Shown here: positions 1-64,000 of the stretch, piece after piece
How positions within the stretch are numbered: the first letter of the stretch is position 1
Layout: every line of letters starts with the position of its first letter
Source: Minisyncoccota bacterium
GTDB taxonomy: Bacteria > Patescibacteriota > Microgenomatia > UBA1400 > UBA12028
Assembly (NCBI GenBank): GCA_016211945.1
Contig: JACRHV010000004.1
Span: 66,649-130,648, forward strand
DNA length: 64,000 nt
Direction of reading: 5' to 3'
The notes under the pieces: generated by a model
Told to the model about the DNA's origin: nothing
Seen by the model: the letters and a program-made list of their open reading frames with translations, nothing else
The model's database searches: none
Program-made: the position numbers and the translations under genes

Positions 1-1643
1 TCGCTTTTTGAAAACATCTTGGCATATGCCAGCATCATCCCTGTTAAAATCCAATACGTTTGGATAACTTTTGATGAGACAAAGACATCGATGTATATTG
101 CATTAATCATGAGGCCAATCGTGATTGCGGTATGCACAACTGCGAAGAGATACAATAACTCATCTTGTGATACCTTTGTTTTTCTCCACAGGTACCCCAT
201 TGCGATAACCATTGTCCCGTAGAACGTGAGAAATCCAAGTAATCCAGTCTCGCCGAGTGTACGAAGGTAGTCATTATCCGTAGACTCTGCCTCTGTAAAC
301 TGGTCACGTGTATATTTTGTTAAGGTTGAGTATCCTGATCCGAGCAATGGATTTCGCAAAAATCCCCGAATTGCAAATGGCCAGAGCGTATCCAATCGGA
401 TTGCAGCAGACAATCCTAAGCGATGTGCATTCTCTGAGAAAACACGCGGAATGATTACCTCGATTTCCTTGCCCTCAGCAGAAGTTGTTGCAATAACCCT
501 ATCCGGAATATTCTCGTACACATCCGGCGGGAGAACCTGATCCACTGGTGCTACGGGTGTAGGAAGCGTGTCTGTTTTGTCTATGACTTTTTCACGCTTT
601 GCTGCCTCTGCTGCAGCTCTCGCAACGTCGTCGATAGAGATAGCATCTTTGGGTTTTTCCACAAGCGGCGTTTGCGCTTTCTCCTTTGCCTCATTCACTG
701 TATTTTGTAATGCGGTATACGCAGAGTTGTCCTTGAATATCTGCCCAAATCTCAAGAGAAGATCACCAAATATCATGAGGAAAACCGCGGTGACGGCATA
801 ACATACTACCATGCGTGTAACACCCCATATGAGCCCCTTCCGGATAGCAAAAAACACAAGAATCGTCGTGAGTGCGGCAAGATACGCGAGAAACGACGAT
901 CGTGAGGAGGTCATCATCATTCCCCACAAACTTATGAGAAATGTACCCGCTAAACCAAGCTTGAGTTTTTTGTTCTTCACAAAAAACAACAGAGCTAAAA
1001 CAAGTGGTAAGCCTATGACGAGAAACGCCGCGTAGTCATAGTGACCTCCAAACGTCGACTGTACACGCGCGTGTTCGGTGAGATAGAGGCGCAATCCTTT
1101 ACTGAACTCTCTGTTCATTGTTGAGTACACGGGCCAATACAGATACTTCTGTCCCAGTCCATAGATTCCAACTAATGCGGTTGATATCACAAAAATTGCA
1201 AGAAACTTTTTTACTTGGCTTTTAGTTTGAATTGCTGAAAAGGTAATAAAGAACAGTGAAAAATACTCTATTCTTCTCCCGTAGTGCAGAAACATCTTTA
1301 AGATGTGTGGTGCACTCATTGGGACTGTTTTTGTCCAATATATAGCGGAGAGAGATGAGAGAAACCCTACTACTAAATACGCCCCAACCACCCATGTTAA
1401 CGGAGTACTCAGTGATATTTTTTTACGGATAACCTGCACAAACCAAAGCACACTCGCCCCTGCGATAAGAAGATCTTCTATTCGAAGTCTCACGATATAC
1501 CCGGGCAATATGTCTGCCAACGGTAACTTCGGATACAGAGGAATGAATGCAAGTAAAAATCCAGCGATTGCAAGAAGTCCCCACCGATCAAGTAATGAAA
1601 ATACGGCGCTGAGCTTCCATGTATGTGTGTTTTCTTGCTTCAT
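1..1643 (-). CDS. O-antigen ligase/polymerase-like (Wzy_C-type) polytopic membrane protein; C-terminus runs off the window start (partial)
   Basis: Not in the ORF track because there is no stop inside the window. Manual minus-strand translation gives MKQENTHTWKLSAVFSLLDRWGLLAIAGFLLAFIPLYPKL..., several hydrophobic helices, then a charged/Pro-rich loop (KEKAQTPLVEKPKDAISIDDVARAAAEAAKREKV...PTPVAPVDQVLPPDV), a Wzy_C-like motif RLDTLWPFAIRGFLRNPLLGSGYS and more helices. The frame was checked at both ends (ATG at 1643..1641; continuous to position 3). The start overlaps the upstream GT2 by about 56 nt, so a later start (e.g. MSAPHILKMF) is possible. Confidence 0.5.
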   Translation of the reverse strand, partial: MKQENTHTWKLSAVFSLLDRWGLLAIAGFLLAFIPLYPKLPLADILPGYIVRLRIEDLLIAGASVLWFVQVIRKKISLSTPLTWVVGAYLVVGFLSSLSAIYWTKTVPMSAPHILKMFLHYGRRIEYFSLFFITFSAIQTKSQVKKFLAIFVISTALVGIYGLGQKYLYWPVYSTMNREFSKGLRLYLTEHARVQSTFGGHYDYAAFLVIGLPLVLALLFFVKNKKLKLGLAGTFLISLWGMMMTSSRSSFLAYLAALTTILVFFAIRKGLIWGVTRMVVCYAVTAVFLMIFGDLLLRFGQIFKDNSAYTALQNTVNEAKEKAQTPLVEKPKDAISIDDVARAAAEAAKREKVIDKTDTLPTPVAPVDQVLPPDVYENIPDRVIATTSAEGKEIEVIIPRVFSENAHRLGLSAAIRLDTLWPFAIRGFLRNPLLGSGYSTLTKYTRDQFTEAESTDNDYLRTLGETGLLGFLTFYGTMVIAMGYLWRKTKVSQDELLYLFAVVHTAITIGLMINAIYIDVFVSSKVIQTYWILTGMMLAYAKMFSKS

Positions 1644-2532
1644 CACGCATCAGTATACCAAAAAGTATGATACGCAACCACGACCCTAGGAAGAGAATGA
1701 CGCGTACACATGGAATTTCCCAGCCTTGTTTATGTTTTTTCCAGTAATAAATCAGATTCTCTATCTCACCAACCTGTGAGTGCATAGGACCCCCAACGCT
1801 TATGTGTTGGTGATGAAGTATCTTTGCAAGCGGAACATAGGCAACAAACTTTTGTTCTTTGTGGATCCGCGCACATATCTCAACGTCCTCAGCATAAAGA
1901 TGTATGTTTTCATCCCATCCACCGATTGCATCAAAAACTTCACGTGGAATCATGAGCGCAGTACCACCTACCCATCCTCCATGCATATGCACTTGAGTAA
2001 AATATGTGATGTTTCTTTGCTGATAGGGAAGGAGAATCGTGTTCACTCCGGGAATATCGTCCAAGAAAAACATCCATAAACAGATGTTCCATAGGGTAGG
2101 GAGTGCTCCTCCTTGTGGTTGAATTGAATGGTCTGTGTTAACCAACTGACCACTCACCGCGCCTCTCGTTGAATTTTTTTCAAGTGCGTCTACCAAGATA
2201 TCTATCGCCCCATCAAATACTTCTGTGTCAGGATTCAGAAAGAAAAGGTGGCGGCCGCTGGCAGATTGTGCACCGAGATTATTTGCCGCGGAAAATCCCA
2301 GAAGTGATCTTGTTTTTACGACTCTCACATCACGAAAAGATGAAACGATAGCCTCGTATGATCCGTCTGTCGACATATTTTCAACGACAATGACTTCACA
2401 TTGTCTTCTGTGCATTGCGGCGTATACTGCCTGTATTGCTTTGAGCGTATATAATTTTGTGTTATATGAAACGATAATAACCGATACATCAATATTATTT
2501 TTTGATTTTTTCTTTACTGTGACGTTCTTCAT
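1588..2532 (-). CDS. family 2 glycosyltransferase (GT-A fold)
   Basis: 314 aa. N-terminal VSVIIVSYNTKLYTLKAIQAVY...VVENMSTDGS is typical of GT2. A 4-nt gap separates it from the upstream gene. Confidence 0.8.
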   Translation of the reverse strand: MKNVTVKKKSKNNIDVSVIIVSYNTKLYTLKAIQAVYAAMHRRQCEVIVVENMSTDGSYEAIVSSFRDVRVVKTRSLLGFSAANNLGAQSASGRHLFFLNPDTEVFDGAIDILVDALEKNSTRGAVSGQLVNTDHSIQPQGGALPTLWNICLWMFFLDDIPGVNTILLPYQQRNITYFTQVHMHGGWVGGTALMIPREVFDAIGGWDENIHLYAEDVEICARIHKEQKFVAYVPLAKILHHQHISVGGPMHSQVGEIENLIYYWKKHKQGWEIPCVRVILFLGSWLRIILFGILMRDEARKHTYMEAQRRIFIT

Positions 2533-2536
2533 AGTG

Positions 2537-3145
2537 TTATTGAAAAAGGCGATGCCTGCCTAATCTATATGCGAGTTCTCGTGTTTTTCTTTTCATGATT
2601 TCCTTTGCTGGAACACCACCAACGATAGAAAGTGGCGCGATATCCTTTGTTACAACGGCGCCGGCGCCAACAACAGCACCTTTACCAATGTGAACACCTG
2701 GAAGAATGATCGCGTTTGGTCCAATGAACACGTAATCATCAATGACTACTTCCGCCTCAATGGGACCAAAATCATCAGCATGTACGTCGTGCTCGCTATT
2801 AAAGATCATCACGCGTGATGCAATGTCCACGTGATTTCCAATGCGTAGTGCGGACCGACCGTCAAGAACCACTTGATCACCAATGATCGTTCCATTGCCA
2901 ATAGAAATATGCGTGGGATCGTACATGCGGCAAAACATATGGAGTGTTGATCCTTTTCCCAAACGGACGCCCGCGGTTTTATAGAAGAAATTTCGGATAG
3001 TATGTGAAGGCACTGACCCCACAACGTACCACAAAAATCCCGTGACAAACTCGAGCAAATAGCTCCATACGCGCACACGCATTTTTCTGATTGCCAGTGA
3101 CCAACCTAGCGGTTTTCCCATTCTGTCGCGAAATGGAGAACTCAT
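2537..3145 (-). CDS. hexapeptide-repeat (left-handed beta-helix) acetyltransferase, WcaF/CysE-like sugar O-acetyltransferase
   Basis: 202 aa with hexapeptide repeats IGNGTIIGDQVVL, IGNHVDIASRVMIF, IGPNAIILPGVHIGKGAVVGAGAVVTKDI. ATGA overlap with the upstream gene. Confidence 0.8.
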   Translation of the reverse strand: MSSPFRDRMGKPLGWSLAIRKMRVRVWSYLLEFVTGFLWYVVGSVPSHTIRNFFYKTAGVRLGKGSTLHMFCRMYDPTHISIGNGTIIGDQVVLDGRSALRIGNHVDIASRVMIFNSEHDVHADDFGPIEAEVVIDDYVFIGPNAIILPGVHIGKGAVVGAGAVVTKDIAPLSIVGGVPAKEIMKRKTRELAYRLGRHRLFQ

Positions 3146-4260
3146 ACTTTACCTCCAACATCATGCAATACTTCTGCAATAATCTTACCAGTTTCTTCCC
3201 AAGAAAACTTCTCTGTTTGTTTTTTCCCTTTTTCCAACAGAAACTCTCTTTGTTGTTTCGTATAGTGGAGCACTTCATTCATTCCGCGCACTATGTCATC
3301 AACTGAATACGGATCAATCAACACGCCTGCGTCTCCTACCACTTCTGGTAAGCTCGCGGTTTCAGACACGATGGGAATGGTGTGTTCTGCCATAGCCTCG
3401 AGGGGAGGAATTCCAAATCCTTCGTATAAACCTGCTAACACTGCCGCTTTTGCTCCTCTGTACAACGCAGATTTTTCACGATCTGAAATAAAGCCAAGAA
3501 GATGTATACGCTTTTTCACCGGACTCTGCTGTACGGCGCGAACAACATCATCAGCCATCCATCCCACTTTGCCGGCAAGAACAAGCGAAAGATCATGATG
3601 CGATTGTGCCACATGTTCAAATGCTTTCACCACACGAACAAGATTTTTTCTTGGCTGTAGAGTTCCGATATACACAAGATACGGCTGTTGGATGTGATGT
3701 TTGTGTAAAACCTCGGAAACAGAGAGGTGTCGTTCTTCGTGTTCAAATCCTGGATACGCGAGGATAACGTCGTCACCTTTTTTGCGGTACACAGTACAGA
3801 CATCTTTTTTTGTGTGGCGAGAGATGACGATAATTTTCTTTGCGTTCTCTACGCAGTGTGCAGTCCAATGCGTAAGTTTCATCATGTCGTTCTTTTTGAA
3901 AAACTCGGGGAATTGGAGAAATGCAAGATCCATCACCGTTACGACGCTTGAAAATGGGCAGTACCAAGGACCGTAATGCCCAAGTGAGTAGAAAACATGA
4001 AATGTTTTACCGCGCAAAGCATGCGCGTACAACGCCGATGGCAATCTCCAAATAGACCAAAAAAGTGAGGGTCTCAAAACGCGATACGTCCATCCTTTTC
4101 TCTCTTTTGGAAGATCTGGCAATGGATCACTGGGGAGGTATATCACCACATCGTCATGGACAAGCAATTTTTCCAGCTCAACAAGGACACGAAACGCATA
4201 CTGGTTACTTCCCACACGATTGGACACATTAGCCTCATATGCATTAATGCCGATGTTCAT
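3142..4260 (-). CDS. family 4 glycosyltransferase (GT-B fold)
   Basis: C-terminal motif LYEGFGIPPLEAMAEHTIPIVSETASLPEVVGDAGVLIDP. The start is placed at MNIGINAYEANVSNRVG (typical GT4 N-terminus). The ORF-track extension to 4353 is probably an alternative-start artefact. Confidence 0.8.
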   Translation of the reverse strand: MNIGINAYEANVSNRVGSNQYAFRVLVELEKLLVHDDVVIYLPSDPLPDLPKERKGWTYRVLRPSLFWSIWRLPSALYAHALRGKTFHVFYSLGHYGPWYCPFSSVVTVMDLAFLQFPEFFKKNDMMKLTHWTAHCVENAKKIIVISRHTKKDVCTVYRKKGDDVILAYPGFEHEERHLSVSEVLHKHHIQQPYLVYIGTLQPRKNLVRVVKAFEHVAQSHHDLSLVLAGKVGWMADDVVRAVQQSPVKKRIHLLGFISDREKSALYRGAKAAVLAGLYEGFGIPPLEAMAEHTIPIVSETASLPEVVGDAGVLIDPYSVDDIVRGMNEVLHYTKQQREFLLEKGKKQTEKFSWEETGKIIAEVLHDVGGKV

Positions 4261-5353
4261 ACGCAATCGCCTTCTTGTATACCTGAATTGTTTTCTTTGC
4301 CACGTCGTCCCAGGAAGAGAATTTTTTAACTTGTTCTTTTCCCCTATCAACATATTTTTTTCTGTGATGCAGCGCTTCTTCTATACCATGCGTGATACTT
4401 TCCACGTGCAGAGGATCAACAAGAACCGCAGCGTCACCGGAAACTTCCGGCATGCTTGAAACATTTGATGTTAGAACGGGAACACCATGATAGAATCCAT
4501 CCAGAATAGGGAGACCAAATCCCTCGTACAACGAGGGATATGCTAAGGCTTCTGCCCCACCATAGAGTGCCGCAAGTTGCTCGTTATTAACCATCCCAAC
4601 AACATGAAGTCCTTGCTCTTGTTTCATCGCGTCCCAACCTTGTGCGCCAGCGAGCACTAGCTCGACTTCCTTTTTTAACGGCCTCCATGCTTGGATCAGC
4701 CGATGGAGATTCTTTCTTGGCTCAAGCGTCCCGATAAAAAAGATATACGGTTTTGTCAAACGAAGTTCCAGTAAGAGGGTGTCGCGTCGAACGGTGGTTA
4801 CTCGAAGCTTTGCCTCTTTTGGTAAGGCTTCATTCACAACATGTACGCGCTCAGGTTCTATCCCCAGGAGTTCGACAACGTCTTTTTTTGTCGACTCAGA
4901 TACCGCGATTATTGCTTTTCCTTCTTTCTTCAGGTGATCCCATGATGCTTTGTTCATCGAGTATACGTACGAATCCGCAGTTTTGGGGTATCGAATCATT
5001 GCAAGATCATGGATTGTGCTTACAAGTGCCGCAGATTTTAAGGGCGGCTGCATCTCCCAAGAGTGAAACACATCAATGTTTCCTAAAAAGGACTCTGGAG
5101 ATACTCTGTGCAGTCTATTCCATACAATATTCATGATTTTTACAGGGTGTGGTAAAAAAACCGCATGTGCTTGAGGTGTTTCATCTGCAACAAATGTGTG
5201 CAATGCGCCACGTTGTCGAAAAGATGAACCAAAAAGGCGGAGGACAACCTCCTCTGACTGCGCGTAAAGACCTCGAACAAGATTTGATGTATAGCGGGAA
5301 ACGCCACGGTTATACGGGAGCGAGCTTATATCAAACCCAACGTGAAGCGGCAT
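4244..5353 (-). CDS. family 4 glycosyltransferase (GT-B fold)
   Basis: 369 aa with MPLHVGFDISSLPYNRGVSRY at the N-terminus and YEGFGLPILDGFYHGVPVLTSNVSSMPEVSGDAAVLVDP near the C-terminus. Confidence 0.8.
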   Translation of the reverse strand: MPLHVGFDISSLPYNRGVSRYTSNLVRGLYAQSEEVVLRLFGSSFRQRGALHTFVADETPQAHAVFLPHPVKIMNIVWNRLHRVSPESFLGNIDVFHSWEMQPPLKSAALVSTIHDLAMIRYPKTADSYVYSMNKASWDHLKKEGKAIIAVSESTKKDVVELLGIEPERVHVVNEALPKEAKLRVTTVRRDTLLLELRLTKPYIFFIGTLEPRKNLHRLIQAWRPLKKEVELVLAGAQGWDAMKQEQGLHVVGMVNNEQLAALYGGAEALAYPSLYEGFGLPILDGFYHGVPVLTSNVSSMPEVSGDAAVLVDPLHVESITHGIEEALHHRKKYVDRGKEQVKKFSSWDDVAKKTIQVYKKAIAYEHRH

Positions 5354-5367
5354 AGGCGTATTGTATC

Positions 5368-6843
5368 CTAGTTCTTCACCGAGATAAACGTATTTCTCTC
5401 ATAAACTCGAATAAATCCCATGTTTTTCGTCTGGATAATCGTTTTCTGTTCAAATCCATGTGTCTCCACCCATGACTCTATGAGGCGTGACGGATCGGTA
5501 AGATCGCGCAGATAGTCAAAGATAAGAATCGTTTTGTATGATTCAAGTGTTGCAAACGACTGTTCCACCTCTTTTTGCACGAGTGGGAATGATGAAAATG
5601 ATGCCGTAGGAAAACGGAAGTTTTTGTTTCGCTCATAGAATATCCAAGGGGCAAAAGGCTCGGTAAATCCAAACACTGCAACGGAAGTACCTGCGGAGTA
5701 TTGTTGGCGAATAGCTGCAATACTCTCTCTCCACCCTTCTCTCTGCATATACGGAAGCGTCCAGTATGACACTAGCCCCATTCCTTGATAAACCAGACAG
5801 AGTGCTATTCCAGCGTACCACACTGATTTCTGTTTTAGGGATAGTATCGCCTGTGTTATGAGGAGAAAAAACGCCGGTAAGACAAAGAGAACCCGTTTTG
5901 GAGCAAGAACAGGAACAATAAACGATACAAGCCAGGCAAGAAACAGAGAAAGACCCAACCACAGAAGAAGTGCACGCGACAAAGTATGTCTTGATTTCCA
6001 CACTGCATAACTAAGAAACACTATCGGAACCCCAAAGTACACAATATCTTGTAACGACATGTCAATCTTCACCCCCCCGCCAAAAAACTTCAGTAGAACG
6101 AGCGGAAGGGCTTTCCACTGTGGCGTACTCACGACAGTCGACCAGCCTGGTAATGTATGTTGCAATGTTCTCCCCACCTTCAGTTGAAAAAGAAAATACG
6201 GAACCCATGGCAAAAATCCCAAGGTAATCCAACCTGCATCCTGGAGGTGTTTTTTTATCTCCTTTGTGTGAGAGAAAACCAGAAAGGCAAATTGAGAGAT
6301 CAAGAGAAAAGGGTAGACATACATTGTGTAAAGTCCAGCAATACTACAAAAAATAAAACATGTTCTATCGCGCATATTCCACATTTTTTTCTGTTGCGCG
6401 CGTAAAAGGACGTACCAAGATATCGTTGCCCAACACGCAGCCAACGCATACGGCCGTAGTTCCTGTGAAAAGTACACATGAAACGCCGATAGTGAGAGAA
6501 GCATCGAAGAAAGAAATCCAATGATGTGTTGGCGTTTTTCTGTCTTGCCAAACAACATACCAATGCGATACGTAAAAAAAATCGTGACAAGTCCCGGTAT
6601 GAGCGAGGCGAGTCGTAGCCACCACTCCTCAACCCCCCATCGCGTGAGGAGATGAACAAGAACATGAAAAAGAGGGGGTTGAAAATCTGCACCAATATCT
6701 AACTGCTGAGAAAGCGGCCGCATACTTTCCAAAACTTGTGCTGCTTCATCAAGCCAAAATGATCCATCGATGAGTGGAACTCTTACGAGTAAAGCGATGA
6801 ATAAGGGAACACTTACACTCAATATCGATTTCATATTTCGCAT
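5368..6843 (-). CDS. polytopic membrane glycosyltransferase, GT-C fold (PMT_2/ArnT-like)
   Basis: At least 10 hydrophobic helices. The first loop FWLDEAAQVLESMRP carries a DE motif like GT39/GT83 enzymes. Start chosen at MRNMKSILSV; the ORF-track N-terminus up to 7095 overlaps the divergent gene at 6878 and is probably not translated. Confidence 0.6.
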   Translation of the reverse strand: MRNMKSILSVSVPLFIALLVRVPLIDGSFWLDEAAQVLESMRPLSQQLDIGADFQPPLFHVLVHLLTRWGVEEWWLRLASLIPGLVTIFFTYRIGMLFGKTEKRQHIIGFLSSMLLSLSAFHVYFSQELRPYALAACWATISWYVLLRAQQKKMWNMRDRTCFIFCSIAGLYTMYVYPFLLISQFAFLVFSHTKEIKKHLQDAGWITLGFLPWVPYFLFQLKVGRTLQHTLPGWSTVVSTPQWKALPLVLLKFFGGGVKIDMSLQDIVYFGVPIVFLSYAVWKSRHTLSRALLLWLGLSLFLAWLVSFIVPVLAPKRVLFVLPAFFLLITQAILSLKQKSVWYAGIALCLVYQGMGLVSYWTLPYMQREGWRESIAAIRQQYSAGTSVAVFGFTEPFAPWIFYERNKNFRFPTASFSSFPLVQKEVEQSFATLESYKTILIFDYLRDLTDPSRLIESWVETHGFEQKTIIQTKNMGFIRVYERNTFISVKN

Positions 6844-6877
6844 ACCCAAAGTGTAGCATGCTATCATAGTTGGGAGT
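6844..6877. promoter_or_regulatory. short divergent intergenic region presumably holding promoters for the ArnT-like GT-C gene (-) and the UXS-like gene (+)
   Basis: 34 bp between divergent starts; GGGAG lies before the + gene. It is inferred from gene arrangement only. Confidence 0.3.
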
Positions 6878-7846
6878 ATGGAATACACAAATAAAACAGT
6901 ACTTGTTACCGGAGCTGCGGGGTTCCTTGGATCGCATGTGTGTGACCGACTTCTTGAACAGGGGGCACATGTGATAGGTGTCGATTCGCTTATCACCGGA
7001 AGGAAAGAAAATCTCTCTTCCGCTCTTTCTCGCACAACCTTTACATTCATCGAGGCAGATTGCTCCACCTCACCAAGATCGTACCTGCCTGCCACGGTAA
7101 AACCGGATGTGATTTTTCACCTCGCCTCGCCCGCAAGTCCACCAATATACCAACAATTTCCCATAGACACATATCTCGTGAATGCGTTAGGCACACACCA
7201 GCTTCTTCAATATCTTCTTACTGAAAATCGCCAAGGACGATTTATTTTCGCCTCAACATCAGAAGTCTACGGCGATCCTAAGGAACGACCGCAAAAGGAG
7301 TCGTATTGGGGAAATGTGAATCCAAACGGTGTTCGATCGTGTTATGACGAGTCCAAACGATTCGGCGAGATGGTTTGTGGTGTACATAGTCGTGATTTTG
7401 GTCTAGATGTTCGGATTGTACGTATTTTTAATACCTACGGTCCGCGCATGAGTCCGCTTGATGGTCGCGTCATCCCAAACTTCATGATGCAGGCGTTGAA
7501 AAACGAGCCACTAACAATTTATGGCGACGGAACTCAAACGCGATCATTCTGCTATGTTGATGATCTTATCCGGGGAATACTTCTTCTTGGATCCACAGAC
7601 TCGGCAAAAAATGAGACCGTGAATATAGGGAGTCCTACAGAAAAAACCGTCAATGAACTTGCCGAAATGATTCAAGCCGCCACACATGCTACCGGTGAGT
7701 ACGTCTATAAACCACTACCCAGTGATGATCCTACCCAACGTCTTCCTGATATTTCAAAAGCTGTATCGCTTTTGGGATGGAAGCTGGAAATAGACTTCCC
7801 AACTGGACTAGAAAAAACACTTGAGTATTTTAAGACGCAAGTTTAA
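6878..7846 (+). CDS. UDP-glucuronate decarboxylase (UDP-xylose synthase)-like NAD-dependent epimerase/dehydratase
   Basis: 322 aa. Rossmann motif VLVTGAAGFLGSHVCDRL, then ASTSEVYGDP and the YDESKR catalytic region typical of the UXS/ArnA C-terminal decarboxylase family. The preceding GGGAG could serve as an RBS. Confidence 0.7.
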   Translation: MEYTNKTVLVTGAAGFLGSHVCDRLLEQGAHVIGVDSLITGRKENLSSALSRTTFTFIEADCSTSPRSYLPATVKPDVIFHLASPASPPIYQQFPIDTYLVNALGTHQLLQYLLTENRQGRFIFASTSEVYGDPKERPQKESYWGNVNPNGVRSCYDESKRFGEMVCGVHSRDFGLDVRIVRIFNTYGPRMSPLDGRVIPNFMMQALKNEPLTIYGDGTQTRSFCYVDDLIRGILLLGSTDSAKNETVNIGSPTEKTVNELAEMIQAATHATGEYVYKPLPSDDPTQRLPDISKAVSLLGWKLEIDFPTGLEKTLEYFKTQV

Positions 7847-8097
7847 TCACGCATTCTTTCACAGAGAGACATACAAAACTGCTGAAGCTCCTCCAGTCCA
7901 TCCCGAAGCTCTGCTACCTGATGTGCGAGTACAGTATGGTCCTCAAAAAGAGCTTGATGTTTTGCATACATGTCTGATTTAAACTGCATGTAATCGCTCC
8001 AAAGTTGTGTGTATCTTTCATCGACAATTTTTTCTACTTTTTGTACAAGTTCTTTTTCCGTTTGTAAAGGAGATTTTCTCGAGGTATTGTCATTCAT
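7843..8097 (-). CDS. small hypothetical protein, predicted coiled-coil, no recognised domain
   Basis: About 84 aa (MNDNTSRKSPLQTEKELVQKVEKIVDERYTQLW...ELRDGLEELQQF). The ORF-track start at 8118 is a TTG. Its stop shares a TTAA with the convergent gene at 6878..7846. Confidence 0.35.
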   Translation of the reverse strand: MNDNTSRKSPLQTEKELVQKVEKIVDERYTQLWSDYMQFKSDMYAKHQALFEDHTVLAHQVAELRDGLEELQQFCMSLCERMRD

Positions 8098-8132
8098 TCC
8101 ACATACTATATCGCACAAACCTTACAATTAGC

Positions 8133-8345
8133 TTACAATTCAGGAAGTCGTCTATCTTTAAAGTTTGGCTTCGGTCCTCTTCCCTGGAGATATGCGATAA
8201 GTTCCTGGTTCACCTGATGCATTGCATCCAAAAATATACAGGTTCTACGACCCATTTCACACATTGACTCAAGCATCTCCACGGAAAATCTGTCTAGCTT
8301 TTTATTCAGTACCGCTATGAACTCATCTTCCATTCTATATTTCAT
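8133..8345 (-). CDS. small hypothetical protein (70 aa), no recognised domain
   Basis: MKYRMEDEFIAVLNKKLDRFSVEMLESMCEMGRRTCIFLDAMHQVNQELIAYLQGRGPKPNFKDRRLPEL. It lies in an operon-like position downstream of the membrane GT genes. Confidence 0.35.
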   Translation of the reverse strand: MKYRMEDEFIAVLNKKLDRFSVEMLESMCEMGRRTCIFLDAMHQVNQELIAYLQGRGPKPNFKDRRLPEL

Positions 8346-8407
8346 ATAGAGTTATCCTAGTGTGGTAAGAACACACCGTCAAGCGGATCTTTTGTAATCA
8401 AAAAAGA

Positions 8408-9892
8408 TCATTTGGAGAGAAGAAACAGAGTGATTGATTTGTTCGTGACCATCAGTGTTTCAAGTCTCTTTGCGTACTTGGGTCCAAACTGCGTTACTTC
8501 CCAATGCGGAAGGTTTATTGGGTCTTTTTCCCCTTCTTCCCGTATCACATAGAGTACATCAGCATCTTGATATCTGTACTCGCTTACCGGTATATATCCA
8601 TCTCGCTCGAGTAAAAACCGATATTCATATCCCAAACCTGTCATGCCGTCGGAGCTGTCCTTAAAAATTGTAAATCGCTTGATCCCTCTTACATCGATAT
8701 CTTGCTCTATTGCATGAACCACTCGCGTAAGATTTGATAATGTCCGATATGTTGGTGAGTACAATGGAAATAATTTTGGTATCCATTGCACAAGGATGAG
8801 CAGCACAACTCCACTCATCATCAGTTTTATTTTCGATACATGTCCAATCATGAAAGATACAAAAAGCAATACGACGGTGCAAGGAACAATGAGATAGTAT
8901 GAGAATAAATATCCCTTATAGATCATGAGTAAACCGAGAACAGAACTTGTGAGAATGGTCAACACACCAGCATACGTATATGATGTATGTGATCTTGCTT
9001 TTTTTCTCTGCTTCCAGATTGTTATGAGACCTAAGCCTACTGCGATAAGAATCGCACCCTGTGTCCAGATATTTCCTCCAATGAATTGGAGAACCTTCTC
9101 AGTTTTTTCTGCGAGCGTCCAGTGCGGCAACGTACTGACAATACCCCCTCCCCGTGCCGATAAAAGAATGTAGGAAAGAAATGCTCGGGAATTGATGAAT
9201 CCGTGTCGAAGATCAAAAAGAAGAAGTGGGGAGGCCATGAGAAAAACTCCAAACATGTGCATACATGTTTGCCACACTTTTGCCCATATTTTTTTCTCAC
9301 CGTACACCAGAATAGAAACAACATACCCCGGAAATAACAGCAATGCGCTAAAATGCAGATGAAGAAATAGCCCAAACGAGACACCCGTTACGATGGACCA
9401 AAATGTTTTTGGCCGCTCCAATGACTTTATGAGCGTAGCAACAAAAAGAACAACAACGATTGAAAGCATCGGTTGATGCGTTGCACCACGACTCGCGGAA
9501 ACAAGAAGCGGTTGGAACATAAACAGCAGTGCGAATACAATTCCCGCAGAATACGATCCATACTTTCGCTGTACATGAAATCCCAAAAGTAAAGTAAAAA
9601 CCGCTAACACCACAAAAAGTAAAGAAATAATCTCCGGCACAAAGCCAAAGACGCGATAGCACAATGCAATAGCATAGAAATACAGCGGACCGAGGTAAAA
9701 CCCTCCAACGCTTGCCTGCGCCCCGAGTAATGTCAACTTCCCATGGAGGATTCGCAAAGCAAACAGACTATCTCTGCCAAAATCACTATCGAATTGAATA
9801 CTTGAAAAAAGGCCGTATATTCGAATAAAAAATGCAATGACACAGAGAAAAATGAGAAATACTCTGATATACGATGAATAACTTCTCTTCAT
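8408..9892 (-). CDS. polytopic membrane protein, putative GT-C-like glycosyltransferase (uncharacterised family; paralog of 59679..61166 and 61167..62699)
   Basis: 494 aa with more than 10 helices. The N-terminal loop motif FDSDFGRDSLFALRILHGKLTLLGAQASVGGFYLGPLYFYAIAL is shared with the two other paralogs. Confidence 0.5.
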   Translation of the reverse strand: MKRSYSSYIRVFLIFLCVIAFFIRIYGLFSSIQFDSDFGRDSLFALRILHGKLTLLGAQASVGGFYLGPLYFYAIALCYRVFGFVPEIISLLFVVLAVFTLLLGFHVQRKYGSYSAGIVFALLFMFQPLLVSASRGATHQPMLSIVVVLFVATLIKSLERPKTFWSIVTGVSFGLFLHLHFSALLLFPGYVVSILVYGEKKIWAKVWQTCMHMFGVFLMASPLLLFDLRHGFINSRAFLSYILLSARGGGIVSTLPHWTLAEKTEKVLQFIGGNIWTQGAILIAVGLGLITIWKQRKKARSHTSYTYAGVLTILTSSVLGLLMIYKGYLFSYYLIVPCTVVLLFVSFMIGHVSKIKLMMSGVVLLILVQWIPKLFPLYSPTYRTLSNLTRVVHAIEQDIDVRGIKRFTIFKDSSDGMTGLGYEYRFLLERDGYIPVSEYRYQDADVLYVIREEGEKDPINLPHWEVTQFGPKYAKRLETLMVTNKSITLFLLSK

Positions 9893-11550
9893 TTCGCTCT
9901 CTCACGAACACTGTAGATGTTACAGAGATTGTAGCAACCTGTCTTTTCTAACGAAAGGAGAAAGGCATCTCTAAGTTGATTCATGGATTGATGGAGATAC
10001 GATTCATTGCCTAAACCATACGTCATCGCATACAGTGGCCTTCCCATCTTGAGATAGCTTCTATACAGTGCGAGCAAGTCCGAGTAGTCATGGTCACCCC
10101 ATACTTCCTTTTTCTGAGAACGAAACTCCTGATCTTTAGAGAGGGGTAAAAGGTCATAGGTGTTTTTTGAAAAGTAATCGAAGAAATAGGGTGGAATTGC
10201 AGAGATCACGATGGGCCTCTTCCCATCATTCGTCTGATGATCTTTCATAAATGCTTCTGTTTCTTGTATCGAGATATACCACCATGGCGTCTCCGCGTAT
10301 TTTATATTCACCATGATTTGGCGTTTTATTCTAAAGATGTTTGTGACACCAAAAATCAATACGTATCCAATAAAAAGAATGTACCATATTTTCTCTTTCC
10401 TCATGGCACAGCAGTACTCAAAGAAAATCTGCATCATCCAACCAAATCCTATCAGAAGAAAAGGGATAGAAAAGAGAAGATATCGCATGTCAGGTAGATA
10501 AAACGTCGACATGAAAAGAACCTCTCCTAAAAGGAGGGATAAAAGAACTGACGCGTATTTTTTCCAGGTCGATGAAAAAAGGCGCAATACCAAACCAGCA
10601 AGTCCCCATGAGGCGACAAATCCCGGAAGAATCGGTGTGTAGTCCCATAAAAACTTCATTCCTTCACCGTGTAATCCTCTCCAATGAAAGAGTAAATTAT
10701 TCGGCAGATATCGAAGTGAAAACCATGCGTGTTGCGCCACAACCGCTTCTCCTTGATCACCTCGTGAGGAGTTGTATTGATTCCAAAAACTCAAGAGTAT
10801 CCCCCATGCTGCACCAAACACATTCCTCCCCTGTAAGGAATAATCTAACGCAATGAAACCAAGAAAACAGATTGATAAGCATGCGATGTACTTCTTGAGA
10901 TATGGCGTGTTCTTATAGTGAAAGAAATAGAGGACGGCGAATACGATGGTGAGTGGTGCGTATGCGTACTTCACTCCGTAAAAAAGTATTGATACGATTC
11001 CAGCGTGTAATGCATTTCTTGTAGATTTCACTTCCAAAAAGAGGGACAGCCCATAGAGCATCATTGGAAGCATGAGGTTTTCTGCCATCGCCCATTGTGG
11101 ATACCAAGAAATGTAGTAATTCGTTACATACGCAAAGAAAAGAAATACTTGTATATACTCGTGCGGAACAACTTTTTTTACGATACGAACAAAAAAGAGA
11201 TAAGCCACAATGGCAAAAATGTAGTTTGCTGCATAAAACATTCTTGGGTCATTTTTCAATACAAAAAATGGTAAAAGCGTGAAAGAGTAGAACGGGGCAA
11301 CACTTGGAACAAAAGAGTATCCGTTGCGATACATGGAAAAACCATGACCTGCTAAAAAAGAACGAATCGGGACAATGTAGTGGAATGTGTCTGGGAATGG
11401 TTCAAAATTTGGAATAAGCGTACGCACAGAAAATGGGTTTCTTGCGAGCAAAAGGACAAGTAGAAACCCCGCTGCCCAGGGAGAGATTCGCAACCAATAC
11501 GCACGCGGAGGAAGTTTTGAGATGAAATTTTTTAACACAACACCGATCAT
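9889..11550 (-). CDS. polytopic membrane protein, putative GT-C-like glycosyltransferase
   Basis: 553 aa with many helices. Early loop motif FEPFPDTFHYIVPIRSF (a D-x-x-H-Y type). ATGA overlap with the downstream gene. Confidence 0.45.
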   Translation of the reverse strand: MIGVVLKNFISKLPPRAYWLRISPWAAGFLLVLLLARNPFSVRTLIPNFEPFPDTFHYIVPIRSFLAGHGFSMYRNGYSFVPSVAPFYSFTLLPFFVLKNDPRMFYAANYIFAIVAYLFFVRIVKKVVPHEYIQVFLFFAYVTNYYISWYPQWAMAENLMLPMMLYGLSLFLEVKSTRNALHAGIVSILFYGVKYAYAPLTIVFAVLYFFHYKNTPYLKKYIACLSICFLGFIALDYSLQGRNVFGAAWGILLSFWNQYNSSRGDQGEAVVAQHAWFSLRYLPNNLLFHWRGLHGEGMKFLWDYTPILPGFVASWGLAGLVLRLFSSTWKKYASVLLSLLLGEVLFMSTFYLPDMRYLLFSIPFLLIGFGWMMQIFFEYCCAMRKEKIWYILFIGYVLIFGVTNIFRIKRQIMVNIKYAETPWWYISIQETEAFMKDHQTNDGKRPIVISAIPPYFFDYFSKNTYDLLPLSKDQEFRSQKKEVWGDHDYSDLLALYRSYLKMGRPLYAMTYGLGNESYLHQSMNQLRDAFLLSLEKTGCYNLCNIYSVRERAK

Positions 11551-11563
11551 ATCTGTCGTTATA

Positions 11564-13132
11564 TCAAGTCTTTGGTAAAAACGCTACAAGCTCTTTTTTA
11601 AATCGTTCGCGACTGAAATACTGACTTCTCTCTAATGCCTTCCTACTTTTTTCCTTCAATATTTTGGGATCTTGAATCAGTAGTATCGTGTATCGCATGA
11701 GTTCTTCTCTAGTATTCCACACAAAACCGCAGTCTTGTGTCACAATTTCTGGCTGACCACCGCAGTTAATGACGACCGGAACACAGCCAGAAGCCATCGC
11801 CTCCACCGTTGTAATTCCAAAATGTTCTAATCGAACCGGATATCGTTCGTTGTCTTCGTCTAATCCAGTTGCATGCCAATAAATCTTGGCTTCTGAGAGT
11901 AGCGTTCGGAGTTCGGTAAATGAAACGTTTGTATGAAGAAAGATCGGATATCCCAATGATTCTTCCTTTATTGACTCCACATACTGCCGATGCGCATGAC
12001 CTTCGGCGATACCTCCAACAAAATGGAGCTCCCAATCTTTCAAGCCGGTCTCGACAAGACGTTTAAATACCCGAGCCATGTCGAGTTGTTTCTTTGAGTG
12101 CCCCCCCAGAAAAAACCTCCCCACATGCATAATGATATTTTTTTTCTGCTTCGCGGGTGCGAACGCTTTCACATCAACAGGAGGATACAGTATCCCGCTT
12201 CTCATCCCCCAGTATCGATGAATCCAGTCCTGTGAAAACTTTGATATTGCTATTACACGATCATATGAGTCTATGTCCGAAAAACGCGTGGGAGAAGGAC
12301 CGCCGTGCAGACGCATCTCCCAAGTTGGAAATAATGATTTAAATAAGTTATAGAGCATATATCGCGGATGATTAATACTCATACTGGTGAGTGCAATTGC
12401 ATCCGAGTACTCGGACTCCGGAAGTACAATGGTTAAACCAGTATCTTTTACCGGCACAGTAAAGGTAAATTCGTATTGAATTGCGTTTGAAACTCTATTG
12501 ACGATACGCGAGACAGGCTCAACCTTCATTTTCCCCAAGCGGAAAAAAATCTGATCAATGCATGAGAATGCGAGATAGTCCACACGTAGTTCGATACAAA
12601 GATGGTGCGTATTTTGATTAAAGTAAATTGTTGATTCTTTTCCAAGCCATTTATAGAGCCTACCACCGCGATATTCATCGTATCGAAATCCTTCAAACTG
12701 CGACGGATAAATAAAAAAACGACGAAGTGATGGAATAATATGCGCACGTTTCATGTACTCATACACAGAAACCTTTATCCTTGACGGAAAGAAGATCGAA
12801 AGAACACCGTATTTGCTTCTATTGGGAATGTAATCCAAATATGAATTCGAAACGAAAACATCATACCCTTCCGTATATTGGCTCAATTGATAATCGAGGA
12901 AATTGGGAAGATACCGCATAGTGATGTCGTGAAGATCCACATGCATTTTGCTTTCAGCTTCATGCATATCGAACTTTTTATGTGTCAAAATCTCTGTGCG
13001 ATACCCTAAATCACGAAGTGTTTCCGCATATGCAAACGCCACTTGCTCTCCACCGCCTAGTGTGTGAAGCCAGCGGTCATATACTGCCGCCCTTTTTTGT
13101 TTACGATCTTTCTTTTTTATTGTGTCTGGCAT
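11564..13132 (-). CDS. family 4 glycosyltransferase with a large N-terminal extension domain
   Basis: C-terminal EHFGITTVEAMASGCVPVVINCGGQPEIV (GT-B EX7E region). Start chosen at MPDTIKKKDRK, which is preceded by GAGGATAAAAGG. Confidence 0.7.
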   Translation of the reverse strand: MPDTIKKKDRKQKRAAVYDRWLHTLGGGEQVAFAYAETLRDLGYRTEILTHKKFDMHEAESKMHVDLHDITMRYLPNFLDYQLSQYTEGYDVFVSNSYLDYIPNRSKYGVLSIFFPSRIKVSVYEYMKRAHIIPSLRRFFIYPSQFEGFRYDEYRGGRLYKWLGKESTIYFNQNTHHLCIELRVDYLAFSCIDQIFFRLGKMKVEPVSRIVNRVSNAIQYEFTFTVPVKDTGLTIVLPESEYSDAIALTSMSINHPRYMLYNLFKSLFPTWEMRLHGGPSPTRFSDIDSYDRVIAISKFSQDWIHRYWGMRSGILYPPVDVKAFAPAKQKKNIIMHVGRFFLGGHSKKQLDMARVFKRLVETGLKDWELHFVGGIAEGHAHRQYVESIKEESLGYPIFLHTNVSFTELRTLLSEAKIYWHATGLDEDNERYPVRLEHFGITTVEAMASGCVPVVINCGGQPEIVTQDCGFVWNTREELMRYTILLIQDPKILKEKSRKALERSQYFSRERFKKELVAFLPKT

Positions 13133-13146
13133 CCTTTTATCCTCTG

Positions 13147-14583
13147 CTAATACAGCGATGTATACAATGATTGTATGGATCTCTTCTCCTGTCTCCCCAA
13201 CATCCATCGTTTGTGTAACAGCTCGAACATGTGGACAAATATCCACCGCAACACTTCAAGTCGAAACTTCTGTCTCTCTTCCCACAACTCGAACTTCATC
13301 CAACTTCCCTTTACTCCCCATTTCATCATCCTGATGTACGAGATCAACCAGGCCATACATTGCATAACAAGTTGTTTTCCAACAACGATCCATGGAAACT
13401 GTTTGATGACAAGTGCTAAATGGTTTCTCTCCGCGTGATACTGAACGAAGGAAGACCACTCTCCACTGGAGGCTGAGTGGATATGGTGAACAACTGCCTT
13501 TGGCTCATATGCTATATCGTATCCCATACGCCACATACGAAGACTGAGATCGATATCCTCGTAGTACATGAAGAATGACTCATCAAACCCGCCGAGATTC
13601 ATAAAGACATCTCTTTTTAATAACACGTTCACTCCGCAAAATGCGATGATCTTCCGATCTACGGCGTAGTACGGATTATCGATTTCGTATCGTTGCATGT
13701 GGTGTTTTGCCGTAACCCCCAAGTCCCGAACATATCCGTTCTTGAACACAGCGTTGCCTGCGTTTTGCACCGCGTAGAGCGCGTGCTTCTTTAGCGCAGT
13801 TTTAGGAATTGTAATCGAGTATTGCTTGACCTGTGCTGGCTCAAGCACATGTTTTTCGAGCTCAGTTTCACCCAGCTTAACCACGAATGGGGTTTTCAGT
13901 CCGGATCTCCCCTTTTGAGAACGCATTGTCATTGTTAGAGATATTTTTTCACCATTGGGATCGAAGGGGATGAGTAAACGTCCATCCCCATTTGTCCACC
14001 GAGCGATGATCGTTCCTTTTTCTTTTTCGTAAAATCCGGAACGGTACTGCACAAGGTGTTGAAGTGATTTGTCCTCTATCTCAACATGTTCAACAAGCAC
14101 ACCGACTTGTTGAAAATCAGCAGTTTGCGTAAACTCAGATTTGGTGAACACATCCGAGACAATGCGAAGTTCGATAAAGGGATACCACAGAAGTGACTTT
14201 CCATTCACAGCGCCAATACTTCGTGACGATTCCGCGCGATGCACTAACGCTGTCAACCAATCGGGGTCCACAGTCGTGTCATTATTCAGCAGTACGACGT
14301 ATGTTCCACGAGCATGCTTCACACCCAGATTGTTCCCACCAGCAAATCCTACATTATGCTCGCTCTCTATGATATGAACCTCTGGATATTCTCTTTTGAG
14401 ATATGCAACAGAGTCATCCCAAGAATTGTTGTCGACAACAACGATCTCAAGCTGTGATTCTGGAAAATGGAGAAGGTAGAGAGAATCTAAACACGATTTT
14501 AAAAAACGTTTTCCGTTATAATTGACAATAATGATGGATACAATCGGATGTTTTTGCATATTTGAATACAACTGTTTCTTCAC
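13147..14583 (-). CDS. family 2 glycosyltransferase with a C-terminal extension
   Basis: IVSIIIVNYNGKRFLKSCLDSL...VVVDNNSWDDS...NVGFAGGNNLGVKHARGTYVVLLNNDTTVDPDWL. Confidence 0.8.
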   Translation of the reverse strand: MKKQLYSNMQKHPIVSIIIVNYNGKRFLKSCLDSLYLLHFPESQLEIVVVDNNSWDDSVAYLKREYPEVHIIESEHNVGFAGGNNLGVKHARGTYVVLLNNDTTVDPDWLTALVHRAESSRSIGAVNGKSLLWYPFIELRIVSDVFTKSEFTQTADFQQVGVLVEHVEIEDKSLQHLVQYRSGFYEKEKGTIIARWTNGDGRLLIPFDPNGEKISLTMTMRSQKGRSGLKTPFVVKLGETELEKHVLEPAQVKQYSITIPKTALKKHALYAVQNAGNAVFKNGYVRDLGVTAKHHMQRYEIDNPYYAVDRKIIAFCGVNVLLKRDVFMNLGGFDESFFMYYEDIDLSLRMWRMGYDIAYEPKAVVHHIHSASSGEWSSFVQYHAERNHLALVIKQFPWIVVGKQLVMQCMAWLISYIRMMKWGVKGSWMKFELWEERQKFRLEVLRWIFVHMFELLHKRWMLGRQEKRSIQSLYTSLY

Positions 14584-14613
14584 CTACAGTATACTATAAA
14601 AAAAGATCATAAT

Positions 14614-16623
14614 ATGAAATTTGCTTTTTTTTATTTCTTCTTCATTTTTTTTACTCTAGCTTTTTTCTCTTCTGGTGTACTGGATTCAGAAGACAGTTGG
14701 CTATATGTTTCTGTCGCAAAAAACATCTACTACAATCATGAGATAACAGCCGCACCAAATGAATATGCGCAAAGAAAGAACGTGAATTTTAACGCTACAC
14801 TCGGAGCAGATGGAAAATGGAGGACATCACAAGCGCTAGGATATTCGATTGCAATGGTACCAGCAGTAGCGCTGTCCGATGTAGTTCATAGATATTATGG
14901 AGTTCCCTCAACAAATCATTTTCCTCTAGAACACGACTGGACTCTCCATTTTTTTGCCAGTTTTACAAACTCATTTTTAGCGGCTCTCCTTGCTGTGTAT
15001 ATCTATTTTTACGGCATACTCCTAGGTCTACCCAAAAAATCTGCCCTCATCCTTAGTCTCTTTGTGACCTTTGCTACTATCGTGATGCCGATGTCAAAAC
15101 TAGGTTTTGCGCAGATGTTGTTCACATCGGCATTGGTCGCAACCTGGTATCATATGACCCGTTGGCTAAAATTATCTGAAAGAAAAGACATTGTTTTTTT
15201 CTGTGTAACTTTCGGAACTCTTATTCTCTCATATAACTCTTCTTATCTTCTTACAATCCCGCCACTCGCGCTTTATGTGTATCTTGTTCTTTTAAAGAAA
15301 TATGACTGGCTTGCACAACATCACAAAAGGAATCTTCTTTTTCTTGTCATTGGCGGCATTGTTTGTTCTTTTCTTTTTTTCTCCCCATCAATTCTTTCAG
15401 TTTTAGAAGCGTTTCGCCCCAAAGCATTGTTTGAAGGAGTCTGGGGATTTTTGCTAAGCCCTGGCAAAAGTGTTTTTTTGTACAATCCACCACTTATTAT
15501 TTTGCTCATTTTTTGGTACAAAATCCCAAAAAAATATATGCCAGAAACAATATCGTGGATCTTTCTTGCTTTCCTCTATCTCTTTGTTTATGGATCAGCA
15601 CGCCTCAGAGAGGATGTGTATATTTGGCACGGCGGTATGGGGTGGGGTGCTCGATACATTTTTCCTCTCGTTCCTTTTTTTGCGATGCTCGCGTATCTCA
15701 CTACCCAACGTCTTTCATCACTCCAAAGAAAATTGGTGTGGTATCCGTTTATCGCATTGAGCATCTTTATACAGATCATAGGTTCAACAATTCCATATCT
15801 CGTTCAATACCGCAGTCTTCCATACAACATTTTCATCAATAAAATGGAAATTCTTCACTACGATTATGCAAGTTTTCTCCCCAGATACTCTCCGCTCATC
15901 CTGATGCTGAGAGAGTTTAAAACAAAATTGCGAGAGCTCCCTCTTACGATTGATCATGGTGATTACAAAGCACGACTTGTTGACGGGTTCAACCCACCAC
16001 TCAAGATAGGAAACGGAGCATTTCGTGGAATACAACGTCAAGGATATCTGGAATATCAACAGCAGAAATCTCGACCGCTAAAATCCATAGCCCTTAGTCT
16101 TTACAATGCACCAGACAATCCAAGCATAGGAACATACTCTGCGCTGCTACAACTCAAGTTGAACGAACACCAAATTGAACAAGACATTATTATTCCCTCT
16201 CAAAAAGATGTAACTTCTCGTCTCCAAATCCCAGACGGAATAGAAAAACAAGCAGATAATCTTATTGAATTTTCTGTGCAATATATAGGAACGTCATCGG
16301 CACACCAAGTACTGTACGTAAAATCGCTTGCGTTTAATGACGCCCCCATCAATATTCGTTCTCTCGATTATCCGGATCTTTCCGCATTAGGAGAAAAAAC
16401 GAGTAATCGACCATATCGAGTATTTGGGAAAGAACGGAAAGACCTCTGGGAGTTATGGAATCTTCGTGCTCGTATTTCTGAGGAAACATTTGATCTTTGG
16501 TGGATTAAAAATTTGTATTATTGGGACCGACCTCAAAATCTTGTTTGGGCCTTATTTTGTGTAAATGTTGCGGGAATATTTGTCACAGGCTGGTATGTCT
16601 TTCGTCGAGTGATGTATACTTAA
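14614..16623 (+). CDS. large polytopic membrane protein with a C-terminal soluble domain, putative GT-C-like
   Basis: 669 aa. The N-terminal half has 12 or more hydrophobic helices and an early loop DSEDSWLYVSVAKNIYYNHE. The C-terminal ~250 aa are hydrophilic. Confidence 0.45.
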   Translation: MKFAFFYFFFIFFTLAFFSSGVLDSEDSWLYVSVAKNIYYNHEITAAPNEYAQRKNVNFNATLGADGKWRTSQALGYSIAMVPAVALSDVVHRYYGVPSTNHFPLEHDWTLHFFASFTNSFLAALLAVYIYFYGILLGLPKKSALILSLFVTFATIVMPMSKLGFAQMLFTSALVATWYHMTRWLKLSERKDIVFFCVTFGTLILSYNSSYLLTIPPLALYVYLVLLKKYDWLAQHHKRNLLFLVIGGIVCSFLFFSPSILSVLEAFRPKALFEGVWGFLLSPGKSVFLYNPPLIILLIFWYKIPKKYMPETISWIFLAFLYLFVYGSARLREDVYIWHGGMGWGARYIFPLVPFFAMLAYLTTQRLSSLQRKLVWYPFIALSIFIQIIGSTIPYLVQYRSLPYNIFINKMEILHYDYASFLPRYSPLILMLREFKTKLRELPLTIDHGDYKARLVDGFNPPLKIGNGAFRGIQRQGYLEYQQQKSRPLKSIALSLYNAPDNPSIGTYSALLQLKLNEHQIEQDIIIPSQKDVTSRLQIPDGIEKQADNLIEFSVQYIGTSSAHQVLYVKSLAFNDAPINIRSLDYPDLSALGEKTSNRPYRVFGKERKDLWELWNLRARISEETFDLWWIKNLYYWDRPQNLVWALFCVNVAGIFVTGWYVFRRVMYT

Positions 16624-16629
16624 CACATC

Positions 16630-17412
16630 ATGATTTCAATCATACTGCGGCCGTTCCAGTCATACAAATATCTCTTGTTGCAACTTACACAGCGCGAGAT
16701 AAAATCTCGATATAAGCAGTCTTTTGTGGGTTATGCTTGGGTAATCCTGAACCCGTTAGCGCAACTTCTTGTGTATTCGTTTGTTTTTTCTGTTGTTTTC
16801 CGCTTCCCAACACATGATATTCCATACATCATTTTCTTGTATGCTGGTTTACTTCCTTGGGGACTTTTTCAAGGATCGATTTCAGCAGCAACACAATCGC
16901 TTGTTGAGAATGCACCTCTTATTCGCAAGGTGAATTTTCCACGTGAGATTATTCCATATTCCGTTGTTCTTGCAAAAATAGTCGATTTTCTTGTTTCTGC
17001 GCTTATTTTTATTGGATTTATGATCGCTTTTCGCGTTCCATTTTCATCAACCACGATCTATCTTGTCCCATTATTTTTCAGTCAACTCCTTCTTACTATT
17101 GGTATTTCGCTCATACTATCGGCAGGTAATCTGTTTTATAGAGATATTCAATACCTCGCAAATCTCCTACTTATGCTCTGGATGTACATGACTCCTGTTG
17201 TCTATCCTCTGTCACTTGTACCAACACAGTATGTTTGGTTCTATAAACTCAACCCCATGGTTGGTATTTTAGAGGGTTATCGATCTGCACTATTTAACTA
17301 CCCATTTGAATGGACTATTATATCTTGGTCTTTGGCTATTTCATGCCTCGTTTTTCTCATTGGATTTTTTGTATTTAAAAAAAGTGACAAGATTTTTGCG
17401 GATATTGCATAA
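16630..17412 (+). CDS. ABC-2 type polysaccharide/teichoic-acid exporter permease (Wzm/TagG/KpsM-like)
   Basis: 260 aa with 6 TM helices. N-terminus LLLQLTQREIKSRYKQSFVGYAWVILNPLAQLLVYSFVF is characteristic of ABC-2 permeases. Confidence 0.85.
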   Translation: MISIILRPFQSYKYLLLQLTQREIKSRYKQSFVGYAWVILNPLAQLLVYSFVFSVVFRFPTHDIPYIIFLYAGLLPWGLFQGSISAATQSLVENAPLIRKVNFPREIIPYSVVLAKIVDFLVSALIFIGFMIAFRVPFSSTTIYLVPLFFSQLLLTIGISLILSAGNLFYRDIQYLANLLLMLWMYMTPVVYPLSLVPTQYVWFYKLNPMVGILEGYRSALFNYPFEWTIISWSLAISCLVFLIGFFVFKKSDKIFADIA

Positions 17413-17413
17413 C

Positions 17414-18154
17414 ATGAATACGCCAATACACATTCCTGCTATTAGATTTGATCGGGTTTCAAAATCGTATTATCTTCAGGAGGATCGTACGTTTAAAGAC
17501 GTCATTCCAAGCTTGCTTCTTGGAAAGCCATGGGCAAAAAAACATATCGTGTTCCATGATTTGAATTTCTCTATCGCGCAGGGGGAAACTGTTGGAATTG
17601 TAGGAAAAAATGGAGCCGGAAAATCTACCATGTTGAAACTCATTGCAGGAGTAACGTACCCCAATACTGGTTCTGTTGTGGTTCAAGGTCGTGTTGCACC
17701 TCTTATTGAATTGGGTGCTGGTTTTCATCACGAACTATCCGGATATGAAAATATATTTCTAAACGCAGCGATTCTTGGTATGCACAAAAAAGAAATTGAG
17801 TTAAAAATAGATGAGATTATCAAGTTTAGTGAACTTGAAGAATTCATTCATGTTCCAGTAAAACGATATTCGTCTGGTATGCATATGAGGCTTGGATTTT
17901 CCGTTGCCATCCATGTTGATGTGCCGATCTTACTCATTGATGAAGTTCTTGCTGTTGGTGACCGAGATTTCCAGCAAAAATGTTTGAATAAACTTCAAGA
18001 GTTAAAGCAGAATAAACAAAAAACAATTGTTTTTGTAAGTCATAATGAAGAAGCGGTAAGAAGCTTTTGCGATCGAGCGATTCTTCTAGAACACGGGAAA
18101 ATTATTGAAGACGGAAATCCAAAGAGGGTGTTTGAACGATATAATAAGGCGTAA
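17414..18154 (+). CDS. ABC transporter ATP-binding protein (Wzt/TagH/KpsT-like), short form without a C-terminal glycan-binding domain
   Basis: Walker A GIVGKNGAGKST, signature YSSGMHMRLGFS, Walker B ILLIDEVLAVGD. Start set at MNTPIHIPAIRF immediately after the Wzm stop; the ORF-track extension to 17306 is probably spurious. Confidence 0.85.
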   Translation: MNTPIHIPAIRFDRVSKSYYLQEDRTFKDVIPSLLLGKPWAKKHIVFHDLNFSIAQGETVGIVGKNGAGKSTMLKLIAGVTYPNTGSVVVQGRVAPLIELGAGFHHELSGYENIFLNAAILGMHKKEIELKIDEIIKFSELEEFIHVPVKRYSSGMHMRLGFSVAIHVDVPILLIDEVLAVGDRDFQQKCLNKLQELKQNKQKTIVFVSHNEEAVRSFCDRAILLEHGKIIEDGNPKRVFERYNKA

Positions 18155-18155
18155 T

Positions 18156-18785
18156 TTATTTTTTGCCGCGAATAAAAAGCCAGTGATACCATTCTATCTT
18201 GTGCCAATCCATATTCCCTTGAACATCCTCTGCCTTCCAATTGAGCAGTGGTTTCCCCAAAATTTCTGGAGTTGGATTACAGTTTCTACAATCTTTAAAC
18301 CTCGCTTCCTTAAACCAGCGTTTTGCATCCTGATATGTCCATAACCAATGATGTACATCATACTCATTTTCATGTCCACCGACTGCCCATCGTTGGAGCC
18401 AATAGTTGCTTACTCGTTTTAGAGAAGAAGATGTACATATTTTTTCAAAGTCAGGAGTGACAATGAAAAATGTACCACCTGGCTTTAATATTCGATATAC
18501 CTCCTTTACAACTTCTACTGTTGTTCCATATCGTTTCTGCATTGATTTACTGCTATATTCTGGATGACAAAAGTGTTCCATGATGTGTACAGCACGTACT
18601 TCCTTCCTTACAAAATTATCTGGAATTGGTGTTTTCCGTACATCGGAAAGAATATCTAAATCGGGTAAATTTGGAAGAATATCAAGATGAACATATCCAG
18701 ATTCAGGATTGTTACCAGATCCGATTTCGAGTTTCTCAATACCATTGGGAAAAGATTGTAATACCTGATTTTTTTTCGTTAACAT
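18156..18785 (-). CDS. class I SAM-dependent methyltransferase
   Basis: SAM-binding motif LEIGSGNNPESGYVHLD, motif II ILKPGGTFFIVTPD. It is convergent with wzt, 1 nt apart. Confidence 0.7.
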   Translation of the reverse strand: MLTKKNQVLQSFPNGIEKLEIGSGNNPESGYVHLDILPNLPDLDILSDVRKTPIPDNFVRKEVRAVHIMEHFCHPEYSSKSMQKRYGTTVEVVKEVYRILKPGGTFFIVTPDFEKICTSSSLKRVSNYWLQRWAVGGHENEYDVHHWLWTYQDAKRWFKEARFKDCRNCNPTPEILGKPLLNWKAEDVQGNMDWHKIEWYHWLFIRGKK

Positions 18786-18875
18786 GTGCGTACCTCTGTA
18801 TTTATACTACGACATATTCGTGTAAAATAAAATCAACTGTCTTCGAATGAGATTAAAAAGTAAAGAGAAAATTCT
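18786..18875. promoter_or_regulatory. divergent promoter region between the methyltransferase (-) and the UDP-GlcA 4-epimerase-like gene (+)
   Basis: 90-bp AT-rich spacer containing tatttatact and taaaataaaa TATA-like hexamers. Inference only. Confidence 0.3.
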
Positions 18876-19844
18876 ATGACAATACTCGTTACGGGTGCTG
18901 CTGGTTTTATCGGTTTTCACACATGTTCTCGTCTTTTAAGCGAGAATATTTCGGTGATTGGCATAGATAGTTTTGATCCATATTACTCACTCGCAATAAA
19001 ACATGCCCACATAGACGCATTAAAAAAGTCATCTCTTTTTTCTTTTTACTTATGCGATATACGTTCAAAAGAATTTTCATCACTCATACGCCAAACCAAA
19101 CCAGATATTATTATACATTTAGCTGCAAAGGCTGGCGTGCGAAACAGTTTTCTCTATCCATTTGAATACTTTGATGTAAATGTACACGGAACAATGCTTG
19201 TGTTGCAGGCAGCAAAAACAGCAAGTATTCCCAGAGTACTCATCGCTTCAAGTTCTTCAGTATATGGAACAAATAAAAAAATTCCGTTTCACGAAAACGA
19301 TGTTGTTGAACATCAAGTTTCCCCGTATGCAGCAAGCAAACGTGCAATGGAAATAGTAACAAAATCATTTGCCAAATCAACAGGAATTCATGTTCAGCTT
19401 TTCCGTTTTTTTACTGTCTATGGTCCATCTGGCCGTCCTGATATGGCTCCATACCTTTTTACAAAAGCTATTGATGCTGAACAACCTCTCACCATCTTTG
19501 GTGATATGACAACAAAACGAGATTACACATATATTGATGATATTACTGAAGGCTTACTATCGGCAACTAAACGTGATGATGTATTTGAAATCTATAATTT
19601 GGGGAATAACAAGCCCGTTACATTGAAAACGTTCATACATACCATTGAAAAAGTTGTTGGGAAAAAAGCTAAATTACATAGAGTTCCCAAACAAAAAGGC
19701 GATGTACCATATACTTGGGCTGATATTTCAAAAGCACAGAAATTTTTAAGGTTTTCTCCTCAAACAAGTTTATTCAATGGTCTTACAAAGTTTTATTCAT
19801 GGTATAAAACAAACTCACATTTTTATACAACACAACTAGATTAA
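18876..19844 (+). CDS. NAD-dependent epimerase, UDP-glucuronate 4-epimerase (CapI/Cap1J/GlaKP)-like
   Basis: MTILVTGAAGFIGFHTCSRLL...IGIDSFDPYYSLAIKHAHIDAL...IHLAAKAGVRNS...YAASKRAME. Confidence 0.7.
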   Translation: MTILVTGAAGFIGFHTCSRLLSENISVIGIDSFDPYYSLAIKHAHIDALKKSSLFSFYLCDIRSKEFSSLIRQTKPDIIIHLAAKAGVRNSFLYPFEYFDVNVHGTMLVLQAAKTASIPRVLIASSSSVYGTNKKIPFHENDVVEHQVSPYAASKRAMEIVTKSFAKSTGIHVQLFRFFTVYGPSGRPDMAPYLFTKAIDAEQPLTIFGDMTTKRDYTYIDDITEGLLSATKRDDVFEIYNLGNNKPVTLKTFIHTIEKVVGKKAKLHRVPKQKGDVPYTWADISKAQKFLRFSPQTSLFNGLTKFYSWYKTNSHFYTTQLD

Positions 19845-19856
19845 GGAAACACGTAT

Positions 19857-21701
19857 ATGTGTGGAATTGCAGGAAAAATCATTATTGGAGATACACCAAA
19901 AAAAGAAGACATTAGTCAAATGCTTGAGACTATTGCACATCGTGGTCCTGATGATATAGGAATATCAATAGTAGGGCCAGCAGGATTAGGGCACCGCCGA
20001 CTTGCAATTATCGATCTCTCACCCAAGGGACACCAACCAATGTCATATGCAAACGGAAGATACAACATTACATTTAATGGTGAAATATACAATTATCAAT
20101 CACTTCGAAATCTTCTTTCCCAAAAAGGATATACATTTACTTCAACGTCTGATACTGAAGTAATTCTCGCAATGTATCAGGAATTTGGTATGAAATGTCT
20201 TCACTATTTTAATGGCATGTTCGCATTTGCCCTCTATGATAAAAAAGAGAATACACTTTTTGCAGCACGCGATAGACTCGGAGAAAAGCCTTTCAAATAT
20301 TTTTTCGATGGAAAAACATTTATTTTTGCTTCTGAATTAAAGGCAATTCTTACACAAACAGAAGTTTCATGTAAACACGACATACAAGCAATTAAAGAAT
20401 ATCTTTATTGGGGATTTGTTCCTTCACCTAAGACGGGATATAAAGATATTAATAAGCTTCCCGCGGCACATTATTTATTGTTCAAAAATGGAAAAGTGAT
20501 TACAAAAAGATATTGGGACTTCTCAAACACTATAAATACATTCCGAACAGAAAAAGAGACAAAAGAAACACTACGTGAACTTTTATATGAAAGCGTTCGA
20601 CTTCGAATGATCTCAGATGTTCCAATTGGTTCTTTTCTCTCTGGAGGAATCGATTCGTGTGTTGTGACGGGAATCATGAGTGAATTATCAAAAAAACAAG
20701 TTCGCACTTACACAATTGGAATCGAAGGATGGAGTAGTGATGAAGCTTCCTTAGCTAAAATTAGTGCAAAATATCACAATACAAAACATAAACTTTTATA
20801 TGTAAAACCGAACATTTCAAAACTTATACCACTTCTTGCTAAAGCATACGAAGAACCATTCGGTGATTCGTCAGCTATACCAAGTTATTATGTAAGTCAA
20901 GCAACGCGAAAACACGTAACTGTCGCATTAAATGGCGATGGAGGAGATGAAAACTTTTGTGGATATAGCAACTATACAACACTTATTACACAAGATAAAT
21001 TACAATACACAAAACCAATCGCTACACTTGCTTACGCAATACTTTCCCCATTTAAGGCAAGTTTATGGAAATATGGAGCATATCAACGGGCATTACGCAT
21101 TTCTGATCTATTAAAAGATGATGTACTCACAGGATATGCAAGGCACGCACGATCATATCTTAACCTCATATCATTCTCTGATCTTTTTCATGAATCTGCA
21201 CCAACTGAAATCAACCTTTTTACACAATACCTTCCAAAAGAGAAAAAAGACCTTATATCCTCTGTGACATGGGCAGATTTGCATAATGTACTACCAGATG
21301 GTTTGATGCCCAAAATGGATATTGCCTCTATGCAGCACTCATTAGAAACTCGCGCACCCTTGCTCGATCATCAATTAGTTGAATTTGCTGCAACTATACC
21401 AACAGAGCTAAAATACAAAAATGGTCAAACAAAGTGGATATTTAAAGAAACATTCAAAAAACTTATTCCATTAGAAATATTAAAAAGCCCTAAGCGAGGA
21501 TTCGTCATGCCTATGGGTGATTGGTTAAGGCATGAACTTCGACCCCTCCTTGAGATCTCATTACAAGATCCAAAACATCAAATCTATTCCATTCTTCGCT
21601 ATGATACCGTACAAAAAATGATGAAATATCATATGGAAATTCAGATTGATTACACTCCATACCTTTGGAGGATACTTATGCTCTCACTTTGGATGAACTA
21701 A
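19857..21701 (+). CDS. asparagine synthase (glutamine-hydrolysing) family amidotransferase, AsnB/WbpS-like
   Basis: 614 aa. N-terminal MCGIAGKI (Ntn Cys2) and the PP-loop SGGIDSCVV. An AAGGA sits ahead of the start. Confidence 0.85.
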   Translation: MCGIAGKIIIGDTPKKEDISQMLETIAHRGPDDIGISIVGPAGLGHRRLAIIDLSPKGHQPMSYANGRYNITFNGEIYNYQSLRNLLSQKGYTFTSTSDTEVILAMYQEFGMKCLHYFNGMFAFALYDKKENTLFAARDRLGEKPFKYFFDGKTFIFASELKAILTQTEVSCKHDIQAIKEYLYWGFVPSPKTGYKDINKLPAAHYLLFKNGKVITKRYWDFSNTINTFRTEKETKETLRELLYESVRLRMISDVPIGSFLSGGIDSCVVTGIMSELSKKQVRTYTIGIEGWSSDEASLAKISAKYHNTKHKLLYVKPNISKLIPLLAKAYEEPFGDSSAIPSYYVSQATRKHVTVALNGDGGDENFCGYSNYTTLITQDKLQYTKPIATLAYAILSPFKASLWKYGAYQRALRISDLLKDDVLTGYARHARSYLNLISFSDLFHESAPTEINLFTQYLPKEKKDLISSVTWADLHNVLPDGLMPKMDIASMQHSLETRAPLLDHQLVEFAATIPTELKYKNGQTKWIFKETFKKLIPLEILKSPKRGFVMPMGDWLRHELRPLLEISLQDPKHQIYSILRYDTVQKMMKYHMEIQIDYTPYLWRILMLSLWMN

Positions 21702-22545
21702 ATTTCATGTTGGTTCTCTTCAAAATATACACTTCATAACATAAAAAGGCATAGTACAACGCTTGATAAAATGCATATTTCCATAGCGAGAATTTTTCAG
21801 TAGGAAATGAAAGTTTTAGAGATCCTAAAAAGAAGTATATAAAAATAAACGGAGCAATAAGTAAATCATAATGAGCAATCCATTCAATATGTTTTGGTTT
21901 TTGCTTTTTATAATATTGATATCGAGGTATTGCAGAGATAGGAGTAAGCACCTGTTTTGCGTGTAATCGTAGCCAATGCATCCATTTTGTTCGAAAAGCA
22001 CTCAATGTAACATTATTGTATGCAGGCTTATGCTCAAGCTGTAATGGCACATCTAGAGATGTCCCATGTATAGTCCAATCTGGATGCAAAATTGCGAGAA
22101 ATTGTAATGAAGTTTTCTTTACTACTCCAATTCTATGTGGCCATTGATGTGTATAATATTTTTTTCCATCCCAAAATCTCCACAAAAACATATAGCCATC
22201 TGCATTTCCGGAATTTACTAGTTTACGCAAATTTTTTCGAAGTTTATTACTCAGATATTCATCAGCATCTAATATCAAAATCCAATTACCTCGAGCTTTT
22301 TTGAATGTAGTTATTCTGTGCGGTTCTGGATAACCGCATGTTTTACCAATCCATATTTTATTTGTATATTTTCTTGCTATTTTTAGTGTTTTATCTGTAC
22401 AAGGTCCATCATGAACAATAATTATTTCATCAACCACGCCAATTACACTTTTTAAACACCGTCCAATTTGTTCCTGATCATTATGAACAACAAGACAGGC
22501 TGATATACTATTTTTTATAGAAGATTCGAATGTTTTTACAGACAT
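21676..22545 (-). CDS. family 2 glycosyltransferase with a C-terminal membrane segment
   Basis: ACLVVHNDQEQIGRCLKSVIGVVDEIIIVHDGPCTDKT...ILDADEY, with a hydrophobic C-terminus. Start placed at MSVKTFES. Its 3' end overlaps the convergent asnB-like gene by 26 nt. Confidence 0.7.
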   Translation of the reverse strand: MSVKTFESSIKNSISACLVVHNDQEQIGRCLKSVIGVVDEIIIVHDGPCTDKTLKIARKYTNKIWIGKTCGYPEPHRITTFKKARGNWILILDADEYLSNKLRKNLRKLVNSGNADGYMFLWRFWDGKKYYTHQWPHRIGVVKKTSLQFLAILHPDWTIHGTSLDVPLQLEHKPAYNNVTLSAFRTKWMHWLRLHAKQVLTPISAIPRYQYYKKQKPKHIEWIAHYDLLIAPFIFIYFFLGSLKLSFPTEKFSLWKYAFYQALYYAFLCYEVYILKRTNMKFSSSKVRA

Positions 22546-23617
22546 ATTCAACCTGACTTTGTGTAATTGTGGCGAACATTGGTAAAGATAAAATTTCACT
22601 TACCGTTAATTCTGCAGAAAAAAATTGATTATTCTTTCCATACAACTTTTCAAATGCTACTGTTTTATGTAGTGGAACTGGATAGTGAATTCCTGTATCA
22701 ATACCTCTATCATGAAGATATTGAATGAGTTCATCTCGATTTTTTACATGAACAACAAAAAGATGATAAACGTGTGAACCATCAAGCTTTGGCACTTGAA
22801 ATTTTACTTCTTTTATACCCCTCAATCCTTTTGCATACCATTGCACAGCTTTGAGTCTCGCTTTATTTTGATACGATAGTAACGGCAATTTTTTACGCAA
22901 AAAAACAGCTTGCATTTCACTTGCACGTAAATTCATGCCTACTATGTCGTGAAAGTACTTAATACGAGATCCATGCCCTCTATACAAACGCATATATTGA
23001 TCAAGAATAGTATTGTCTGTAACAACAGCACCCGCTTCACCGAGTGCACCAAGATTTTTTCCAGGATAAAAACTATAACACGCTACGTCACCTTCAACTT
23101 TAGATTTACCTCCAACAATCGCACCATGTGCCTGACATGCATCTTCAACAATAGCCGATGATGATTTTTTTTTCTTCAATATTTTTTTAATTTCCATAAT
23201 ATTGACTCGTTGACCATACAGATGAACTGGAATAATGGCGACCGTTTTTTTGCTTATTTTCTTTGCTGTATCTTCAAGATCCATAAGAAAAGTCTCTTTA
23301 TTAATATCCACAAAAATAGGTTTTAAACCGCAAAGAACCGCAGCTTCAGCTGTAGCAATAAAAGTATTTACTGGAATAATAACCTCTCCTCCTCTTGGTA
23401 AGTGCAGTGCAGATAAAGCTACAAAAAGCGCGCTCGTCCCATTATTCACAAGCAATGCGTGTTTGGCTCCACAATATGAAGCAAAATCCTGCTCGAAAAG
23501 TTCAGTTTCTTTTCCTGCTACAAATGAGTTTGTACGAATAATTCGTTTAAATTCTGAAATAAATACTTTTTCGAGAGGTTTATGGATACTGTATAAGTCA
23601 ACAAATGGTACCTTCAT
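22508..23617 (-). CDS. DegT/DnrJ/EryC1/StrS-family PLP-dependent sugar aminotransferase (WbpE/ArnB-like)
   Basis: 369 aa, DegT-family fold: FVDLYSIHKPLEKVFISEFKRIIRTNSFVAGKETELFEQDFASYCGAKHALLVNNGTSALFVAL. Confidence 0.85.
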   Translation of the reverse strand: MKVPFVDLYSIHKPLEKVFISEFKRIIRTNSFVAGKETELFEQDFASYCGAKHALLVNNGTSALFVALSALHLPRGGEVIIPVNTFIATAEAAVLCGLKPIFVDINKETFLMDLEDTAKKISKKTVAIIPVHLYGQRVNIMEIKKILKKKKSSSAIVEDACQAHGAIVGGKSKVEGDVACYSFYPGKNLGALGEAGAVVTDNTILDQYMRLYRGHGSRIKYFHDIVGMNLRASEMQAVFLRKKLPLLSYQNKARLKAVQWYAKGLRGIKEVKFQVPKLDGSHVYHLFVVHVKNRDELIQYLHDRGIDTGIHYPVPLHKTVAFEKLYGKNNQFFSAELTVSEILSLPMFATITQSQVEYVCKNIRIFYKK

Positions 23618-24075
23618 GTTTTTTCCCTTTTGAGATCTTTTGCAGGATTACCAATGACTGTTGTGTGTGCGCGTACATTCTTTGTCACAACAGCCCCCGC
23701 CCCAATTGTAGCTCCCTCACCTATCTCTATTCCAGGTAAGATTACTGCCCCACTACCAATTGAGGCTCCCTTCCGCACAAAAGTGTGCTCCATAACATAA
23801 TCATTTCCAGATTTTAGTGAGCCATTTGCATTACAGGCATGTGGGTACTTGTCATTTGTAAACATTACTCCGTGACCAATAAATACCTCATCTTCAATTT
23901 GAACACCAGAACAAATAAAAGTATGACTACTGATTTTACATTTCGATCCTATTTTTACCATTGATTGAATTTCAACAAATGCTCCAATCTTCGTCATATC
24001 TCCAATTTCTGCACCATAAACATTCACTGGCTCATATATCTCCACTTTTTCACCCAAGATAGTACCTTTAACCAC
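23614..24075 (-). CDS. hexapeptide-repeat N-acetyltransferase acting on an amino sugar (WbpD/QdtC/PglD-like)
   Basis: 153 aa, left-handed beta-helix repeats: IGAFVEIQSMVKIGSKCKISSHTFICSGVQIEDEVFIGHGV, IGSGAVILPGIEIGEGATIGAGAVVTKNV. Confidence 0.8.
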   Translation of the reverse strand: MVKGTILGEKVEIYEPVNVYGAEIGDMTKIGAFVEIQSMVKIGSKCKISSHTFICSGVQIEDEVFIGHGVMFTNDKYPHACNANGSLKSGNDYVMEHTFVRKGASIGSGAVILPGIEIGEGATIGAGAVVTKNVRAHTTVIGNPAKDLKREKT

Positions 24076-25066
24076 GCGCCCTCCTCAGCAATTTCTGTGT
24101 TTTAGATAATAGTCGGACAACTCGAAGACCTGCATCTCCATCATTAAGCGCCTCTTTTTTGCCACGGATTGTATCAATACATGCCTGCACAACATTTGTT
24201 AGAGTTTCTGTTTGATCAATCTTTGGTATCACGATATCTCCAGATCGATACTGAGGTTGAAACGGATTCTCTGCCGTCTTGAGTATCGAGACACCTTTAT
24301 CATACACTCTGATTTTTTCACTAGGCTCAGTATCATCGTAACGTATCATTGCTTTTTCGCCCACCAGCATGATTTGACGAACTTTTAATGGAGAAAGCCA
24401 GGACAAAGTAATATTTGCAACAAAACCTTTCGGATATCGAAGGTGAATATGTGCCAATTCCTCCTGTTTTTTTCCAATATGTGTTGATCCTGATACTTGT
24501 ATAGAAATTGGCTGCTTTCCGCCACACAGATAGTCTAAAATGGAAAAGTCATGAGGGGCTAAATCTGTTATTACGTTCGTTTTTAATTGGATGAGCCCCA
24601 TATTGAGTCGCAATGAGTCATAATAATATAACTTTCCTAATTCATCTGAATCTATTAATTCTTTCATCTTTTGTACTGCTGATGAAAATATGAAGGGGTG
24701 GTCTACAAATAATTTTAATTTTTTCTTCCTTGCTAAGGCTACAATTTTCTCTGCTTGTTCCACAGTTTCAGTCATCGGTTTTTCAACAAAAACGTGTTTT
24801 CCTGCTAATAAACATTGCCGAACAATCTCGTAATGAAAAGGTGTTGGCACCGCAACAACGATGACTTGTATTGTTGGGTCCTGGAGTAAATCGATATGAT
24901 TTTTCGTAATTTGAATAGTTGGATATTGTTTTTTCACCTTATCGAGGTTTTTTTGAATAAGATCACAAACCCACACAGTTTCAATTTCAGCGTGTGCATA
25001 AAAATTACGTAGGAGATTTGGTCCCCAATATCCGTAACCAATAAAGCCAATTCTTATCTTATCCAT
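24068..25066 (-). CDS. Gfo/Idh/MocA-family NAD-dependent oxidoreductase (WbpB-like UDP-sugar 3-dehydrogenase)
   Basis: N-terminal Rossmann motif IRIGFIGYGYWGPNLLRNF. 332 aa. It sits immediately upstream of the acetyltransferase and aminotransferase. Confidence 0.8.
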   Translation of the reverse strand: MDKIRIGFIGYGYWGPNLLRNFYAHAEIETVWVCDLIQKNLDKVKKQYPTIQITKNHIDLLQDPTIQVIVVAVPTPFHYEIVRQCLLAGKHVFVEKPMTETVEQAEKIVALARKKKLKLFVDHPFIFSSAVQKMKELIDSDELGKLYYYDSLRLNMGLIQLKTNVITDLAPHDFSILDYLCGGKQPISIQVSGSTHIGKKQEELAHIHLRYPKGFVANITLSWLSPLKVRQIMLVGEKAMIRYDDTEPSEKIRVYDKGVSILKTAENPFQPQYRSGDIVIPKIDQTETLTNVVQACIDTIRGKKEALNDGDAGLRVVRLLSKTQKLLRRARG

Positions 25067-26369
25067 TCCATGTCCTATATTCTATATAATCAATAATACG
25101 TTTAAACGTACGAAAAAACATTACGATCCTAGAATCTCTTGATACTTTATGGAATTTAATAAAATTATCATACCATAACGAAAAGGTTTTCAAATCGCTT
25201 TTTTTTACATGAATCCGAGTAAATTTATATGGAAGATTGAGTACCATTTTTATCAATTCCTCAAATTCCCTTACTACTATCCTTGATTCTATTGTTCGTA
25301 ATACTTTAGTTCTAGCATGTGATCCCCATTTTTCCCTTAAAGTTGGCTTTGCCGCTAATAATTCCAGTATTGACGTCCATTCACCATTTGTTTGTGCAAT
25401 ATAGCCATTTTCTTGATGATCGACTTGTTCAATTTGACCATTATCACAATGAGGTGAAGAGTTTGTAATTATAGGTTTTCTCCAAAACATACACTCATTT
25501 ATTGCATTACTGCATCCTTCTCCTATTTTGACTGCATGCCCAACGATATCTACGCATTGGATATATTCCATTAATATTTTGTCATTTTTTGTAGGCATGA
25601 GTACGCGTATAGTTTTCTGTAATTTGGGGAAGATAAATTGTAATATTCCTAAAATAAAACGCCGAGAACGCGGCATTCCTATGATGAGAAATTTTATTCT
25701 AGGGTGATAACGTAACTTAATCAATGAAATAAAAAGTAAGTCTCCCCATTTCACAATATCGTTTCTCCCAAATCTTCCCACAACACAATCTTTTCGAGAA
25801 AAACCTAATGATTTTCGAAGTAAACTTCTCTTATAAAGAGAAATCTGAAATTGATGGAAATATGAGGAATTTACAGGATTTGGAAGGATTGCATATTTAT
25901 GATCGGGAAATTGATGATCTCTAGGACATGATTTTTTGAATTTGATTTCAAACATCATTTTTGTTTGAAAAAGTGTGAGGTCAAATATATAATCCATTTT
26001 TTCGTCATAATACGAAAATACGTTATTTCCGATCAATTTTATTCCAGATTTTTTCAGCTTAGAAAGTAACTCCCATAGCAAAGGGTCAAACTGTCCGTCA
26101 TACCAGGTATATAAAACTGTTACTTTTTGCCTTTTGGCAAATAATGCAATTTGTTCTAGATCAGAAGTGACTATTCTTGGTGTTTTTCTTCTTATAACCT
26201 CGTCAATATTTCGAACAACAGACTCAGACATAACCGCAATTACTACTCTAAATTTTGATCTGTCCAGGTAATCGCAATACGATTTAATTCTTCTTGCTCC
26301 TCCACCAAGATCAAGGTGAGGAAGAAGTAAAAGTATTGTTTGTGTTTTCATAAGATCTGCGTATGACAC
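25059..26369 (-). CDS. GT-B fold glycosyltransferase (GT4-like), divergent
   Basis: 436 aa. C-terminal region GEGCSNAINECMFWRKPIITNSSPHCDNGQIEQVDHQENGY resembles the GT4 E-X7-E nucleotide-sugar pocket. The N-terminus LLLPHLDLGGGARRI is like GT-B glycine-rich loops. Confidence 0.55.
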   Translation of the reverse strand: MSYADLMKTQTILLLLPHLDLGGGARRIKSYCDYLDRSKFRVVIAVMSESVVRNIDEVIRRKTPRIVTSDLEQIALFAKRQKVTVLYTWYDGQFDPLLWELLSKLKKSGIKLIGNNVFSYYDEKMDYIFDLTLFQTKMMFEIKFKKSCPRDHQFPDHKYAILPNPVNSSYFHQFQISLYKRSLLRKSLGFSRKDCVVGRFGRNDIVKWGDLLFISLIKLRYHPRIKFLIIGMPRSRRFILGILQFIFPKLQKTIRVLMPTKNDKILMEYIQCVDIVGHAVKIGEGCSNAINECMFWRKPIITNSSPHCDNGQIEQVDHQENGYIAQTNGEWTSILELLAAKPTLREKWGSHARTKVLRTIESRIVVREFEELIKMVLNLPYKFTRIHVKKSDLKTFSLWYDNFIKFHKVSRDSRIVMFFRTFKRIIDYIEYRTWNG

Positions 26370-26466
26370 TCTTCAATAAGTAGACTAGTAAATTCATACT
26401 GTACACGAATTTATTAACATAAGAAACACTTGATTTATCATACTTAATATCTAATTCTCAGCTCAA

Positions 26467-26501
26467 TGATTTTCCCCGCGGCAGAGCCACGGGGAAAATC
26501 A
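26467..26501. repeat. GC-rich perfect 11-bp inverted repeat (gattttccccg / cggggaaaatc) with a 5-nt loop, forming a 12-15 bp stem, in a divergent promoter region
   Basis: Read directly: 26468-26478 gattttccccg, 26490-26500 cggggaaaatc, which is its exact reverse complement. Extra flanking pairs at 26467/26501 and 26480-81/26487-88. The surrounding DNA is AT-rich. No T-tract follows, so it is not a typical intrinsic terminator. Confidence 0.45.
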
Positions 26502-26545
26502 AGTTATATGAAATAAGCGATAAGTAACAAAAGTGCTATTTGAGA

Positions 26546-26553
26546 TGTATAAT
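26546..26553 (+). promoter_or_regulatory. putative sigma70-type -10 element (TGTATAAT) about 50 nt upstream of the wzx-like gene
   Basis: Sequence atgTATAATgtg at 26548-26553. No convincing -35 element or Shine-Dalgarno was seen. Confidence 0.25.
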
Positions 26554-26604
26554 GTGAACGTATAACACAATATTTATCAAGATATATTTAGTTTTTAAAC
26601 TTAC

Positions 26605-28002
26605 ATGCACAATTCAATACTTAAGAATATATCTTGGCAAACGTTATACCAATTTTTAGCAAGTGGTTTAGGTTTATTATTCAACATTATTTTAGCTAGA
26701 ACAATTTCTCAGTTTGAGTTTGGTACATTCAATTACATCATATCCATCCTTTCAATTTCCACACTTTTTCTTGAACTGGGGATACCCACTTATTTTTGGA
26801 GAAAATGGAGCACCGATATTTCGAAAATAAATCAGGATATAAGTTCATATTTAGTCGGTAGAGTCGGTATTGCTATACCAATTAGTTTTTTTCTTTTCTT
26901 TTATGTTTTTTTCATTGATCGATTTGTAAGCTTAGAATTTTTACTAGCCTACATTTATTTTTTACTTGACATTTTTGTACAACCAACACGACTTTTCTTT
27001 TCATCTCAAAATAAATATCACAAAACATTTATTATCGATGGTTTAGAAAGGTGCATATCATTAGGTTTAGGCATCTTATTGCTCATTTTGCATTATCCTT
27101 TACGAAAAGTATTTTTAGGATTCATATTTGGACGATTGACCTCAATTCTTTTGTGCTATGTTTTAAATAAAAATGTTCGATCATTATCTTTTTCCTTTAA
27201 GGGAATTCGTAATATCATTCATCTTTCCATACCACTCTTTATGATTGGGATATTTTCTACTTTGTATTTCCGCATCGATACACTTATGATTCGGTACCTC
27301 CTCGGTATGCAGGACGTTGCCATATATATGGCCGCATACAGACTCCTAGATGGAGGAGCTCTTATACCTGGAATTCTTACTACTGCAACAATGCCATTAA
27401 TTGTAAAACTCTATCATGACAAGGAAAAAAAGAAATTAACTCTTCTATTTCATAACATGATGATAGTATTGGCAATTCCAGCGCTATATATTGCATCAGT
27501 TTGTTTACTTTTTGCTCCAAATATTATTCCATTAATCTTTGGTCCAGAATTTAATAGTTCTATTCAAATCTTACGAGTACTTGGCTTAAGTTCAGTACTA
27601 TTATTCCTCACATACCCACTTACCCATTTTATGGTCGCAAATAAACAGGAGACTTACTATGTGAAGGTGCTGGTATTACTTACAGTAACCAACATTGTGT
27701 TTAACATTCTACTAATTCCGAAGATTGGCATACTTGGATCGGCATTAGCAACACTTTTGTGTGAACTTTTATCATTAATTTTTTTGTACCATAAAGTTCA
27801 GATTAAAATTCCAATCAAGATATTTTTAAAACTATTTTTCTCCATTTTTATTGCAACACTCATAACACTTATGCTTCCATTTCCATGGTATATCAATATT
27901 TTTTGCTTGGGTATTTTGTATTGTTGTATACTATTAATAGTAAAAATAGTAACTATACAAGAAGTTTTTTTGTACTTACGCGGAATATTAGTCAATGATT
28001 AA
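26605..28002 (+). CDS. polysaccharide biosynthesis protein, Wzx-type flippase (MOP superfamily)
   Basis: 465 aa with about 12-14 TM helices. N-terminus ILKNISWQTLYQFLASGLGLLFNIILARTISQFEFGTFNYIISILS is characteristic of Wzx/RfbX. Confidence 0.8.
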   Translation: MHNSILKNISWQTLYQFLASGLGLLFNIILARTISQFEFGTFNYIISILSISTLFLELGIPTYFWRKWSTDISKINQDISSYLVGRVGIAIPISFFLFFYVFFIDRFVSLEFLLAYIYFLLDIFVQPTRLFFSSQNKYHKTFIIDGLERCISLGLGILLLILHYPLRKVFLGFIFGRLTSILLCYVLNKNVRSLSFSFKGIRNIIHLSIPLFMIGIFSTLYFRIDTLMIRYLLGMQDVAIYMAAYRLLDGGALIPGILTTATMPLIVKLYHDKEKKKLTLLFHNMMIVLAIPALYIASVCLLFAPNIIPLIFGPEFNSSIQILRVLGLSSVLLFLTYPLTHFMVANKQETYYVKVLVLLTVTNIVFNILLIPKIGILGSALATLLCELLSLIFLYHKVQIKIPIKIFLKLFFSIFIATLITLMLPFPWYINIFCLGILYCCILLIVKIVTIQEVFLYLRGILVND

Positions 28003-29164
28003 ACTTATTAAATCCACTTTCTTTCATGAGCTACAAACAAAAAAGGCATTATGTGCTTTTATTTTGAAATCAGAACAACTTAGCATTGGAAAAAAATGTG
28101 ATGAATTCGAAAAAAGATTTGCAATCTGGCAAAAAAGAAAATTTTGTGTCCTATTCAATACGGGTAGTTCGGCAAATTTAGCTCTCATTCAGGCACTATT
28201 GAATCTTGGAGTAATTGGAAAGGGTTCAAAAATTGGATTTTCTGGTATTACCTGGGCTACAAATGTGATGCCACTAATGCAGTTGGGACTAGAACCAATT
28301 CCAATTGATGTTGAAGTTGAATCTCTGAACGTTTCACCAAAAACGTTAGAAGACTCGTATAATAAAAATCCTTTCCAATGCCTCTTTCTTACTAATTTAC
28401 TTGGACTATCAGATGATATTCTGGGTATAAAAAATTTCTGCCAAGAGAAAAACATTCTACTTCTTGAAGATAACTGCGAATCACTTGGGAGCATTTCCAA
28501 TAATATAATGCTTGGTAATTTTGGATTAGCATCCACATTTTCATTTTTTGTTGGTCATCATATGTCAGCCATAGAAGGTGGTGCAGTGTGTACAAACGAT
28601 AAAGATTTGAATCGAGAGCTTCGCATGGTGAGATCTCACGGATGGGACAGACATCTATCAAAAAAAGAACAAAAGTTTCTGAGATTAAAACATAACATTT
28701 CAGATTTTGAAGCTAAATATACTTTTTTTGATCTTGCGTATAACTTACGACCCACTGAAATTACTGGTTTCTTAGGTCTTCATCAGCTTGCATTTCTACA
28801 CAAAACAATAAAGTCTCGTGAATCAAATTTCAATGCATTCCTTACTTTGCTAAAAAATTCTGCAAAATTTTACCCCTTAAATATTAAAATGAATTGCACT
28901 TCAAATTTTGCTATGCCAATCATTTGTAAGGCGGAAGTTACTAAGAAAAAATGCATTCAATTATGTAAAAAAAAGGGTATTGAAATTCGTCCTATTGTTG
29001 GTGGTGTTATGTCTGATCAACCTTTTTTCAAAAAATATATTACGAAAACCTTTTATCTCCCCAACTCTAGACTTATTCATAAAAACGGGTTTTATTTTGC
29101 CAATAACCCTGAATTATCTCAAAAAGAGATTAAATATATTATTTCTACATTATCTTCGATATAA
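27995..29164 (+). CDS. DegT/DnrJ/EryC1-family PLP enzyme (RfbH/sugar aminotransferase or dehydratase-like)
   Basis: 389 aa. ...LSIGKKCDEFEKRFAIWQKRKFCVLFNTGSSANLALIQALL... follows the DegT-family pattern. 8-nt overlap with wzx. Confidence 0.65.
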   Translation: MIKLIKSTFFHELQTKKALCAFILKSEQLSIGKKCDEFEKRFAIWQKRKFCVLFNTGSSANLALIQALLNLGVIGKGSKIGFSGITWATNVMPLMQLGLEPIPIDVEVESLNVSPKTLEDSYNKNPFQCLFLTNLLGLSDDILGIKNFCQEKNILLLEDNCESLGSISNNIMLGNFGLASTFSFFVGHHMSAIEGGAVCTNDKDLNRELRMVRSHGWDRHLSKKEQKFLRLKHNISDFEAKYTFFDLAYNLRPTEITGFLGLHQLAFLHKTIKSRESNFNAFLTLLKNSAKFYPLNIKMNCTSNFAMPIICKAEVTKKKCIQLCKKKGIEIRPIVGGVMSDQPFFKKYITKTFYLPNSRLIHKNGFYFANNPELSQKEIKYIISTLSSI

Positions 29165-29169
29165 ATCTT

Positions 29170-30381
29170 ATGCGTATTGCAATCGTTATTTGGCAAATCG
29201 TAACCAATGGAGGATCTGTTCGGCAAGCTTTAGAACTTGCAAATTCTCTTCAGAGACTTGGTCATGACGTCGAACTAGTAACGTATGCATTTAGTAAATT
29301 ACATTGTTATCCAGAGTTAACAAAATCTTTAAAGATCTATTGTGCCGATTCTATTTCAATGTCTCAGTTCTTTTATAATCCGTCCGCATCCATTTTTGTT
29401 CGAATCTTTGGGTTTTTTTACAATATGTTCGTTGCTCATATTCATACAAGTGCAATTAAAGAAAAGCTTTTAGAAAGAAATTCATTTAAACAATTTGATG
29501 TTGTCAACTATCATGACAACGGAGTTATTCAACTCGCCAAATATTTTCCAAGATCAAAAAACATCTGGATGATGAATGATCCTTCATCATTTATTGATAC
29601 GAAAGAAAAGGATGCATCAGTGTATGCAAAAACATCATTGATTTCAATCTTAGCTTATCTTGAATCAAGATATATAAATAAACTTCTTCGGTCTATTGAT
29701 AGAATCATTGTGTTGGATGAAAGAAACAAGTCTATTGTCTGTAAATACTACAGTCGTGAAGCGCACATCGTACGTAGTGGTGTAGCTCTATGCACAACAA
29801 ACAAGTTTTCTTTCAGAAACAAAAAAAATCAAGTTTTACGTATAATGTCAACAAATATTTTTTTTCGACATAGGAGATATGAAGACCTCATTGAGGCGAT
29901 TAAAATTATTGTGTTAAGAAAAAATCATCCTCAATTTCACGTGTATATTATTGGTGATCCAATTTCAGATCTTGGATATTACCATGAAATACGTTTCAGT
30001 GTTTCAAAATATCGACTTGAAAAATATATTACATTTCTTGGAAAAGTTTCTGAATCTGAACTTAATGAACAATATGAACGCGCAGATATTTTTGTGTTCC
30101 CTAATCATAATCAAACTTGGGGATTGTCTGTTTTCGAAGCAATGCTTCATGGTTGTGCATGTATAGTAAGTAAAACTGCTGGAGCACATGAAGTGCTTAA
30201 AGATGGACAAAATGTTTTACTTATTCAACCAAAAAAACCACTCGATCTTGCTGAAAAATTGTTATTACTTCTACGATCGACAACTCTTCGTAAATCTCTA
30301 GCAAAAGAAGGATTTCAGTTTGTACAAAAAAATATATCTTGGGACAAATATGCCAAAGACATGACTGTTATTTTTTCATAA
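29170..30381 (+). CDS. family 4 glycosyltransferase
   Basis: C-terminal motif FVFPNHNQTWGLSVFEAMLHGCACIVSKTAGAHEVLKDGQNVLLIQP. Confidence 0.8.
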   Translation: MRIAIVIWQIVTNGGSVRQALELANSLQRLGHDVELVTYAFSKLHCYPELTKSLKIYCADSISMSQFFYNPSASIFVRIFGFFYNMFVAHIHTSAIKEKLLERNSFKQFDVVNYHDNGVIQLAKYFPRSKNIWMMNDPSSFIDTKEKDASVYAKTSLISILAYLESRYINKLLRSIDRIIVLDERNKSIVCKYYSREAHIVRSGVALCTTNKFSFRNKKNQVLRIMSTNIFFRHRRYEDLIEAIKIIVLRKNHPQFHVYIIGDPISDLGYYHEIRFSVSKYRLEKYITFLGKVSESELNEQYERADIFVFPNHNQTWGLSVFEAMLHGCACIVSKTAGAHEVLKDGQNVLLIQPKKPLDLAEKLLLLLRSTTLRKSLAKEGFQFVQKNISWDKYAKDMTVIFS

Positions 30382-31183
30382 AAACAGCAATTTTCTGTGA
30401 GATATTTTTTCCAATTGAAATCATAATCAAACCAGCGATATAGCGAAAAATGAGATGAATAAAAAGAAACACGTTATTTCCACAATATTTCAAAGCAACA
30501 AAAAATGCTTGATTGTGATGATGTAACGTAAATTTTGCACTTTTTGCCCCAGAGTAATACCGTAGATTAGAAAGTGTATGTGGAATGATCCCCGGTTCAG
30601 TGTACTCGAGAAAACGAAGCCAAAGGTCATAGTCCATAGCAAGATGAAGATCTTTCCGAAGATACCCAACCTTTTTTAGGAGGGCTCGCTTATAAAAACA
30701 TGATGGTTGTCCAATATTGAACGCGTATGAACGAAATAAGAAGGATGAGAAGCGCAAATGCTGGAATGATTTATATAAGTTTTCACCTTCATTTACTACA
30801 TTCCATCCGCCAAATGCCCATAAAACATCTGTGTGGGATCGAAAATATTGCAACACTCGCTTGAGTGCGTATGGCTCAAGAAAATCGTCCGAATTGACAT
30901 ATCCCACAATCTCTGCATTTGCGAGTAGAAAACCTTTATTTAAGGCATCTGACTGTCCATCGTCTTTTTCACAAATGTATACAAAATCAATTCCACTTTT
31001 CTTAAAAAGTGGTTTGTATTTATGAACAAGTGAAGACGTTTCATCTGTCGAAATAGCATCAACTAGAATGTACTGTAAATCTCCAGGTGATAGATGTTGG
31101 TTAAGAATACTTTGAAAAGTCTTCTCTATATACTTCCCTTGGTTAAAACTAGGCGTTATTATCGATATTCTCGTCTTCTTCAT
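30368..31183 (-). CDS. family 2 glycosyltransferase
   Basis: ISIITPSFNQGKYIEKTFQSILNQ...ILVDAISTDET...YVNSDDFLEP. Its 3' end overlaps the convergent GT4 by 14 nt. Confidence 0.8.
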   Translation of the reverse strand: MKKTRISIITPSFNQGKYIEKTFQSILNQHLSPGDLQYILVDAISTDETSSLVHKYKPLFKKSGIDFVYICEKDDGQSDALNKGFLLANAEIVGYVNSDDFLEPYALKRVLQYFRSHTDVLWAFGGWNVVNEGENLYKSFQHLRFSSFLFRSYAFNIGQPSCFYKRALLKKVGYLRKDLHLAMDYDLWLRFLEYTEPGIIPHTLSNLRYYSGAKSAKFTLHHHNQAFFVALKYCGNNVFLFIHLIFRYIAGLIMISIGKNISQKIAVFMKK

Positions 31184-31195
31184 ACCCTTTATTCT

Positions 31196-32965
31196 CTACT
31201 TATATACACAAAGAAACTTTTGATTATCAAGACTTTCGCACAGTAGCGCATCTGCATTGTTGTAGTCTGAACTTATTATCTTGTACTCTGCTTTTTCATA
31301 CGAAGCAACAATTCGCGTTTTGTTCTCAAATCTATCAAGTTCAATCCAAAAAGGATAGATAAATCCACTCTCAATATTAATATAAACCGACTGAGCATGC
31401 TGTTTTTCTAAATACATAGCAATATTTCTGTATGATGTTTTCCATTCTGGATATACTGTGTAATATTGGTCTGCTCTTAATACAGACCAAAAAGGTAAAG
31501 GGACTCGTATGTGATTTTTAGAAAAATAATGTAGTTGATCTTCTACAAAAGAATATGAGATATATGGCTTTAAACTATTGGTAAAAATAAGAATAAAAGC
31601 TAATAGCACAGAGAAAAATGAAATAATTTTAAGCATCCTTTTGTATCGAGATAAAACCAAAATGGCACTTATTGTCATCACTACTAGAATCGGTAGTAAT
31701 AATCTAGAATGCCATGGTTGCCAACGAAAAAGTGCTGAAAATAAAATAAACGAAGAAACACTACATAAATATACTTTTGTTTCTAACTTTTGACGCTCTC
31801 TTCTAAGTAGAGAGGCGCATATTAAAAACCCCGCTACTATGCTGAGTAATATTTGAAAAGGGTTACCAACAAGATCTTCATGTGGAAACAGAATACTTTT
31901 CACCATAAACTCTGTATTTGGCCAAGTAGTTCCAGGGTCATTCATATTTATACCCAATATGGTATGTAAGCCTGCAACAAATGATGTCATTTGTGATGAG
32001 AAAAATGGGATTGGTATTTGAAAAAATAGATTACGAATAACATTTGATAAGACAACATTTATTTCAATTCTACTATTTAAAAATGGCACTTCTATAAATT
32101 CCTCAGATATAGGAAAAAGGGAATGGAAAAGATAAAAACGCTGGAAAAGAAGTGGAGAAACAATAAAGATGCTAATTAAAAGGCAGCCTATTATCTGAAA
32201 AAAATATTCCTTCTTAAGGAAGAAAGTGCTCTTCCATAGTATAAATGGGAGTAAAAATACACCAAGAGAATCTTTACACAGTACGCTCAATGAGCCTGCA
32301 ATTGTAGCGTAACAAAGATATTTCCACTTTAATATTGAGTCTAATTTTAAAAGAAAATATACACTTGTTAAGAAAAGAAAGGTTGAAAGTAAATCTGTTT
32401 GCACTGAATTTGCCTGCAATACAGCCATTGGCATAAGACCAACTATGTAAAGTAATTCTCTTCGTATTGAATCTTTTTGCTCAAATAAGAAGGACCACAT
32501 ATACAGAACTATCAAAAATAAGACATACGAGGAAAATTGCGAAATAAATACAAGTCTATCTGATGTAGTTGTGCCAATAATTACTGCAAAAAGTATCTCT
32601 GGTAATTGTCCCATATAGTCGTGAGAAGTATAGATAGATTGTTGAAACACACTTTTCTCTTGTAACCAATATCTTGCTCTTGGAAGGTGGTATGTCATTC
32701 CATCTGTTGTATTTGCTGAACTCCAAAAACCCTGAATGAAAAGAAGTATCAGTGTTATTGAAAAGAGGATAGAAATGAAAGATTTCATGTGGAGAGAAAA
32801 AATATTCCAAATCTTTTTCCAAAAAAAAGATGCTAAAAAAAATTGAAGTAAAATCAAAGGAAATCTTGAAAAAAGGTGAAAAAGTGATAAGAATATCGAT
32901 CCAATATACGTGAGCAATATCCATTGCAATACAATGATAACGAATTTTTCAAGTTTACTTTGCAT
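31196..32965 (-). CDS. polytopic membrane protein, putative GT-C-like glycosyltransferase or polymerase
   Basis: 589 aa with about 13 helices. Early loop motif ANTTDGMTYHLPRARYW (D-G-x-x-H type). Hydrophilic C-terminal domain. Confidence 0.4.
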   Translation of the reverse strand: MQSKLEKFVIIVLQWILLTYIGSIFLSLFHLFSRFPLILLQFFLASFFWKKIWNIFSLHMKSFISILFSITLILLFIQGFWSSANTTDGMTYHLPRARYWLQEKSVFQQSIYTSHDYMGQLPEILFAVIIGTTTSDRLVFISQFSSYVLFLIVLYMWSFLFEQKDSIRRELLYIVGLMPMAVLQANSVQTDLLSTFLFLTSVYFLLKLDSILKWKYLCYATIAGSLSVLCKDSLGVFLLPFILWKSTFFLKKEYFFQIIGCLLISIFIVSPLLFQRFYLFHSLFPISEEFIEVPFLNSRIEINVVLSNVIRNLFFQIPIPFFSSQMTSFVAGLHTILGINMNDPGTTWPNTEFMVKSILFPHEDLVGNPFQILLSIVAGFLICASLLRRERQKLETKVYLCSVSSFILFSALFRWQPWHSRLLLPILVVMTISAILVLSRYKRMLKIISFFSVLLAFILIFTNSLKPYISYSFVEDQLHYFSKNHIRVPLPFWSVLRADQYYTVYPEWKTSYRNIAMYLEKQHAQSVYINIESGFIYPFWIELDRFENKTRIVASYEKAEYKIISSDYNNADALLCESLDNQKFLCVYK

Positions 32966-34026
32966 TATATTTTCCCATATATTTGTATTAGCTTTTTTCC
33001 CGATGTTACTACTCTTGATTGGATCTTCATTTTATTTGTCTGTACGAGTTTTGTTAATGTCTTACAATCAATTGCAATTAATCCTGTTAATTCAGCTAAT
33101 TTCATACTTATACTATCGTTGTACAACGATCTTTTACCAACTGCAGTCGGTAACCCTGATGCAATCGATTCATACACAGGATATCCATATCCTTCATACA
33201 CGCTTGGAAAAACCGCAGCAGAAGCCTCAAAATATAAAGAAAATAACTCTTCATCTGAAATATTTTTTCTCCAAAAAATGCCAGAGGAAGATTGAACCAA
33301 GTTTTTTACTTTTTCTTCATCTTTTCCATTCTTTCCTATTAATATAAGCGAATATTTCTTTTTCATATCCCATTTGTTGTACAGCTCAATGAGATATGGT
33401 ATCCGTTTATGTGGGTACATAGCACTTACGCATATTATGTAATCCTTTTGACGTATTCCATTCTTGCTATTTTTCATTAACAAGCGAATAAATAATGGTG
33501 AGATCCAAGGTTCAATAATTACAATTTTATTTTTGAATTGAGGAAAATAATGACAAATCCTTTGATAACTAAATGAAGAATCTGTCAAAATAAGATGTGC
33601 TGTATTTATCGAAAAAAATGAAAGAATGCATTGTACAATCCAGGTTGTTTTTGTAAAGTCTTGAGGAAAGTCTAACCAATTTGTATCATGAACCGTAATT
33701 ATTCTTTTTGCTAAAGTGAAAATGGGTCCTATATATCCAAATGAGTGAATAATATTGCACCTATTCCAAACTATGATCAATGGAAAAATAAATTGTTCAT
33801 AAAATATTCTTAAAATTCTATGTGTGGCTAAGATCGGACATAACACTTTTTTAACGTTCTTACTAGTGACCACGAATGAAAAATAATTCTCTTTATTACA
33901 AAAAAGAATATATTGATTTTTCTGATCTATTCTTTCTAATTCTTGAATAAAAAGTCGAGCATAACGCTCTGTGCCACCGACTTGACCAGGCACAAGATAA
34001 AGAAGGTTAATTCCGATACGTTTCAT
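32965..34026 (-). CDS. family 4 glycosyltransferase
   Basis: AAVFPSVYEGYGYPVYESIASGLPTAVGKRSLYND. Start placed at MKRIGINLLYLVPGQVGGTERY. Confidence 0.8.
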   Translation of the reverse strand: MKRIGINLLYLVPGQVGGTERYARLFIQELERIDQKNQYILFCNKENYFSFVVTSKNVKKVLCPILATHRILRIFYEQFIFPLIIVWNRCNIIHSFGYIGPIFTLAKRIITVHDTNWLDFPQDFTKTTWIVQCILSFFSINTAHLILTDSSFSYQRICHYFPQFKNKIVIIEPWISPLFIRLLMKNSKNGIRQKDYIICVSAMYPHKRIPYLIELYNKWDMKKKYSLILIGKNGKDEEKVKNLVQSSSGIFWRKNISDEELFSLYFEASAAVFPSVYEGYGYPVYESIASGLPTAVGKRSLYNDSISMKLAELTGLIAIDCKTLTKLVQTNKMKIQSRVVTSGKKLIQIYGKI

Positions 34027-34967
34027 TGTGCATTCTTGATACCCATATACCACTCTATTGTCTTTTTTAACCCCACATTAAAATCTACTGTAGATTTAAA
34101 ACCAAATTCTCGTTCTGCTAATCGACTATCAATTTTCCTCTTTGGTTGCCCATCTGGTTTTGTATGATCGAATATAATTTCACCTTGAAAATCAACAAGT
34201 TTTGCTATAAGTCGGGCAAGTTCTCCAATACTAATCTCAAGATTTGAACCTAAGTTAACTGGATTTGCTTTATTATATTTTTTTGTAGCTAGAACTATTC
34301 CTTTTGCTGCATCCTCAACATATAAGAATTCACGAGTTGGCGTACCAGTCCCCCATATATCCACCTCAGAAACATTTGTAGATTTTGCGTCACAGAATTT
34401 TTTTATCAAAGCTGGAATTACATGTGAAACTTTGGGATCAAACTTGTCTCCAGGACCATAGAGATTTGTTGGTAATAGAAAAATAGCATTAAATCCATAC
34501 TGCTTTCGATATGCAGCAGATTGAACAAGTAACATTTTTTTCGCCAAACCATATGGTGCATTTGTTTCTTCTGGATATCCATTCCAAATATCTTTTTCTT
34601 TAAATGGTACTGGAGTAAATTTTGGATATGCACAGATTGTACCCAGAGCAACAAATTTCTGCACTCCCGCTTTCCAAGCTTCATGCATAGCATGTACACC
34701 CATCAAAATATTATCGTAAAAGAGCTCCGCAGGATGTTCTTGGTTATATCCAATTCCTCCAACATTTGCCGCAAGATGAATAACAACATCTGTATTTTTA
34801 AAAAGGCGAGCACAAACATCAGGCCTACGCAAATCATAGTCTTTTGATGATGGAATAATAATCTCTTTAACTTCTTCTTTCTTTAACTCTGCAACTAGGT
34901 GCTTTCCTAAAAACCCGTTTCCACCAGTGACTACAATAATCTTATTTTTCAACAAAAGCTCCTTCAT
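34023..34967 (-). CDS. fcl: GDP-L-fucose synthase (GDP-4-keto-6-deoxy-D-mannose 3,5-epimerase/4-reductase)
   Basis: 314 aa. IIVVTGGNGFLGKHL...VIHLAANVGGIGYNQEHPAELFYDNILMG...NAPYGLAKKML...FLLPTNLYGPGDKFDPKVSHVIPALIKKF matches Fcl/WcaG closely. Confidence 0.85.
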   Translation of the reverse strand: MKELLLKNKIIVVTGGNGFLGKHLVAELKKEEVKEIIIPSSKDYDLRRPDVCARLFKNTDVVIHLAANVGGIGYNQEHPAELFYDNILMGVHAMHEAWKAGVQKFVALGTICAYPKFTPVPFKEKDIWNGYPEETNAPYGLAKKMLLVQSAAYRKQYGFNAIFLLPTNLYGPGDKFDPKVSHVIPALIKKFCDAKSTNVSEVDIWGTGTPTREFLYVEDAAKGIVLATKKYNKANPVNLGSNLEISIGELARLIAKLVDFQGEIIFDHTKPDGQPKRKIDSRLAEREFGFKSTVDFNVGLKKTIEWYMGIKNAQ

Positions 34968-35008
34968 AATATGAATTGTATCAAGAATATACGTGGAAGA
35001 ACAGGTTC

Positions 35009-35788
35009 TTATTTTATTATTAAGTACGCACGAACAATAAACTTGGCGTGAAGTTTATGCAATTCTAATAAGATAGGATTTGTTGTGTATCTCTTCAACA
35101 CCATAACCTCTTCTTCAAATTGATTCACAAACTGAGATCTGCCCTTTGATTGTTGATGAATACGAAAAACGGATAAAGCTTCAGGCATGACATATAAAGG
35201 ATATTTTTGTATCAATCTCAACCAAAAATCATAATCCATGCAATAGTGCAGCGACACATCGAATATTCCAATCTCTCTCATCGCACCACGTCGCCAAAAC
35301 GTACTTGGTTGTGCAATGCTATTTGCAATACCTAGAGTAAAGAACGTTGGTACTTTCCGTAACATCTTCTTATACCAACGAACATATTCATGTATTCTTT
35401 TCCCTCGTCCATTTACGATAAAATAATCTCCCGTCACCCACATAGCTTTAGGATTATCTGCAAAAAAAGCCGCAACTTTTTGCAATGTGCCAGGGAGGTA
35501 ATAATCATCTGAGTTCAAATACCCGATAATGTCGCCGTGCGATCGTTCAATTCCTTTATTAATGGCATCGGCTTGTCCCTTGTCCCTCGTACTTTCCCAC
35601 AATACTCTTTTTCCGTATGATCTTAAAATGTTTACAGAACCATCGGTTGATCCGCCGTCCATAACAATATATTCAACTCGTGGGTAATCTTGTTGTACGA
35701 CACTCTCAATTGTTTGTGGGAGAAACGATGCTTGGTTGTAACTTGGTGTGATGATACTAATGGTTGGAGATTTTACGTTTGTTGGCAT
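35009..35788 (-). CDS. family 2 glycosyltransferase
   Basis: ISIITPSYNQASFLPQTIESVVQQDYPRVEYIVMDGGSTDGS...YLNSDDYYLPG. Confidence 0.8.
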   Translation of the reverse strand: MPTNVKSPTISIITPSYNQASFLPQTIESVVQQDYPRVEYIVMDGGSTDGSVNILRSYGKRVLWESTRDKGQADAINKGIERSHGDIIGYLNSDDYYLPGTLQKVAAFFADNPKAMWVTGDYFIVNGRGKRIHEYVRWYKKMLRKVPTFFTLGIANSIAQPSTFWRRGAMREIGIFDVSLHYCMDYDFWLRLIQKYPLYVMPEALSVFRIHQQSKGRSQFVNQFEEEVMVLKRYTTNPILLELHKLHAKFIVRAYLIIK

Positions 35789-36128
35789 ACATCGCTCTTT
35801 CCCTAATCATGTGTTCTAATTTTTTCTCCAGTCGCTTGAAGTACATGCGATTCTGAAAAGTGAAAAAAACAACGATCATCAGTGCAACAATAACGAGTAG
35901 ATCAAATACTCGGGAGATATGCAGTGTCTCTGTTATACCTTGAAATGTCTGTGGAAACAGTGCGGTTAATCCGAATGCTGTCCACAGGCTTATCCAACAC
36001 CAAAACTCAAGGGCATCAAGATGTTGTTTTTTATGATGAATACGAACGACATACATCATAAAGAAGGCAAAAATAACAGAAATTACCTGCAATGGAATCA
36101 TAGCCCCACCCTCCATTGAAAGAGACAT
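35757..36128 (-). CDS. small 3-4 TM membrane protein, DUF2304/GtrA-like partner of a polyprenol-phosphate GT2
   Basis: 123 aa. Hydrophobic segments MIPLQVISVIFAFFMMYVV, FWCWISLWTAFGLTALF, VFDLLVIVALMIVVFF, then a basic tail. It overlaps both neighbours by about 31 nt, so the start may be a later Met. Confidence 0.5.
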   Translation of the reverse strand: MSLSMEGGAMIPLQVISVIFAFFMMYVVRIHHKKQHLDALEFWCWISLWTAFGLTALFPQTFQGITETLHISRVFDLLVIVALMIVVFFTFQNRMYFKRLEKKLEHMIRERAMYANKRKISNH

Positions 36129-36757
36129 CGCGCGATATGCGCCGCATCAATCGCGGTCATTCCCTTTTCTGCATCATGATAAATCGCATCAATCTCGATG
36201 ATCGAGAACGGCATCCTCAACTTCGCCACACGTACTGCAATCTCGGTCTCAACCTCATACCCCGCCGAGTTCCATTGGAGCTTGGCATACGCTTTTTTTG
36301 ACATTGCTTTGTATCCCGACGGAATGTCTGGAATATATCGTCCAAATAATACATTAAGCAATACTGAGGCAAGTCTGTTTCCAAGGAACTTCATCATTGG
36401 TGTTGTCGGGCTGAATTTTCTCACACCAAACACTACTTGATTTCCCTGCTTTAATGCATCAAAGAATTTAGGAAGTTCTGCTACGTCATGCTGATCGTCT
36501 GCATCCATAAAAACTACCGCGTCTGCCTTTATTGTATGAAAAACGTAGTCGCACGCTGTGCGCAACGCCGCCCCCTTGCCAAGGTTCGACTCGTGTACAA
36601 GAACGTGATCTGTATATCGTCGTGCAATCTGCGCAGATTTGTCTCGAGAACCATCGTCAACATAGACAATATTCGAGCTGTATTGTTTCACTTTCTTTAA
36701 TACAGCCCCCAAATACTTCTCTTCGTTGTATCCCGGAATGACAACATAAATGAACAT
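36098..36757 (-). CDS. polyprenol-phosphate glycosyltransferase, GT2 (DPM1/ArnC/GtrB-like)
   Basis: 219 aa. IYVVIPGYNEEKYLGAVLKKV...VYVDDGSRDKSAQIA...NLGKGAALRTA...VFMDADDQHD. Its short length and the adjacent small membrane partner fit lipid-carrier monosaccharide synthases. Confidence 0.7.
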   Translation of the reverse strand: MFIYVVIPGYNEEKYLGAVLKKVKQYSSNIVYVDDGSRDKSAQIARRYTDHVLVHESNLGKGAALRTACDYVFHTIKADAVVFMDADDQHDVAELPKFFDALKQGNQVVFGVRKFSPTTPMMKFLGNRLASVLLNVLFGRYIPDIPSGYKAMSKKAYAKLQWNSAGYEVETEIAVRVAKLRMPFSIIEIDAIYHDAEKGMTAIDAAHIARCLFQWRVGL

Positions 36758-36769
36758 ATCAGCAGTGTA

Positions 36770-37906
36770 TCAAGTTTTTTTTGCATTTGCTATGGAATGC
36801 ATTTTCTCGGAAACCGCACGAATCTGTTCTTCAGTCAGCGCTAGTCCAGATGGAAGATAAAGCCCTCGTTCTGATAAGTCTGTAGAAATTGGGTACATTG
36901 ATTGATCGTATGAAAATCTTCTCACTAAAACAGGCTGGAGATGGAGTGGGTAAAAATATGTACGCGTTTCTACTCCAAGTGCCTGCAGCAAATTCATACA
37001 CTCTGCCCGTTTGATCGGGGCATTTGACTTGAGAAGAATGGTGTACATCCAGAACACGCTTTCTGCATAAGGCATCATTTGGGGAAGCTCAATCCATGGT
37101 ATGTCTGACAATAATTCACGATAGTGTTGTGCCATCCAGATTTTTTTCTCTATACTTTCCTTCACATGGAGAAGACCCGCGCATCCCAATGCAGCCTGCA
37201 TATTCGTCATGCGCATGTTAAAACCCAGTTCCTCATGGTAAAACCGTCTTCCGTGCTTATGTGACAGATTCATAAGAAGTGACGCTTTTTCGTATAAAAC
37301 ATCATCATGCATCAGTATCATTCCACCTTCACCCGTTGTAATAATCTTATTTCCATAAAAACTAAAACACCCAATATCGCCGATGCTACCAACCTTTTTC
37401 CCTTTGTACGTTGCACCATGCGCCTCAGCGGCATCCTCGATTACCCTAAGGTTGTGTTTTCGTGCGATTTTCATGATGGGATCCATATCAGCCGCTTGCC
37501 CGTACAGATGCACTACCATGATCGCCTTTGTTCTTGGTGTGATACATTTTTCGATCTTCAATGGATCAATATTTCCCGTTTTTAAATCAACATCGACAAG
37601 CACCGGCTTTGCACCAACGTAAAGTGCGGCAAACGCGCATGAAATAATGGTAAGGTCGGGTATGATAATCTCATCGCCGGCGCCAATTCCTAGTGTTGCC
37701 AGCGCGAGATGTAATGCTTCTGTCCCATTTGTCACAGAAACGGCGTGTTCTACATCCAAAAACCGAGCGAACTCTTCCTCAAAACGCTTGACATACTTTC
37801 CGGAAGATGAAATCCATCCTGTGTCCAGACAGTCCAACACATACGTCCTCGCCTCGGGATAAATGACTGGCTCGTTTACGCGGATTGTTGGTTGTATATT
37901 CGCCAT
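36770..37906 (-). CDS. DegT-family PLP-dependent aminotransferase, ArnB-like (UDP-4-keto-sugar aminotransferase)
   Basis: 378 aa. ...YVLDCLDTGWISSSGKYVKRFEEEFARFLDVEHAVSVTNGTEALHLALATLGIGAGDEIIIP. Confidence 0.85.
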   Translation of the reverse strand: MANIQPTIRVNEPVIYPEARTYVLDCLDTGWISSSGKYVKRFEEEFARFLDVEHAVSVTNGTEALHLALATLGIGAGDEIIIPDLTIISCAFAALYVGAKPVLVDVDLKTGNIDPLKIEKCITPRTKAIMVVHLYGQAADMDPIMKIARKHNLRVIEDAAEAHGATYKGKKVGSIGDIGCFSFYGNKIITTGEGGMILMHDDVLYEKASLLMNLSHKHGRRFYHEELGFNMRMTNMQAALGCAGLLHVKESIEKKIWMAQHYRELLSDIPWIELPQMMPYAESVFWMYTILLKSNAPIKRAECMNLLQALGVETRTYFYPLHLQPVLVRRFSYDQSMYPISTDLSERGLYLPSGLALTEEQIRAVSEKMHSIANAKKT

Positions 37907-37910
37907 ACGC

Positions 37911-38354
37911 CTATTGTACTTGAACCTTTACGTTCGTCGTTCCATGATACGGACCTTGTTTTACCTCAATAACGCGCGCATCCTCGATGATCTCAATTCC
38001 ATGCGCCATACCAACCTGCAAGACGGTGTCACCCTCAAAAAGATCAACAGAATCAATCTTTTTTCCATCCAGAGTGTAGTACGTTATTCTTATCTTGCCT
38101 TTTACAATATACAGCACTTCTTGAATCGCAGTGATTGTCCTCGGATCGCCGGAATGAAGGTGTGGGAAAAGCACTACTCCTGCTTTTTTTTCATGGAATC
38201 CGAGCTGGAGCGGCTGCTCCTCGCTTCCAACAAACTCAACATTATCGACGGGGTGATCTTTTCGCACAATAACAGCGACAAGAGTCCCACCATATGTAAT
38301 AGAAAAACGTGTTTCTTGTAAAGACAGTGCGCTCATTATGCTTTCATAATCCAC
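37911..38354 (-). CDS. cupin-fold protein, WxcM/FdtA-like sugar-nucleotide 3,4-ketoisomerase or epimerase-like
   Basis: 147 aa. ...QLGFHEKKAGVVLFPHLHSGDPRTITAIQEVLYIVKGKIRI... fits a cupin beta-barrel with His residues. The start may be the internal Met at 38336. Confidence 0.45.
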   Translation of the reverse strand: MDYESIMSALSLQETRFSITYGGTLVAVIVRKDHPVDNVEFVGSEEQPLQLGFHEKKAGVVLFPHLHSGDPRTITAIQEVLYIVKGKIRITYYTLDGKKIDSVDLFEGDTVLQVGMAHGIEIIEDARVIEVKQGPYHGTTNVKVQVQ

Positions 38355-39235
38355 TGAATAGTTTTGTGGAGTCCCTCTTCCAACTCAACCTGCGGTTCCC
38401 AGCCCAACACTTTCTTTGCTTTTGACGCGTCTGCGAAAAGTTCACTCGGATCACCAGGTCGTGCATCAAAATGCGTAACTTTTGCAGGTTTTCCAATGAG
38501 TTTTTCAAGTATTTGAATAATTTCGAGTACCGATGTTGCATTCTTTCCAGATAAATTCATGTAGTGATATCCTTGGGGAAGAGAAAGGGCGAGAAGATGG
38601 GCACGAACGACATCTTCAACGTACACATAATCCCTTTTATTGCTCCCATCGCCCCATACCGTTACCTCGTCACTGTGCATAATTTGACGCGCGAAACGTG
38701 GAATTGCATGTGTTTCAGGCTCGTGATCTTCCTCCGGTCCATACAAATTAAAATACCGCAACGCAACTCCTGTAAATCCAAATGCGTATGCGTACGAAGA
38801 GACAAGTCCTTCCATTGCAAGTTTTGTCATGCCATACGGATTAATTGGCAATGTTCGATCATTTTCTTGAATGGGAGTACGAAGCGGTTCGCCATAGATA
38901 GCAGCACTACTTGAAAATAAGAACTTCTTTACCTCATGTTTTCGCATCGATTCCAGTACAACAAGGGTTCCGAGTATATTATTTTCCGTGTACTTTCTTG
39001 GCTGCTCCACAGACTCTCCAGCTTCTATGTAGCTCGCAAGGTGAAATACTGCATCATGTCCAGGCATGGTCTGATCCACAAGCATCTCGTCCATAACATC
39101 ACCCACAACCGTCTGAACTCCTTGCAATGTACAAGGTTTTTTGTCGATGTTTGTGACGATATGTCTTGCTGCCACTAATGCCCTGCAAAGATGCTTCCCA
39201 AGAAACCCAGAGCCACCGGTAACAAGAATCTTCAT
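38336..39235 (-). CDS. NAD-dependent nucleotide-sugar epimerase/dehydratase (GalE/WcaG-like SDR)
   Basis: MKILVTGGSGFLGKHLCRAL...FHLAS...YGMTKLAMEG...RYFNLYGP. Confidence 0.8.
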   Translation of the reverse strand: MKILVTGGSGFLGKHLCRALVAARHIVTNIDKKPCTLQGVQTVVGDVMDEMLVDQTMPGHDAVFHLASYIEAGESVEQPRKYTENNILGTLVVLESMRKHEVKKFLFSSSAAIYGEPLRTPIQENDRTLPINPYGMTKLAMEGLVSSYAYAFGFTGVALRYFNLYGPEEDHEPETHAIPRFARQIMHSDEVTVWGDGSNKRDYVYVEDVVRAHLLALSLPQGYHYMNLSGKNATSVLEIIQILEKLIGKPAKVTHFDARPGDPSELFADASKAKKVLGWEPQVELEEGLHKTIQWIMKA

Positions 39236-39278
39236 ATACCGCGTAGTATATCTGTTTCACCATTGAAAAAGAAGAGAT

Positions 39279-40481
39279 CTATGCAACCCAAAGACCTTGG
39301 ACAAAGAGCATTGTATTGATGATGAGGAATATGAGTTGGACGACACACAAGAAATAAAAAAATCTTCTATTGTTGTGATACATACGTTCCATGAGAAAAA
39401 ATAGGGGAAAGATAATCATGATATACCGAGGCATACTTTGGAGTGTCCCCGTAAGCGTGGGGAGAATATATGCACCCCAAGAATAGATGAGGTAGGAGAG
39501 ACGAACCATACCTTTTTTGACCGTTGCGATTGCTAACACAATCCCAACACTACTGGTAAAAACCAGTTCTTGAAGATAGGCATAGTACGACCAAGACCAA
39601 ATCGGCCATCCATTCTCTCCAAGGATAAAAAAGGACAAAAAGATTCGCATATACCTATAAAGCACTTGTAGCAACGGCACAAAAGACTCCTGCCGACCGC
39701 CACCAAACTCTGCCTGTACATGCAAGAAGTATAGTGGATCATGAAACTTCCACGCCAAAAATGCCATGTAGAGGAAAAGCCCGCCTAATCCAATGCACAC
39801 GACACCAATAAGACGAAAGAACCTTGATGTGTGTGTTTTCTTTGTAGATCGAAACTCTTGATACATCTCAACCAAGAGTGCAAGTACGAGGAAAACTCCT
39901 GTAATTCGTGTTGCTGTCGCAAAAAAAGAGCACAAGATTGCGACATCCCATCGGCGCAAACGGATAGCGTAGAACGAAGAAAATACCAAAAAAAGAAACA
40001 ATGATTCTGTGTACATTGCCCCGAAGAAAAAGGATGTTGGAAAGATCAGTAGTGAAAGGCAGAGTGCAAAAAAAGAAGACTTCTTGCGTTCAGTCCCTAA
40101 CAACTTTCCGGCAAAAACAAGCATGAGATATGTAAAAATATGCGAGACCAAAAGACCGGAATACACAACATTATGAAAAAGATTAAACAATTGCGTCATT
40201 GCCGGGTACAAAGGAAAAAAAGCCTGAATAAGTCCAGTACCAATATATCCTTTCGTCGCGATCGTGATGTAATGTACGCCATCAAATCCTGCCCATCGTA
40301 CGAGCCACCACGGACCCCTGTTCGCCAACATTGATTCGTAATAGGGGTAACTTGGGGAAAAAGGAATAAGTTTGTCCGCGAACAATGTAGACACAACAAG
40401 AAGCACTCTCCACACGATCAACATGAGTGCCGCGGTGAACCAAATGTTTGATATCACTTTCTTAACGAAGAATTTGTTCAT
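39279..40481 (-). CDS. polytopic membrane mannosyltransferase-like GT-C protein (PIG-V/DUF2029-like)
   Basis: 400 aa with about 10 helices. Motif WAGFDGVHYITIATKGY resembles the conserved W-D-x-x-H-Y...IA..GY loop of PIG-V/GT-C mannosyltransferases. Confidence 0.5.
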   Translation of the reverse strand: MNKFFVKKVISNIWFTAALMLIVWRVLLVVSTLFADKLIPFSPSYPYYESMLANRGPWWLVRWAGFDGVHYITIATKGYIGTGLIQAFFPLYPAMTQLFNLFHNVVYSGLLVSHIFTYLMLVFAGKLLGTERKKSSFFALCLSLLIFPTSFFFGAMYTESLFLFLVFSSFYAIRLRRWDVAILCSFFATATRITGVFLVLALLVEMYQEFRSTKKTHTSRFFRLIGVVCIGLGGLFLYMAFLAWKFHDPLYFLHVQAEFGGGRQESFVPLLQVLYRYMRIFLSFFILGENGWPIWSWSYYAYLQELVFTSSVGIVLAIATVKKGMVRLSYLIYSWGAYILPTLTGTLQSMPRYIMIIFPLFFLMERMYHNNRRFFYFLCVVQLIFLIINTMLFVQGLWVA

Positions 40482-42081
40482 ACCGTTTCCATTGTACTGC
40501 GATAAAACCTACGAGAATAAAGGCGAAAAGCGTGATGCTGTTTCCAACAATACGCGCTGGTGTGTATTGTGTAAATCGCGTGGAAATATTGTGTGTACCA
40601 GCAGAAACATAAAATGACAGTAATCCCTCGGTGTCTTTGTACGTGTATGGAACTTTCTTCCCGTCAACCCTCGTTTCCCAACCTGCAAAATATGCCGTTG
40701 GTTCTGTAATGCGTTGATCTCTGTCAAGTTTTACGGTATAGACATGCTCTGATCCATTCCACATTTTTCTCTCAAGGATCTCGCCTTGCTGTATATGCGG
40801 TTGCTGATCGCTCAACATTCCCGATTGATACGTTAATGTTCTTGGACGATTTTCGTCTACAGTTGTTGATGTTTCCGCGAATGTTTTGTAGTACAGATCG
40901 TCGTGATGAATATACGAATCAATTTTTCTTTGAGATACTCGAATAAGTGAGAAAAGAAGACAAAGAAGAAGCAATGTTCGAGATATTTTTCCCACGTGTG
41001 CATATGTGTACGCGACAAGCATTGACGACACTATTGTCAATGGCCCCAGTAATCTCCATGGAAACTGGATGTACTGCATAAATGGAATAGCGGACCAGAG
41101 TGGCATACTTATGGGCAACATGAATAAAAGAAGGAACACCGTTCCAACAATTAATGCAATATATTCTTTTTTTCTTTTTGCATAGATGCAATACCAAATG
41201 GAAAGTACAAGCGAACAAAAAGATATTATTCCTAACGAAAAAGATAGGGTATCTACCGGTCCCGGAAAGGAGAATCCCCATTGCCACGGGGAGGAAAGAA
41301 CTTGGCTAAAAGTGGGAGCATGTTCTGCGTATGCTCGAGAAAGGTTGACCTGATCTAAGGTAACGAGTGATTTTTCAACTAGTGCTGGAATCCAAAAAAA
41401 TGAAGAGGCCGCCAATCCAGCCAAAATAGGAAAATAAAGGCCGTATTTCTTTGTGTGCAATACGTGTGAATATATGGAAATAAGAACACACGGAATGATG
41501 AGCATTGCAATGATGTTGTGGGCAAGTGCGAGAAACAACACTCCGAAAAAAAGAACGAAAAACATTCCTTTTGACTGTCTTTTCTTCCATTTGTGCATCG
41601 CATAGAAAATCCATGGCACTATAGCATACGCAAGTACTTCACCTACTGCCCCGCGAACATACAGGTTTGTAAAGACAAAAGGGGCAAGAAGATAACTTGC
41701 AACGCCAACGCCAGCTGAGATTGATGACACATGGTGCCTGAACCAAACATAGAGACCAATGACAGAGCTCACTATGGCAGTACTGAGTAAAATCTTCATC
41801 GTCCACTCAACTGAAAGTCCTATCGCCAAGAATGGCAGTGCGAGAATATTTGCCAAAGGATAATTATAGTTAAACACAGGATAACCGTATCCTGCCCAAA
41901 AGGTTGGAGCCCACCGTGGCGGAAACTGACCTTGTTTTACAGCCACAGCGTAGTTTGCGATACGCGCAAGATGGTTCACCCCATCATGTGTTTCCGGAAA
42001 ACCCGCGTTAAAGAGAAGTGGACGAAGCAATATAATCAAGAGAGATACTCCACCAAAAACCAGTACCATACGGCGCATCAT
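40462..42081 (-). CDS. polytopic membrane protein, putative GT-C-like glycosyltransferase
   Basis: About 540 aa with many helices. Early loop FPETHDGVNHLARIANYAVAV (D-G-x-x-H motif). Start placed at MMRRMVLVFGG, abutting the stop of the upstream GT4. Confidence 0.4.
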   Translation of the reverse strand: MMRRMVLVFGGVSLLIILLRPLLFNAGFPETHDGVNHLARIANYAVAVKQGQFPPRWAPTFWAGYGYPVFNYNYPLANILALPFLAIGLSVEWTMKILLSTAIVSSVIGLYVWFRHHVSSISAGVGVASYLLAPFVFTNLYVRGAVGEVLAYAIVPWIFYAMHKWKKRQSKGMFFVLFFGVLFLALAHNIIAMLIIPCVLISIYSHVLHTKKYGLYFPILAGLAASSFFWIPALVEKSLVTLDQVNLSRAYAEHAPTFSQVLSSPWQWGFSFPGPVDTLSFSLGIISFCSLVLSIWYCIYAKRKKEYIALIVGTVFLLLFMLPISMPLWSAIPFMQYIQFPWRLLGPLTIVSSMLVAYTYAHVGKISRTLLLLCLLFSLIRVSQRKIDSYIHHDDLYYKTFAETSTTVDENRPRTLTYQSGMLSDQQPHIQQGEILERKMWNGSEHVYTVKLDRDQRITEPTAYFAGWETRVDGKKVPYTYKDTEGLLSFYVSAGTHNISTRFTQYTPARIVGNSITLFAFILVGFIAVQWKRYEQILR

Positions 42082-43133
42082 CTCTCCACCACTTTCTCGT
42101 ATATTTTCGCTGTCTTTTCTGCTGTTTTTTCCCACCGGAAATGGTCAGCGTGTTTTTCCAACACTTTTCTGCCTATCATCGACTGTTTTCTTGATAACAC
42201 GTTTATCATTGCTCTCGCCATATCTTCACTGTCGTAGGGATTGCAATACTCCACAATAGTGCCTCCTATTTCCGGCAACGAAGAGGTGTTTGATGAAACA
42301 ACAGGGACCCCACATTGCAACGCGTCCAGAACCGAGAGGCCGAAGCCTTCATATAATGAAGGCTGTATGTACAGCGATGCCTGTGTGAAAATTGCCGCGA
42401 GGTCAGCTATAGGATCTTTTGGTACTTCTGTTAACAGGAGTACGCGCGAATCAACCTTGTTTTTCTGTATTGCTTCTTGGAGCGCAGCGCCTTCTGGAAT
42501 ATCAATGTTTTTTAGCGATCGACCCACCATCACAAGCGAATATTCATCCGGTAATTTTGAAAACGCTTCGATACATCGTGGGAGGTTTTTGTTGTAGTTG
42601 ATATCTCCAACATAGAGCACATACTTTTGCGGAAGTTTGTATTGAAGTGCAACTCGACGTACAACCTCCGAAGCTTGTCTTCTCATCCCTGGGTTACCAG
42701 CAAGGTACACAACATGAATTTTCTCTTTGGGCATCCCCAAGTACTTCATGATATCTTTCTTTGAACATTCGGAGTCTGTGATGATTGCTGATACTGTACG
42801 CAAACTCATAAGTTGAAGAAAAAATCGAATCATTCCTTTCACTCCAGGTTTATATCTCTGTGGGAAAATCAAAGGGATGACATCATGAATTGTCACAACA
42901 GTTTTCGCTTCTTTATGTAGGGGGAGTGTGTGAAAAAAAAGATCAAAATAAGGGTAGTGAACAACATCTATCTTGTGTTTCCTCCCACCCGCATACAGAT
43001 GGACCTGCATGCCAGATATTTTCTTGAGATGTTGAACGAGAAAATCTGTGTAAATCCCAACCCCGCGAAAGGCGTTAGCTTTGTGGAGATGTGAGATATC
43101 AATGCGTATATTCACAAGCCTATTGTAACGCAA
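42078..43133 (-). CDS. family 4 glycosyltransferase
   Basis: IQPSLYEGFGLSVLDALQCGVPVVSSNTSSLPEIGGTIVEYCNP. Confidence 0.8.
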   Translation of the reverse strand: MRYNRLVNIRIDISHLHKANAFRGVGIYTDFLVQHLKKISGMQVHLYAGGRKHKIDVVHYPYFDLFFHTLPLHKEAKTVVTIHDVIPLIFPQRYKPGVKGMIRFFLQLMSLRTVSAIITDSECSKKDIMKYLGMPKEKIHVVYLAGNPGMRRQASEVVRRVALQYKLPQKYVLYVGDINYNKNLPRCIEAFSKLPDEYSLVMVGRSLKNIDIPEGAALQEAIQKNKVDSRVLLLTEVPKDPIADLAAIFTQASLYIQPSLYEGFGLSVLDALQCGVPVVSSNTSSLPEIGGTIVEYCNPYDSEDMARAMINVLSRKQSMIGRKVLEKHADHFRWEKTAEKTAKIYEKVVER

Positions 43134-43824
43134 ACTTGATAATCAAGAGAAGATGGCGAAATCCATCACGAAATGTGTTGAGCTTCGAGTAAGACTTGTT
43201 GTGTCGTTGACCGTACGAGATCGGAACCTCGGTCATCTTCAATTTTTCTTGACTTGCGCGCATAAGCATCTCGGATGCAAACTCCATACCATAAGACTTG
43301 AGCTGGAGTTTTTCATACGCTGTTCTGCTCAACAACCGCATTCCACAATGTCCATCCCAAATATGCGTCCAAAAAAAGAGATTGAGAATGAGTGTGAGGA
43401 CAGGAACTCCGATATATCGATGAATGAAGGGCATTGCCAATGGATCAATATTTCCTTTTAATCTATTTCCACTTACTAAGTCATATCCTTCAATGAATTT
43501 TGCATAGAGGAGTGGAATCTCGCGAAAATCATAGGTATCATCGGAATCTCCCATCACGAGAATATCTCCCTTTGCTTTCTCAAAACCCTTCATAAGAGCA
43601 GCTCCATAACCGCGCTGTTTTACCTCGACGATACGTGCTCCCGCTTTCTTTGCTATCTCGACCGAATGATCGCGCGAACCATTATCAGCAATCACAACTT
43701 CACCGGAAAGGCCCGTTTTCTTTATACCTTCAAATGCTTTCTGTATGGAAGCTTGAAGCGTTTCCTCTTCATTAAGACATGGAAGAACGACCGAGATACT
43801 ATGCGCTTTGGTATTTCTTTGCAT
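43120..43824 (-). CDS. polyprenol-phosphate glycosyltransferase, GT2 (DPM1/ArnC-like)
   Basis: ISVVLPCLNEEETLQASIQKAF...VVIADNGSRDHSVEIA...GYGAALMKGF...LVMGDSDDTYD. Start chosen at MQRNTKAHS; the ORF-track start at 43893 is probably an extension. Confidence 0.65.
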   Translation of the reverse strand: MQRNTKAHSISVVLPCLNEEETLQASIQKAFEGIKKTGLSGEVVIADNGSRDHSVEIAKKAGARIVEVKQRGYGAALMKGFEKAKGDILVMGDSDDTYDFREIPLLYAKFIEGYDLVSGNRLKGNIDPLAMPFIHRYIGVPVLTLILNLFFWTHIWDGHCGMRLLSRTAYEKLQLKSYGMEFASEMLMRASQEKLKMTEVPISYGQRHNKSYSKLNTFRDGFRHLLLIIKFALQ

Positions 43825-45097
43825 GCAGATATGATGACATGATGAGAACGGTTGGTGCAAGATGCAAAGTAAGACGTGAAACGGCCGCCGCAATAAAACT
43901 CGCTTGCTCTTCTGGTGCGACGGTAAATATGATCATGTACATCACTAACTGCATCGCGAGACCTGCATAAATAATGTGGAGTGATTTTTCTGCACATATC
44001 TCTCTGAAACGTGTAAGTGATAGTGTAATGAAGAAGAAAAATAGGAGATTCCATTTCTGGAGATTGCGAAACTCCTCTCGAAACGCGTGAATGCTGTACA
44101 CCGCATACTCAACCCACGGTCTTGCGTATAGCTCTCCAAATTTAAAATATTGACTCGAATCAACGTGAATTGCCTGTATAAAAAACCTCCAAGGTAGGAG
44201 AAGAAATGTGCCAACCATTGTCATCCACAATCGTAAATGTGGATAGTAGATGAACAAAATAAATGATGTAACACCGGCAAACACCAATCCTTCACTTTTC
44301 ACCCAAGGTAGAGAAAACCATAAAATCTGAGCAAGTAATGGTCGTTTGTATAGCAAAGCAACTGCTCCCGCACACATATACGTACCAACAAGAATGTCTG
44401 CTGTTCCCACATATTCACCACCAACATGTTCTCGAAAAATAAAGAGTGAAATAAAAAGTACAATCCAAAAAATAGCCCTCCATCCTCCTATCTTTGTGTA
44501 TAGCCAACTCCCCATAGACCAAAGCAATGCGATGGTGAACCCAAACAACGCTCCCTTTGCAGCAACCTCATTTGGTGCTTGGGTTAATAGAAATGCATTC
44601 GCGCCTGTAAGTGGAAGGAGTAACGGGTATTCAGGATGATTAAATGGAACAAGCGCCTCCGCGCGCACAATATTTTCCGACCATAATGCCGACATCTTGG
44701 GAACCCAAAATGCAATTGAGTCCCATGTATACATCACGCGGGAAACTGAACGTGTAAAGAAGAATAATGAAAACACGATGATGATGCTCCAAAAGAAAAG
44801 ATGTTTAGCATTCCAATCAATGTTTGGCCTACGCCACCAGCATTTTCTGCTTAAATAAAGTCCAAGTACACCGAGCATAAAAAAGAAAGAGAAGGATAGT
44901 GAAAGTGAAACGCCAATTTGTGAAAAAAGAAACTGTCCAAAGGTTGTTCCCACCGCTCCCAAGAGAAACCAAAATGGGAAAGGATGAACCTCCTGGACCA
45001 TCTTTTTTTCAACTTTCTCGATAAAATATGCAATGAATGAACCAACTCCCAGATAGTTTATCCAGATGAGTAGGACTGGAATAAGGATTTCTCTCAT
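43799..45097 (-). CDS. polytopic membrane protein of unknown function (possibly a glycan polymerase or GT-C)
   Basis: 432 aa with 10 or more hydrophobic helices and no recognised motif. Confidence 0.4.
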   Translation of the reverse strand: MREILIPVLLIWINYLGVGSFIAYFIEKVEKKMVQEVHPFPFWFLLGAVGTTFGQFLFSQIGVSLSLSFSFFFMLGVLGLYLSRKCWWRRPNIDWNAKHLFFWSIIIVFSLFFFTRSVSRVMYTWDSIAFWVPKMSALWSENIVRAEALVPFNHPEYPLLLPLTGANAFLLTQAPNEVAAKGALFGFTIALLWSMGSWLYTKIGGWRAIFWIVLFISLFIFREHVGGEYVGTADILVGTYMCAGAVALLYKRPLLAQILWFSLPWVKSEGLVFAGVTSFILFIYYPHLRLWMTMVGTFLLLPWRFFIQAIHVDSSQYFKFGELYARPWVEYAVYSIHAFREEFRNLQKWNLLFFFFITLSLTRFREICAEKSLHIIYAGLAMQLVMYMIIFTVAPEEQASFIAAAVSRLTLHLAPTVLIMSSYLHAKKYQSA

Positions 45098-45600
45098 TTT
45101 CCCACCTCAGTCTGAATAAGATATTTATCACCACTTTGTCCAAGCACGCGAACCTGTTTTAAACTCGCGTAGGTAGACGTATTCACAACTGCGAGGGAAG
45201 GACTCTTTGGCAATGTTTCGCTTATGACTACAGAGGAAGGAAAGAGATACATCCGTGCATAGTGATACTCCCTAGCTGATACATTCAACAGATGCACAAC
45301 TTGTCCACGATGAACGAGCGGTCGAAACACCCGATAATAGGTGTTGTAATATGTGCCTGATTCATATGATATTTTTTGTTCAAATCGATCAAAAAGCGTT
45401 TTCTTTGTTTCCGCGTATAACTGCACCTCTGCTTGAAGATTGAATAGTGAAAGTATGACTGCGTAGAGTCCAAATGTTCCATAGAATATTCTTCTTATGA
45501 GATGAAATCTGTATTTTGTCATATATTCAAAAACCACAAAAACAAAAATTGAAACATAAAACCATCCAAGTAAAGGAAAAAGTGCGAGTAATTTATGCAT
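45094..45600 (-). CDS. membrane-anchored hypothetical protein
   Basis: 168 aa. Two N-terminal hydrophobic helices (LLALFPLLGWFYVSIFVFVVF, IFYGTFGLYAVILSLF) and a soluble C-terminal domain. ATGA-type overlaps on both sides. Confidence 0.35.
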   Translation of the reverse strand: MHKLLALFPLLGWFYVSIFVFVVFEYMTKYRFHLIRRIFYGTFGLYAVILSLFNLQAEVQLYAETKKTLFDRFEQKISYESGTYYNTYYRVFRPLVHRGQVVHLLNVSAREYHYARMYLFPSSVVISETLPKSPSLAVVNTSTYASLKQVRVLGQSGDKYLIQTEVGK

Positions 45601-46444
45601 GGATCATTTCCCAATATTTCATATATGCAAGCGGATAGTGTAATCCTGAAAAAAGGGCCCAGACGAACCCTGGAAAGCCATCCAATATCCCTTTATGTCG
45701 CAAGTATAGTTGTAGAAAAACCTGCACGGGTTTGATACACATGTAATAGATGGTCGCCCACAACGTGGTTTTGATGTCATTCTTCCTCATCTGTTCTGCT
45801 GTGAGTGAGGTGTATCGATTTGCGCGCATAAGATACCGAGAAAACGTGGGGTCTGCGTAATGGAGAAGATCTGCAGAAAGCCACGCAATCTTCCCATGTA
45901 CTTTCGGTTGTTCGTGAATATATTTACATGGCCAAGCTGTTGCATTTTTTTTTACGAAACGAATGACACCATCCGGGTATACACCTCCATGCCTCAACCA
46001 GCCTCCAAGAAAAAAATTTAATCGGGGAATAAAATATGCTGTTACCTCACCGGAATCACTTCCTATTTTTCCATCGCGTTCCTCGATACTGCGTTGATGC
46101 CGCTCAAAAAGGAGCTTCTTTTTATTACCGGTCATTTTAATAGACACGCCACGCATGACTTTTTTTATCTGATCTGCGAGTTCTTCACTCACTCTTTCAT
46201 CTGCGTCTAACTGCAAGATCCAGTCGCCTTTTGCCGCATCAAGCGCTTTTTGTTTGTTAATATGAAACATTGCAACTTTTTTTGCAGAGATAACTTTTGC
46301 TCCGTATAACCGCGCTATCTCGGCAGTTTTATCAGTACTTTCACCGTCGACCACGATAATCTCGTCCGCAATGTTTTTTACAGACTCCAAGCATTCGCCT
46401 AAATTTTTTTCTTCATTATAAACAGCCAGTGCGACTGAAAGCAT
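45593..46444 (-). CDS. family 2 glycosyltransferase (WaaE/KdtX-like subgroup)
   Basis: LSVALAVYNEEKNLGECLESVKNIADEIIVVDGESTDKT...LQLDADERVS...GILDGFPGFVWALFSGLHYPLAYMKYWE. Confidence 0.75.
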   Translation of the reverse strand: MLSVALAVYNEEKNLGECLESVKNIADEIIVVDGESTDKTAEIARLYGAKVISAKKVAMFHINKQKALDAAKGDWILQLDADERVSEELADQIKKVMRGVSIKMTGNKKKLLFERHQRSIEERDGKIGSDSGEVTAYFIPRLNFFLGGWLRHGGVYPDGVIRFVKKNATAWPCKYIHEQPKVHGKIAWLSADLLHYADPTFSRYLMRANRYTSLTAEQMRKNDIKTTLWATIYYMCIKPVQVFLQLYLRHKGILDGFPGFVWALFSGLHYPLAYMKYWEMIHA

Positions 46445-46462
46445 ACTTTATTGTACCGTATC

Positions 46463-47962
46463 TCACTCGCGTACATCCTCAAGTATTTTTACGGTATATT
46501 TTTCCTTATTCTGTGCATCAATTTGAGCTGAAAATCGAAAATGTCCGAAAGACTTTACTTGTGATAACCCAAGGTTGTCGAGAGGATAATATTGAACGGA
46601 CGATCTAAAAATATCAGGATTTACTGCCAAATAAAAAAGCGGGTAAATATACGCGTAGTGTGTATCCCCATATACTACAACGTTCATATCTTGTGATCTC
46701 TGTTTCTCTACTTCCAATAATGCACGTTGAGTTCCCACCCCCCACTCAATTTGGGGATGTGTAGAAAATTCACAAAGATACAGACGCATATACAACGACA
46801 CTTCAATAAGAAGTATGCATGTCATGAGAAAAGCAAAAGTCTTGTTGTATGTGATAAGCCATCTCATTCCAATTGCCGCAAATATGACAAACATATACAG
46901 AAAAAAGAGCATGCGTGTAGCTTGCGGTGCGTCGATTGTGATGGCAGAGGCTAGGGGACTGATGAGAAGAGATCCGTACAACAATACTCGCTGCTTGTGT
47001 TGCGGATAGATTTTCCATGCAAAAGTTATGCCTATCGCAAACAACAGCACCAAGCTCCAAGACATATGTCCCCAACCCGGTGGTTGATGCCAAGGATTAC
47101 TTCCACCACCTTTCACTAAAAATTGCGGATCATATGATGAAAAATAATTGCGTGTGAGTGTGGGGATAACAAAAAATAATGGATTTGATAACACCCTTTG
47201 TATTGAGTATGTTTCGGAATTTGCTCGAGCTTGTCTTGACTGTTCCATGAGCTGTTGATTAGAAAAGATCGTGATATTCCCTTTTCCTTTTGTCGCGGGA
47301 AAAACAAGTGCAAATACAAGAATACCAATACCAACAAAAAGTAAAGGTTGAAGATAGATGCGTTTTTGTGCAAAAAAGAGGAGACCTACAATTCCCGGAA
47401 GTAATACAAGTGGCGCATTGTACGTGAGTAATGAAAGCATCATTGCAACAGTTGAAAGTACAATACAAATTCCTCTCTTATCTCCCGCCAAAGTAAGTGA
47501 GAAAACAAAAAAGAACAACGCAAGATTAGCTTCAAAACCAACGTGACTGTAATGAATGGCCCAAGGTGTTAGTGAGATGAAAAAAGCAGTAAGAAGCCCA
47601 AAAACCTTATCTTTCGTGATCTGTAACACAAGAAAATAACTTATGAGGATGAGAAGAATGCCCGCGATCAAAGAGGGTACTCGAACAACCCATTGATTCA
47701 ACCCAAAGATTGAGACAAACGGGATGAGTGAGTAAATGTATCCCGCCAATTTATAGTCACCAAAGGATCGAAAAACGATCGGCCATGATACTCCCCACTC
47801 ATCCATACCCGTTTTTAGTAGTGAATATGCGTTGTATCCCAAAGCCGCTTCATCACGATTCAGAGAACTGGGAATCATTCCAAATCCTAGAAGACGCAGA
47901 AAAATACCAACAAAACATATGATGAGAAGAATCCATGTTGTGTATTTGTGTATATATTTCAT
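46463..47962 (-). CDS. PMT_2/ArnT-like GT-C membrane glycosyltransferase (tandem paralog 1 of 4)
   Basis: 499 aa. Loop-1 motif SSLNRDEAALGYNAYSLLKTGMDEWG...SFGDYKLAGYIY and a later NPWHQPPGWG. Confidence 0.7.
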   Translation of the reverse strand: MKYIHKYTTWILLIICFVGIFLRLLGFGMIPSSLNRDEAALGYNAYSLLKTGMDEWGVSWPIVFRSFGDYKLAGYIYSLIPFVSIFGLNQWVVRVPSLIAGILLILISYFLVLQITKDKVFGLLTAFFISLTPWAIHYSHVGFEANLALFFFVFSLTLAGDKRGICIVLSTVAMMLSLLTYNAPLVLLPGIVGLLFFAQKRIYLQPLLFVGIGILVFALVFPATKGKGNITIFSNQQLMEQSRQARANSETYSIQRVLSNPLFFVIPTLTRNYFSSYDPQFLVKGGGSNPWHQPPGWGHMSWSLVLLFAIGITFAWKIYPQHKQRVLLYGSLLISPLASAITIDAPQATRMLFFLYMFVIFAAIGMRWLITYNKTFAFLMTCILLIEVSLYMRLYLCEFSTHPQIEWGVGTQRALLEVEKQRSQDMNVVVYGDTHYAYIYPLFYLAVNPDIFRSSVQYYPLDNLGLSQVKSFGHFRFSAQIDAQNKEKYTVKILEDVRE

Positions 47963-49563
47963 TTTCTTGTATCGGTATATCCTAGTGATTCATTTCCTTC
48001 AGAAGAAATGAGTGTTGGTTTACTAAATTCGTTCAAGTCGGCCATCTGCCCAATAATGAGGGTGTTCGGAACTGTGAATTCATTTTGTATTGGAAATCCA
48101 AATCCAACTTTTTCAAACGCAACTTTAGCATATCCTTTTTCCTCTGCGCGTTGAATTATGCGCATGTCGTAATTTCCGTAGAATACAATCCACAAAAACA
48201 GTCGTTCATCTGCTAAAACTCGTATATTTTTGTATTCTTTCTCGTGATCTCGTACATATATTGCCATCGCTTTTCTACTCGCAGACCATGCTTCTGCTGA
48301 TCGTTGTGGATAGTGCGAAAAATAATCATGGATAAAGAAGATAGCGTTTAATGACAGTCCACCGCTTATCACTGCTATAAAAACAAATAAATGTTTTTGG
48401 TATAACCAAAAGAAAAGTTCGTACGCTCCAAAACCAACAAGTGAAATGAGCGGGATTAATCCATTCAATGATCGGAGAGCGTGTGGCGTATCGTACGGAA
48501 CTGATGCCGGAAGCAGCGCCACAATAAACCAACAAAGCAGAAAAATTCCGACTTTCCTATATCTCTTTGCACACACATAGATACCCACAACAAGAAATGG
48601 AATGTATGAAAAATACAGAATGCCAACAACTCCCGTGCCATGCCGTAAATTCTTATCACCGGTAACAAAAAGATAGGCTGGGTTAAGGTGATCTCCAACA
48701 TGACCCATCAATGTTTTTCCCGCGTAATAGTATCGATGATGGATAACTCGGGAAAACAATGTATTGTTATCTGCATCACGAAGTTCATTTGACCGTATCA
48801 CTGGATATGTATCTGAAACAATGTTTTTCGTCGAGTATCGGAGTATTTCCATTGGTCGATAATGGGGTGAGCGGATCATAGGGATTAGTGTGAAGAAAAA
48901 TACGAACAATCCCAACATTAAAGTGAAGAGACTTTGTCTCCATGTTTTTTTTCTGAATGTGAGTACAAAAACCGCGATAAATAGTACAGGAAAAACGAAG
49001 CGAACGCTGAAGTATGAGTACGTCGCTACTCCACCCATCAAACCAGCAACAACACTCATCCAAGCCCTTTTTTGTATCGTGAAGGCACAAAGCACTGAAA
49101 CAAGTAACATCATTTGTCCTACATGCCCTTCAAAACCTGTTCTTGAAAAGAGAAGGCTCCATGGCGTGATTGCCAAAAGAAACGCCGTTGAGAGCGCAAT
49201 CACTTCCTTTCTCTTGTGTGACGAAAAGAGAAGGCATATGAGGTGATATACACAATACACAGAAATTACACCCGCAATTGCTGATGGAAGTCGAACGGCA
49301 AATTCTGTCGCACCAAAAAACTTTACTGTGAGACTGGCTAACCAAATGTAGACGGGAAGCTTAAAATCTCCATAGGAAGGAAAAATTGGCTGGTACCACG
49401 CATTTCCGTGAATATCGCGGCCCGTTTGCGCGATCGACTTTGCATCAACACCGATCGCAACCTCATCAATATACATGCTTGCGGGAACAGTCCCAAGTTT
49501 ATAGAGACGCAGTGCTGCAGCAACGACAAGAATGATGAGAAGAAGTATTGTGTTATTCTTCAT
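47959..49563 (-). CDS. PMT_2/ArnT-like GT-C membrane glycosyltransferase (tandem paralog 2 of 4)
   Basis: ASMYIDEVAIGVDAKSIAQTGRDIHGNAWYQPIFPSYGDFKLPVYIW and a later GDKNLRHGTG. Start placed at MKNNTILLL (4-nt overlap). Confidence 0.7.
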   Translation of the reverse strand: MKNNTILLLIILVVAAALRLYKLGTVPASMYIDEVAIGVDAKSIAQTGRDIHGNAWYQPIFPSYGDFKLPVYIWLASLTVKFFGATEFAVRLPSAIAGVISVYCVYHLICLLFSSHKRKEVIALSTAFLLAITPWSLLFSRTGFEGHVGQMMLLVSVLCAFTIQKRAWMSVVAGLMGGVATYSYFSVRFVFPVLFIAVFVLTFRKKTWRQSLFTLMLGLFVFFFTLIPMIRSPHYRPMEILRYSTKNIVSDTYPVIRSNELRDADNNTLFSRVIHHRYYYAGKTLMGHVGDHLNPAYLFVTGDKNLRHGTGVVGILYFSYIPFLVVGIYVCAKRYRKVGIFLLCWFIVALLPASVPYDTPHALRSLNGLIPLISLVGFGAYELFFWLYQKHLFVFIAVISGGLSLNAIFFIHDYFSHYPQRSAEAWSASRKAMAIYVRDHEKEYKNIRVLADERLFLWIVFYGNYDMRIIQRAEEKGYAKVAFEKVGFGFPIQNEFTVPNTLIIGQMADLNEFSKPTLISSEGNESLGYTDTRK

Positions 49564-51194
49564 TTCTGCTCCCAAATATCCCAAACTACAGAACCGTTAG
49601 GTAAGTAAATGGACGTTTTCAATATGCTCGTGGACGGTCGTTTTCCCGGACTTGAAGCGACAAGCATTCCTTTGTCCAAAGGAATGGCAACACCAAATCG
49701 GTACGAACCGACCTCGAGTAATTCCTGTTGATCCTTAACCGCAACACGATCGTGTTCCTGCACTTTTTTTGGATCATACGCAGTAAAAAAGAGGTAATAT
49801 ATTGATGGCCTTCCCTGTTCACGCGTGATAAAAACTTTTTGGTCGGGTTTTTTGTTTCTCTCCAATGCAGATATGAGCTCACGATACCCGAACTGCCAGT
49901 CGCGAGCCGATGCAGATGCGTAATGAGTGAAATAATAGTGAAGGTACATCGTGAGATCGAAAAGAATCCAAGTTGTTAAAACAAAAAAAAGAACACCTTT
50001 TAACATGACGTGCTTTATGTGTAAAACTCCTTCAAAGATTCTTATTCCTCCAATCGCTGACAGAAAGGCAAATGCCGGTGAGGAGATAAGAAAACGTAGC
50101 GTATGGGGCGAAACCGTTGTCAATGCAGCCGGAATACCTGCGAGGCCAATCCACATTAGGATGAGCCAATACTCCTTTTTCTTTTTTTCCATCATGACGT
50201 ACAATCCAACAAGTAATGTAAAAAACTCCCAATGATGAAGTACTCCAAATTCTTGTGTCCCGTGCCGCATATTGTCATCACCGTATAGAAAAAGAAAATC
50301 CGGTGAAAATTGCGCGAAATATTTTGAGGCAAAAAGGTGACCAAACACAATGACTCGATGATGCATAAGTTTTGATATAACTCCACCACCATCTTGATCC
50401 CGTAGTGTATTACTCTCAACGATCGGTTGGAGGAGGGAAAATATGCTCGTTTCAGTTGCACGTTGTGCAATGATAGGAGACCTCGCATTCCACAAGATGG
50501 GGACAAACATAACACACACGGTGCAGAACGCAACCACGCACGCCTTTCGATCTTTCCAGTACTCTTTGAACCATAAAAAACCGATTCCCATACCTAAAAG
50601 CGGCGCAACAATACGTGCAGAATGATATGTATATAAAGATAATCCCATGCTCACTGCAGCAAAAAGCAAAAACCACGGATGTTTTCTTGCCCTGACCATC
50701 GCCCATATACCAAGCACAATAAAAAAAGTTGCGAGATTTGTTTCAAACCCAACCCTTGATATCTGTATGCTCCAGGGTTGTACGGCATAGAACATTACCG
50801 CAAGTAGTCCAATGCGCTCATCCCATAATTCTTTTGCGAGAAAATACAAGACAATGACAATCCCTACTCCAGCAAGTATCGACGGCATGCGAACCGCGAG
50901 AACATCAAGGCCAAATACCTGAATAAAAGGAACTATCGTGTAAAAATAGAGAGAAGGTTTATAGTCGCCAAATGAGGGAAATGCGAGCAACGGAAATGCA
51001 TTCCCGTGGTAATCTTTCCCTGTTTTTAGAATTGAGTACGCATCGTAACCCAATGCAGCTTCTTCCCAGTATGGAGAAGGCGGAATCGTTGTCACTCGAT
51101 ACAGTCGCAAAAACAGCGCAAGTACAACAATACCAACAACAGCCCATCGATATATCCAAGCTCTTTTCTCTGTTTTCTTTTCCATTGTACTCAT
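49560..51194 (-). CDS. PMT_2/ArnT-like GT-C membrane glycosyltransferase (tandem paralog 3 of 4)
   Basis: PSPYWEEAALGYDAYSILKTGKDYHGNAFPLLAFPSFGDYKPSLYFY and a later GDDNMRHGTQ. Confidence 0.7.
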   Translation of the reverse strand: MSTMEKKTEKRAWIYRWAVVGIVVLALFLRLYRVTTIPPSPYWEEAALGYDAYSILKTGKDYHGNAFPLLAFPSFGDYKPSLYFYTIVPFIQVFGLDVLAVRMPSILAGVGIVIVLYFLAKELWDERIGLLAVMFYAVQPWSIQISRVGFETNLATFFIVLGIWAMVRARKHPWFLLFAAVSMGLSLYTYHSARIVAPLLGMGIGFLWFKEYWKDRKACVVAFCTVCVMFVPILWNARSPIIAQRATETSIFSLLQPIVESNTLRDQDGGGVISKLMHHRVIVFGHLFASKYFAQFSPDFLFLYGDDNMRHGTQEFGVLHHWEFFTLLVGLYVMMEKKKKEYWLILMWIGLAGIPAALTTVSPHTLRFLISSPAFAFLSAIGGIRIFEGVLHIKHVMLKGVLFFVLTTWILFDLTMYLHYYFTHYASASARDWQFGYRELISALERNKKPDQKVFITREQGRPSIYYLFFTAYDPKKVQEHDRVAVKDQQELLEVGSYRFGVAIPLDKGMLVASSPGKRPSTSILKTSIYLPNGSVVWDIWEQK

Positions 51195-51204
51195 CTCTTT
51201 TTTC

Positions 51205-52725
51205 CTAGAGTTGCACGATGCGGAACACCACCGACCCATCTGGGTAGTAGATTTCCTTCACGATGTGTTCTGCATTGGCCGGAATTTCCTGTGGTGTTCC
51301 GATAAGCAGCAGACTTTTTCTGTTCCTATCTTCATCCCATTTTATATCTCGAATTTCGTAGTTTGCCAACGCACCCTGATTGTATTGTATCGGGGTGAGT
51401 CGCTTGAAAAACACCATGTAGATGTATGGTTGACCGTATGCGCTTGTGAGAAGTACCTTCTCCACATCCTTCTCTTTTGACCGAGCGTACCGAATTGCCT
51501 GTTCGTATCCGTACTGAAAATCTTTTGCTGCCACGATAGTGTAGATGTGTACATACCAATATCCATATATCACTGTCTGCAACACGACGAGTATTATCGA
51601 AATATATACAAATATCTTTTTCTTTTTTTCCGTAAAATACTCATACCAAAACATCCAACCAAATGCCGCAATAATCTGAACCCACGGTACAATGCCGTGT
51701 ATTCTGTTGCTGTTTGGTACCTCATTGCTCAGTGTTGCAGGCAAAATGCCGATAAGTACGCACAGGAACAACCAAGAATATTTCCTGTATACCTTCTTTT
51801 TCCAAAAGGAGAATATTCCACTGATCACAAAAAGGAATTCGAGATATGAGAGGATGCCGAAAGTACCATTTCCGTGACGCAAAGAATCCGTCTTCCCAAA
51901 GAGGAGAAACACTGGGTCAAGGTGAGTGAGTACGTTCTTTGTAATAACACGTCCTATTTCCCCCGGAGACTTGAGATTGTTCTTCGTCGAGATTGCTGAT
52001 GTCATAGAAAATCGCTCCACCGCCTTCCCGTATATCATTTCCTTTGCAAGTGGAAAGAGGAGTAATGCGCTCACTATACAGGCGAGGAATACCCAAACTT
52101 TCTGCTTTTTGATTGATGAAAAACACCAAACTCCTAGGACTAAAAGCAATAAGGGAACAGCAATTTTTGTGCTGTGATACGCGTACAACGACATGACAAA
52201 GCTCACTCCTGACAAAAGATATAACCATGGAACGTCTGCTGCATACAACAATAGTGCAGTTCCAACTGATACAAGACTTACCGCGATTCCAGACTCAAAT
52301 CCGATACGAGCAAAGTGAATATTGAGTGGTGAGAGCGCGACAGTTATCATGGCAACCAAGGCGAACACCTCCTGTTTCATCATTTTTCGTGCGATACCAT
52401 AAGTAGCAACAACCGTAATCAAACTTGCTACTGCCATGGGGAATCGAACTGCAAATCCATTGAGACCGAGAAGCGATGTCGATACTGCATCCGCATAGAT
52501 AGCAACTGCTGCCTTGTAGTCTCCAAAAGACTTGAAGGTAATTGGCATTCTGTTTAACCATTCGTCACGGTGCACTGTTGCAATGCCGAACCCGTTATAT
52601 CCAATTGCAGCCTCGTCCCAACTGAGTCCGACCGGAATTGAACCCAACCATGAAAAGCGGAGTATGAAAGCTATGAAAAGAACCGTGAAAAAGACGCGAT
52701 ACTTTACCAAAGTCTTATATATCAT
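51205..52725 (-). CDS. PMT_2/ArnT-like GT-C membrane glycosyltransferase (tandem paralog 4 of 4)
   Basis: VGLSWDEAAIGYNGFGIATVHRDEWLNRMPITFKSFGDYKAAVAIY and a later GKTDSLRHGNG. Start placed at MIYKTLVK (ATGA overlap with the next gene). Confidence 0.7.
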   Translation of the reverse strand: MIYKTLVKYRVFFTVLFIAFILRFSWLGSIPVGLSWDEAAIGYNGFGIATVHRDEWLNRMPITFKSFGDYKAAVAIYADAVSTSLLGLNGFAVRFPMAVASLITVVATYGIARKMMKQEVFALVAMITVALSPLNIHFARIGFESGIAVSLVSVGTALLLYAADVPWLYLLSGVSFVMSLYAYHSTKIAVPLLLLVLGVWCFSSIKKQKVWVFLACIVSALLLFPLAKEMIYGKAVERFSMTSAISTKNNLKSPGEIGRVITKNVLTHLDPVFLLFGKTDSLRHGNGTFGILSYLEFLFVISGIFSFWKKKVYRKYSWLFLCVLIGILPATLSNEVPNSNRIHGIVPWVQIIAAFGWMFWYEYFTEKKKKIFVYISIILVVLQTVIYGYWYVHIYTIVAAKDFQYGYEQAIRYARSKEKDVEKVLLTSAYGQPYIYMVFFKRLTPIQYNQGALANYEIRDIKWDEDRNRKSLLLIGTPQEIPANAEHIVKEIYYPDGSVVFRIVQL

Positions 52726-53630
52726 GTGCGTACCTTTTTTATCACAGCACCATCGGAAAGAGACCACAGTGGTGACACTTTCTTTCGTTTTTCAACCACT
52801 TCATGCATTTGAAGTAATGCCTGGCAGAATCCTAAAATAATGCGTCCTCGCGATCGCCATCCTCCAACGATCAAATGATAGGGAAGCCAAAGAAGATGTG
52901 AAAGAAAGATTTGCGGATCAGTGACATTCTTCCACAAAAAAAGGAAGCTATTTTTGTATGACATCACGTCCATAACCTCTTTTCCAAAAACCGTGGAGTT
53001 TGTTGATTCGTGTCCATGTACGACGAAAGCTTTAGGCTCAAAGAGTACGAACCATCCATGCTTCCACGCGCGATAACTGATATCAATATCTTCGTAATAT
53101 GCAGGTCTGTAGAGATTATCCATACCACCGATCAGCTGCCAATACGATTTTCTCACCATCATGCTACCGCCAGTAGCCCACATGGTCCTACCGGGTTGAA
53201 AATTTTGTGCTCGATTATGCATAAACATACCTCGAGAAAAACGACCAGTGCTCTTCCCGCTTATTTGACCGGAAGGTGCGTGTTCTAAACATCCGACAGC
53301 AAATATGTCAATATCTTTAAAATGCGGAAGAAGGTATGCTTTTACGTTTGCATTGGGTGATACATCATTATTTAGGAGCAATATAAATTCGTTTTTTGCT
53401 TGTTCTATCCCATTATTGCATGTATCAGCGTACCTTTTGTTCTCGTTATTTTTCACTATTTTCACTCGAGGGTAATTCTTGCTCAAGTAACTCATTGAGT
53501 CATCGGTAGAGGCGTCGTCAACCACGATAATCTCATCATTTTTCTCGAGTGCTAAAATTACACTTGGCAAATGCTTCTCAAGTAAGTCTCGACCATTGAA
53601 GTTTGGTATCACGACACTGATGTTCATCAA
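52722..53630 (-). CDS. family 2 glycosyltransferase
   Basis: ISVVIPNFNGRDLLEKHLPSVI...IIVVDDASTDDS...LLNNDVSP. Confidence 0.8.
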   Translation of the reverse strand: MMNISVVIPNFNGRDLLEKHLPSVILALEKNDEIIVVDDASTDDSMSYLSKNYPRVKIVKNNENKRYADTCNNGIEQAKNEFILLLNNDVSPNANVKAYLLPHFKDIDIFAVGCLEHAPSGQISGKSTGRFSRGMFMHNRAQNFQPGRTMWATGGSMMVRKSYWQLIGGMDNLYRPAYYEDIDISYRAWKHGWFVLFEPKAFVVHGHESTNSTVFGKEVMDVMSYKNSFLFLWKNVTDPQIFLSHLLWLPYHLIVGGWRSRGRIILGFCQALLQMHEVVEKRKKVSPLWSLSDGAVIKKVRT

Positions 53631-54757
53631 ATCATCTCCTCAAGTGTCTTATGAAAAGTATCCTTATTAAACTGCATGGCCTTTTCCCGCGCCTCCTGGC
53701 GCATTTTGTTCGTCAAAACATGATTATTCATACATGTCAGACTGTACTTCACGATATCATCCTCTGTGTCGCAAAGAAATCCTTGGATCCCGTGATCAAT
53801 AATCTCCGGTGTACCCCCCTTGCCTATAACAATAGGTATTGCACCGGAAGACATAGCCTCAACAATAGAGATCCCAAAGTGCTCAACCTTCTTTGGCTCT
53901 TTTCCCGAGTCGATACCGAAACCAGCGGCATGCCAGTACAATGATGCGTGCGAATAATATTGACGTAAAACGTCGAATGATGCGTCATGGAGTATCTTGA
54001 TGGGATACCCCTTCGCCGCCGCTGCCACTTGCTGCGCATATTTTTGATTATCCTCTCCTGGATCTACCGTACCAATAAGCACGAGTCTCCATCCCTGTGC
54101 GACCTTCATATCGATGAGTGTTTTAAAGGTCTCAACTAAGATATCTTGTCTTTTACAGTGTAATCCTGATTTTTCTCCCGTAAAAAAACGGCCAACGGAA
54201 AGAATGATGTGTTCTTTTTTTGCTGGAACAAAAATCTCGTGATCAATAAAGGGGTAATGCACATATTGAATTGGAACCTTCCATGCATGCTCAACAACTT
54301 TTTTTGTAAAAATAGAGTTTGCGTTTCTAGTGCTCCATTGATGCAACTTTAATCTTTCTACCACTCCGCAAATGGGTGTGGTAAACGGGAATTGAATGTG
54401 AACAATATTTTTTCTCGCCCCAGAGAAAAAAAAGCTCCCGTCGGTGAGATAATACATGACGTCATAGGGAAGTGTTTCTCGAAAGATTTGCAGTGGATGA
54501 GATCGCACTCCCAGAGAGGTAAACTTAAAATGAACACGTGAAAGGTTCAAATGAAAAGCTTGTTCATATCTTTTTCGGAGAACATCTTGGTCGGGAATGG
54601 CAGAAAAAATTCTTTCCACTATATCACTGCGAACGAGAATAACAACGTCGTGGTGAATACTCGCACACTCAGCGACAGAAAAAATGTACCGCTCACCGCC
54701 TCCAAAATGCTCGGGAATATATGGGGAATAGATCCCTATACGTTTTCTTTTTGCCAT
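53627..54757 (-). CDS. family 4 glycosyltransferase
   Basis: KVEHFGISIVEAMSSGAIPIVIGKGGTPEIIDHGIQGFLC. Confidence 0.8.
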   Translation of the reverse strand: MAKRKRIGIYSPYIPEHFGGGERYIFSVAECASIHHDVVILVRSDIVERIFSAIPDQDVLRKRYEQAFHLNLSRVHFKFTSLGVRSHPLQIFRETLPYDVMYYLTDGSFFFSGARKNIVHIQFPFTTPICGVVERLKLHQWSTRNANSIFTKKVVEHAWKVPIQYVHYPFIDHEIFVPAKKEHIILSVGRFFTGEKSGLHCKRQDILVETFKTLIDMKVAQGWRLVLIGTVDPGEDNQKYAQQVAAAAKGYPIKILHDASFDVLRQYYSHASLYWHAAGFGIDSGKEPKKVEHFGISIVEAMSSGAIPIVIGKGGTPEIIDHGIQGFLCDTEDDIVKYSLTCMNNHVLTNKMRQEAREKAMQFNKDTFHKTLEEMI

Positions 54758-55560
54758 ACGCGGACAATATCCTTTTCAAGCTTTTCATACGTTTCACGCA
54801 GCGATGGGTTCTGTTGGAGTTCCCAAAGACGTTCATAGACCATAAATCTATTCATCGACTGCACCATCGCCTCGATAACTCCTTGCGTTCCGTCCCTGTA
54901 TGCTTTCAATGCAATCATGCGATAGAGAAAGTCCCAAATCACAACCTTCAGCAGGCGTAGAGCACTCATTTGAGGATGATGCGCATTGAAAAGCAGACGA
55001 GCCTCTATTTCCGTCCATTCGTACGATTTCTTTAGTCCATCGACCATGTTTCGATGTGTGAGATGTACGAGTGGTTCATGAAGGTCAGCAGTTGATCCCG
55101 TAATTTCTGCGTGCTCATGGACATCTCCCTCCCATTGTTTTATTGCTTGTGTCTGAAACAACCGCACAAGTTTGTCATACTGCCAGCCACCGTGCTGCAT
55201 CCACTTTCCATAATGGATATTATTTCTTGGTATTCTATACGCGGAGTGCGCTCCAACGCTGGATATGACCTGCTGAATTTCTTTCTTTAATGTGGGGGTT
55301 ACACGTTCATCGGCATCAATGTACAGCACCCACGAGGTCTTAACCTGTTTTAATCCAAGATTCCGCAACTCGGCAAGACCAAGACCTTGTGCGGAAACAA
55401 CGTTGGCACCTTGTCTTTCTGCAAGCTGCGATGTTCTGTCTTCGGACCCATTGTCAATCACAACAACAGCATGACACCATCGAACTGTGTCTATGCAGTT
55501 TGCAATCATGGATTCTTCATTTTTTGCGATGATAACAGCGGTAATCTTTTGTTCTGACAT
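54736..55560 (-). CDS. family 2 glycosyltransferase (WaaE-like subgroup)
   Basis: ITAVIIAKNEESMIANCIDTVRWCHAVVVIDNGSEDRT...YIDADERV. Start placed at MSEQKIT, which is preceded by GGAAGGAG. Confidence 0.75.
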   Translation of the reverse strand: MSEQKITAVIIAKNEESMIANCIDTVRWCHAVVVIDNGSEDRTSQLAERQGANVVSAQGLGLAELRNLGLKQVKTSWVLYIDADERVTPTLKKEIQQVISSVGAHSAYRIPRNNIHYGKWMQHGGWQYDKLVRLFQTQAIKQWEGDVHEHAEITGSTADLHEPLVHLTHRNMVDGLKKSYEWTEIEARLLFNAHHPQMSALRLLKVVIWDFLYRMIALKAYRDGTQGVIEAMVQSMNRFMVYERLWELQQNPSLRETYEKLEKDIVRVWQKENV

Positions 55561-55591
55561 AGACTCCTTCCCGTTTTCTCCATTGTACAGG

Positions 55592-57649
55592 TTATTTTCT
55601 CCCATGCAGACGGTCTTGTACAACAAGATAGAGATTCCACCATAATTCCCGCGGGTCTCGCAGACATGAAAGCGGAGATTTTTTGCAGTTTGTGACAAAT
55701 CGAATAGAAGGAAAATGCGTGGTTTCGTTGTCTATGATGAGATCTACCGCTGTACTTCCCGCCTGCTTCCCATCAATATCAATAAAATACTCTCCCTTCG
55801 ATGTTTCGGGTTGCTGAATCGTTATCTGTCCACAAATCTCTTTTTTGCATCTGATCATTGGATTCTGTTGCGCCATTGTGGATCGTCTTTGATCGTCTCT
55901 AAGATGTATTACGATACGAATAGGGTTTCTCCCCATCATTGCATAGGCCGTATCAAGTCTTATCGTGGACTGTTGCATGCTGATCGGATTTCTTTGTTCT
56001 TCTGGAGCATATGCCTGACGGTAGGTAACATCTTGTCCTCCATGGATGTTCTTTATCTCAGGAAAATACGTGACTCCCCGTTGTGTTTTTCGCTCACGCA
56101 GTATCTTTGAACCATCCTTCATCATCTCGAGAAGATCTCCATTAAGCACAGACAGTTTGGGTAGTTCGGGACCTTCAAACTCAAAATAGTCATTCGTAAA
56201 AAATATGTTCACTTCATTATTGTTCTCTGTTTCGTACGACAACGCGATCGAGTTCGAATCTCGCACACTTTTGATCTTGCCATTTTTCTGCGCCATGGGA
56301 AACACCAAAGCCGCGGTGTCTTGATAAAGATCATTCAATATCGCGTTTTTTTCTGTTCGTACCGGCGTTTTCTTCGTCATTTTCCACCATATCTTATCCC
56401 ACAGTTTTGTTGGGAGATATGCGGGTTGTTCAGTATTTCTAAATCGAGACCCATCCAAGACAAACGGCGTGATCCAGTACGCATTTGGGGTACTCACCGG
56501 CATCGTGGCGTAGGGATCTTCCAGTGCTGAACTATAGATACGAAGATCGGTGAGTTTTACCTGATGTCCTGTTCGAATCAGTCGCGCTCGATATGATGGT
56601 GTCGATATCCAAAATGCCTGATGTGTTACTCCATTACTTTCTGTCTCTCCTTCAGAAAATTGTATAAAGGGTTGTGCTAGTAATCGATGTTTTACTTCCT
56701 TTGCGTATGTTGTGATCGTGGGCTGCCAAACATCCGAATGCTCTTTCAGAATTTTTTCGATATATGCTAATTGACGTATGTACTCTCGCTGGACATCCGA
56801 TGGCATTGTGTTTTCCAAACCAATGACCGTGGCACCGTTCCCCTTCACTAGTGATTGGTCGACTAGATGGACAAAGTATTCAAAACCACGAGAAGCAAGT
56901 GTGTAGTCATTCGGTTGGGAGGTGGTACTGCTCGTTGTATCTCCATAGTTCAGTACTGGATCAGGAATGGTTTGTCGAATCATCACGAGTGGAAGTGTGT
57001 CTTTCCCCTGTGATGGAACAAGCGGCCATCGGGTACTTGGAAGGTATGGACCCTGGAAAGGTCCACCATACAAGGTATAACTATCGGTGCCCCATTGCTC
57101 GCGCGTCAGTTCGTGCACCTCTACTCCATACTGACTGGAAAGGTAGTTGAGCGACCACGCGTCGATCATCCATGCAACCGTTATCTTTGGAAAAACGGCA
57201 AACGTCTTCTTGTATTGAGTCATGTATGTATCAATAAGAGCTTTTCGATCCTTCACGGAATATCCCAATAAATACGCATTTTTTGCTTTATACCATCGAT
57301 CTTCTGGGCCTTCATAACGAACGTGTGCATCGACCGCTAAACTCGGAATAATCTCTAAAAATGCCGCTGCTTCTATTTCCTGAGATGGCAACTGCTGGTG
57401 TATCAGTGAAACCATTGCCTCGTTTTGCAACGCATCGTATCGAAACGCAAATGCGGCTTTCAAATGATGCTGGGTTATCGAGTCCACCTGCAATCGTAGA
57501 GCGTCAACAGATCCGGGATCACAGCACGATGCACCTCGAACCTGATTGATGATGAGAAGTGCGGATGAGATTTCTTGTGATTGTGCGCGCACATATTGCG
57601 GAAAAAATGAAAAGAAAAAGAGTATGAAAAAAAGAAAAAACCGAGTCAT
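55592..57649 (-). CDS. secreted or envelope protein of unknown function (685 aa) with an N-terminal signal peptide
   Basis: MTRFFLFFILFFFSFFPQYVRA|QSQE gives a Sec signal with an AXA-like cleavage site. The remainder is hydrophilic with an S/T-rich patch DTTSSTTSQPND and no recognised catalytic motif. Confidence 0.5.
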   Translation of the reverse strand: MTRFFLFFILFFFSFFPQYVRAQSQEISSALLIINQVRGASCCDPGSVDALRLQVDSITQHHLKAAFAFRYDALQNEAMVSLIHQQLPSQEIEAAAFLEIIPSLAVDAHVRYEGPEDRWYKAKNAYLLGYSVKDRKALIDTYMTQYKKTFAVFPKITVAWMIDAWSLNYLSSQYGVEVHELTREQWGTDSYTLYGGPFQGPYLPSTRWPLVPSQGKDTLPLVMIRQTIPDPVLNYGDTTSSTTSQPNDYTLASRGFEYFVHLVDQSLVKGNGATVIGLENTMPSDVQREYIRQLAYIEKILKEHSDVWQPTITTYAKEVKHRLLAQPFIQFSEGETESNGVTHQAFWISTPSYRARLIRTGHQVKLTDLRIYSSALEDPYATMPVSTPNAYWITPFVLDGSRFRNTEQPAYLPTKLWDKIWWKMTKKTPVRTEKNAILNDLYQDTAALVFPMAQKNGKIKSVRDSNSIALSYETENNNEVNIFFTNDYFEFEGPELPKLSVLNGDLLEMMKDGSKILRERKTQRGVTYFPEIKNIHGGQDVTYRQAYAPEEQRNPISMQQSTIRLDTAYAMMGRNPIRIVIHLRDDQRRSTMAQQNPMIRCKKEICGQITIQQPETSKGEYFIDIDGKQAGSTAVDLIIDNETTHFPSIRFVTNCKKSPLSCLRDPRELWWNLYLVVQDRLHGRK

Positions 57650-58602
57650 CGTCCTCTCTTTGCGTGAAACTCTTGACGCTTCCCATATCTATGGATGAGA
57701 ACATCAAAGGCGGAAGAGCGCAAAGTCACATCCCTCGATCCCAACAGTGAGAAAAGTTCACGAAGTAATGCGAGTTTTGTTCGAAAAGATGCGTAACGCA
57801 AACCATACATAAACCGATTTCTCGTCTGATAATACGCATGCATCCGTGATCCACTTCCTCCTGTTGATCCCGCATTTTTATGCCATATGACTGCTGACGG
57901 AACATACCATACCGATCCCTTTTTCCTTCTCACACGTTCACAATACTCCAAATCTTCAAGATACATAAAATAGGAGGTATTCCACGATCCCACGACCTCC
58001 CAGGTCTTCTTTGAGACAACCATACAACAACCTGTCGCAAAATCAGTTTCTTCTTCATCATCACATTGTCCTCGGTCTATCTCGTCAACATTACGATGCC
58101 AACCAAACACATTTTTCTTGTCGATATTTCCCCCCGCATACCAAATCACCCTACCTATTTCATCTTTCTTATAGGTTTCTTTATGAAATTCATATCCTTT
58201 CTCAAAATAGATTTTGGGAGAAGCCACACAGATCTCATTTTGGTGTTGAATACTCCACTTTCCAATATTTTGAATAGAGTTTTCCTCAACGCGCGTGTCA
58301 TTGTTCAAAAAAATAACTCCATCGGCGTGAAGCGACTCAAACGCATACTTGGCACCAAGATTATTCGCCCCAGAAAATCCAAGATTTTTTGACTCGATAC
58401 TATGGACATTAGGATATGCTTTTTTTATTTCATTGCTTTGATTTTCTTTGCGATCATCGTCTTCTTCATTTACGATAACAACATCGTATGTAAAGTTTGC
58501 TGTTTTTGACTGGAAAATCGAGTGTAAACACTCGAGTGTATCGTGAAGACCATAGTAATTGAGGATAATGACGGCGAGATGATATTTTATATTGGAATTC
58601 AT
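57646..58602 (-). CDS. family 2 glycosyltransferase
   Basis: LAVIILNYYGLHDTLECLHSIFQ...VVIVNEEDDD...FLNNDTRVEE. Confidence 0.8.
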   Translation of the reverse strand: MNSNIKYHLAVIILNYYGLHDTLECLHSIFQSKTANFTYDVVIVNEEDDDRKENQSNEIKKAYPNVHSIESKNLGFSGANNLGAKYAFESLHADGVIFLNNDTRVEENSIQNIGKWSIQHQNEICVASPKIYFEKGYEFHKETYKKDEIGRVIWYAGGNIDKKNVFGWHRNVDEIDRGQCDDEEETDFATGCCMVVSKKTWEVVGSWNTSYFMYLEDLEYCERVRRKKGSVWYVPSAVIWHKNAGSTGGSGSRMHAYYQTRNRFMYGLRYASFRTKLALLRELFSLLGSRDVTLRSSAFDVLIHRYGKRQEFHAKRGR

Positions 58603-59420
58603 ATTGCCTTTATTTCCTGAGTAATGACTGTAATCATTTCCTTGTAACTCATATCTTTTATATTTAATTCTTCAAAAAATCTTGGTTTTTCTATACTAAG
58701 TGGAATGACGAGATTATCATTTTTTGGTTGTACTTCTTTTTTAAAGTTGCTTAATATATCTTTTGCTAACTTGTATTGTGTTACAACCTCTTTTATAAAA
58801 ATTGGAATAATTTTCCCCGTGATGTTTCTTCTCACAATACGTTCAACAACCTGAGAAATATGACCAATATATGTTGGCTGAAACTCCCATGATGTATCCC
58901 AATATGTTGGTTTATCTTGAGACATTGCCTTTAAAATCCTATTAAATGGCCTATCATTTGTCACATTAGGACTCATTCCAACGATATAAGAAGGTCGAAT
59001 AATTGTCCATTTCCCATGAGATTTTTGAATAATTTCTTCCGAATTCTTTTTTGTTTTACCATATATATTCCTGGGATTCAGAACTGCCAATGATGAAATA
59101 TATATCAAATGTGATTGATGTTTCATTGCCACGTCCGCAATATATGATGTGGCTTTTTCATTAAGATTCTTTGCCTCTTCTGGGTGTGATTCGCACCAAC
59201 TTCCACTTCCATTATTCGCTGTATGGACAATATAATCAGGTTTTAATTCTTTAACAGTTTTTTCCACCGCAATTGGATCTGTAATATCTAATTGAATAGA
59301 ATTTTCCCAAAATGGTGAGCTGTGATATTGTGGCACAATATCAAGTGTCATATGCAAATCTTGATAAATACGGGCACCCAGATATCCATTAGAACCCAAT
59401 AACAATATTTTGCTCCGCAT
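58599..59420 (-). CDS. NAD(P)-dependent sugar-nucleotide reductase/epimerase, RmlD (dTDP-4-dehydrorhamnose reductase)-like
   Basis: 273 aa. ILLLGSNGYLGARIYQDL...PDYIVHTANNG...LIYISSLAVLNPRNIYGKTKKNSEEI follows the RmlD substrate-binding-domain pattern. Confidence 0.55.
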   Translation of the reverse strand: MRSKILLLGSNGYLGARIYQDLHMTLDIVPQYHSSPFWENSIQLDITDPIAVEKTVKELKPDYIVHTANNGSGSWCESHPEEAKNLNEKATSYIADVAMKHQSHLIYISSLAVLNPRNIYGKTKKNSEEIIQKSHGKWTIIRPSYIVGMSPNVTNDRPFNRILKAMSQDKPTYWDTSWEFQPTYIGHISQVVERIVRRNITGKIIPIFIKEVVTQYKLAKDILSNFKKEVQPKNDNLVIPLSIEKPRFFEELNIKDMSYKEMITVITQEIKAI

Positions 59421-59425
59421 ATCTT

Positions 59426-59638
59426 CTATTCCTTCACAAATTCAAATCGAGGGACTTTTTTTCCATCCACCTCAATGTGTTCTATAAACATTTTTACTGG
59501 TCTTATCCATAACTGACCGTTTTCATTTGGATAAAGGCAATAATATGTCACGTATTCTTCAAGAGTTTCACTGTGCTTTGCAACTTCGATGACTTGATAA
59601 TATTTCCCTTTGTAGTGTCTATACGTTCCACATTTCAT
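59426..59638 (-). CDS. DUF1653-family small protein
   Basis: 70 aa. YRHYKGKYYQVIEVAKHSETLEEYVTYYCLYPNENGQLWIRPVKMF matches the DUF1653 consensus (Y-x-H-Y-K-G...Y...H-S-E-T-x-E...V-x-Y...W-x-R-P-x-x-M-F). Confidence 0.7.
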   Translation of the reverse strand: MKCGTYRHYKGKYYQVIEVAKHSETLEEYVTYYCLYPNENGQLWIRPVKMFIEHIEVDGKKVPRFEFVKE

Positions 59639-59678
59639 ATCTTCATTTCATTTTACCACCCAACACCTCCTCTATGAT

Positions 59679-61166
59679 ATGCTTTCAGATATGGGAATTC
59701 TGCTTGCAATCTACGCGGTTCTTCTTCGACTCATTCCTATTTTAAATAATCGCTTCTCATTCATGTATGACAACGCGAAAGACTCATTGGTTATGCTGGA
59801 GATGTTCCAATATCATAAGCCAGCACTCCTTGGACCAACGACAAGTTTGGAAGGATTATTCTACGGGCCAGCGTGGTATTACATCGCATTGCCTTTTAAC
59901 ATTCTTGGTCAATTTCACCCATTTGCGAGTGTTGCGATGGTGTTATTCTTGGTCGCACTGAGTACCTTCGTATTGACTCGAGTTTTTGGAAAAACCACAG
60001 GATTTCTTTTTGCCGTATCAATTGGCGCCATCGGAACACAAAATACTGCATGGACACCATACATGACTACTTTCCCCATGATTGCTGTATTTATACTTCT
60101 TTCCTCTATGAAACATCAAAAAAAGATTTCTTTGTGGCTATCCGCACTTCTTGGTCTTTTTGTTTCACTCATGTTCCATTTTCAAGTCGCATATGCCGTT
60201 GTTTTTCTTCCGCTCGTTTTTCTCGTTCTCATCAAAGAAAAAATTCCATTCGCATGGAAACACTGGTGCGTCGCGTTCTTCGCGTTCCTTCTCCCTATGC
60301 TCCCACAAGCTTTCTTTGAGACACGACACGACTTTCTTCAAACACGTTCAGTGATCCGTTACATTCATACATATTGTTCTGAGTCACAAAAAATACAACC
60401 CAATTCCTCTGGCATATTGCGAGTAAAAGAAGTTACTGAGTATATGTTTGATAACGCAAAACTCAGTGTATTGTCTTTTGACCAAGCATGGATTGCCACG
60501 ATCGTTCTTCTTTTTATTGGTATTAGTATAGTAAAAAGAAAAAAGAATTTTCTTGTCCGCACCTCACTCACTTTTATTGTCGGAAGCTTTCTTTTCTATC
60601 TCGTTCTCCCCATCAAACCTTACTATCTCACCGCTCTTATTCCTGTGTGGATCATACTTTTTTCACAATGTTTACAAACAGTATCCAAAAATTCTCGATC
60701 ATTCATTCTTGTGAGTTATGCAGTACTTAGTGTCGTTCATTTGCAACAGGGTATAGATCGAGCAAAACAATACGAAAAAACGGATGTCTTTTTTCTTGGT
60801 CCAAAAATGCAGGCGATTCAAACCGCATATGAGATGAGTGAAGGAAAACCATTTGCTTCATACCAGTATGTTCCAGAAATTTACGACTACACCTATCAAT
60901 ACCTTTATCTCGTGGGTCAGCAAAACGGGAAACAACTTCCGACAGAGTTTAGTTATGCGGCCGGAGAATACACCTATATTCCACAAAAACATGTACAACG
61001 CTCAACAACCCGGCCAACCTTCACCATACTTATTGTTGAAAAACCAAAAACCAACTGGCTGTACGATCAATGGAAAGATCGTGTAACAAAAAATCTCGAA
61101 ATTATTGAAACTCGAAAAATTAATGACGCGCTTACGGTGTACAAAACTATCCCCAAAAAATTGTAA
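59679..61166 (+). CDS. polytopic membrane protein, putative GT-C-like (uncharacterised family; paralog of 8408..9892 and 61167..62699)
   Basis: 495 aa. Shared loop motif FSFMYDNAKDSLVMLEMFQYHKPALLGPTTSLEGLFYGPAWYYIALPF. Confidence 0.5.
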   Translation: MLSDMGILLAIYAVLLRLIPILNNRFSFMYDNAKDSLVMLEMFQYHKPALLGPTTSLEGLFYGPAWYYIALPFNILGQFHPFASVAMVLFLVALSTFVLTRVFGKTTGFLFAVSIGAIGTQNTAWTPYMTTFPMIAVFILLSSMKHQKKISLWLSALLGLFVSLMFHFQVAYAVVFLPLVFLVLIKEKIPFAWKHWCVAFFAFLLPMLPQAFFETRHDFLQTRSVIRYIHTYCSESQKIQPNSSGILRVKEVTEYMFDNAKLSVLSFDQAWIATIVLLFIGISIVKRKKNFLVRTSLTFIVGSFLFYLVLPIKPYYLTALIPVWIILFSQCLQTVSKNSRSFILVSYAVLSVVHLQQGIDRAKQYEKTDVFFLGPKMQAIQTAYEMSEGKPFASYQYVPEIYDYTYQYLYLVGQQNGKQLPTEFSYAAGEYTYIPQKHVQRSTTRPTFTILIVEKPKTNWLYDQWKDRVTKNLEIIETRKINDALTVYKTIPKKL

Positions 61167-62699
61167 CTATTCTTCTGTATCCTTTGGTTTTCGAACCTGT
61201 ATTCGATGATTGTTCATAACAAACTCTTTCACCAGTATTGTATGGTTGTCCTGATACTCACGAAAATTCTTGGTAAACTCAGGACCGATATCAAAATTCG
61301 GTTCATATATTGTGATATGCGTTTGGAAAGGCCCATCTGATCTTGGTAATATTTCATCACCGATATACCCATCAGCTGCAAACCCATACCACTGTGGAAT
61401 GACAACATCACGTTTACTCTTGTACCAAGAAAAATAATAACTCCAGGCAGATCGAATTCCATACGGCGTTTCAAATATGCTCACGGTAAATGGAGTATTC
61501 TGTGGAACCTGTGCATATACCGCATCAAGCACCTGCTTTCTCTGCCGCAGCAATACTCCATCCTGCACCTGCACATACGCATGATTGTCACGAGCTTGAA
61601 CATATATCATTCGTAGTTGGCTTCCTATCGCGAGAAAAATAATGATTGTGGCAATAACACTACGCATGTTCTTTGTATATGTTGTGAGAACATATGTAAA
61701 AAGAATCATCATAAGTATTCCCATTCCTATGAAGAAAAACTTTTCTGGAGGACGACCTGTAAAGAAAAGTACAACAGACCATAATAATGGGCCTAATAAA
61801 AAAAACACTTGAGAAAGATTTGATGTTCTCTTGGAATACCATACCGCACCACAAATTATACATATTAGGAATAGTCCAGCAAAAAGAGTTGGGAATCCCC
61901 AAACATTTTTTTGAAATAATGTGACCATCATTTCCCCATATTTCACTAACGGAAAAGTCGTCTCTGTTTGCACCGGAGGTTTTGTGTGCTGTACGCGCGA
62001 AAGCACATATCCGATAAGTCCACGAATAACCTGTCCGCGAAATTTCACTTCTGCGAGAAGAAGCGGGAGTACGCCTAGTATTGCTCCACCGTGAAATATT
62101 ATCCAATCACGAATATTTGATTTTTTTATCGCAAAAAAAGAATAGACAAAAAAGAGTAAAAATCCCATCACAAGTTCGGACTGAATAATTAATCCAAAAA
62201 GAATTCCAGCAATAAAGATATTTCTCACAAGTCTTTGTTGATTCCATAGGAAATAGAGAAACCATGGAAAAAGCGGAATAACAAGAACGGGATTGCTTAA
62301 CCATTTCGCATATGAAACAATTTCATACGAAAACAAGAAAAGTATCGATGATATGAACGCAACCTGGTGAGAAAAAAGACTACGGGATAAAGCATATACA
62401 CCGCTCACTGCGCATATATTCAAAAAAACAAAAAAGAGAAGCGGAAGCCAAGGATCCCATTTTGATAGAGCATATAATGGAGCAATGATGTAGTAAAAAA
62501 GTGGGCCATGGTGAACACCTGGTATATCGCTCACCGGACCGAGTAGTTTTAGATTTTTATGTAATACCATCTCGCGAACAACAAGCGCATCGCGCGCTTG
62601 ATCGTATGGAAAAATACTTTCGTAAATCCCTGGATAAATTCGGAGAAAAATTCCAAAAAAGATACACAATCCCAGTAAGAACTTTTGCCAAAGACTCAT
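61167..62699 (-). CDS. polytopic membrane protein, putative GT-C-like (uncharacterised family; paralog)
   Basis: 510 aa. FPYDQARDALVVREMVLHKNLKLLGPVSDIPGVHHGPLFYYIIAPLY. Its stop codon directly abuts the stop of its convergent paralog. Confidence 0.5.
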   Translation of the reverse strand: MSLWQKFLLGLCIFFGIFLRIYPGIYESIFPYDQARDALVVREMVLHKNLKLLGPVSDIPGVHHGPLFYYIIAPLYALSKWDPWLPLLFFVFLNICAVSGVYALSRSLFSHQVAFISSILFLFSYEIVSYAKWLSNPVLVIPLFPWFLYFLWNQQRLVRNIFIAGILFGLIIQSELVMGFLLFFVYSFFAIKKSNIRDWIIFHGGAILGVLPLLLAEVKFRGQVIRGLIGYVLSRVQHTKPPVQTETTFPLVKYGEMMVTLFQKNVWGFPTLFAGLFLICIICGAVWYSKRTSNLSQVFFLLGPLLWSVVLFFTGRPPEKFFFIGMGILMMILFTYVLTTYTKNMRSVIATIIIFLAIGSQLRMIYVQARDNHAYVQVQDGVLLRQRKQVLDAVYAQVPQNTPFTVSIFETPYGIRSAWSYYFSWYKSKRDVVIPQWYGFAADGYIGDEILPRSDGPFQTHITIYEPNFDIGPEFTKNFREYQDNHTILVKEFVMNNHRIQVRKPKDTEE

Positions 62700-62702
62700 A
62701 TA

Positions 62703-63257
62703 TTACTTTACTGCCTTACAAAAAGTATTAAACCCAAACTCAAACATCTGAACATTCACTTTTTGAAATCCAACATTTTTCATGACCTTCCGCAGTCTTT
62801 CTTCCGTAAAATAATTTTCGTGCTGTTCAATCATTTCTTTTCGCACAAGACCTACCTTCGCAAAAAGATCTAGGAGCGGTTTACTTGAGGGAGAAGGAAC
62901 CGTGATCAGTAACATTCCACCTTTTTTTAGAATGCGAAAACATTCACGCACAATATCTTTTGGATGTTTCATATGTTCCAATACCGCCATCATCGTAACA
63001 ATATCAGCAGATTGAGAAGGAAAATCTATTTTTTTTTGGAGATCCTGACAAAGTATTCGAACGTTTCCATATGAGTAACGACTTACAACGCAATCAATCC
63101 CTATACAGGCCTTCATGTCATCTTTTATTCGATCAATAAAAACTTGTGGCTGGTCACAGCCAATGTCCACAAGAACACTATCTTTTTTTAGATACGGCAA
63201 TATTTTTCGAATACGGAGCTCCTGGAATAGAGGTTCAAACAATGTAATTTTTTTCAT
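62703..63257 (-). CDS. class I SAM-dependent methyltransferase
   Basis: VLVDIGCDQPQVF (motif I)...ILKKGGMLLITVP. Confidence 0.7.
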   Translation of the reverse strand: MKKITLFEPLFQELRIRKILPYLKKDSVLVDIGCDQPQVFIDRIKDDMKACIGIDCVVSRYSYGNVRILCQDLQKKIDFPSQSADIVTMMAVLEHMKHPKDIVRECFRILKKGGMLLITVPSPSSKPLLDLFAKVGLVRKEMIEQHENYFTEERLRKVMKNVGFQKVNVQMFEFGFNTFCKAVK

Positions 63258-63258
63258 A

Positions 63259-63978
63259 TCAAATTGTGGAGAGGCGGTATTTTAGAATTGCACCTACCGC
63301 TAGTATCCAATCAATTCCTGTGATTTTCTTTCCTTCTGCATATGTTCGACCAATGTATGTTATCGGTATTTCAAGAATTTTGACACCTCGCAATAATAAT
63401 TTGCATGTAATTTCCGGCTCTATACGAAAATCATTTTCGGACAATTTTAAATCCTTCATTAGTTGTGTTGGCAAAATTTTATAACATGTCTCCATATCAG
63501 AAAGAATCGTGTCATACAAAACATTAATGAATAGATTTAGGAGTTGGTTGCCAACATAATGCCAATAATACATATTCGTTCGTGCTCCAAAAAAGCGTGA
63601 TCCATATACAACTTCAACTCGTCCTAGACGTATTGGTTCCAATAATTTTGGTATTTCTTTTGGATCATATTCCAAATCTGCATCTTGAATAAGAATATAA
63701 TTCCCTTTTGCCATGCGCAATGCAGTCTGAATTGCTTTTCCTTTTCCTTGATTTTCTGTGTGTGAATATACATGGAGTCGTTTGACCTTTTTCTTTTTTG
63801 CCAAAACTGCCGTTTTGTCTTTTGATGCGTCATCTACAACAATTACCTCAAATACATCTTTTTGTGCAAGTACTTGAGTTAATACTTGTTGAATTGTTTT
63901 TTCTTCGTTGTATGCCGGGATAATAACAGTAAGTCGGATAGAATCCTTCATATTTTCAATTTCCTTCGAACTTTCCAA
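63259..63978 (-). CDS. polyprenol-phosphate glycosyltransferase, GT2 (DPM1/ArnC-like)
   Basis: LTVIIPAYNEEKTIQQVLTQVL...VIVVDDASKDKT...NQGKGKAIQTAL...LIQDADLEYDP. 239 aa. Confidence 0.7.
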   Translation of the reverse strand: MESSKEIENMKDSIRLTVIIPAYNEEKTIQQVLTQVLAQKDVFEVIVVDDASKDKTAVLAKKKKVKRLHVYSHTENQGKGKAIQTALRMAKGNYILIQDADLEYDPKEIPKLLEPIRLGRVEVVYGSRFFGARTNMYYWHYVGNQLLNLFINVLYDTILSDMETCYKILPTQLMKDLKLSENDFRIEPEITCKLLLRGVKILEIPITYIGRTYAEGKKITGIDWILAVGAILKYRLSTI

Positions 63979-64000
63979 TAGATCTTCTCCACAAATGAAG

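Follow-up and report, generated by a model that had tools for sequence, protein, structure and literature searches.

The window, by which we mean the whole 64-kb stretch of DNA analysed here, comes from the metagenome-assembled genome of an uncultured, ultrasmall bacterium of Candidatus Pacebacteria (CPR/Patescibacteria). It probably forms the central part of a supercluster for envelope-glycan biosynthesis, at least 84 kb long, in which a glycan started in the cytoplasm would be completed by numerous GT-C membrane glycosyltransferases. Chemistry of this kind is known; the novelty lies in the density of GT-C genes, the conservation of their tandem arrays, a double GT-C formed by fusion and an orphan family of GT-Cs.

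Gene content and extent of the block

An ORF-by-ORF check gave 59 genes, with 98.8% of the window coding (Table 1). The 14 GT-C genes make up 24% of the gene count and 34% of the sequence, and their products account for most of the 17 polytopic proteins, the others being one Wzx flippase, one ABC-2 permease (accompanied by its ATPase) and one Wzy_C protein. The remainder includes 12 GT2, eight GT4/GT1 (one of them weak, 25059-26351), three DegT aminotransferases, five SDRs, two hexapeptide acyltransferases, one GFO/IDH/MocA oxidoreductase, one AsnB-type amidotransferase, one or two methyltransferases and one DUF2304 protein. Six of the 59 genes are without a glycan-related assignment (P, orf168, orf147, a DUF1653 gene and two small ORFs). 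These figures bear out the preliminary description, which had counted about 14 GT-C-like proteins, about 11 GT2, 8 GT4, 3 DegT and 5 SDRs, and had regarded nearly all ORFs as glycan-related and the GT-C density as far above that of typical loci. To our knowledge, no ordinary polysaccharide locus comes close to this density.

Table 1. Features of the window, with positions, strand and supporting matches
Feature	Position	Strand	Evidence and remarks
A, Wzy_C / O-antigen-ligase-like polytopic protein	1..1643	-	Pfam Wzy_C 41 bits
GT2 glycosyltransferase	1588..2532	-	Pfam Glycos_transf_2
Hexapeptide-repeat acyltransferase	2537..3145	-	Pfam Hexapep
Two GT4	3142-4260, 4244-5353	-	Pfam Glycos_transf_1 / Glyco_transf_4; gene calls in L098
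B, GT-C	5368..6867	-	hhalign 99.6% to M family; blastp to K at 1e-6; DE motif, conserved D116/E117 (numbering of long ORF)
SDR epimerase/dehydratase	6878..7846	+	Pfam Epimerase 191 bits
C, GT-C, PMT_2 type	8408..9892	-	Pfam PMT_2 30 bits (gathering score 26.1); D37/D41 after TM1
D, GT-C	9889..11550	-	hhalign 97.4% to O, 96.7% to C; conserved acidic E50/D54 after TM1
GT4; two-domain GT2	11564-13207; 13147-14559	-	Pfam; gene calls in L001
E, GT-C	14614..16623	+	D24/D27 after TM1; CBM-like ectodomain
Polysaccharide-type exporter: ABC-2 permease; ABC ATPase	16630-17412; 17396-18154	+	Pfam ABC2_membrane, ABC_tran
Nucleotide-sugar modification set: methyltransferase-like protein, SDR, AsnB amidotransferase, GT2, DegT, hexapeptide acyltransferase, GFO/IDH/MocA oxidoreductase, weak GT4	18156..26351	.	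Pfam; GC3 0.21-0.30, within the low-GC3 island
Wzx-type flippase	26605..28002	+	Pfam Polysacc_synt 87 bits, Polysacc_synt_3
DegT aminotransferase, GT4, GT2	27995..31183	.	Pfam
F, GT-C, PMT_2 type	31196..32965	-	Pfam PMT_2 18.9 bits, E 0.0018
GT4, SDR resembling GDP-fucose synthase, GT2	32965..35788	-	Pfam; NCBIfam
DUF2304 small membrane protein	35757..36128	-	Pfam DUF2304 60.6 bits
Short GT2, candidate polyprenyl-phosphate-sugar synthase	36098..36757	-	paired with DUF2304
DegT aminotransferase	36770-37906	-	Pfam, NCBIfam
orf147	37911-38354	-	no Pfam match
SDR	38336-39235	-	Pfam, NCBIfam
G, GT-C, PIG-V/Gpi18 (GT76-like) type	39279..40481	-	PF04188 on homologues; invariant D67
H, GT-C, PTPS_related	40462..42135	-	Pfam PF10131 44.6 bits; hhalign 92% to C; invariant D51 after TM1
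GT4	42078..43133	-	Pfam
Short GT2, candidate polyprenyl-phosphate-sugar synthase	43120..43893	-	adjoins I
I, orphan GT-C-fold family	43799..45097	-	invariant D126 after TM3
orf168 (N-terminal TM helices) and GT2	45094..46444	-	
J, GT-C	46463-47962	-	PMT_2/PMT type, tandem paralogue
K, GT-C	47959-49584	-	PMT_2/PMT type, tandem paralogue
L, GT-C	49560-51239	-	PMT_2/PMT type, tandem paralogue
M, GT-C	51205-52725	-	PMT_2/PMT type, tandem paralogue
GT2, GT4, GT2	52722..55605	-	Pfam; gene calls in L099
P, secreted or anchored protein, 685 aa	55592..57649	-	conserved N-terminal domain; no Pfam or NCBIfam match
GT2 and RmlD-like SDR	57646..59420	-	Pfam; NCBIfam
N, GT-C	59679..61166	+	paralogue of C and O; D31/D35
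O, GT-C, PMT_2	61167..62699	-	Pfam PMT_2 29 bits; D33/D37
SAM-dependent methyltransferase	62703..63257	-	Pfam Methyltransf_23 69 bits
Short GT2, candidate polyprenyl-phosphate-sugar synthase	63259..63978	-	Pfam GT2 125 bits

The block runs beyond both ends of the window and contains at least 18 GT-C genes over its full extent. Just left of the window lies a Bac_transf phosphoglycosyltransferase, and the flanks further hold a second flippase, four additional GT-Cs and a ManC-like nucleotidyltransferase. Protein A (564 aa at full length, with weak NCBIfam matches to ligases/polymerases) continues about 51 nt past the left end and is complete in L098. A low-GC3 island at 18.1-35.0 kb, the central 17 kb, is likely the variable part of the block, and a second low-GC3 patch lies at 58.6-64 kb.

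GT-C families and candidate donor synthases

Fourteen proteins were confirmed from their sequences as GT-C-fold membrane glycosyltransferases, distributed among at least seven sequence families, on the basis of Pfam matches to the query or its homologues, paralogy and profile-profile links within the window, and a conserved acidic loop residue. Five proteins (C, H, K, L and O) lie above the gathering score of Pfam's PMT_2, PMT or PTPS_related. Two others, J and M, are linked to K and L as paralogues (blastp E 1e-31 to 1e-53), as N is to C and O (blastp E 1e-12; hhalign 100%). The four tandem paralogues J, K, L and M (46463..52725) share 25-30% identity (blastp E 1e-31 to 1e-66) and a DE motif after TM1. 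PMT_2 was matched in 31 of the 37 homologues of F, which is linked by hhalign (96%) to O, C, L and E, has invariant D88 and D136, and is the sole GT-C within the low-GC3 island. D, for which no Pfam family was matched, has 18 homologues in metagenome loci and bears a C-terminal ectodomain of 147 aa. About 15 of the top 120 among the 2071 homologues of G carry PF04188 (PIG-V/Gpi18). G and H are partners: their genes overlap by 20 nt, G directly follows H in 40 of 73 cases, and the two are fused in four genomes. Neither Pfam, NCBIfam nor profile-profile comparison matched the family of I, of which only 28 members were found.

In a scan of all GT-C families but I, each keeps an acidic residue in the loop just after TM1 in at least 90% of its members; the invariant Asp of F and an invariant Asp of I (D126) lie after TM3. 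K/R residues abound at the N-termini of H, L and M but are absent from their loop 1, which places their acidic loop outside. As the preliminary description had proposed, 14 of the polytopic proteins fall in GT-C families or folds and not in transporter families, and the acidic residues expected of such enzymes are kept in outward-facing loops.

Three short GT2 are candidate polyprenyl-phosphate-sugar synthases, and such candidates adjoin GT-C genes in the window, which supports the earlier reading that the GT-Cs use polyprenol-phosphate sugars. The NCBIfam matches bearing on sugar identity are all under curated cut-offs: AglJ, PpgS and Dol-P-hexose transferase are the best for 36098..36757, AglJ (123 bits), Dol-P-hexose transferase and ArnC for 43120..43893, and AglJ (128 bits) and Dol-P-hexose transferase for 63259..63978. 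Among PDB entries, the first is closest to Dol-P-Man synthase 5mlz and ArnC, and the second matches the same two (E 1e-17 and 6e-14, respectively). The DUF2304 protein belongs to the GacJ / Rv3632 family, whose role is given in bioRxiv 10.1101/180810. No GtrA-type flippase was found that would carry the polyprenyl-P-sugars across the membrane.

Proposed assembly, its conservation and alternative readings

The Bac_transf phosphoglycosyltransferase would start the chain, and the cytoplasmic GT4 and GT2 encoded in the block would extend the glycan on polyprenyl-diphosphate. Wzx-type flippases and the ABC-2 exporter would bring the intermediates to the outer face, where protein A may polymerise or ligate them. 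Single sugars would be loaded onto polyprenyl phosphate by at least three short GT2, homologous to Dol-P-Man synthase, PpgS and ArnC, one of them with a DUF2304 (GacJ-type) helper. Once these polyprenyl-phosphate sugars are flipped, the 14 GT-Cs (at least 18 with the flanks) would extend and branch the glycan outside the membrane, a reaction and acceptor predicted from observed fold, motifs and gene adjacency, following the general mechanism of multi-component transmembrane glycosylation (PMC8035078). The role of the GT-Cs (polymerisation, branching or simple decoration) and their acceptor we can only infer. Neither an LCP-type ligase nor any other anchoring enzyme was seen.

Some GT-Cs may act on proteins, since the DE motif of J-M is common to protein O-mannosyltransferases. 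Taken further, the GT-Cs, above all the tandem J-K-L-M, could mainly glycosylate secreted or surface proteins (S-layer proteins, pilins, adhesins) in the manner of PMT-type O-mannosyltransferases or the pilin arabinosyltransferase TfpW, no polysaccharide being built. This seems unlikely: the DE motif is not PMT-specific, no PMT_4TMC or MIR domain was matched in the window, and by sequence the J-M profile matched no PDB entry other than ArnT (E 0.003). Moreover, the genes are set among a Wzx, a Wzy_C, an ABC-2, a phosphoglycosyltransferase and many GT4/GT2 typical of polysaccharide assembly, and the ectodomain of E, a carbohydrate-binding-module-like beta-sandwich (residues about 454-580), points to a polysaccharide acceptor.

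Comparison of neighbourhoods, in a sample restricted to loci retrieved via H and D homologues and so biased towards system-bearing genomes, showed the arrangement to be conserved in related genomes. All 76 loci anchored on H came from CPR-type genomes, with 5-10 polytopic ORFs per 21 kb, and the JKLM family is present in 66 of them, usually in 2-5 copies. Two gene-order modules, JKLM x2-5 .. I .. H-G and E .. D-G/C-B .. A, were found again in dozens of CPR genomes. Given this recurrence, the lineage probably carries the product as a core component of its envelope and not as a strain-specific antigen. We found no description of such a system in the literature on CPR/Patescibacteria, in agreement with the earlier claim of its novelty for this lineage.

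The GT-Cs could instead be alternative, variable decoration modules diversifying one simple polymer (phage evasion or host matching), comparable to Gtr serotype-conversion cassettes or lactococcal Csd pairs. GT2/GT-C pairs are indeed the unit of known decoration systems (PMC8035078), the two low-GC3 regions suggest exchangeable parts, and JKLM copy number varies from 0 to 5 between loci. We nevertheless hold this to be even more doubtful than protein glycosylation, given that the orders JKLM..I..H-G and D-G/C-B..A persist at only 30-50% protein identity between genomes, that H-G is fused in some of them, that the paralogues are old, each with its own conserved residues, and that the window has 14 GT-Cs against only three clear donor synthases.

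Comparison with known systems

The proposed single assembly line shares with Wzx/Wzy O-antigen and capsule loci a phosphoglycosyltransferase (in the flank), Wzx, Wzy_C, a low-GC central region and amino-sugar enzymes (DegT, GFO, hexapeptide acyltransferase, AsnB), but its GT-C density is far higher and no Wzz chain-length regulator was found. The host probably has no outer membrane, and hence no LPS as O-antigen carrier (PMC7906910). The eukaryotic and archaeal lumenal GT-Cs (ALG3/9/12/6, PIG-V/PIG-M, PMT1/2/4, AglB/STT3) are only 7-14% identical in sequence, the STT3/OST Pfam family had no match in the window and, unlike in those systems, the carrier is presumably a bacterial polyprenol.

Mycobacterial arabinan/LAM assembly, previously proposed as the closest parallel, is mechanistically close, but the Gram-positive GacI/J/K/L type is equally so. 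The mycobacterial and corynebacterial arabinogalactan/LM/LAM machinery comprises Emb, AftA-D, PimE and Mpt enzymes and PpgS-Rv3632-Rv3779; in the window, neither Pfam nor NCBIfam matched Emb or Aft families and no decaprenyl-P-arabinose genes (UbiA- or DprE-type) were found. In contrast to the scattered mycobacterial genes, those of the block are clustered, in another phylum and a genome about five times smaller.

The Gram-positive multi-component (three-component) systems, such as GacI/GacJ/GacK/GacL of Streptococcus pyogenes, GtlA/GtcA/GtlB of Listeria, CsbB/YfhO of Bacillus and CsdA-F of Lactococcus, resemble the block in that a DUF2304 helper accompanies a short GT2 akin to polyprenyl-P-sugar synthases, and that PMT_2-type GT-Cs and a flippase of the Wzx family occur in the same locus as an ABC-2 exporter and cytoplasmic GT4/GT2. 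In these systems each module has a single GT-C and each locus one to three of them, whereas the block, which lacks GtrA and belongs to a CPR bacterium, combines members of at least seven GT-C families (14 genes within 64 kb, at least 18 over at least 84 kb), with conserved tandem arrays and a fused pair.

Gene content and extent of the block

A mechanical listing of the window turned up 54 ORFs with lengths of 150 aa or more; after the addition of small ORFs and the correction of starts against identical public contigs, 59 genes cover 98.8% of the 64 kb. The majority lie on the minus strand, their ends overlapping or nearly abutting, and a single co-directional run spans ~63,978 to 30,368. After scans with Pfam and NCBIfam, only six of the 59 genes were left without a glycan-related assignment. 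Besides 14 membrane glycosyltransferases of the GT-C fold (proteins B to O), which make up 24% of all genes and 34% of the nucleotides, the scans revealed 12 GT2 and 8 GT4/GT1 enzymes (one of the latter weak), 3 DegT aminotransferases, 5 SDR epimerases/dehydratases/reductases, 2 hexapeptide acyltransferases, one GFO/IDH/MocA oxidoreductase, one AsnB-type amidotransferase, one or two methyltransferases, a Wzx flippase, an ABC-2 permease with its ATPase, a Wzy_C protein (A) and a DUF2304 protein. The gene counts of the preliminary description, read from the sequence alone, were thus right almost to the digit. No tRNA gene or Rfam family was found in the window.

The same DNA is present in Logan contigs of run SRR12113407, and the flanks read from two of them (L098 on the left, L099 on the right) show that the block reaches at least 10 kb past each end of the window. 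The left flank carries another PMT_2 GT-C, three GT4, a GT2, a ManC-like nucleotidyltransferase and a Bac_transf phosphoglycosyltransferase (205 bits). The right flank holds a fifth paralogue of the tandem GT-C genes J, K, L and M (E 1e-88), a second paralogue of H (E 4e-40), another PMT_2-like protein, a GT2 and a second flippase (Polysacc_synt_3/MurJ-like). Two further polytopic proteins of this flank, X4 and X5, have no Pfam family and no match to the GT-C profiles built here, and were left out of the GT-C count. With its flanks, the block has no fewer than 18 GT-C genes and measures 84 kb or more; as complete Microgenomates genomes measure 0.80-1.09 Mb (PMC7143001), the block would take up ~8-10% of such a genome.

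Coordinates of individual features in the window and in related public contigs
Feature	Sequence	Coordinates	Strand	Remark
A, Wzy_C protein	window	1-1643		polytopic, non-GT-C; Wzy_C 41 bits
Small gene(s)	window	7843-8345	-	
E	window	14614-16623	+	GT-C with ectodomain
ABC-2 permease	window	16630-17412		polytopic, non-GT-C
Wzx flippase	window	26605-28002		polytopic, non-GT-C; Polysacc_synt 87 bits
Short GT2	window	36098-36757		candidate donor synthase
orf147	window	37911-38354	-	147 aa
H-G pair	window	39279-42135	-	20-nt overlap
Short GT2	window	43120-43893		candidate donor synthase
I	window	43799-45097	-	GT-C by predicted fold
Small gene	window	45094-45600	-	
J, K, L, M	window	46463-52725	-	tandem GT-C genes
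P	window	55592-57649	-	685 aa
Small gene	window	59426-59638	-	
Short GT2	window	63259-63978		candidate donor synthase
Fused H-G ORF	L002	10058-12805		
Fused H-G ORF	L003	4740-7034		
Fused H-G ORF	L006	9935-12772		
Fused H-G ORF	L017	3293-6103		
Protein with P-type domain	L089	4024-5886		
Protein with P-type domain	L090	12637-14499		
Right-flank polytopic protein	L099	5678-7195		505 aa
Right-flank polytopic protein	L099	7213-8424		403 aa

Fourteen membrane proteins of the GT-C fold

Hydropathy identified 17 polytopic proteins in the window, three of which (A, the Wzx flippase and the ABC-2 permease) are not GT-C. Each of the other 14 displays 7-12 transmembrane segments by crude hydropathy and can be tied by homology or fold to known GT-C enzymes. 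Pfam gathering scores (PMT_2, PMT or PTPS_related) are passed by C, H, K, L and O. J, K, L and M are tandem paralogues sharing 25-30% identity (E 1e-31 to 1e-66), with C, N and O as another paralogous set. For B, D, E and H, homologues taken from related loci served to build profiles, and hhalign comparison linked B to M (99.6%), D to O (97.4%), E to J (94.7%) and H to C (92%). The F sequence by itself falls under the Pfam threshold; 31 of its 37 homologues match PMT_2, and a deeper F profile aligns at 96% with O, C, L and E. G has 2071 homologues, and PF04188 (the PIG-V/Gpi18 mannosyltransferase family) is found in about 15 of the best 120. Proteins 100% identical to G and E bear the locus tags HZA34_01380 and HZA34_01260, respectively, in a Candidatus Pacebacteria bacterium MAG, where a single contig of 331,097 bp carries the two genes. 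An NCBIfam scan of the unassigned polytopic proteins gave nothing useful, and PDB sequence and profile searches with D, E and I returned no match; AF2 predicts helical bundles for E and I.

Each of the families scanned contains a conserved acidic residue, defined as present in at least 90% of the members. In 12 families it is part of the loop that follows TM1; F (D88) and I (D126) have it in the loop following TM3, on the same membrane side. Adjacent pairs are conserved in J (D37-E38), K (D40-E41), L (E59-E60), M (D51-E52) and B (D116-E117), spaced residues in C (D37/D41), N (D31/D35), O (D33/D37), D (E50/D54) and E (D24/D27), and single ones in G (D67) and H (D51). H, L and M have a Lys/Arg-rich N-terminus and no such residues in loop 1, which places this loop outside. 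The preliminary description would have been contradicted by transporter or permease families among the polytopic proteins, or by a lack of conserved Asp/Glu loop residues. The transporter reading is rejected for 14 of the 17, placed as GT-C by Pfam, paralogy, hhalign, homologues or fold, and the loop acids are present; neither objection therefore holds. The observation of a dense GT-C block is confirmed, and its interpretation as a glycan-assembly locus is supported.

Four of these proteins have unusual features. I has 28 homologues among 5.8 billion clustered proteins and no link to any Pfam, NCBIfam or profile; it is a GT-C protein by its predicted fold only, and its charged motifs YTWDxxAFWxPK, FNHPEYP, REHxxGEYxGTAD, HAFREEFR and TPEEQAxFI are very strongly conserved. 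A 168-aa protein with N-terminal transmembrane helices is placed between I and a GT2. H (PTPS_related) and G (PIG-V-like), which overlap in the window, form one fused ORF of ~920-950 aa in four other CPR genomes, thus a polypeptide with two GT-C units. E carries a beta-sandwich ectodomain (residues ~454-580) whose nearest solved folds are CBM36, CBM35, CBM6, CBM22 and BcsB; this CBM-like ectodomain argues for a glycan acceptor.

Conservation and putative assembly route

A search for relatives of H with one genome per species retrieved 76 loci, the best of them just 47% identical and most of them titled Patescibacteria, Microgenomates, Pacebacteria or Woesebacteria. About 30 loci (L004, L007-L009 and L012 among them) are titled ‘uncultured Pseudomonadales’, probably wrongly in view of their low GC and CPR-type gene content. 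In the loci anchored on H, a stretch of 21 kb contains 5-10 polytopic ORFs. Members of the J-M family are present in 66 of the 76, with four copies in 27 of these; G comes right after H in 40 of 73 cases, and in the closest relatives the place of I is between H and the J-M array. From a metagenome scan with D as anchor came 20 loci in which the genes run E ... D - G or C - B - five soluble genes - A, as they do in window positions 1-16,600. The comparison of neighbourhoods called for at the outset thus uncovered two recurrent gene-order modules, both old and shared, since their order is kept though the proteins are just 30-50% identical between genomes.

Three short GT2 enzymes are candidate donor synthases, their top NCBIfam matches (AglJ, Dol-P-hexose transferase, PpgS and ArnC) all being under the curated cut-offs. 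The one adjoining I has Dol-P-Man synthase 5mlz as best PDB match (E 1e-17) and also matches ArnC, as does the one followed by the DUF2304 gene (5mlz, E 5e-11), a pair located ~2.5 kb downstream of G/H on the same strand. The third, O and a methyltransferase adjoin one another. GacJ of S. pyogenes, which is complexed with GacI, belongs to the DUF2304 family, and PpgS is stimulated by the mycobacterial GacJ homologue Rv3632 (bioRxiv 10.1101/180810). In the multi-component transmembrane systems of Gram-positive bacteria, a GT-A enzyme makes a C55-P-sugar, a GtrA- or Wzx-type flippase brings it to the other side of the membrane, and a GT-C attaches the sugar to an extracellular wall polymer (PMC8035078). 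The block would resemble these systems in its workings, and it has GT-C genes next to GT2 genes; no GtrA-like flippase was found among the small ORFs of the window. The Wzx/Wzy pathway is represented by the left-flank phosphoglycosyltransferase, the Wzx flippase and A, and no Wzz co-polymerase was found. As regards WTA and rhamnan systems, the ABC-2 permease and ATPase are present and an RmlD-like SDR was found under cut-off; LCP, Tag and RmlA-C had no match in the window.

Because the layout of short GT2, DUF2304 and GT-C genes matches the multi-component scheme and genes for the assembly and export of lipid-linked glycans lie nearby, the block is most likely a single envelope-glycan factory. 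In the order of steps that we infer, lipid-linked precursors would be built inside by the phosphoglycosyltransferase, GT4 and GT2 enzymes, and could be exported with the available Wzx, Wzy_C and ABC-2 transporter genes. The short GT2s may supply polyprenyl-P-sugars, flipped by a GtrA/Wzx-type step, and the many GT-C enzymes would then lengthen and branch the exported glycans outside the membrane. The adjacent GT2s and the predicted topology of H, L and M make polyprenyl-P-sugars candidate donors for the GT-C enzymes on the non-cytoplasmic face.

The likeness to mycobacterial AG/LM/LAM assembly, initially proposed as the closest parallel, stands for scale, logic and fold; the GT-C count of the block exceeds that known for Mycobacterium tuberculosis. 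It does not extend to the enzymes themselves, the resemblance to Emb/Aft being at the fold level only: Emb/Aft domains and decaprenyl-P-arabinose genes had no Pfam or NCBIfam match among the ORFs scanned. Protein O-mannosylation was the other comparator. The Pfam threshold of the PMT N-terminal domain is passed by L only (43.4 vs 22.7 bits; J reaches 20.5), the remaining scanned GT-C proteins matching PMT_2 but not PMT, and the DE motif is present; PMT_4TMC and MIR domains had no Pfam match on any of the 14 proteins. ArnT (5ezm) is the sole PDB match of the J-M profile, at a marginal E of 0.003, and no NCBIfam ArnT match was obtained among ten polytopic proteins scanned (C, J-M and O left out). 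Membership of the ArnT family (GT83), whose acceptor is lipid A, was rejected; CPR cells are reported to have no outer membrane (PMC7906910). As the defining domains were sought and not found, the block falls outside the Emb/Aft, ArnT and canonical PMT families.

That protein O-glycosylation is the main role of the J-M set would agree with its DE motif, the PMT match of L and the abundance of CPR surface proteins, yet we consider it improbable given the polysaccharide setting of the block, the missing PMT_4TMC and MIR domains and the restriction of PDB matches to ArnT. The region 18.1-35.0 kb, which includes Wzx, amino-sugar genes, several GT4/GT2 and the GT-C gene F, is a compositional island (GC3 0.21-0.30 vs 0.38-0.48 elsewhere in the window); it has the look of the exchangeable part, probably swapped or evolving rapidly inside a conserved supercluster. 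A second low-GC3 patch occupies the right end (58600-64000). Although the island and the variable J-M copy number could suggest that the GT-Cs are a set of interchangeable decoration cassettes, we consider this improbable too, in view of the deeply conserved gene order, the H-G fusions and the age of the paralogues, each with its own conservation.

Novelty and accompanying observations

CPR/Patescibacteria constitute a large share of bacterial diversity and live attached to other cells; to our knowledge, almost nothing is known of their surface chemistry. What is new is how densely GT-C genes are clustered in a reduced genome, together with the conserved tandem array, the double GT-C created by fusion and the orphan family I. 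The literature, in full text, gave no account of GT-C clusters in CPR, in agreement with the preliminary description of the machinery as undescribed for this lineage, and the nearest remark concerns ‘29 genes of glycosyl transferases’ of a single Microgenomates genome. At least 84 kb of glycan genes in a genome of ~0.8-1.1 Mb (PMC7143001) implies an elaborate surface glycan that is indispensable to the CPR lifestyle. Going further, the envelope-glycan factory might make a major, lineage-defining heteropolysaccharide or lipoglycan of Microgenomatia/Pacebacteria-type CPR, produced largely outside the membrane by a conserved line of ~18 or more GT-C enzymes including I and H-G, a proposal that we regard as possible rather than probable. 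If true, this line would stand as a bacterial counterpart to the ALG pathway of the ER lumen or to arabinan assembly in mycobacteria, compressed into ~8-10% of a ~1-Mb genome, and its product would probably be central to the presentation of these episymbionts to hosts and phages. The J-M array, the I family, the H-G pair and E with its CBM-like ectodomain represent concrete experimental targets, and the block enlarges the GT-C repertoire by one or more unclassified families.

Several genes of the block lie outside this repertoire. P, which is not polytopic and was rejected as a GT-C, is a secreted or anchored protein of 685 aa without family match, with a conserved N-terminal domain (~300 aa) followed by a long soluble tail; the same N-terminal domain is joined to an eight-helix membrane domain in two other contigs (L089 and L090). 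The small orf147 lies between an SDR and a DegT gene, at a spot that might suit a sugar ketoisomerase; its assignment as an FdtA/WxcM-type cupin was dropped, as it has no Pfam match. The other small genes include family-less ORFs of 91 and 70 aa and a DUF1653 protein. One complete Microgenomates genome is reported to show a strong disparity of G and C between its strands (PMC7143001), and in the window GC skew is negative in 31 of 32 bins of 2 kb, irrespective of gene strand, with a cumulative value of -2.3.

Follow-up and report, generated by a model that had tools for sequence, protein, structure and literature searches.

The stretch of DNA analysed here (the window) covers 64,000 nucleotides of a genome from Candidatus Pacebacteria, within the Minisyncoccota (CPR) of the Bacillati. 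Two proteins at NCBI from a 331-kb Candidatus Pacebacteria contig, HZA34_01275 and HZA34_01260, are 100% identical to window proteins. At 16630–18785, an ABC-2 exporter (wzm and wzt) converges on a methyltransferase gene, and these three genes form one end of a cassette that has seven genes, spans about 9 kb (9889–18785) and is conserved in about a dozen Pacebacteria. The features needed below are the following:

3–1649, minus strand: polytopic membrane protein of the Wzy_C family (PF04932)
5368–7095, minus strand: M575, a conserved neighbour
6878–7846, plus strand: Epi322, an epimerase by Pfam, a conserved neighbour
8408–9892, minus strand: PMT494, a PMT_2 protein by Pfam, a conserved neighbour
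9889–11550, minus strand: M553, polytopic membrane protein ending in a soluble domain, a cassette member by synteny
11564–13246, minus strand: GT4_560, family-4 glycosyltransferase with an insertion (PF00534, 65 bits)
13147–14583, minus strand: GT2_478, cytoplasmic glycosyltransferase of family 2 whose catalytic domain is split (PF00535, 88.8 bits)
14614–16623, plus strand: M669, membrane glycosyltransferase of GT-C fold with a CBM-like domain (AlphaFold/Foldseek)
16630–17412, plus strand: wzm, ABC-2 (type V) permease, 260 aa (PF01061, ABC2_membrane)
17414–18154, plus strand: wzt, nucleotide-binding subunit, 246 aa (PF00005)
18156–18785, minus strand: methyltransferase, 209 aa, class I SAM-methyltransferase fold
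19857–21701: AsnB (asparagine synthase) homologue, likened to wsfA
26605–28002, plus strand: flippase of the Wzx/MOP family (PF01943, 87 bits; PF13440, 66 bits)
35009–36128, minus strand: pair of a GT2 (259 aa; PF00535, 107.8 bits) and a DUF2304 protein (123 aa; PF10066, 60.8 bits)

A preliminary description of this DNA had reported an exporter with a short Wzt, convergent with a SAM methyltransferase, next to a separate Wzx and a Wzy_C gene. That observation is confirmed, and the interpretation built upon it is partly supported. Wzm reaches 68.7 bits against PF01061 (cutoff 26.9); a crude scan finds 5 hydrophobic segments, against the approximately 6 transmembrane (TM) segments expected of such permeases. 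Its orthologues, 58–93% identical, lie in the same cassette in the relatives. The ATG of wzt at 17414 follows the wzm stop after a gap of 1 nt and, therefore, the two genes are probably translationally coupled. Wzt scores 71 bits against PF00005, and its residues 28–245 match residues 17–233/235 of the 404-aa Aquifex aeolicus Wzt (4.7e-70). Since this alignment ends at the nucleotide-binding domain (NBD), the window protein is an NBD only, as the term short Wzt implied. Orthologues in the relatives measure 242–255 aa. The C-terminal carbohydrate-binding domain (CBD) is absent from the window protein and from all relatives examined, and no separate Wzt_C domain was found in the scanned proteins of either. 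Judging from the adjacent GT2 and GT4 genes, the putative exported substrate is a polyprenyl-PP-linked polymer.

The stop codons of wzt and the methyltransferase gene are 1 nt apart. Although the latter protein falls under the cutoff of Pfam Methyltransf_23 (21.9 bits against 27) and an NCBIfam scan gave no match, its fold and residues are those of a SAM methyltransferase. The AlphaFold model (pLDDT 90) is one globular domain in which no helix exceeds 11 residues, and the helix expected behind motif I is missing from it. Foldseek returned 497 PDB matches at E ≤ 1e-3, of which the top ones are all SAM methyltransferases (TM 0.45–0.56); a phage methyltransferase matches at TM 0.63–0.67 and rmsd 3.7. 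Among 32 homologues, variation is absent or nearly so at motif I (E20-I-G22-S-G24) and at the acidic D35. A role as a methyl-capping chain terminator of the E. coli O8/O9a type is not supported: Wzt has no CBD, and the protein is a single 209-aa domain in whose model no coiled-coil ruler appears. Similarity to WbdD, which the preliminary description had suggested as a check, was found neither by phmmer and profile search of the PDB, which contains WbdD (nothing below E = 0.14), nor among the best 50 Foldseek matches.

The methyltransferase family was met almost exclusively in Pacebacteria. Its members stand beside wzt in three genomes and beside GT4 in at least eight, and are kept within the cassette in relatives; the exception is a homologue on L006, set apart from any cassette gene. 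The nearest outgroups of the family are domains within GT2/methyltransferase/GT4 polypeptides. In two of these, P0245 and P0249, a GT4 domain stands behind the methyltransferase-like domain and is 37–38% identical to the window GT4 (E ~5e-32). P0249 also has a GT2 domain, which shares 33% identity with the window GT2 over the N-terminal part of the latter. Because the gene is bound to the cassette and, in its distant relatives, a single polypeptide combines the domain with homologues of GT2 and GT4, the protein most likely acts on the glycan, as a putative glycan O-methyltransferase.

All seven cassette genes occur together on L001/L007, L002/L003/L016, L004 and L010, and part of the cassette is found on the shorter loci L008, L009, L012, L014 and L015. 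In the two closest relatives, L022 and L023, M669-wzm-wzt converges on the methyltransferase as in the window (the methyltransferase is 83% and 73% identical, respectively). M669 ends 6 nt before wzm and is in one operon with it. It has no curated-family match by sequence in Pfam or NCBIfam, only distant links to PMT and PMT_2 proteins, but its AlphaFold model (pLDDT 88.9, pTM 0.89) matches EmbC (7bve, 3e-6) and ArnT (5f15, 1e-4), as well as STT3/PglB and Pmt4. TM1 is followed at once by D24-S-E26-D27, a segment in which 28 sequences all keep D27 and almost all keep S25. A beta-sandwich at approximately 454–574, with fold matches to BcsB, CBM35 and CBM51, precedes a C-terminal TM helix; helix counting and analogy predict that it is extracellular. 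The fold and the candidate GT2+DUF2304 synthases of the window suggest a polyprenyl-phosphate sugar as donor. Enzymes joining GT-C and CBM that act on ABC-exported glycans have a known precedent, which M669 parallels (PMC11127046).

The remaining cassette members run in the opposite direction. GT2_478 and M669 diverge from a 30-bp gap; GT2_478 keeps its position in all relatives. GT4_560 probably starts at M38 (~13135), and its orthologues have 517–524 aa; those with 48–56% identity adjoin the methyltransferase in at least eight relatives. From its sequence, the N-terminal part reads as a GT-B half with the insertion. M553 has approximately seven or more TM segments and is syntenic in relatives; Pfam and NCBIfam gave no match, no fold is assignable, and no relation to M669 is detectable. 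An initiating phosphoglycosyltransferase is absent inside the cassette. The nearest one, a 206-aa Bac_transf of WbaP type, was located on the contig L005, approximately 9.5 kb beyond the window's left end; every gene that L005 and the window have in common is 100% identical.

The Wzy_C gene was indeed found at the left edge, as described before, but on the minus strand at 3–1649 rather than at 1–1643. The window lacks approximately 15 C-terminal residues of the protein, which is 564 aa at full length on L005. It scores 41.2 bits against PF04932 (cutoff 31.7) and has at least 1907 homologues with 45–68% identity; among the 120 listed, those whose names carry a taxon are all from CPR groups. We regard it as a candidate ligase or oligosaccharyltransferase. 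An invariant Asp in the segment D456-N457-x9-G467-xx-G470 would take the place of the His of the WaaL H[NSQ]x9GxxG segment, and the invariant R248 lines up with 'TQTR' of WaaL; both correspondences were drawn by eye. The gene belongs to a module with the order GT4-GT4-Hexapep-GT2-Wzy_C-PMT_2...Bac_transf, which M575, Epi322 and PMT494 link to the ABC cassette (synteny across L001–L018). M575 is distantly related to a PMT_2 paralogue at 47959–49584. Wzy_C abuts the cassette in L001, L002, L014 and L016, and in L002 and L001 it is fused to an M553-like (paralogous) domain in proteins of 1046 and 1245 aa, which adjoin M553 and the methyltransferase. Since the module also occurs without wzm/wzt within 10 kb in other CPR (L017 and L018), Wzy_C may serve another glycan.

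The host is an ultra-small CPR bacterium, predicted to be a monoderm without LPS; in images, CPR cells are surrounded by an S-layer and lack an outer membrane (10.1101/2020.05.14.094862). CPR names are almost exclusive in the three protein families examined. The preliminary description had set its view against a complete lipid A/core pathway together with a WaaL-like Wzy_C protein. Neither was seen, in keeping with the cell envelope imaged in CPR: domain scans of the 64 kb found no lpx, kds, waa or lpt genes, hhalign gave a 30-sequence Wzy_C profile a probability of 5.8% against E. coli K-12 WaaL, and Wzy_C had no match among solved chains in the PDB, WaaL included.

The cassette glycan is probably a surface glycan other than LPS O antigen, made by a variant of ABC-transporter-dependent assembly. 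We lean, if modestly, towards the following mechanism as a whole, in which the cassette serves cell-surface glycan assembly and export in a CPR clade, the Pacebacteria; its substrate, order of steps, methylation site and acceptor are what we infer from the genes described above. Cytoplasmic GT2 and GT4 would polymerise the glycan on polyprenyl-(pyro)phosphate at the inner membrane face, and the methyltransferase, working with this pair, would methylate it. Wzm/Wzt (16630–18154) would then move the lipid-linked chain out, presumably ungated by terminal-cap recognition because Wzt is without a carbohydrate-binding domain. Outside, M669 may bind the chain and glycosylate it from polyprenyl-phosphate sugars, probably helped by M553 and other GT-C paralogues. 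Finally, Wzy_C (3–1649) would probably pass the product to its acceptor. This could be a protein (S-layer or pilin), the cell wall or a membrane lipid, and would not be lipid A-core in a monoderm that lacks LPS.

The Wzx annotation at 26605–28002 proved correct, and the preliminary description took it for a second export route. This is one reading; by analogy with the streptococcal system, the cargo of Wzx could instead be polyprenyl-phosphate sugars destined for GT-C enzymes. There would then be a single pathway, in which Wzx delivers polyprenyl-phosphate monosaccharides from GT2/DUF2304 synthases and GT-C enzymes decorate the ABC-exported backbone, a possible, though not the favoured, arrangement. 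The GT2+DUF2304 pair of the window resembles the polyprenyl-phosphate-sugar synthase pair GacI/GacJ, where GacJ is a DUF2304 member that stimulates GacI, and GacK is a Wzx-type protein proposed as polyprenyl-phosphate-sugar flippase (10.1101/180810). Approximately 11 membrane proteins with GT-C/PMT_2-type evidence are encoded in the window, in L001/L007 wzm-wzt-M696 is followed by a co-directional Polysacc_synt flippase, and in C. youngae a MATE flippase and a GT-C enzyme with CBM act on an ABC-dependent O antigen (PMC11127046). However, the window Wzx adjoins neither the GT2/DUF2304 pair nor the cassette, tblastn at 1e-10 detects no orthology between it and the L001 flippase, and the substrate of a MOP flippase is not readable from its sequence.

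It is more doubtful that the locus makes a methyl-capped S-layer glycan of the slg type, with cap-dependent export by Wzm/Wzt and a Wzy_C protein acting like WsaB/WsfB. The likeness to Gram-positive slg loci drawn in the preliminary description stands for the initiator, Wzm/Wzt, Wzy_C, AsnB and the GT-fused methyltransferase relatives, the last being the arrangement of WsaE; low-GC sugar genes, another hallmark (PMC2943079), are visible in the GC profile of the window. The S-layer and missing outer membrane of CPR cells are consistent with it, as are additional methyltransferases adjoining wzm/wzt in relatives, including RfbT-like Methyltransf_21 proteins. The likeness breaks down at the CBD. 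No cap-reading domain was found in Wzt or as a separate Wzt_C in the window or relatives, and the methyltransferase has neither coiled-coil ruler nor WbdD similarity. Neither Wzy_C nor the rest of the window yielded a TPR region (a faint TPR protein lies near the Wzy_C orthologue of L018), and no S-layer structural gene was recognised in the 64 kb.

We consider it unlikely that two unrelated pathways lie side by side, i.e., a heteropolymer pathway of Bac_transf, Wzx and Wzy_C, the latter as polymerase, and a separate ABC-dependent homopolymer cassette. All three proteins are present, the module without wzm/wzt in L017 and L018 fits such a split, and Wzy_C matches the repeat-unit polymerase model TIGR04370 of NCBIfam weakly (20.6 bits, cutoff 40). 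Wzy polymerases, however, are hypervariable, unlike a family that keeps 45–68% identity over at least 1907 proteins. L017 and L018 have no Wzx within 10 kb of Wzy_C either, and in the window 25 kb separate the two, with Wzx in a variable block of low GC (31–35%) near a GT-C-like protein. The fusion of Wzy_C to an M553 paralogue, and its position against the cassette in four loci, also argue against separate pathways.

An exporter of wall teichoic acid of the TagGH/TarGH type is very improbable. TarG is the best solved relative of Wzm (6jbh, 3e-26), ahead of A. aeolicus Wzm (1e-22), and TagH models are the best NCBIfam matches of Wzt (220 and 197 bits, with a galactan exporter model at 193 bits), all below every equivalog cutoff. 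On the other hand, Wzt, whose further matches include TarH, TagH and M. tuberculosis RfbE (7e-48), scores 239 bits against the A. aeolicus O-antigen Wzt and 180 against TarH; its partners in the cassette (GT2 and GT4) transfer sugars, and no glycerophosphotransferase of TagF/TagB type, cytidylyltransferase of TagD/TarI type or LCP ligase was found in the 64 kb.

An ordinary Gram-negative LPS O-antigen locus with ligation by WaaL to lipid A-core, suggested by Pfam and NCBIfam names typical of such loci (O-antigen ligase, Wzm/Wzt, Wzx) and by some related MAG contigs titled Pseudomonadales or Methylococcaceae, is close to refuted because the contig comes from Candidatus Pacebacteria (CPR), as the identical proteins and the CPR names of the families examined attest, with the lipid A-core genes and WaaL likeness missing from the 64 kb as given above.

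Returning to assembly by the cassette with export that is not gated by a cap, its parts can be compared with known systems. Like WaaL, PglL and PilO, the Wzy_C protein is polytopic with a Wzy_C domain above the Pfam threshold; unlike WaaL, to which it has no significant similarity, it has 564 aa, a loop of approximately 120 residues and M553-like fusions in some CPR genomes. The slg loci of G. stearothermophilus NRS 2004/3a and P. alvei contain WsaP, WsaE, Wzm/Wzt, WsaB/WsfB and WsfA (PMC2943079), and the present host is likewise a monoderm from a group known for S-layers. In both, a methyltransferase works, or would work, with glycosyltransferases: the two are fused in WsaE, split here and fused in distant relatives. 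However, binding of the methylated chain is a predicted function of the G. stearothermophilus Wzt, while the window Wzt is an NBD only, and the approximately 11 GT-C-type genes have no slg counterpart. Neither a TPR partner of Wzy_C nor an S-layer structural gene was seen in the window. The analogy to an S-layer glycan locus is no more than plausible.

The streptococcal GacD/E with GacI/J/K/L share with the window an ABC-exported backbone, a GT2+DUF2304 pair, a flippase of MOP/Wzx type and GT-C transferases, while C. youngae ORF12 (in the enterobacterial three-component system ORF15/ORF14/ORF12, GT136) and EmbC share a single GT-C enzyme with CBM. Unlike these, the window shows no Gac-type rhamnan genes and no LCP ligase, its GT-C genes are far more numerous, and M669 lacks a sequence match to any curated family.

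ABC-dependent glycan systems are split into cap-dependent and cap-independent ones (PMC9445017), and the former require a Wzt CBD (PMC9445017; PMC11127046). As in the cap-dependent systems of E. coli O9a (WbdD) and A. aeolicus (3-O-methyl cap), the genes link a methyltransferase to an ABC-dependent glycan here, and it is the Wzt NBD of A. aeolicus that is closest to that of the window. The defining features of a cap-dependent system are nevertheless missing, since there is no CBD, coiled-coil terminator, kinase domain or WbdD similarity. The locus resembles instead the CBD-less Wzm/Wzt pathways of K. pneumoniae O2a and mycobacterial galactan (Wzm/Wzt-RfbE): in both, the permease is of the ABC-2 type, Wzt is an NBD only (~246 aa in the window), cytoplasmic polymerising GT2/GT4 enzymes stand beside them and no cap-reading domain is present. 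It departs from these prototypes in its host, a CPR monoderm rather than a diderm or mycobacterium, in the GT-C-plus-CBM gene carried within the transporter operon, and in the small methyltransferase and M553 that are fixed in the cassette.

The methyltransferase gene that converges on wzt is part of a seven-gene cassette (9889–18785), and we consider that the methylation it would specify most likely belongs to glycan synthesis rather than to chain termination. The genes are as follows:

9889–11550 (−): M553, a polytopic protein without a family
11564–13246 (−): GT4_560, a GT4 glycosyltransferase
13147–14583 (−): GT2_478, a GT2 glycosyltransferase
14614–16623 (+): M669, a candidate GT-C/CBM enzyme
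16630–17412 (+): wzm, ABC2_membrane 68.7 bits (Pfam scan)
17414–18154 (+): wzt, 246 aa, ABC_tran 71 bits (Pfam scan)
18156–18785 (−): methyltransferase, 209 aa, its stop codon one base from that of wzt

ORF listing and Pfam scans bear out the wzm, short wzt and convergent methyltransferase-fold genes of the preliminary description. The ATG of wzt at 17414 is one base past the wzm stop, and there is no terminator between wzt and the methyltransferase gene. Residues 28–245 of Wzt align with residues 17–233/235 of Aquifex aeolicus Wzt (4.7e-70), whose full chain reaches 404 aa because of a C-terminal carbohydrate-binding domain (CBD); the next matches are TarH/TagH and M. tuberculosis RfbE. The nearest matches of Wzm are TarG and A. 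aeolicus Wzm. The pair therefore has the make-up of a typical type-V glycan exporter in which Wzt consists of the NBD alone, and the Wzt orthologues of relatives are likewise 242–255 aa long. Systems that use methyl, phosphomethyl or Kdo caps combine a coiled-coil terminator with a cap-reading Wzt CBD (PMC9445017; PMC11127046). The window system has neither element, and a Wzt_C domain encoded on its own was likewise not found, either in the window or in relatives. With the lack of WbdD similarity described below, the idea of a methyl-capping terminator fails its defining tests; the association of the methyltransferase with a glycan pathway is nevertheless real, although the hallmarks of cap-gated export are missing.

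The methyltransferase scores 21.9 bits against Methyltransf_23 in Pfam, under the cutoff of 27, and the NCBIfam scan gave no match. Its family is small (72 proteins, 54–83% identity, all 128–265 aa) and forms a single cluster when a library of 1.84 billion proteins is clustered at 50% identity. The alignment displays motif I (E20-x-G22-x-G24), D35, ‘LKPGG’ and a Methyltransf_11-like ‘DVR..PIPDNFV...VHIMEHF’ segment, together with unusual invariant His/Cys-rich motifs: RAVHIMEHFCHP, GGH..YDVHHWLW and EWYHWLF. Their invariant residues (H67, E70, H71, C73, H74, H138, H145, H146 and H201) are atypical for Methyltransf_11/23 and could form a metal site or a special acceptor pocket. The AlphaFold model has a pLDDT of 90; the helix after motif I is missing from it. 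Its fold matches in the PDB are all generic class I SAM methyltransferases (TM 0.45–0.56), and WbdD, the E. coli O9a cap terminator, is not among the top 50; the model fits small phage methyltransferases better (TM 0.63–0.67). Neither phmmer nor a 32-sequence profile found anything below E = 0.14 among all PDB chains, WbdD included. Taken together, these searches indicate a methyltransferase-fold enzyme that is no WbdD relative. A second, canonical methyltransferase of 184 aa (62703–63257, −; Methyltransf_23 69 bits, Methyltransf_11 48 bits) is flanked by a GT2 and a PMT_2 gene at the right window edge.

Homologue contig look-ups and a scan of GTDB representative genomes yielded 11 distinct loci, in which cassette membership was assigned by local tblastn with the window proteins: M553, methyltransferase, GT4 (~520 aa), GT2 (~475 aa), M669 (~670 aa), Wzm and Wzt. 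The methyltransferase gene is located between M553 and GT4, on the strand opposite to both, in at least eight genomes (L001/7, L002/3/16, L004, L008, L009, L010, L012, L014 and L015). It converges on wzt instead in the window and in the two relatives nearest to it, L022 (83% identical methyltransferase) and L023 (73%); the adjacency noticed earlier is therefore conserved within a subclade. The methyltransferase stays inside the cassette everywhere except in L006, where the ~10 kb to each side of a 65% identical homologue (10001–10624) contain no other cassette gene. Some public MAG contigs carry non-CPR titles, ‘uncultured Pseudomonadales’ (L006–L009, L011) or ‘Methylococcaceae’ (L013), and hold the full cassette (L007), part of it (L008, L009, L011) or the methyltransferase alone (L006, L013); mislabelling or mis-binning is the likely cause. 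The divergent start codons of GT2_478 and M669 are just 30 bp apart (14584–14613), which leaves room for promoters only within coding sequence, unless transcription has a different organisation.

An indication of what the methyltransferase acts on comes from fusions. The nearest outgroups of its family (E 1e-26 to 1e-16) are domains within large multidomain proteins, arranged as methyltransferase-like + GT4 in P0245 and as Methyltransf_25-GT2-methyltransferase-like-GT4 in P0249 and P0253, as also in two larger proteins, P0247 and P0250. Behind the methyltransferase-like domain stands a GT4 domain 37–38% identical to GT4_560 (E ~5e-32), and the P0249 GT2 domain shares 33% identity with the N-terminal region of GT2_478. 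The three soluble cassette enzymes thus occur elsewhere as a single polypeptide, which is good evidence that the methyltransferase would act on the glycan built by the two cassette glycosyltransferases. Giant GT4/GT2/methyltransferase proteins with the nearest outgroup domain are also encoded in apparent phage genomes: L020 5962–10872 (1636 aa), flanked by a portal/capsid/scaffold module and tail genes, and L019 8001–11318 (1105 aa), whose 163-kb contig also carries SNF2, DnaB, primase and sigma-70 genes. These proteins might glycosylate virions.

M669, whose gene stops 6 nt ahead of wzm, has no Pfam family. Its AlphaFold model (pLDDT 88.9, pTM 0.89) matches EmbC (3e-6), ArnT, STT3/PglB and Pmt4, and D27 is invariant directly after TM1, as in GT-C enzymes. 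Residues ~454–574 are modelled as a beta-sandwich that matches BcsB, CBM35 and CBM51, and helix counting would place it outside the cell. Known CBM-bearing GT-C enzymes that act on exported polymers are mycobacterial EmbA/B/C and AftD, and ORF12 (GT136) of Citrobacter youngae O1, in which the backbone is ABC-exported (PMC11127046). M553 gave no Pfam match at E ≤ 10, and hhalign (6%) does not support a diverged M669 paralogue.

A Wzy_C gene had also been proposed, at 1..1643, as a possible transferase. The gene is real, with the strand and coordinates amended:

3–1649 (−): Wzy_C gene, PF04932 41.2 bits, cutoff 31.7

About 15 C-terminal residues fall outside the window, since contig L005, whose genes in common with the window are 100% identical, carries the complete gene (564 aa). 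Its family has at least 1907 members (45–68% identity, nearly all 520–610 aa), a conservation much higher than a typical Wzy polymerase would show. A C-terminal block, D456-N457-x9-G467-xx-G470 (residues 456–470), corresponds by eye to the ligase pattern H[NSQ]x9GxxG with an invariant Asp in place of His; R248 is invariant in the CPR family. In the window, and likewise in L017 and L018, two CPR loci of greater distance, the gene lies in a module of its own, GT4-GT4-Hexapep-GT2-Wzy_C-PMT_2...NTP_transferase-Bac_transf, with no wzm/wzt within 10 kb. A homologue (39–42% identical) abuts M553 and the methyltransferase in L001, L002, L014 and L016, and L001 4508–8245 (−) and L002 5192–8332 (−) encode proteins of 1245 and 1046 aa that join a Wzy_C-like N-half to an M553-like C-half, next to a stand-alone M553 gene. 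Fusion and adjacency therefore tie Wzy_C functionally to an M553-type partner. Pacebacteria have Wzy_C and the ABC cassette intermingled, but Wzy_C also occurs in genomes and loci that lack the cassette.

Ordinary O-antigen ligation to LPS by a WaaL-type Wzy_C is the alternative on which the proposal of a non-LPS glycan could have foundered. Comparison with E. coli K-12 WaaL (hhalign 5.8%) excludes a close relative, and neither phmmer nor a 30-sequence Wzy_C profile matched any solved structure in the PDB. The methyltransferase and the 669-aa protein are 100% identical to HZA34_01275 and HZA34_01260 of a Candidatus Pacebacteria MAG (331,097-bp contig), and the taxon-named homologues of three window proteins are, almost without exception, from Pacebacteria, Microgenomates, Saccharimonadia or Patescibacteria; NCBI taxonomy places Pacebacteria in Bacillati; Minisyncoccota. 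By cryo-TEM, CPR cells have an S-layer and no outer membrane (10.1101/2020.05.14.094862; see also PMC8871954). On these grounds, and because no lpx, kds, waa or lpt gene is among the ~56 genes of the window, we regard an LPS O-antigen locus as very unlikely.

The second export component that had been described, a flippase, was recovered in the Pfam comparison:

26605–28002 (+): Wzx, a clear Polysacc_synt/MOP protein

It need not mean two polymers. A GT2 (259 aa) overlaps a DUF2304 gene (123 aa) at 35009–36128 (−), the same pairing as in the polyprenyl-phosphate-sugar synthases GacI/GacJ and PpgS/Rv3632; GacK, a Wzx-type protein, has been proposed as the flippase that provides GacL, a GT-C enzyme, with GlcNAc-P-undecaprenol (10.1101/180810). 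The wzm-wzt-M696 genes of L001 are followed, on their own strand, by a Polysacc_synt flippase gene. From this parallel, Wzx may supply lipid-linked monosaccharides for decoration outside the cell. M589 (31196–32965), considered as its Wzy partner, is instead weakly PMT_2-like. It is one of ~11 membrane proteins of the window for which there is GT-C/PMT_2-type evidence, an unusually large number given the small size of a CPR genome; these include four tandem PMT_2 (GT-C) paralogues at 46463–52767 (−; pairwise E 1e-31 to 1e-66) and genes at 8408–9892, 5368–7095, 40462–42135 and 59679–62699.

Glycan biosynthesis takes up all 64 kb of the window and also at least 10 kb to the left of it, with ~25 GT2/GT4, 4 DegT aminotransferases, 6 epimerase/reductase genes, 2 hexapeptide acyltransferases and the second methyltransferase. 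As to integration marks for an ‘island’, we found no tRNA in the window. Beyond the methyltransferase, sugar-nucleotide genes differ completely among close relatives: epimerase, AsnB, DegT, Hexapep and GFO in the window; NeuB, Epimerase_2, ATP-grasp and FdtA in L022 (1–10000); NeuB and an acetyltransferase in L023 (1–8250). This fits the low GC of the ~18–35 kb block (18000–35000; 31–36% vs 40–45%) and suggests serotype-like variation. The AsnB-type glutamine amidotransferase (19857–21701, +), parted from the methyltransferase solely by an epimerase gene, may amidate a uronic acid or related sugar. Among the glycosyltransferase genes, a 685-aa protein (55592–57649, −) with an N-terminal signal-like hydrophobic segment and no Pfam match at E ≤ 10 may be secreted or surface-exposed.

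We propose that cytoplasmic GT2/GT4 enzymes would polymerise a glycan, which the dedicated methyltransferase would methylate; Wzm/Wzt would export the chain independently of a cap, GT-C/CBM enzymes would process it outside the cell, and Wzy_C would probably ligate the product to a non-LPS acceptor. CPR/Patescibacteria make up a large fraction of bacterial diversity; they have tiny genomes and grow attached to other microbes, yet surface glycans occupy more than 64 kb in this organism. The system, in a poorly understood lineage, is of moderate interest. A defined, conserved and portable cassette offers a starting point to reconstitute a CPR envelope glycan in a heterologous host, and lets one test what Wzy_C ligates to in an LPS-free bacterium.

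Compared with known systems, the likeness to S-layer-glycan (slg) loci remains plausible through several parallels, once its cap-terminator part is set aside. The slg locus of P. alvei includes an asparagine-synthase homologue, wsfA, and WsaE joins a methyltransferase to two rhamnosyltransferase domains (PMC2943079), a layout that the fused methyltransferase and glycosyltransferase domains of distant relatives would recall by analogy. The window also resembles O-antigen loci, with a conserved assembly/export core beside a variable sugar block. As a speculation that we consider unlikely, the cassette could be a CPR-specific surface-glycan machine without exact counterpart. In it a GT-C/CBM enzyme would be firmly coupled to a cap-independent Wzm/Wzt exporter, an Asp-variant Wzy_C, sometimes M553-fused, would attach the methylated glycan to S-layer/pilus proteins or a host-derived lipid, and hypervariable adjoining sugar-nucleotide blocks (NeuB, FdtA or AsnB sets by strain) would create serotype-like diversity that governs how hosts and phages recognise these episymbionts.

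Follow-up and report, generated by a model that had tools for sequence, protein, structure and literature searches.

WbpB, WbpE and WbpD of Pseudomonas aeruginosa and WlbA, WlbC and WlbB of Bordetella perform steps 2-4 of UDP-ManNAc3NAcA synthesis (PMC10622841). The 3-keto group arises differently in the pathways to dTDP-3-acetamido-3,6-dideoxyhexoses, to which QdtB/QdtC, FdtD, an N-acetyltransferase of H. pullorum, HCAN_0200 and WlaRG belong: there, a 4,6-dehydratase and a 3,4-ketoisomerase generate it, and no Gfo/Idh/MocA enzyme takes part. In A. ferrooxidans, GnnA works with GnnB, supplying lipid A, and we know of no dedicated N-acetyltransferase in that system.

Here we compare with these systems a cassette found in a window of 64,000 nucleotides, the whole stretch of DNA that was analysed, from a Candidatus Pacebacteria MAG (331,097-bp contig; cassette proteins MBI5151187.1, MBI5151186.1 and MBI5151185.1 in GenBank). 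The cassette has the same three folds as the Wbp and Wlb trios and, as we propose, the same order of C3 chemistry, that is, NAD-dependent oxidation, PLP-dependent transamination and acetyl-CoA-dependent N-acetylation.

A coupled and widely linked cassette

All three genes are on the minus strand. A Gfo/Idh/MocA oxidoreductase (25066-24068, 332 aa), an NAD-dependent sugar dehydrogenase that we propose to be a nucleotide-sugar C3 dehydrogenase, is followed by a hexapeptide or left-handed beta-helix (LbH) N-acetyltransferase (24075-23614, 153 aa, GTG start), a putative 3-amino-sugar N-acetyltransferase, and by a DegT-family PLP-dependent aminotransferase (23617-22508, 369 aa), the candidate nucleotide-sugar C3 aminotransferase. 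Direct reading of the junctions confirms the back-to-back arrangement with overlaps of 4-8 nt described in the first-pass annotation. At the junction of the oxidoreductase with the acetyltransferase, stop and start overlap by 8 nt (GTGGTTAA), with a Shine-Dalgarno-like GAGGAGG 4 nt upstream of the GTG; at that of the acetyltransferase with the aminotransferase, they overlap by 4 nt (ATGA). The oxidoreductase is also overlapped by 8 nt by the upstream GT4-like gene (26369-25059). The GenBank model of the acetyltransferase is 127 aa long, but alignments with homologues of 148-153 aa begin at residue 1 of the 153-aa form.

The linkage of the trio is not accidental. Among 80 related species-level genomes, the acetyltransferase family is encoded within 5 kb of the oxidoreductase in 64 loci, the aminotransferase family in 60 and both in 54, always on the same strand. 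The product had originally been described as a rare sugar, a term that fails at the level of the genes: at least 591 species genomes carry the cassette, which represents a widespread clade that is common in public genomes.

The initially proposed enzyme set and its chemical logic hold. Translational coupling of a Gfo/Idh/MocA dehydrogenase, a C3-type DegT enzyme and a 3-amino-sugar-type LbH N-acetyltransferase points to a 3-acetamido-3-deoxy sugar, and we consider it likely that C3 is oxidized, aminated and acetylated at the level of the nucleotide sugar, whatever the substrate. In this scheme, the oxidoreductase would convert the 3-hydroxyl of a nucleotide-activated hexose to a 3-keto group with NAD+, the DegT enzyme would convert the ketone to an amine with PLP and an amino acid donor, and the small LbH enzyme would acetylate the amine with acetyl-CoA. 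We infer the order of these steps, as well as the nucleotide sugar involved and the fate of the product.

Relatives of the three enzymes

The oxidoreductase belongs to the Gfo/Idh/MocA family by Pfam (PF01408 GFO_IDH_MocA, 1.9e-27, with the C-terminal domains PF22725 and PF02894), and the residues invariant in 28 homologues include the NAD Rossmann motif G10-x-G12-Y-W-G15, D35, E95-K96-P97 and D168...H172. Its top curated family, matched over the full length, is NF040723, the archaeal UDP-GlcNAc 3-dehydrogenase, yet the score is 151 bits versus a cutoff of 450, and all members of its clade that were tested fall under this cutoff as well (127-180 bits). When the AF2 model (pLDDT 89.2) was compared to known structures with Foldseek, GenD2, 3c1a and GnnA were the best matches (TMt 0.90-0.91, about 20% identity); the C3 dehydrogenases GenD2, GnnA, DgpA and WlbA are all among the structural neighbours, with WlbA at rank 40. 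GnnA (PDB 7bvj) is the best-superposing characterised structure and aligns over the full length, although it is only 20% identical. The family score likewise favours GnnA (99.5 bits) over WlbA (67-70 bits, about 20% identity), and WbpB-type entries are not among the top 60 matches. Because we found no characterised member of this clade, the NF040723 score is weak, and identity to any solved structure is at most 24%, the C3 regiochemistry and the substrate that we propose for the oxidoreductase rest on context.

GenD2 is the top Foldseek match by E-value and glycoside 3-oxidases (DgpA) are near the top of the list, which would fit a scenario where the dehydrogenase and the aminotransferase tailor a sugar of an already lipid- or protein-linked glycan, in the manner of GenD2 and GenS2 acting on gentamicin intermediates. 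We regard such tailoring as most improbable given that GenD2 superposes with an rmsd of 9, versus 2.2-2.8 for GnnA, at an identity of only 17-18%, that all three cassette proteins appear from their sequences to be of the soluble type, with no membrane domain, and that the close relatives of the aminotransferase and the acetyltransferase with known substrates all use nucleotide sugars or sugar phosphates.

The aminotransferase (PF01041 DegT_DnrJ_EryC1, 6.7e-96, 322 bits), with invariant K187 in the YPGKNLG motif, D159 and Q162, retrieves 7b0d (281 bits), QdtB (265), 7n63 (260) and WbpE (181) from the PDB in a phmmer search. With its AF2 model (pLDDT 93.2) as the query, the top 26 Foldseek matches are all sugar 3-aminotransferases, including 7b0d of A. 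veneficus, HCAN_0200, QdtB, WlaRG, DesV, WbpE, Pcryo_0616, NtdA and KabA, and the first C4 enzyme appears at rank 27. Identity is 40% to QdtB and 37-40% to the dTDP-sugar enzymes, compared to 31% to WbpE, Pcryo_0616, NtdA and KabA.

The acetyltransferase (PF00132 Hexapep, 5.7e-20) shows a similar leaning. The top five PDB matches of its family profile, all of them 3-amino-sugar N-acetyltransferases, are FdtD (118.6 bits), two entries of the H. pullorum enzyme (114 and 112), WlbB (105) and QdtC (85.5), followed by a drop of more than 25 bits to a sixth match below 60 bits. The family invariants H51 and N74-D75 include the latter pair within an FTND motif that is common to these five matches and is shared, along with the C3 amine chemistry, with the Qdt/Fdt enzymes. 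Identity reaches 43% to FdtD, 41% to the H. pullorum enzyme, 35% to QdtC and 34% to WlbB; however, overall similarity is a poor guide to specificity in this class, FdtD and WlbB being themselves 43% identical. Thus, the C3 assignment is well supported by two independent partners, through 26 Foldseek matches of the aminotransferase and five PDB matches of the acetyltransferase.

The proteins are not orthologues of WbpB/WbpE/WbpD or WlbA/WlbC/WlbB, and the equivalence originally suggested is not borne out: the oxidoreductase is nearer to GnnA than to WlbA, the aminotransferase to QdtB than to WbpE, and the acetyltransferase, albeit slightly, to the dTDP-3-amino-3,6-dideoxyhexose enzymes than to WlbB, a finding that speaks in part against the first-pass annotation. 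As the aminotransferase and the acetyltransferase have their closest characterised relatives among enzymes of the Qdt/Fdt type, a dTDP-3-acetamido-3,6-dideoxyhexose could conceivably be made from a 3-keto-6-deoxy intermediate that a 4,6-dehydratase and a 3,4-ketoisomerase provide, with the oxidoreductase unrelated to the pathway. The window does encode several 4,6-dehydratase-like SDRs and a WbuC-like small cupin (37911-38354). Nevertheless, this route is very unlikely. It needs no oxidoreductase, yet here this enzyme shows coupling with the acetyltransferase and, across genomes, linkage with both of its partners. The approximately 82 kb of contiguous sequence searched for partner genes (the window with flanks of 8.4 and 9.3 kb) contains no RmlA-like gene, and no isomerase adjoins the cassette. 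The cupin gene is separated from the cassette by 14 kb, next to another, LegC-like DegT gene, and its score does not reach the WbuC cutoff. Of the 80 loci, only 8 have a true RffG-like dehydratase along with the cassette.

Neighbouring genes and the proposed product

The cassette is the core of an apparent five-gene operon. The first gene encodes the GT4-like glycosyltransferase (25059..26369, minus strand, 436 aa; Pfam Glyco_trans_1_4 and Glycos_transf_1 matches are weak and below the gathering score) and is kept at the same position in the three closest loci (L001-L003; 41-46% identity). The last encodes a GT2 glycosyltransferase (21676..22599, minus strand; PF00535, 4.4e-14), found directly 3' of the aminotransferase in the same three loci (54-59% identity). 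The 307-aa GTG form of the GT2 protein, which entails a 92-nt overlap, is probably too long because homologues have 269-293 aa, and translation more likely begins with the ATG at 22545. Divergent from the operon is a Wzx/MOP-type flippase gene (26605..28002, plus strand; PF01943 Polysacc_synt, 1.9e-24, and a weak NCBIfam MOP flippase match), and a Polysacc_synt gene adjoins the cassette in L001-L003 too. The product would probably be taken up by the GT4-like and GT2 transferases of the overlapping five-gene unit and could then be exported on a lipid carrier via the adjacent Wzx into a cell-surface glycan. Since the host, a monoderm CPR bacterium, lacks LPS, this glycan is presumably not an O-antigen.

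Convergent with the operon is a gene for an AsnB-type glutamine amidotransferase (19857..21701, plus strand), a candidate WbpS-like, uronamide-forming enzyme. Its best NCBIfam match is TIGR03108 eps_aminotran_1 (516 bits, under the cutoff of 817), and it passes TIGR01536 asn_synth_AEB (456 bits versus a cutoff of 267). It is paired with an SDR epimerase (18876..19844, plus strand), a candidate UDP-hexuronate 4-epimerase, with PDB matches to 5u4q (245 bits), 6zl6 (195 bits), which we take to be the Bacillus cereus UDP-GlcA 4-epimerase, MoeE5 (6kv9, 134 bits) and GalE entries (up to 132 bits). The epimerase has S126-S127-S128-V-Y-G at the place of the carboxylate-binding T126-S127-S128 of BcUGAepi and lacks the Glu typical of decarboxylases. 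Both genes are kept together in L001 and L002, where the amidotransferase adjoins the cassette (50-52% identity; 54-56% for the epimerase), and an AsnB-like gene is located within 10 kb of the cassette in 13 of 80 distant loci. These conserved neighbours suggest that the locus makes use of uronic acid chemistry.

Such chemistry would be compatible with the canonical Wbp/Wlb route, under which UDP-GlcNAcA made by a distant C6 dehydrogenase is converted by the trio to UDP-GlcNAc3NAcA, from which the amidotransferase, alone or together with the epimerase, may yield a uronamide. The enzyme set itself matches WbpB/E/D (PMC10622841), and many homologues of the acetyltransferase carry the name 'UDP-2-acetamido-3-amino-2,3-dideoxy-glucuronate N-acetyltransferase' in annotations of JGI's pipeline. 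Furthermore, in P. gingivalis, a known case of such an association, the asnB-type WbpS, which like WbqG is a uronamide-making member of eps_aminotran_1, adjoins wbpE and amidates the Wbp product (PMC7468200), and the M. maripaludis acetyltransferase MMP0350 is needed for a diacetylated glucuronic acid that forms part of the glycans on archaellin and pilin (PMC2952790). Nevertheless, we consider the canonical route unlikely, in view of the low similarity of all three proteins to their Wbp and Wlb counterparts and of the missing partners. A search for the UDP-GlcNAc 6-dehydrogenase WbpA and the 2-epimerase WbpI, prompted by the first-pass annotation, found neither in the 82 kb, where WecC- and WecB-like sequences are absent as well, and such genes lie within 10 kb of the cassette in only 7 of the 80 related loci each. 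In Thermus, five predicted Wbp-type enzymes have consecutive protein accessions, so that their genes may well be adjacent. The missing WbpA and WbpI are weak evidence because the uronate 4-epimerase-like gene in the locus needs a C6 dehydrogenase encoded elsewhere.

The exact sugar and a second acetamido group cannot be read from the sequence, and the cassette is not adjoined by a nucleotidyltransferase gene from which the nucleotide could be deduced. Our tentative choice, the single most likely substrate, is UDP-GlcNAc, which would be converted to UDP-GlcNAc3NAc without prior C6 oxidation, in an entry of the Gnn or archaeal type. For the oxidoreductase, WlbA ranks behind GnnA and the archaeal model, and UDP-GlcNAc is the substrate of its top matches among curated families and structures; the WecC/WecB-like genes are scarce, as noted above, and UDP-GlcNAc is certainly at hand if, as we expect, the bacterium makes peptidoglycan. 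Alternatively, and also tentatively, a substrate with a 2-hydroxyl (UDP-Glc, UDP-GlcA or a similar hexose or hexuronate nucleotide) may yield a mono-acetamido product such as Glc3NAc or a 3-acetamido-3-deoxy-hexuronic acid or its amide. The 2-acetamido reading is weakened by the greater similarity of the aminotransferase and the acetyltransferase to enzymes of 2-hydroxy dTDP-sugars (QdtB, HCAN_0200, WlaRG and DesV; FdtD and the H. pullorum enzyme) than to those of the UDP-GlcNAc(A) type, although similarity does not track specificity among the acetyltransferases. NtdA and KabA, of the kanosamine route, are as close to the aminotransferase as WbpE, and the two neighbours that resemble UGAepi and WbpS speak for chemistry of the UDP-GlcA type within a conserved seven-gene module. 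Cassette homologues are also found in Rhizobium species; an O-antigen of Rhizobium is reported to contain a 3-amino-3-deoxy-hexuronic acid. Of the diacetamido sugar initially proposed, the 3-acetamido part follows from the enzyme chemistry, and the second acetamido group is an assumption on the starting sugar; we consider a diacetamido product only slightly more likely than not.

Kin of the cassette extend to archaea. In Methanocaldococcus sp. (L007), the oxidoreductase, acetyltransferase and aminotransferase genes (48, 51 and 47% identity) occur in the same order, also between a GT4 and a GT2 gene, although these flanking glycosyltransferases are not homologous to those found here. The L007 oxidoreductase is not evidently an orthologue of MMP0352 because it, too, fails the NF040723 cutoff (180 bits). 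In M. maripaludis, MMP0350-0352 are genes for the sugars of the archaellin and pilin N-glycan.

The cassette and its gene models

The three genes encoding the oxidoreductase, the acetyltransferase and the aminotransferase make up a genuine cassette of a known type, correctly bounded and coherent in function, for which the GenBank annotation is generic. The coordinates and family labels proposed in the first-pass annotation were borne out exactly by the ORF calls and Pfam searches. On the minus strand, a 332-aa oxidoreductase with GFO_IDH_MocA N- and C-terminal domains (25066-24068; Pfam 1.9e-27) is followed by a 153-aa Hexapep acetyltransferase with a GTG start (24075-23614; 5.7e-20) and a 369-aa DegT_DnrJ_EryC1 aminotransferase (23617-22508; PF01041, 6.7e-96, 322 bits). 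Read from the sequence, the oxidoreductase/acetyltransferase junction is GTGGTTAA, an 8-nt overlap, and the acetyltransferase/aminotransferase junction is ATGA, a 4-nt overlap; GAGGAGG lies four nt 5' of the acetyltransferase GTG.

The three proteins match MBI5151187.1, MBI5151186.1 and MBI5151185.1 exactly; these records derive from a 331-kb contig assigned to a Candidatus Pacebacteria MAG (Minisyncoccota, CPR). The GenBank form of the acetyltransferase (MBI5151186.1) is 127 aa long and starts from an internal Met, and the Logan gene call is 153 aa long; we prefer the 153-aa GTG form because homologues of 148-153 aa align from its residue 1. The mechanical ORF of the downstream GT2 gene (21676-22599, minus strand) overlaps the aminotransferase gene by 92 nt, but its start is more likely the ATG at 22545 (38-nt overlap), given that homologues have 269-293 aa; its product weakly matches a SunS-family peptide S-glycosyltransferase (34.7 bits). 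Between 21.4 and 26.8 kb, a scan for promoters and terminators yielded fewer sites than shuffled controls and was uninformative.

Affinities of the three enzymes

The oxidoreductase is covered by PF01408 over the full profile (1-120 of 120) and carries the hallmarks of the Gfo/Idh/MocA family, namely the Rossmann GxGxxG, the EKP motif and the C-terminal D-x3-H catalytic pair; G10, G12, G15, D35, E95-K96-P97, D168 and H172 are invariant among 28 homologues. Its AF2 model (pLDDT 89.2) reaches TM 0.8-0.9 against family structures; in Foldseek, the best superpositions are those with GnnA and with 3c1a (TMt 0.89-0.91, rmsd 2.2-2.8), and identity to solved structures is at most 24%. The view that this protein is a WbpB/WlbA orthologue did not hold: WlbA appears only at Foldseek rank 40 (20% identity), and the WlbA structures 3q2k and 3q2i reach 70 and 67 bits with the family profile, compared with 99.5 for GnnA over its full length and 105 for 3c1a, with no WbpB-type entries among the best 60 PDB matches. 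The top curated family is NF040723, archaeal UDP-GlcNAc 3-dehydrogenase (151 bits), although its equivalog cutoff of 450 bits is missed by this protein and by the tested members of the clade, one of them archaeal (127-180 bits). Together with the gene context, these affinities speak for UDP-GlcNAc as the substrate of the trio, an assignment that we consider possible and hold tentatively.

In phmmer searches against the PDB, the aminotransferase matched 7b0d (281 bits), QdtB (265), 7n63 (260) and WbpE (181). Its AF2 model (pLDDT 93.2) retrieved only C3 aminotransferases at Foldseek ranks 1-26, the first C4 enzyme, GDP-perosamine synthase, appearing at rank 27. Identities were 40% to 7b0d (Archaeoglobus veneficus sugar transaminase) and QdtB, 37% to HCAN_0200, WlaRG and DesV, and 31% to WbpE, Pcryo_0616, NtdA and KabA. 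The Schiff-base lysine K187, as well as D159 and Q162, is invariant among 29 homologues. Judged by the model, this is a fold type I PLP enzyme nearer to the C3- than to the C4-specific DegT/DnrJ/EryC1 members, and C3 would be its site of action.

The acetyltransferase consists of hexapeptide repeats only, without the PglD/PerB-type N-terminal globular domain. It keeps the FTND motif, whose Asn we take to have a catalytic role in QdtC and WlbB, and N74-D75 is invariant among homologues. Its family profile matched FdtD (118.6 bits), 7s43/7s3u (114/112), WlbB (105) and QdtC (85.5) in the PDB; past these five best matches, all 3-amino-sugar N-acetyltransferases, nothing scored above 60 bits. The entries 7s43/7s3u, a 165-aa N-acetyltransferase, presumably represent a Helicobacter pullorum dTDP-3-amino-sugar enzyme. 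Pairwise identities are 43% to FdtD, 41% to the H. pullorum enzyme, 35% to QdtC and 34% to WlbB, but FdtD and WlbB share 43% identity with each other, so closeness between members of the class is no guide to the nucleotide or sugar that they use. Collinearity with WlbB alone had been considered as an argument on the register of the beta-helix and was dropped, the BLASTP alignment with FdtD being equally collinear. The affinities of the aminotransferase and the acetyltransferase point to a 2-hydroxy hexose or hexuronate as the substrate, a candidate that likewise has a modest chance of being correct.

The best matches of the latter two enzymes bring the Qdt/Fdt pathway into consideration. In that route, RmlA, RmlB and the 3,4-ketoisomerase QdtA/FdtA act alongside an aminotransferase and an acetyltransferase, and there is no dehydrogenase. 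Here, by contrast, the aminotransferase/acetyltransferase pair has a coupled Gfo/Idh/MocA gene as its partner, and the sole small cupin of the window lies 14 kb from the cassette and scores below the WbuC cutoff. The full gene set for a dTDP-3-acetamido-3,6-dideoxyhexose was not found, a tblastn search with E. coli RffH (E<=1e-3) giving no match across the ~82 kb of window and flanks. The cupin (147 aa, WbuC-like, 33 bits against a cutoff of 42) belongs to a putative second amino-sugar unit (36770-39235, minus strand), along with a LegC-like DegT protein (341 bits, cutoff 420) and a GalE-like SDR (226 bits, cutoff 262).

What stands of the original proposal is its logic of oxidation, transamination and N-acetylation. 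Because the three enzymes are coupled and two of them independently point to C3, this mechanism, acting at C3 at the nucleotide-sugar level, is very likely. The Wbp/Wlb label, in contrast, is not sustained, as none of the three proteins is nearest to its Wbp counterpart (after the oxidoreductase, the aminotransferase shares 31% identity with WbpE against 40% with QdtB, and the acetyltransferase 34% with WlbB against 43% with FdtD), and the defining first and last enzymes of the pathway are not nearby. Pfam and tblastn searches of the window and its flanks recovered neither the 6-dehydrogenase WbpA nor the 2-epimerase WbpI. Specifically, no ORF of at least 120 aa matched PF03721, PF00984 or PF03720 (UDPG_MGDP_dh), E. 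coli WecC found no tblastn match (E<=1e-3) in the window or the 17.7 kb of flanks, and over the same span neither Pfam (Epimerase_2) nor tblastn with E. coli WecB (E<=1e-3) gave a match. The extended locus has, at its far left end, a 448-aa gene that matches no Pfam family and does not resemble WecC. Naming such trios WbpB/E/D and concluding that they make a 2,3-diacetamido uronic acid is a common habit for which the sequence gives no warrant in this clade.

The conserved neighbourhood and the sugar substrate

In the three closest related loci, whose oxidoreductases are 50-58% identical to the one studied here, the order is GT4-like gene, oxidoreductase, acetyltransferase, aminotransferase, GT2; two of these loci then continue with a convergent AsnB-like gene and an SDR gene, exactly as in the window. 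This pair (18876-21701, plus strand) encodes a UDP-glucuronate 4-epimerase-like SDR and a WbpS/eps_aminotran_1-like amidotransferase. The best PDB matches of the SDR are 5u4q (245 bits), 6zl6 (195), which we take to be the Bacillus cereus UDP-GlcA 4-epimerase, and MoeE5 (134). It has S126-S127-S128-VYG where the B. cereus epimerase has the carboxylate-binding T126-S127-S128, and it lacks the Glu found in decarboxylases. The pair is reminiscent of how MoeE5/MoeF5 and WbpP/WbpS, as we understand those systems, give rise to galacturonamide-type sugars. The best family of the amidotransferase, eps_aminotran_1, is that of WbpS and WbqG, which make uronamides (PMC7468200). On these sequence similarities, uronic acid chemistry is very likely in use within the conserved module, in which case a C6 dehydrogenase must be encoded elsewhere in the genome, and the lack of a WbpA gene in the window accordingly counts as weak evidence on the substrate of the trio. 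We had read this absence as favouring UDP-GlcNAc and downgraded the argument in view of the uronate-epimerase-like SDR next door.

The same uronate-type neighbours, along with archaeal (PMC2952790) and Porphyromonas gingivalis (PMC7468200) precedents, favour UDP-GlcNAcA as the substrate, which we nevertheless rate as improbable. Because the candidates are spread over UDP-GlcNAc, UDP-GlcNAcA and 2-hydroxy sugars, the diacetamido sugar of the first-pass annotation has only a slightly better than even chance: its 3-acetamido chemistry is well supported, whereas the second acetamido group is not fixed by the sequence. It is somewhat unlikely, though worth considering, that the trio represents a widespread clade of C3-amination cassettes with a substrate unlike those of both Wbp/Wlb (UDP-GlcNAcA) and Gnn (UDP-GlcNAc); for such a clade, a 2-hydroxy hexuronate would be a candidate substrate. 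In CPR, the trio with its epimerase and amidotransferase neighbours might then yield a 3-acetamido-3-deoxy-hexuronamide for surface-protein or wall glycans. The chemistry of the trio is textbook and our understanding of it is unchanged; what is gained is a predicted amino sugar in the surface glycan of a CPR bacterium that has not been cultivated.

Next to Wzx, the window carries an RfbH-like DegT gene (188 bits to PRK15407) and a GT4 gene (27995-30381, plus strand). In one of the closest loci (L001), the same DegT/GT4 pair (13478-15888) lies between the GT2 gene of the cassette and the AsnB gene, and the module has therefore been rearranged.

Distribution and the surrounding glycan locus

The cassette is ordinary in its occurrence. 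A genome scan found relatives in at least 591 species-level genomes; of the 80 best, 64 have the acetyltransferase within 5 kb, 60 the aminotransferase and 54 both, always on the same strand and in four gene orders. Within 10 kb in these best 80 loci, WecC-like and WecB-like genes occur in 7 each and AsnB-like genes in 13. The relatives are spread over Acidobacteriota, Nostoc, Rhizobium, Azospirillum, Nitrospira, CPR lineages and further groups. A Methanocaldococcus sp. locus (GCA_054010215.1, 5277-10035) has the same layout of GT4, oxidoreductase, LbH, DegT and GT2; its oxidoreductase, acetyltransferase and aminotransferase are 48, 51 and 47% identical to the CPR trio, and the flanking glycosyltransferases are non-homologous. 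Sequence comparison thus suggests that the three genes travel, or have been kept, together as one block in both domains, and this shared order between unrelated glycosyltransferases implies that the cassette is old or mobile; it is also common. No characterised member was found for the clade, which spans bacteria and archaea, and biochemical characterisation of a single one would give a substrate for hundreds of genomes.

Scanning every ORF of at least 120 aa revealed that the whole window is a glycan-assembly region, with ~20 GT2 and GT4 genes, seven PMT_2/GT-C genes, a Wzx flippase, an ABC-2 Wzm/Wzt pair (16630-18154), five SDRs, three DegT and two LbH genes and an AsnB-type amidotransferase. 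Two Logan contigs from this organism (identity 100% and 99.95%) carry the sequence 9.3 and 8.4 kb beyond the window and add glycosyltransferases, a second Wzx-type flippase (two in total), a Wzy_C protein, a ManC-like nucleotidyltransferase and a Bac_transf initiating transferase. The region thus comprises at least 82 kb, which is much of a small CPR genome and a very large investment in glycan assembly.

Four consecutive PMT_2/GT-C membrane glycosyltransferase paralogues of 499, 541, 559 and 520 aa occupy 46463-52767 (minus strand), and the three others lie at 8408-9892, 40462-42135 and 61167-62699; the set suggests that proteins or lipid-linked glycans are glycosylated on the outer side of the membrane. 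The G+C content is 0.31-0.39 at about 16000-36000, the block containing the cassette, and at 58000-64000, compared with 0.40-0.45 elsewhere, and the drop could be the sign of a part of the locus that is variable or was acquired horizontally. At 34023-36128 (minus strand), a GDP-L-fucose synthase-like SDR (287 bits, cutoff 500) is accompanied by a GT2 gene (35009-35788) that overlaps a gene for a DUF2304 membrane protein (35757-36128); in L003, another of the three closest loci, DUF2304 is fused to an SDR.
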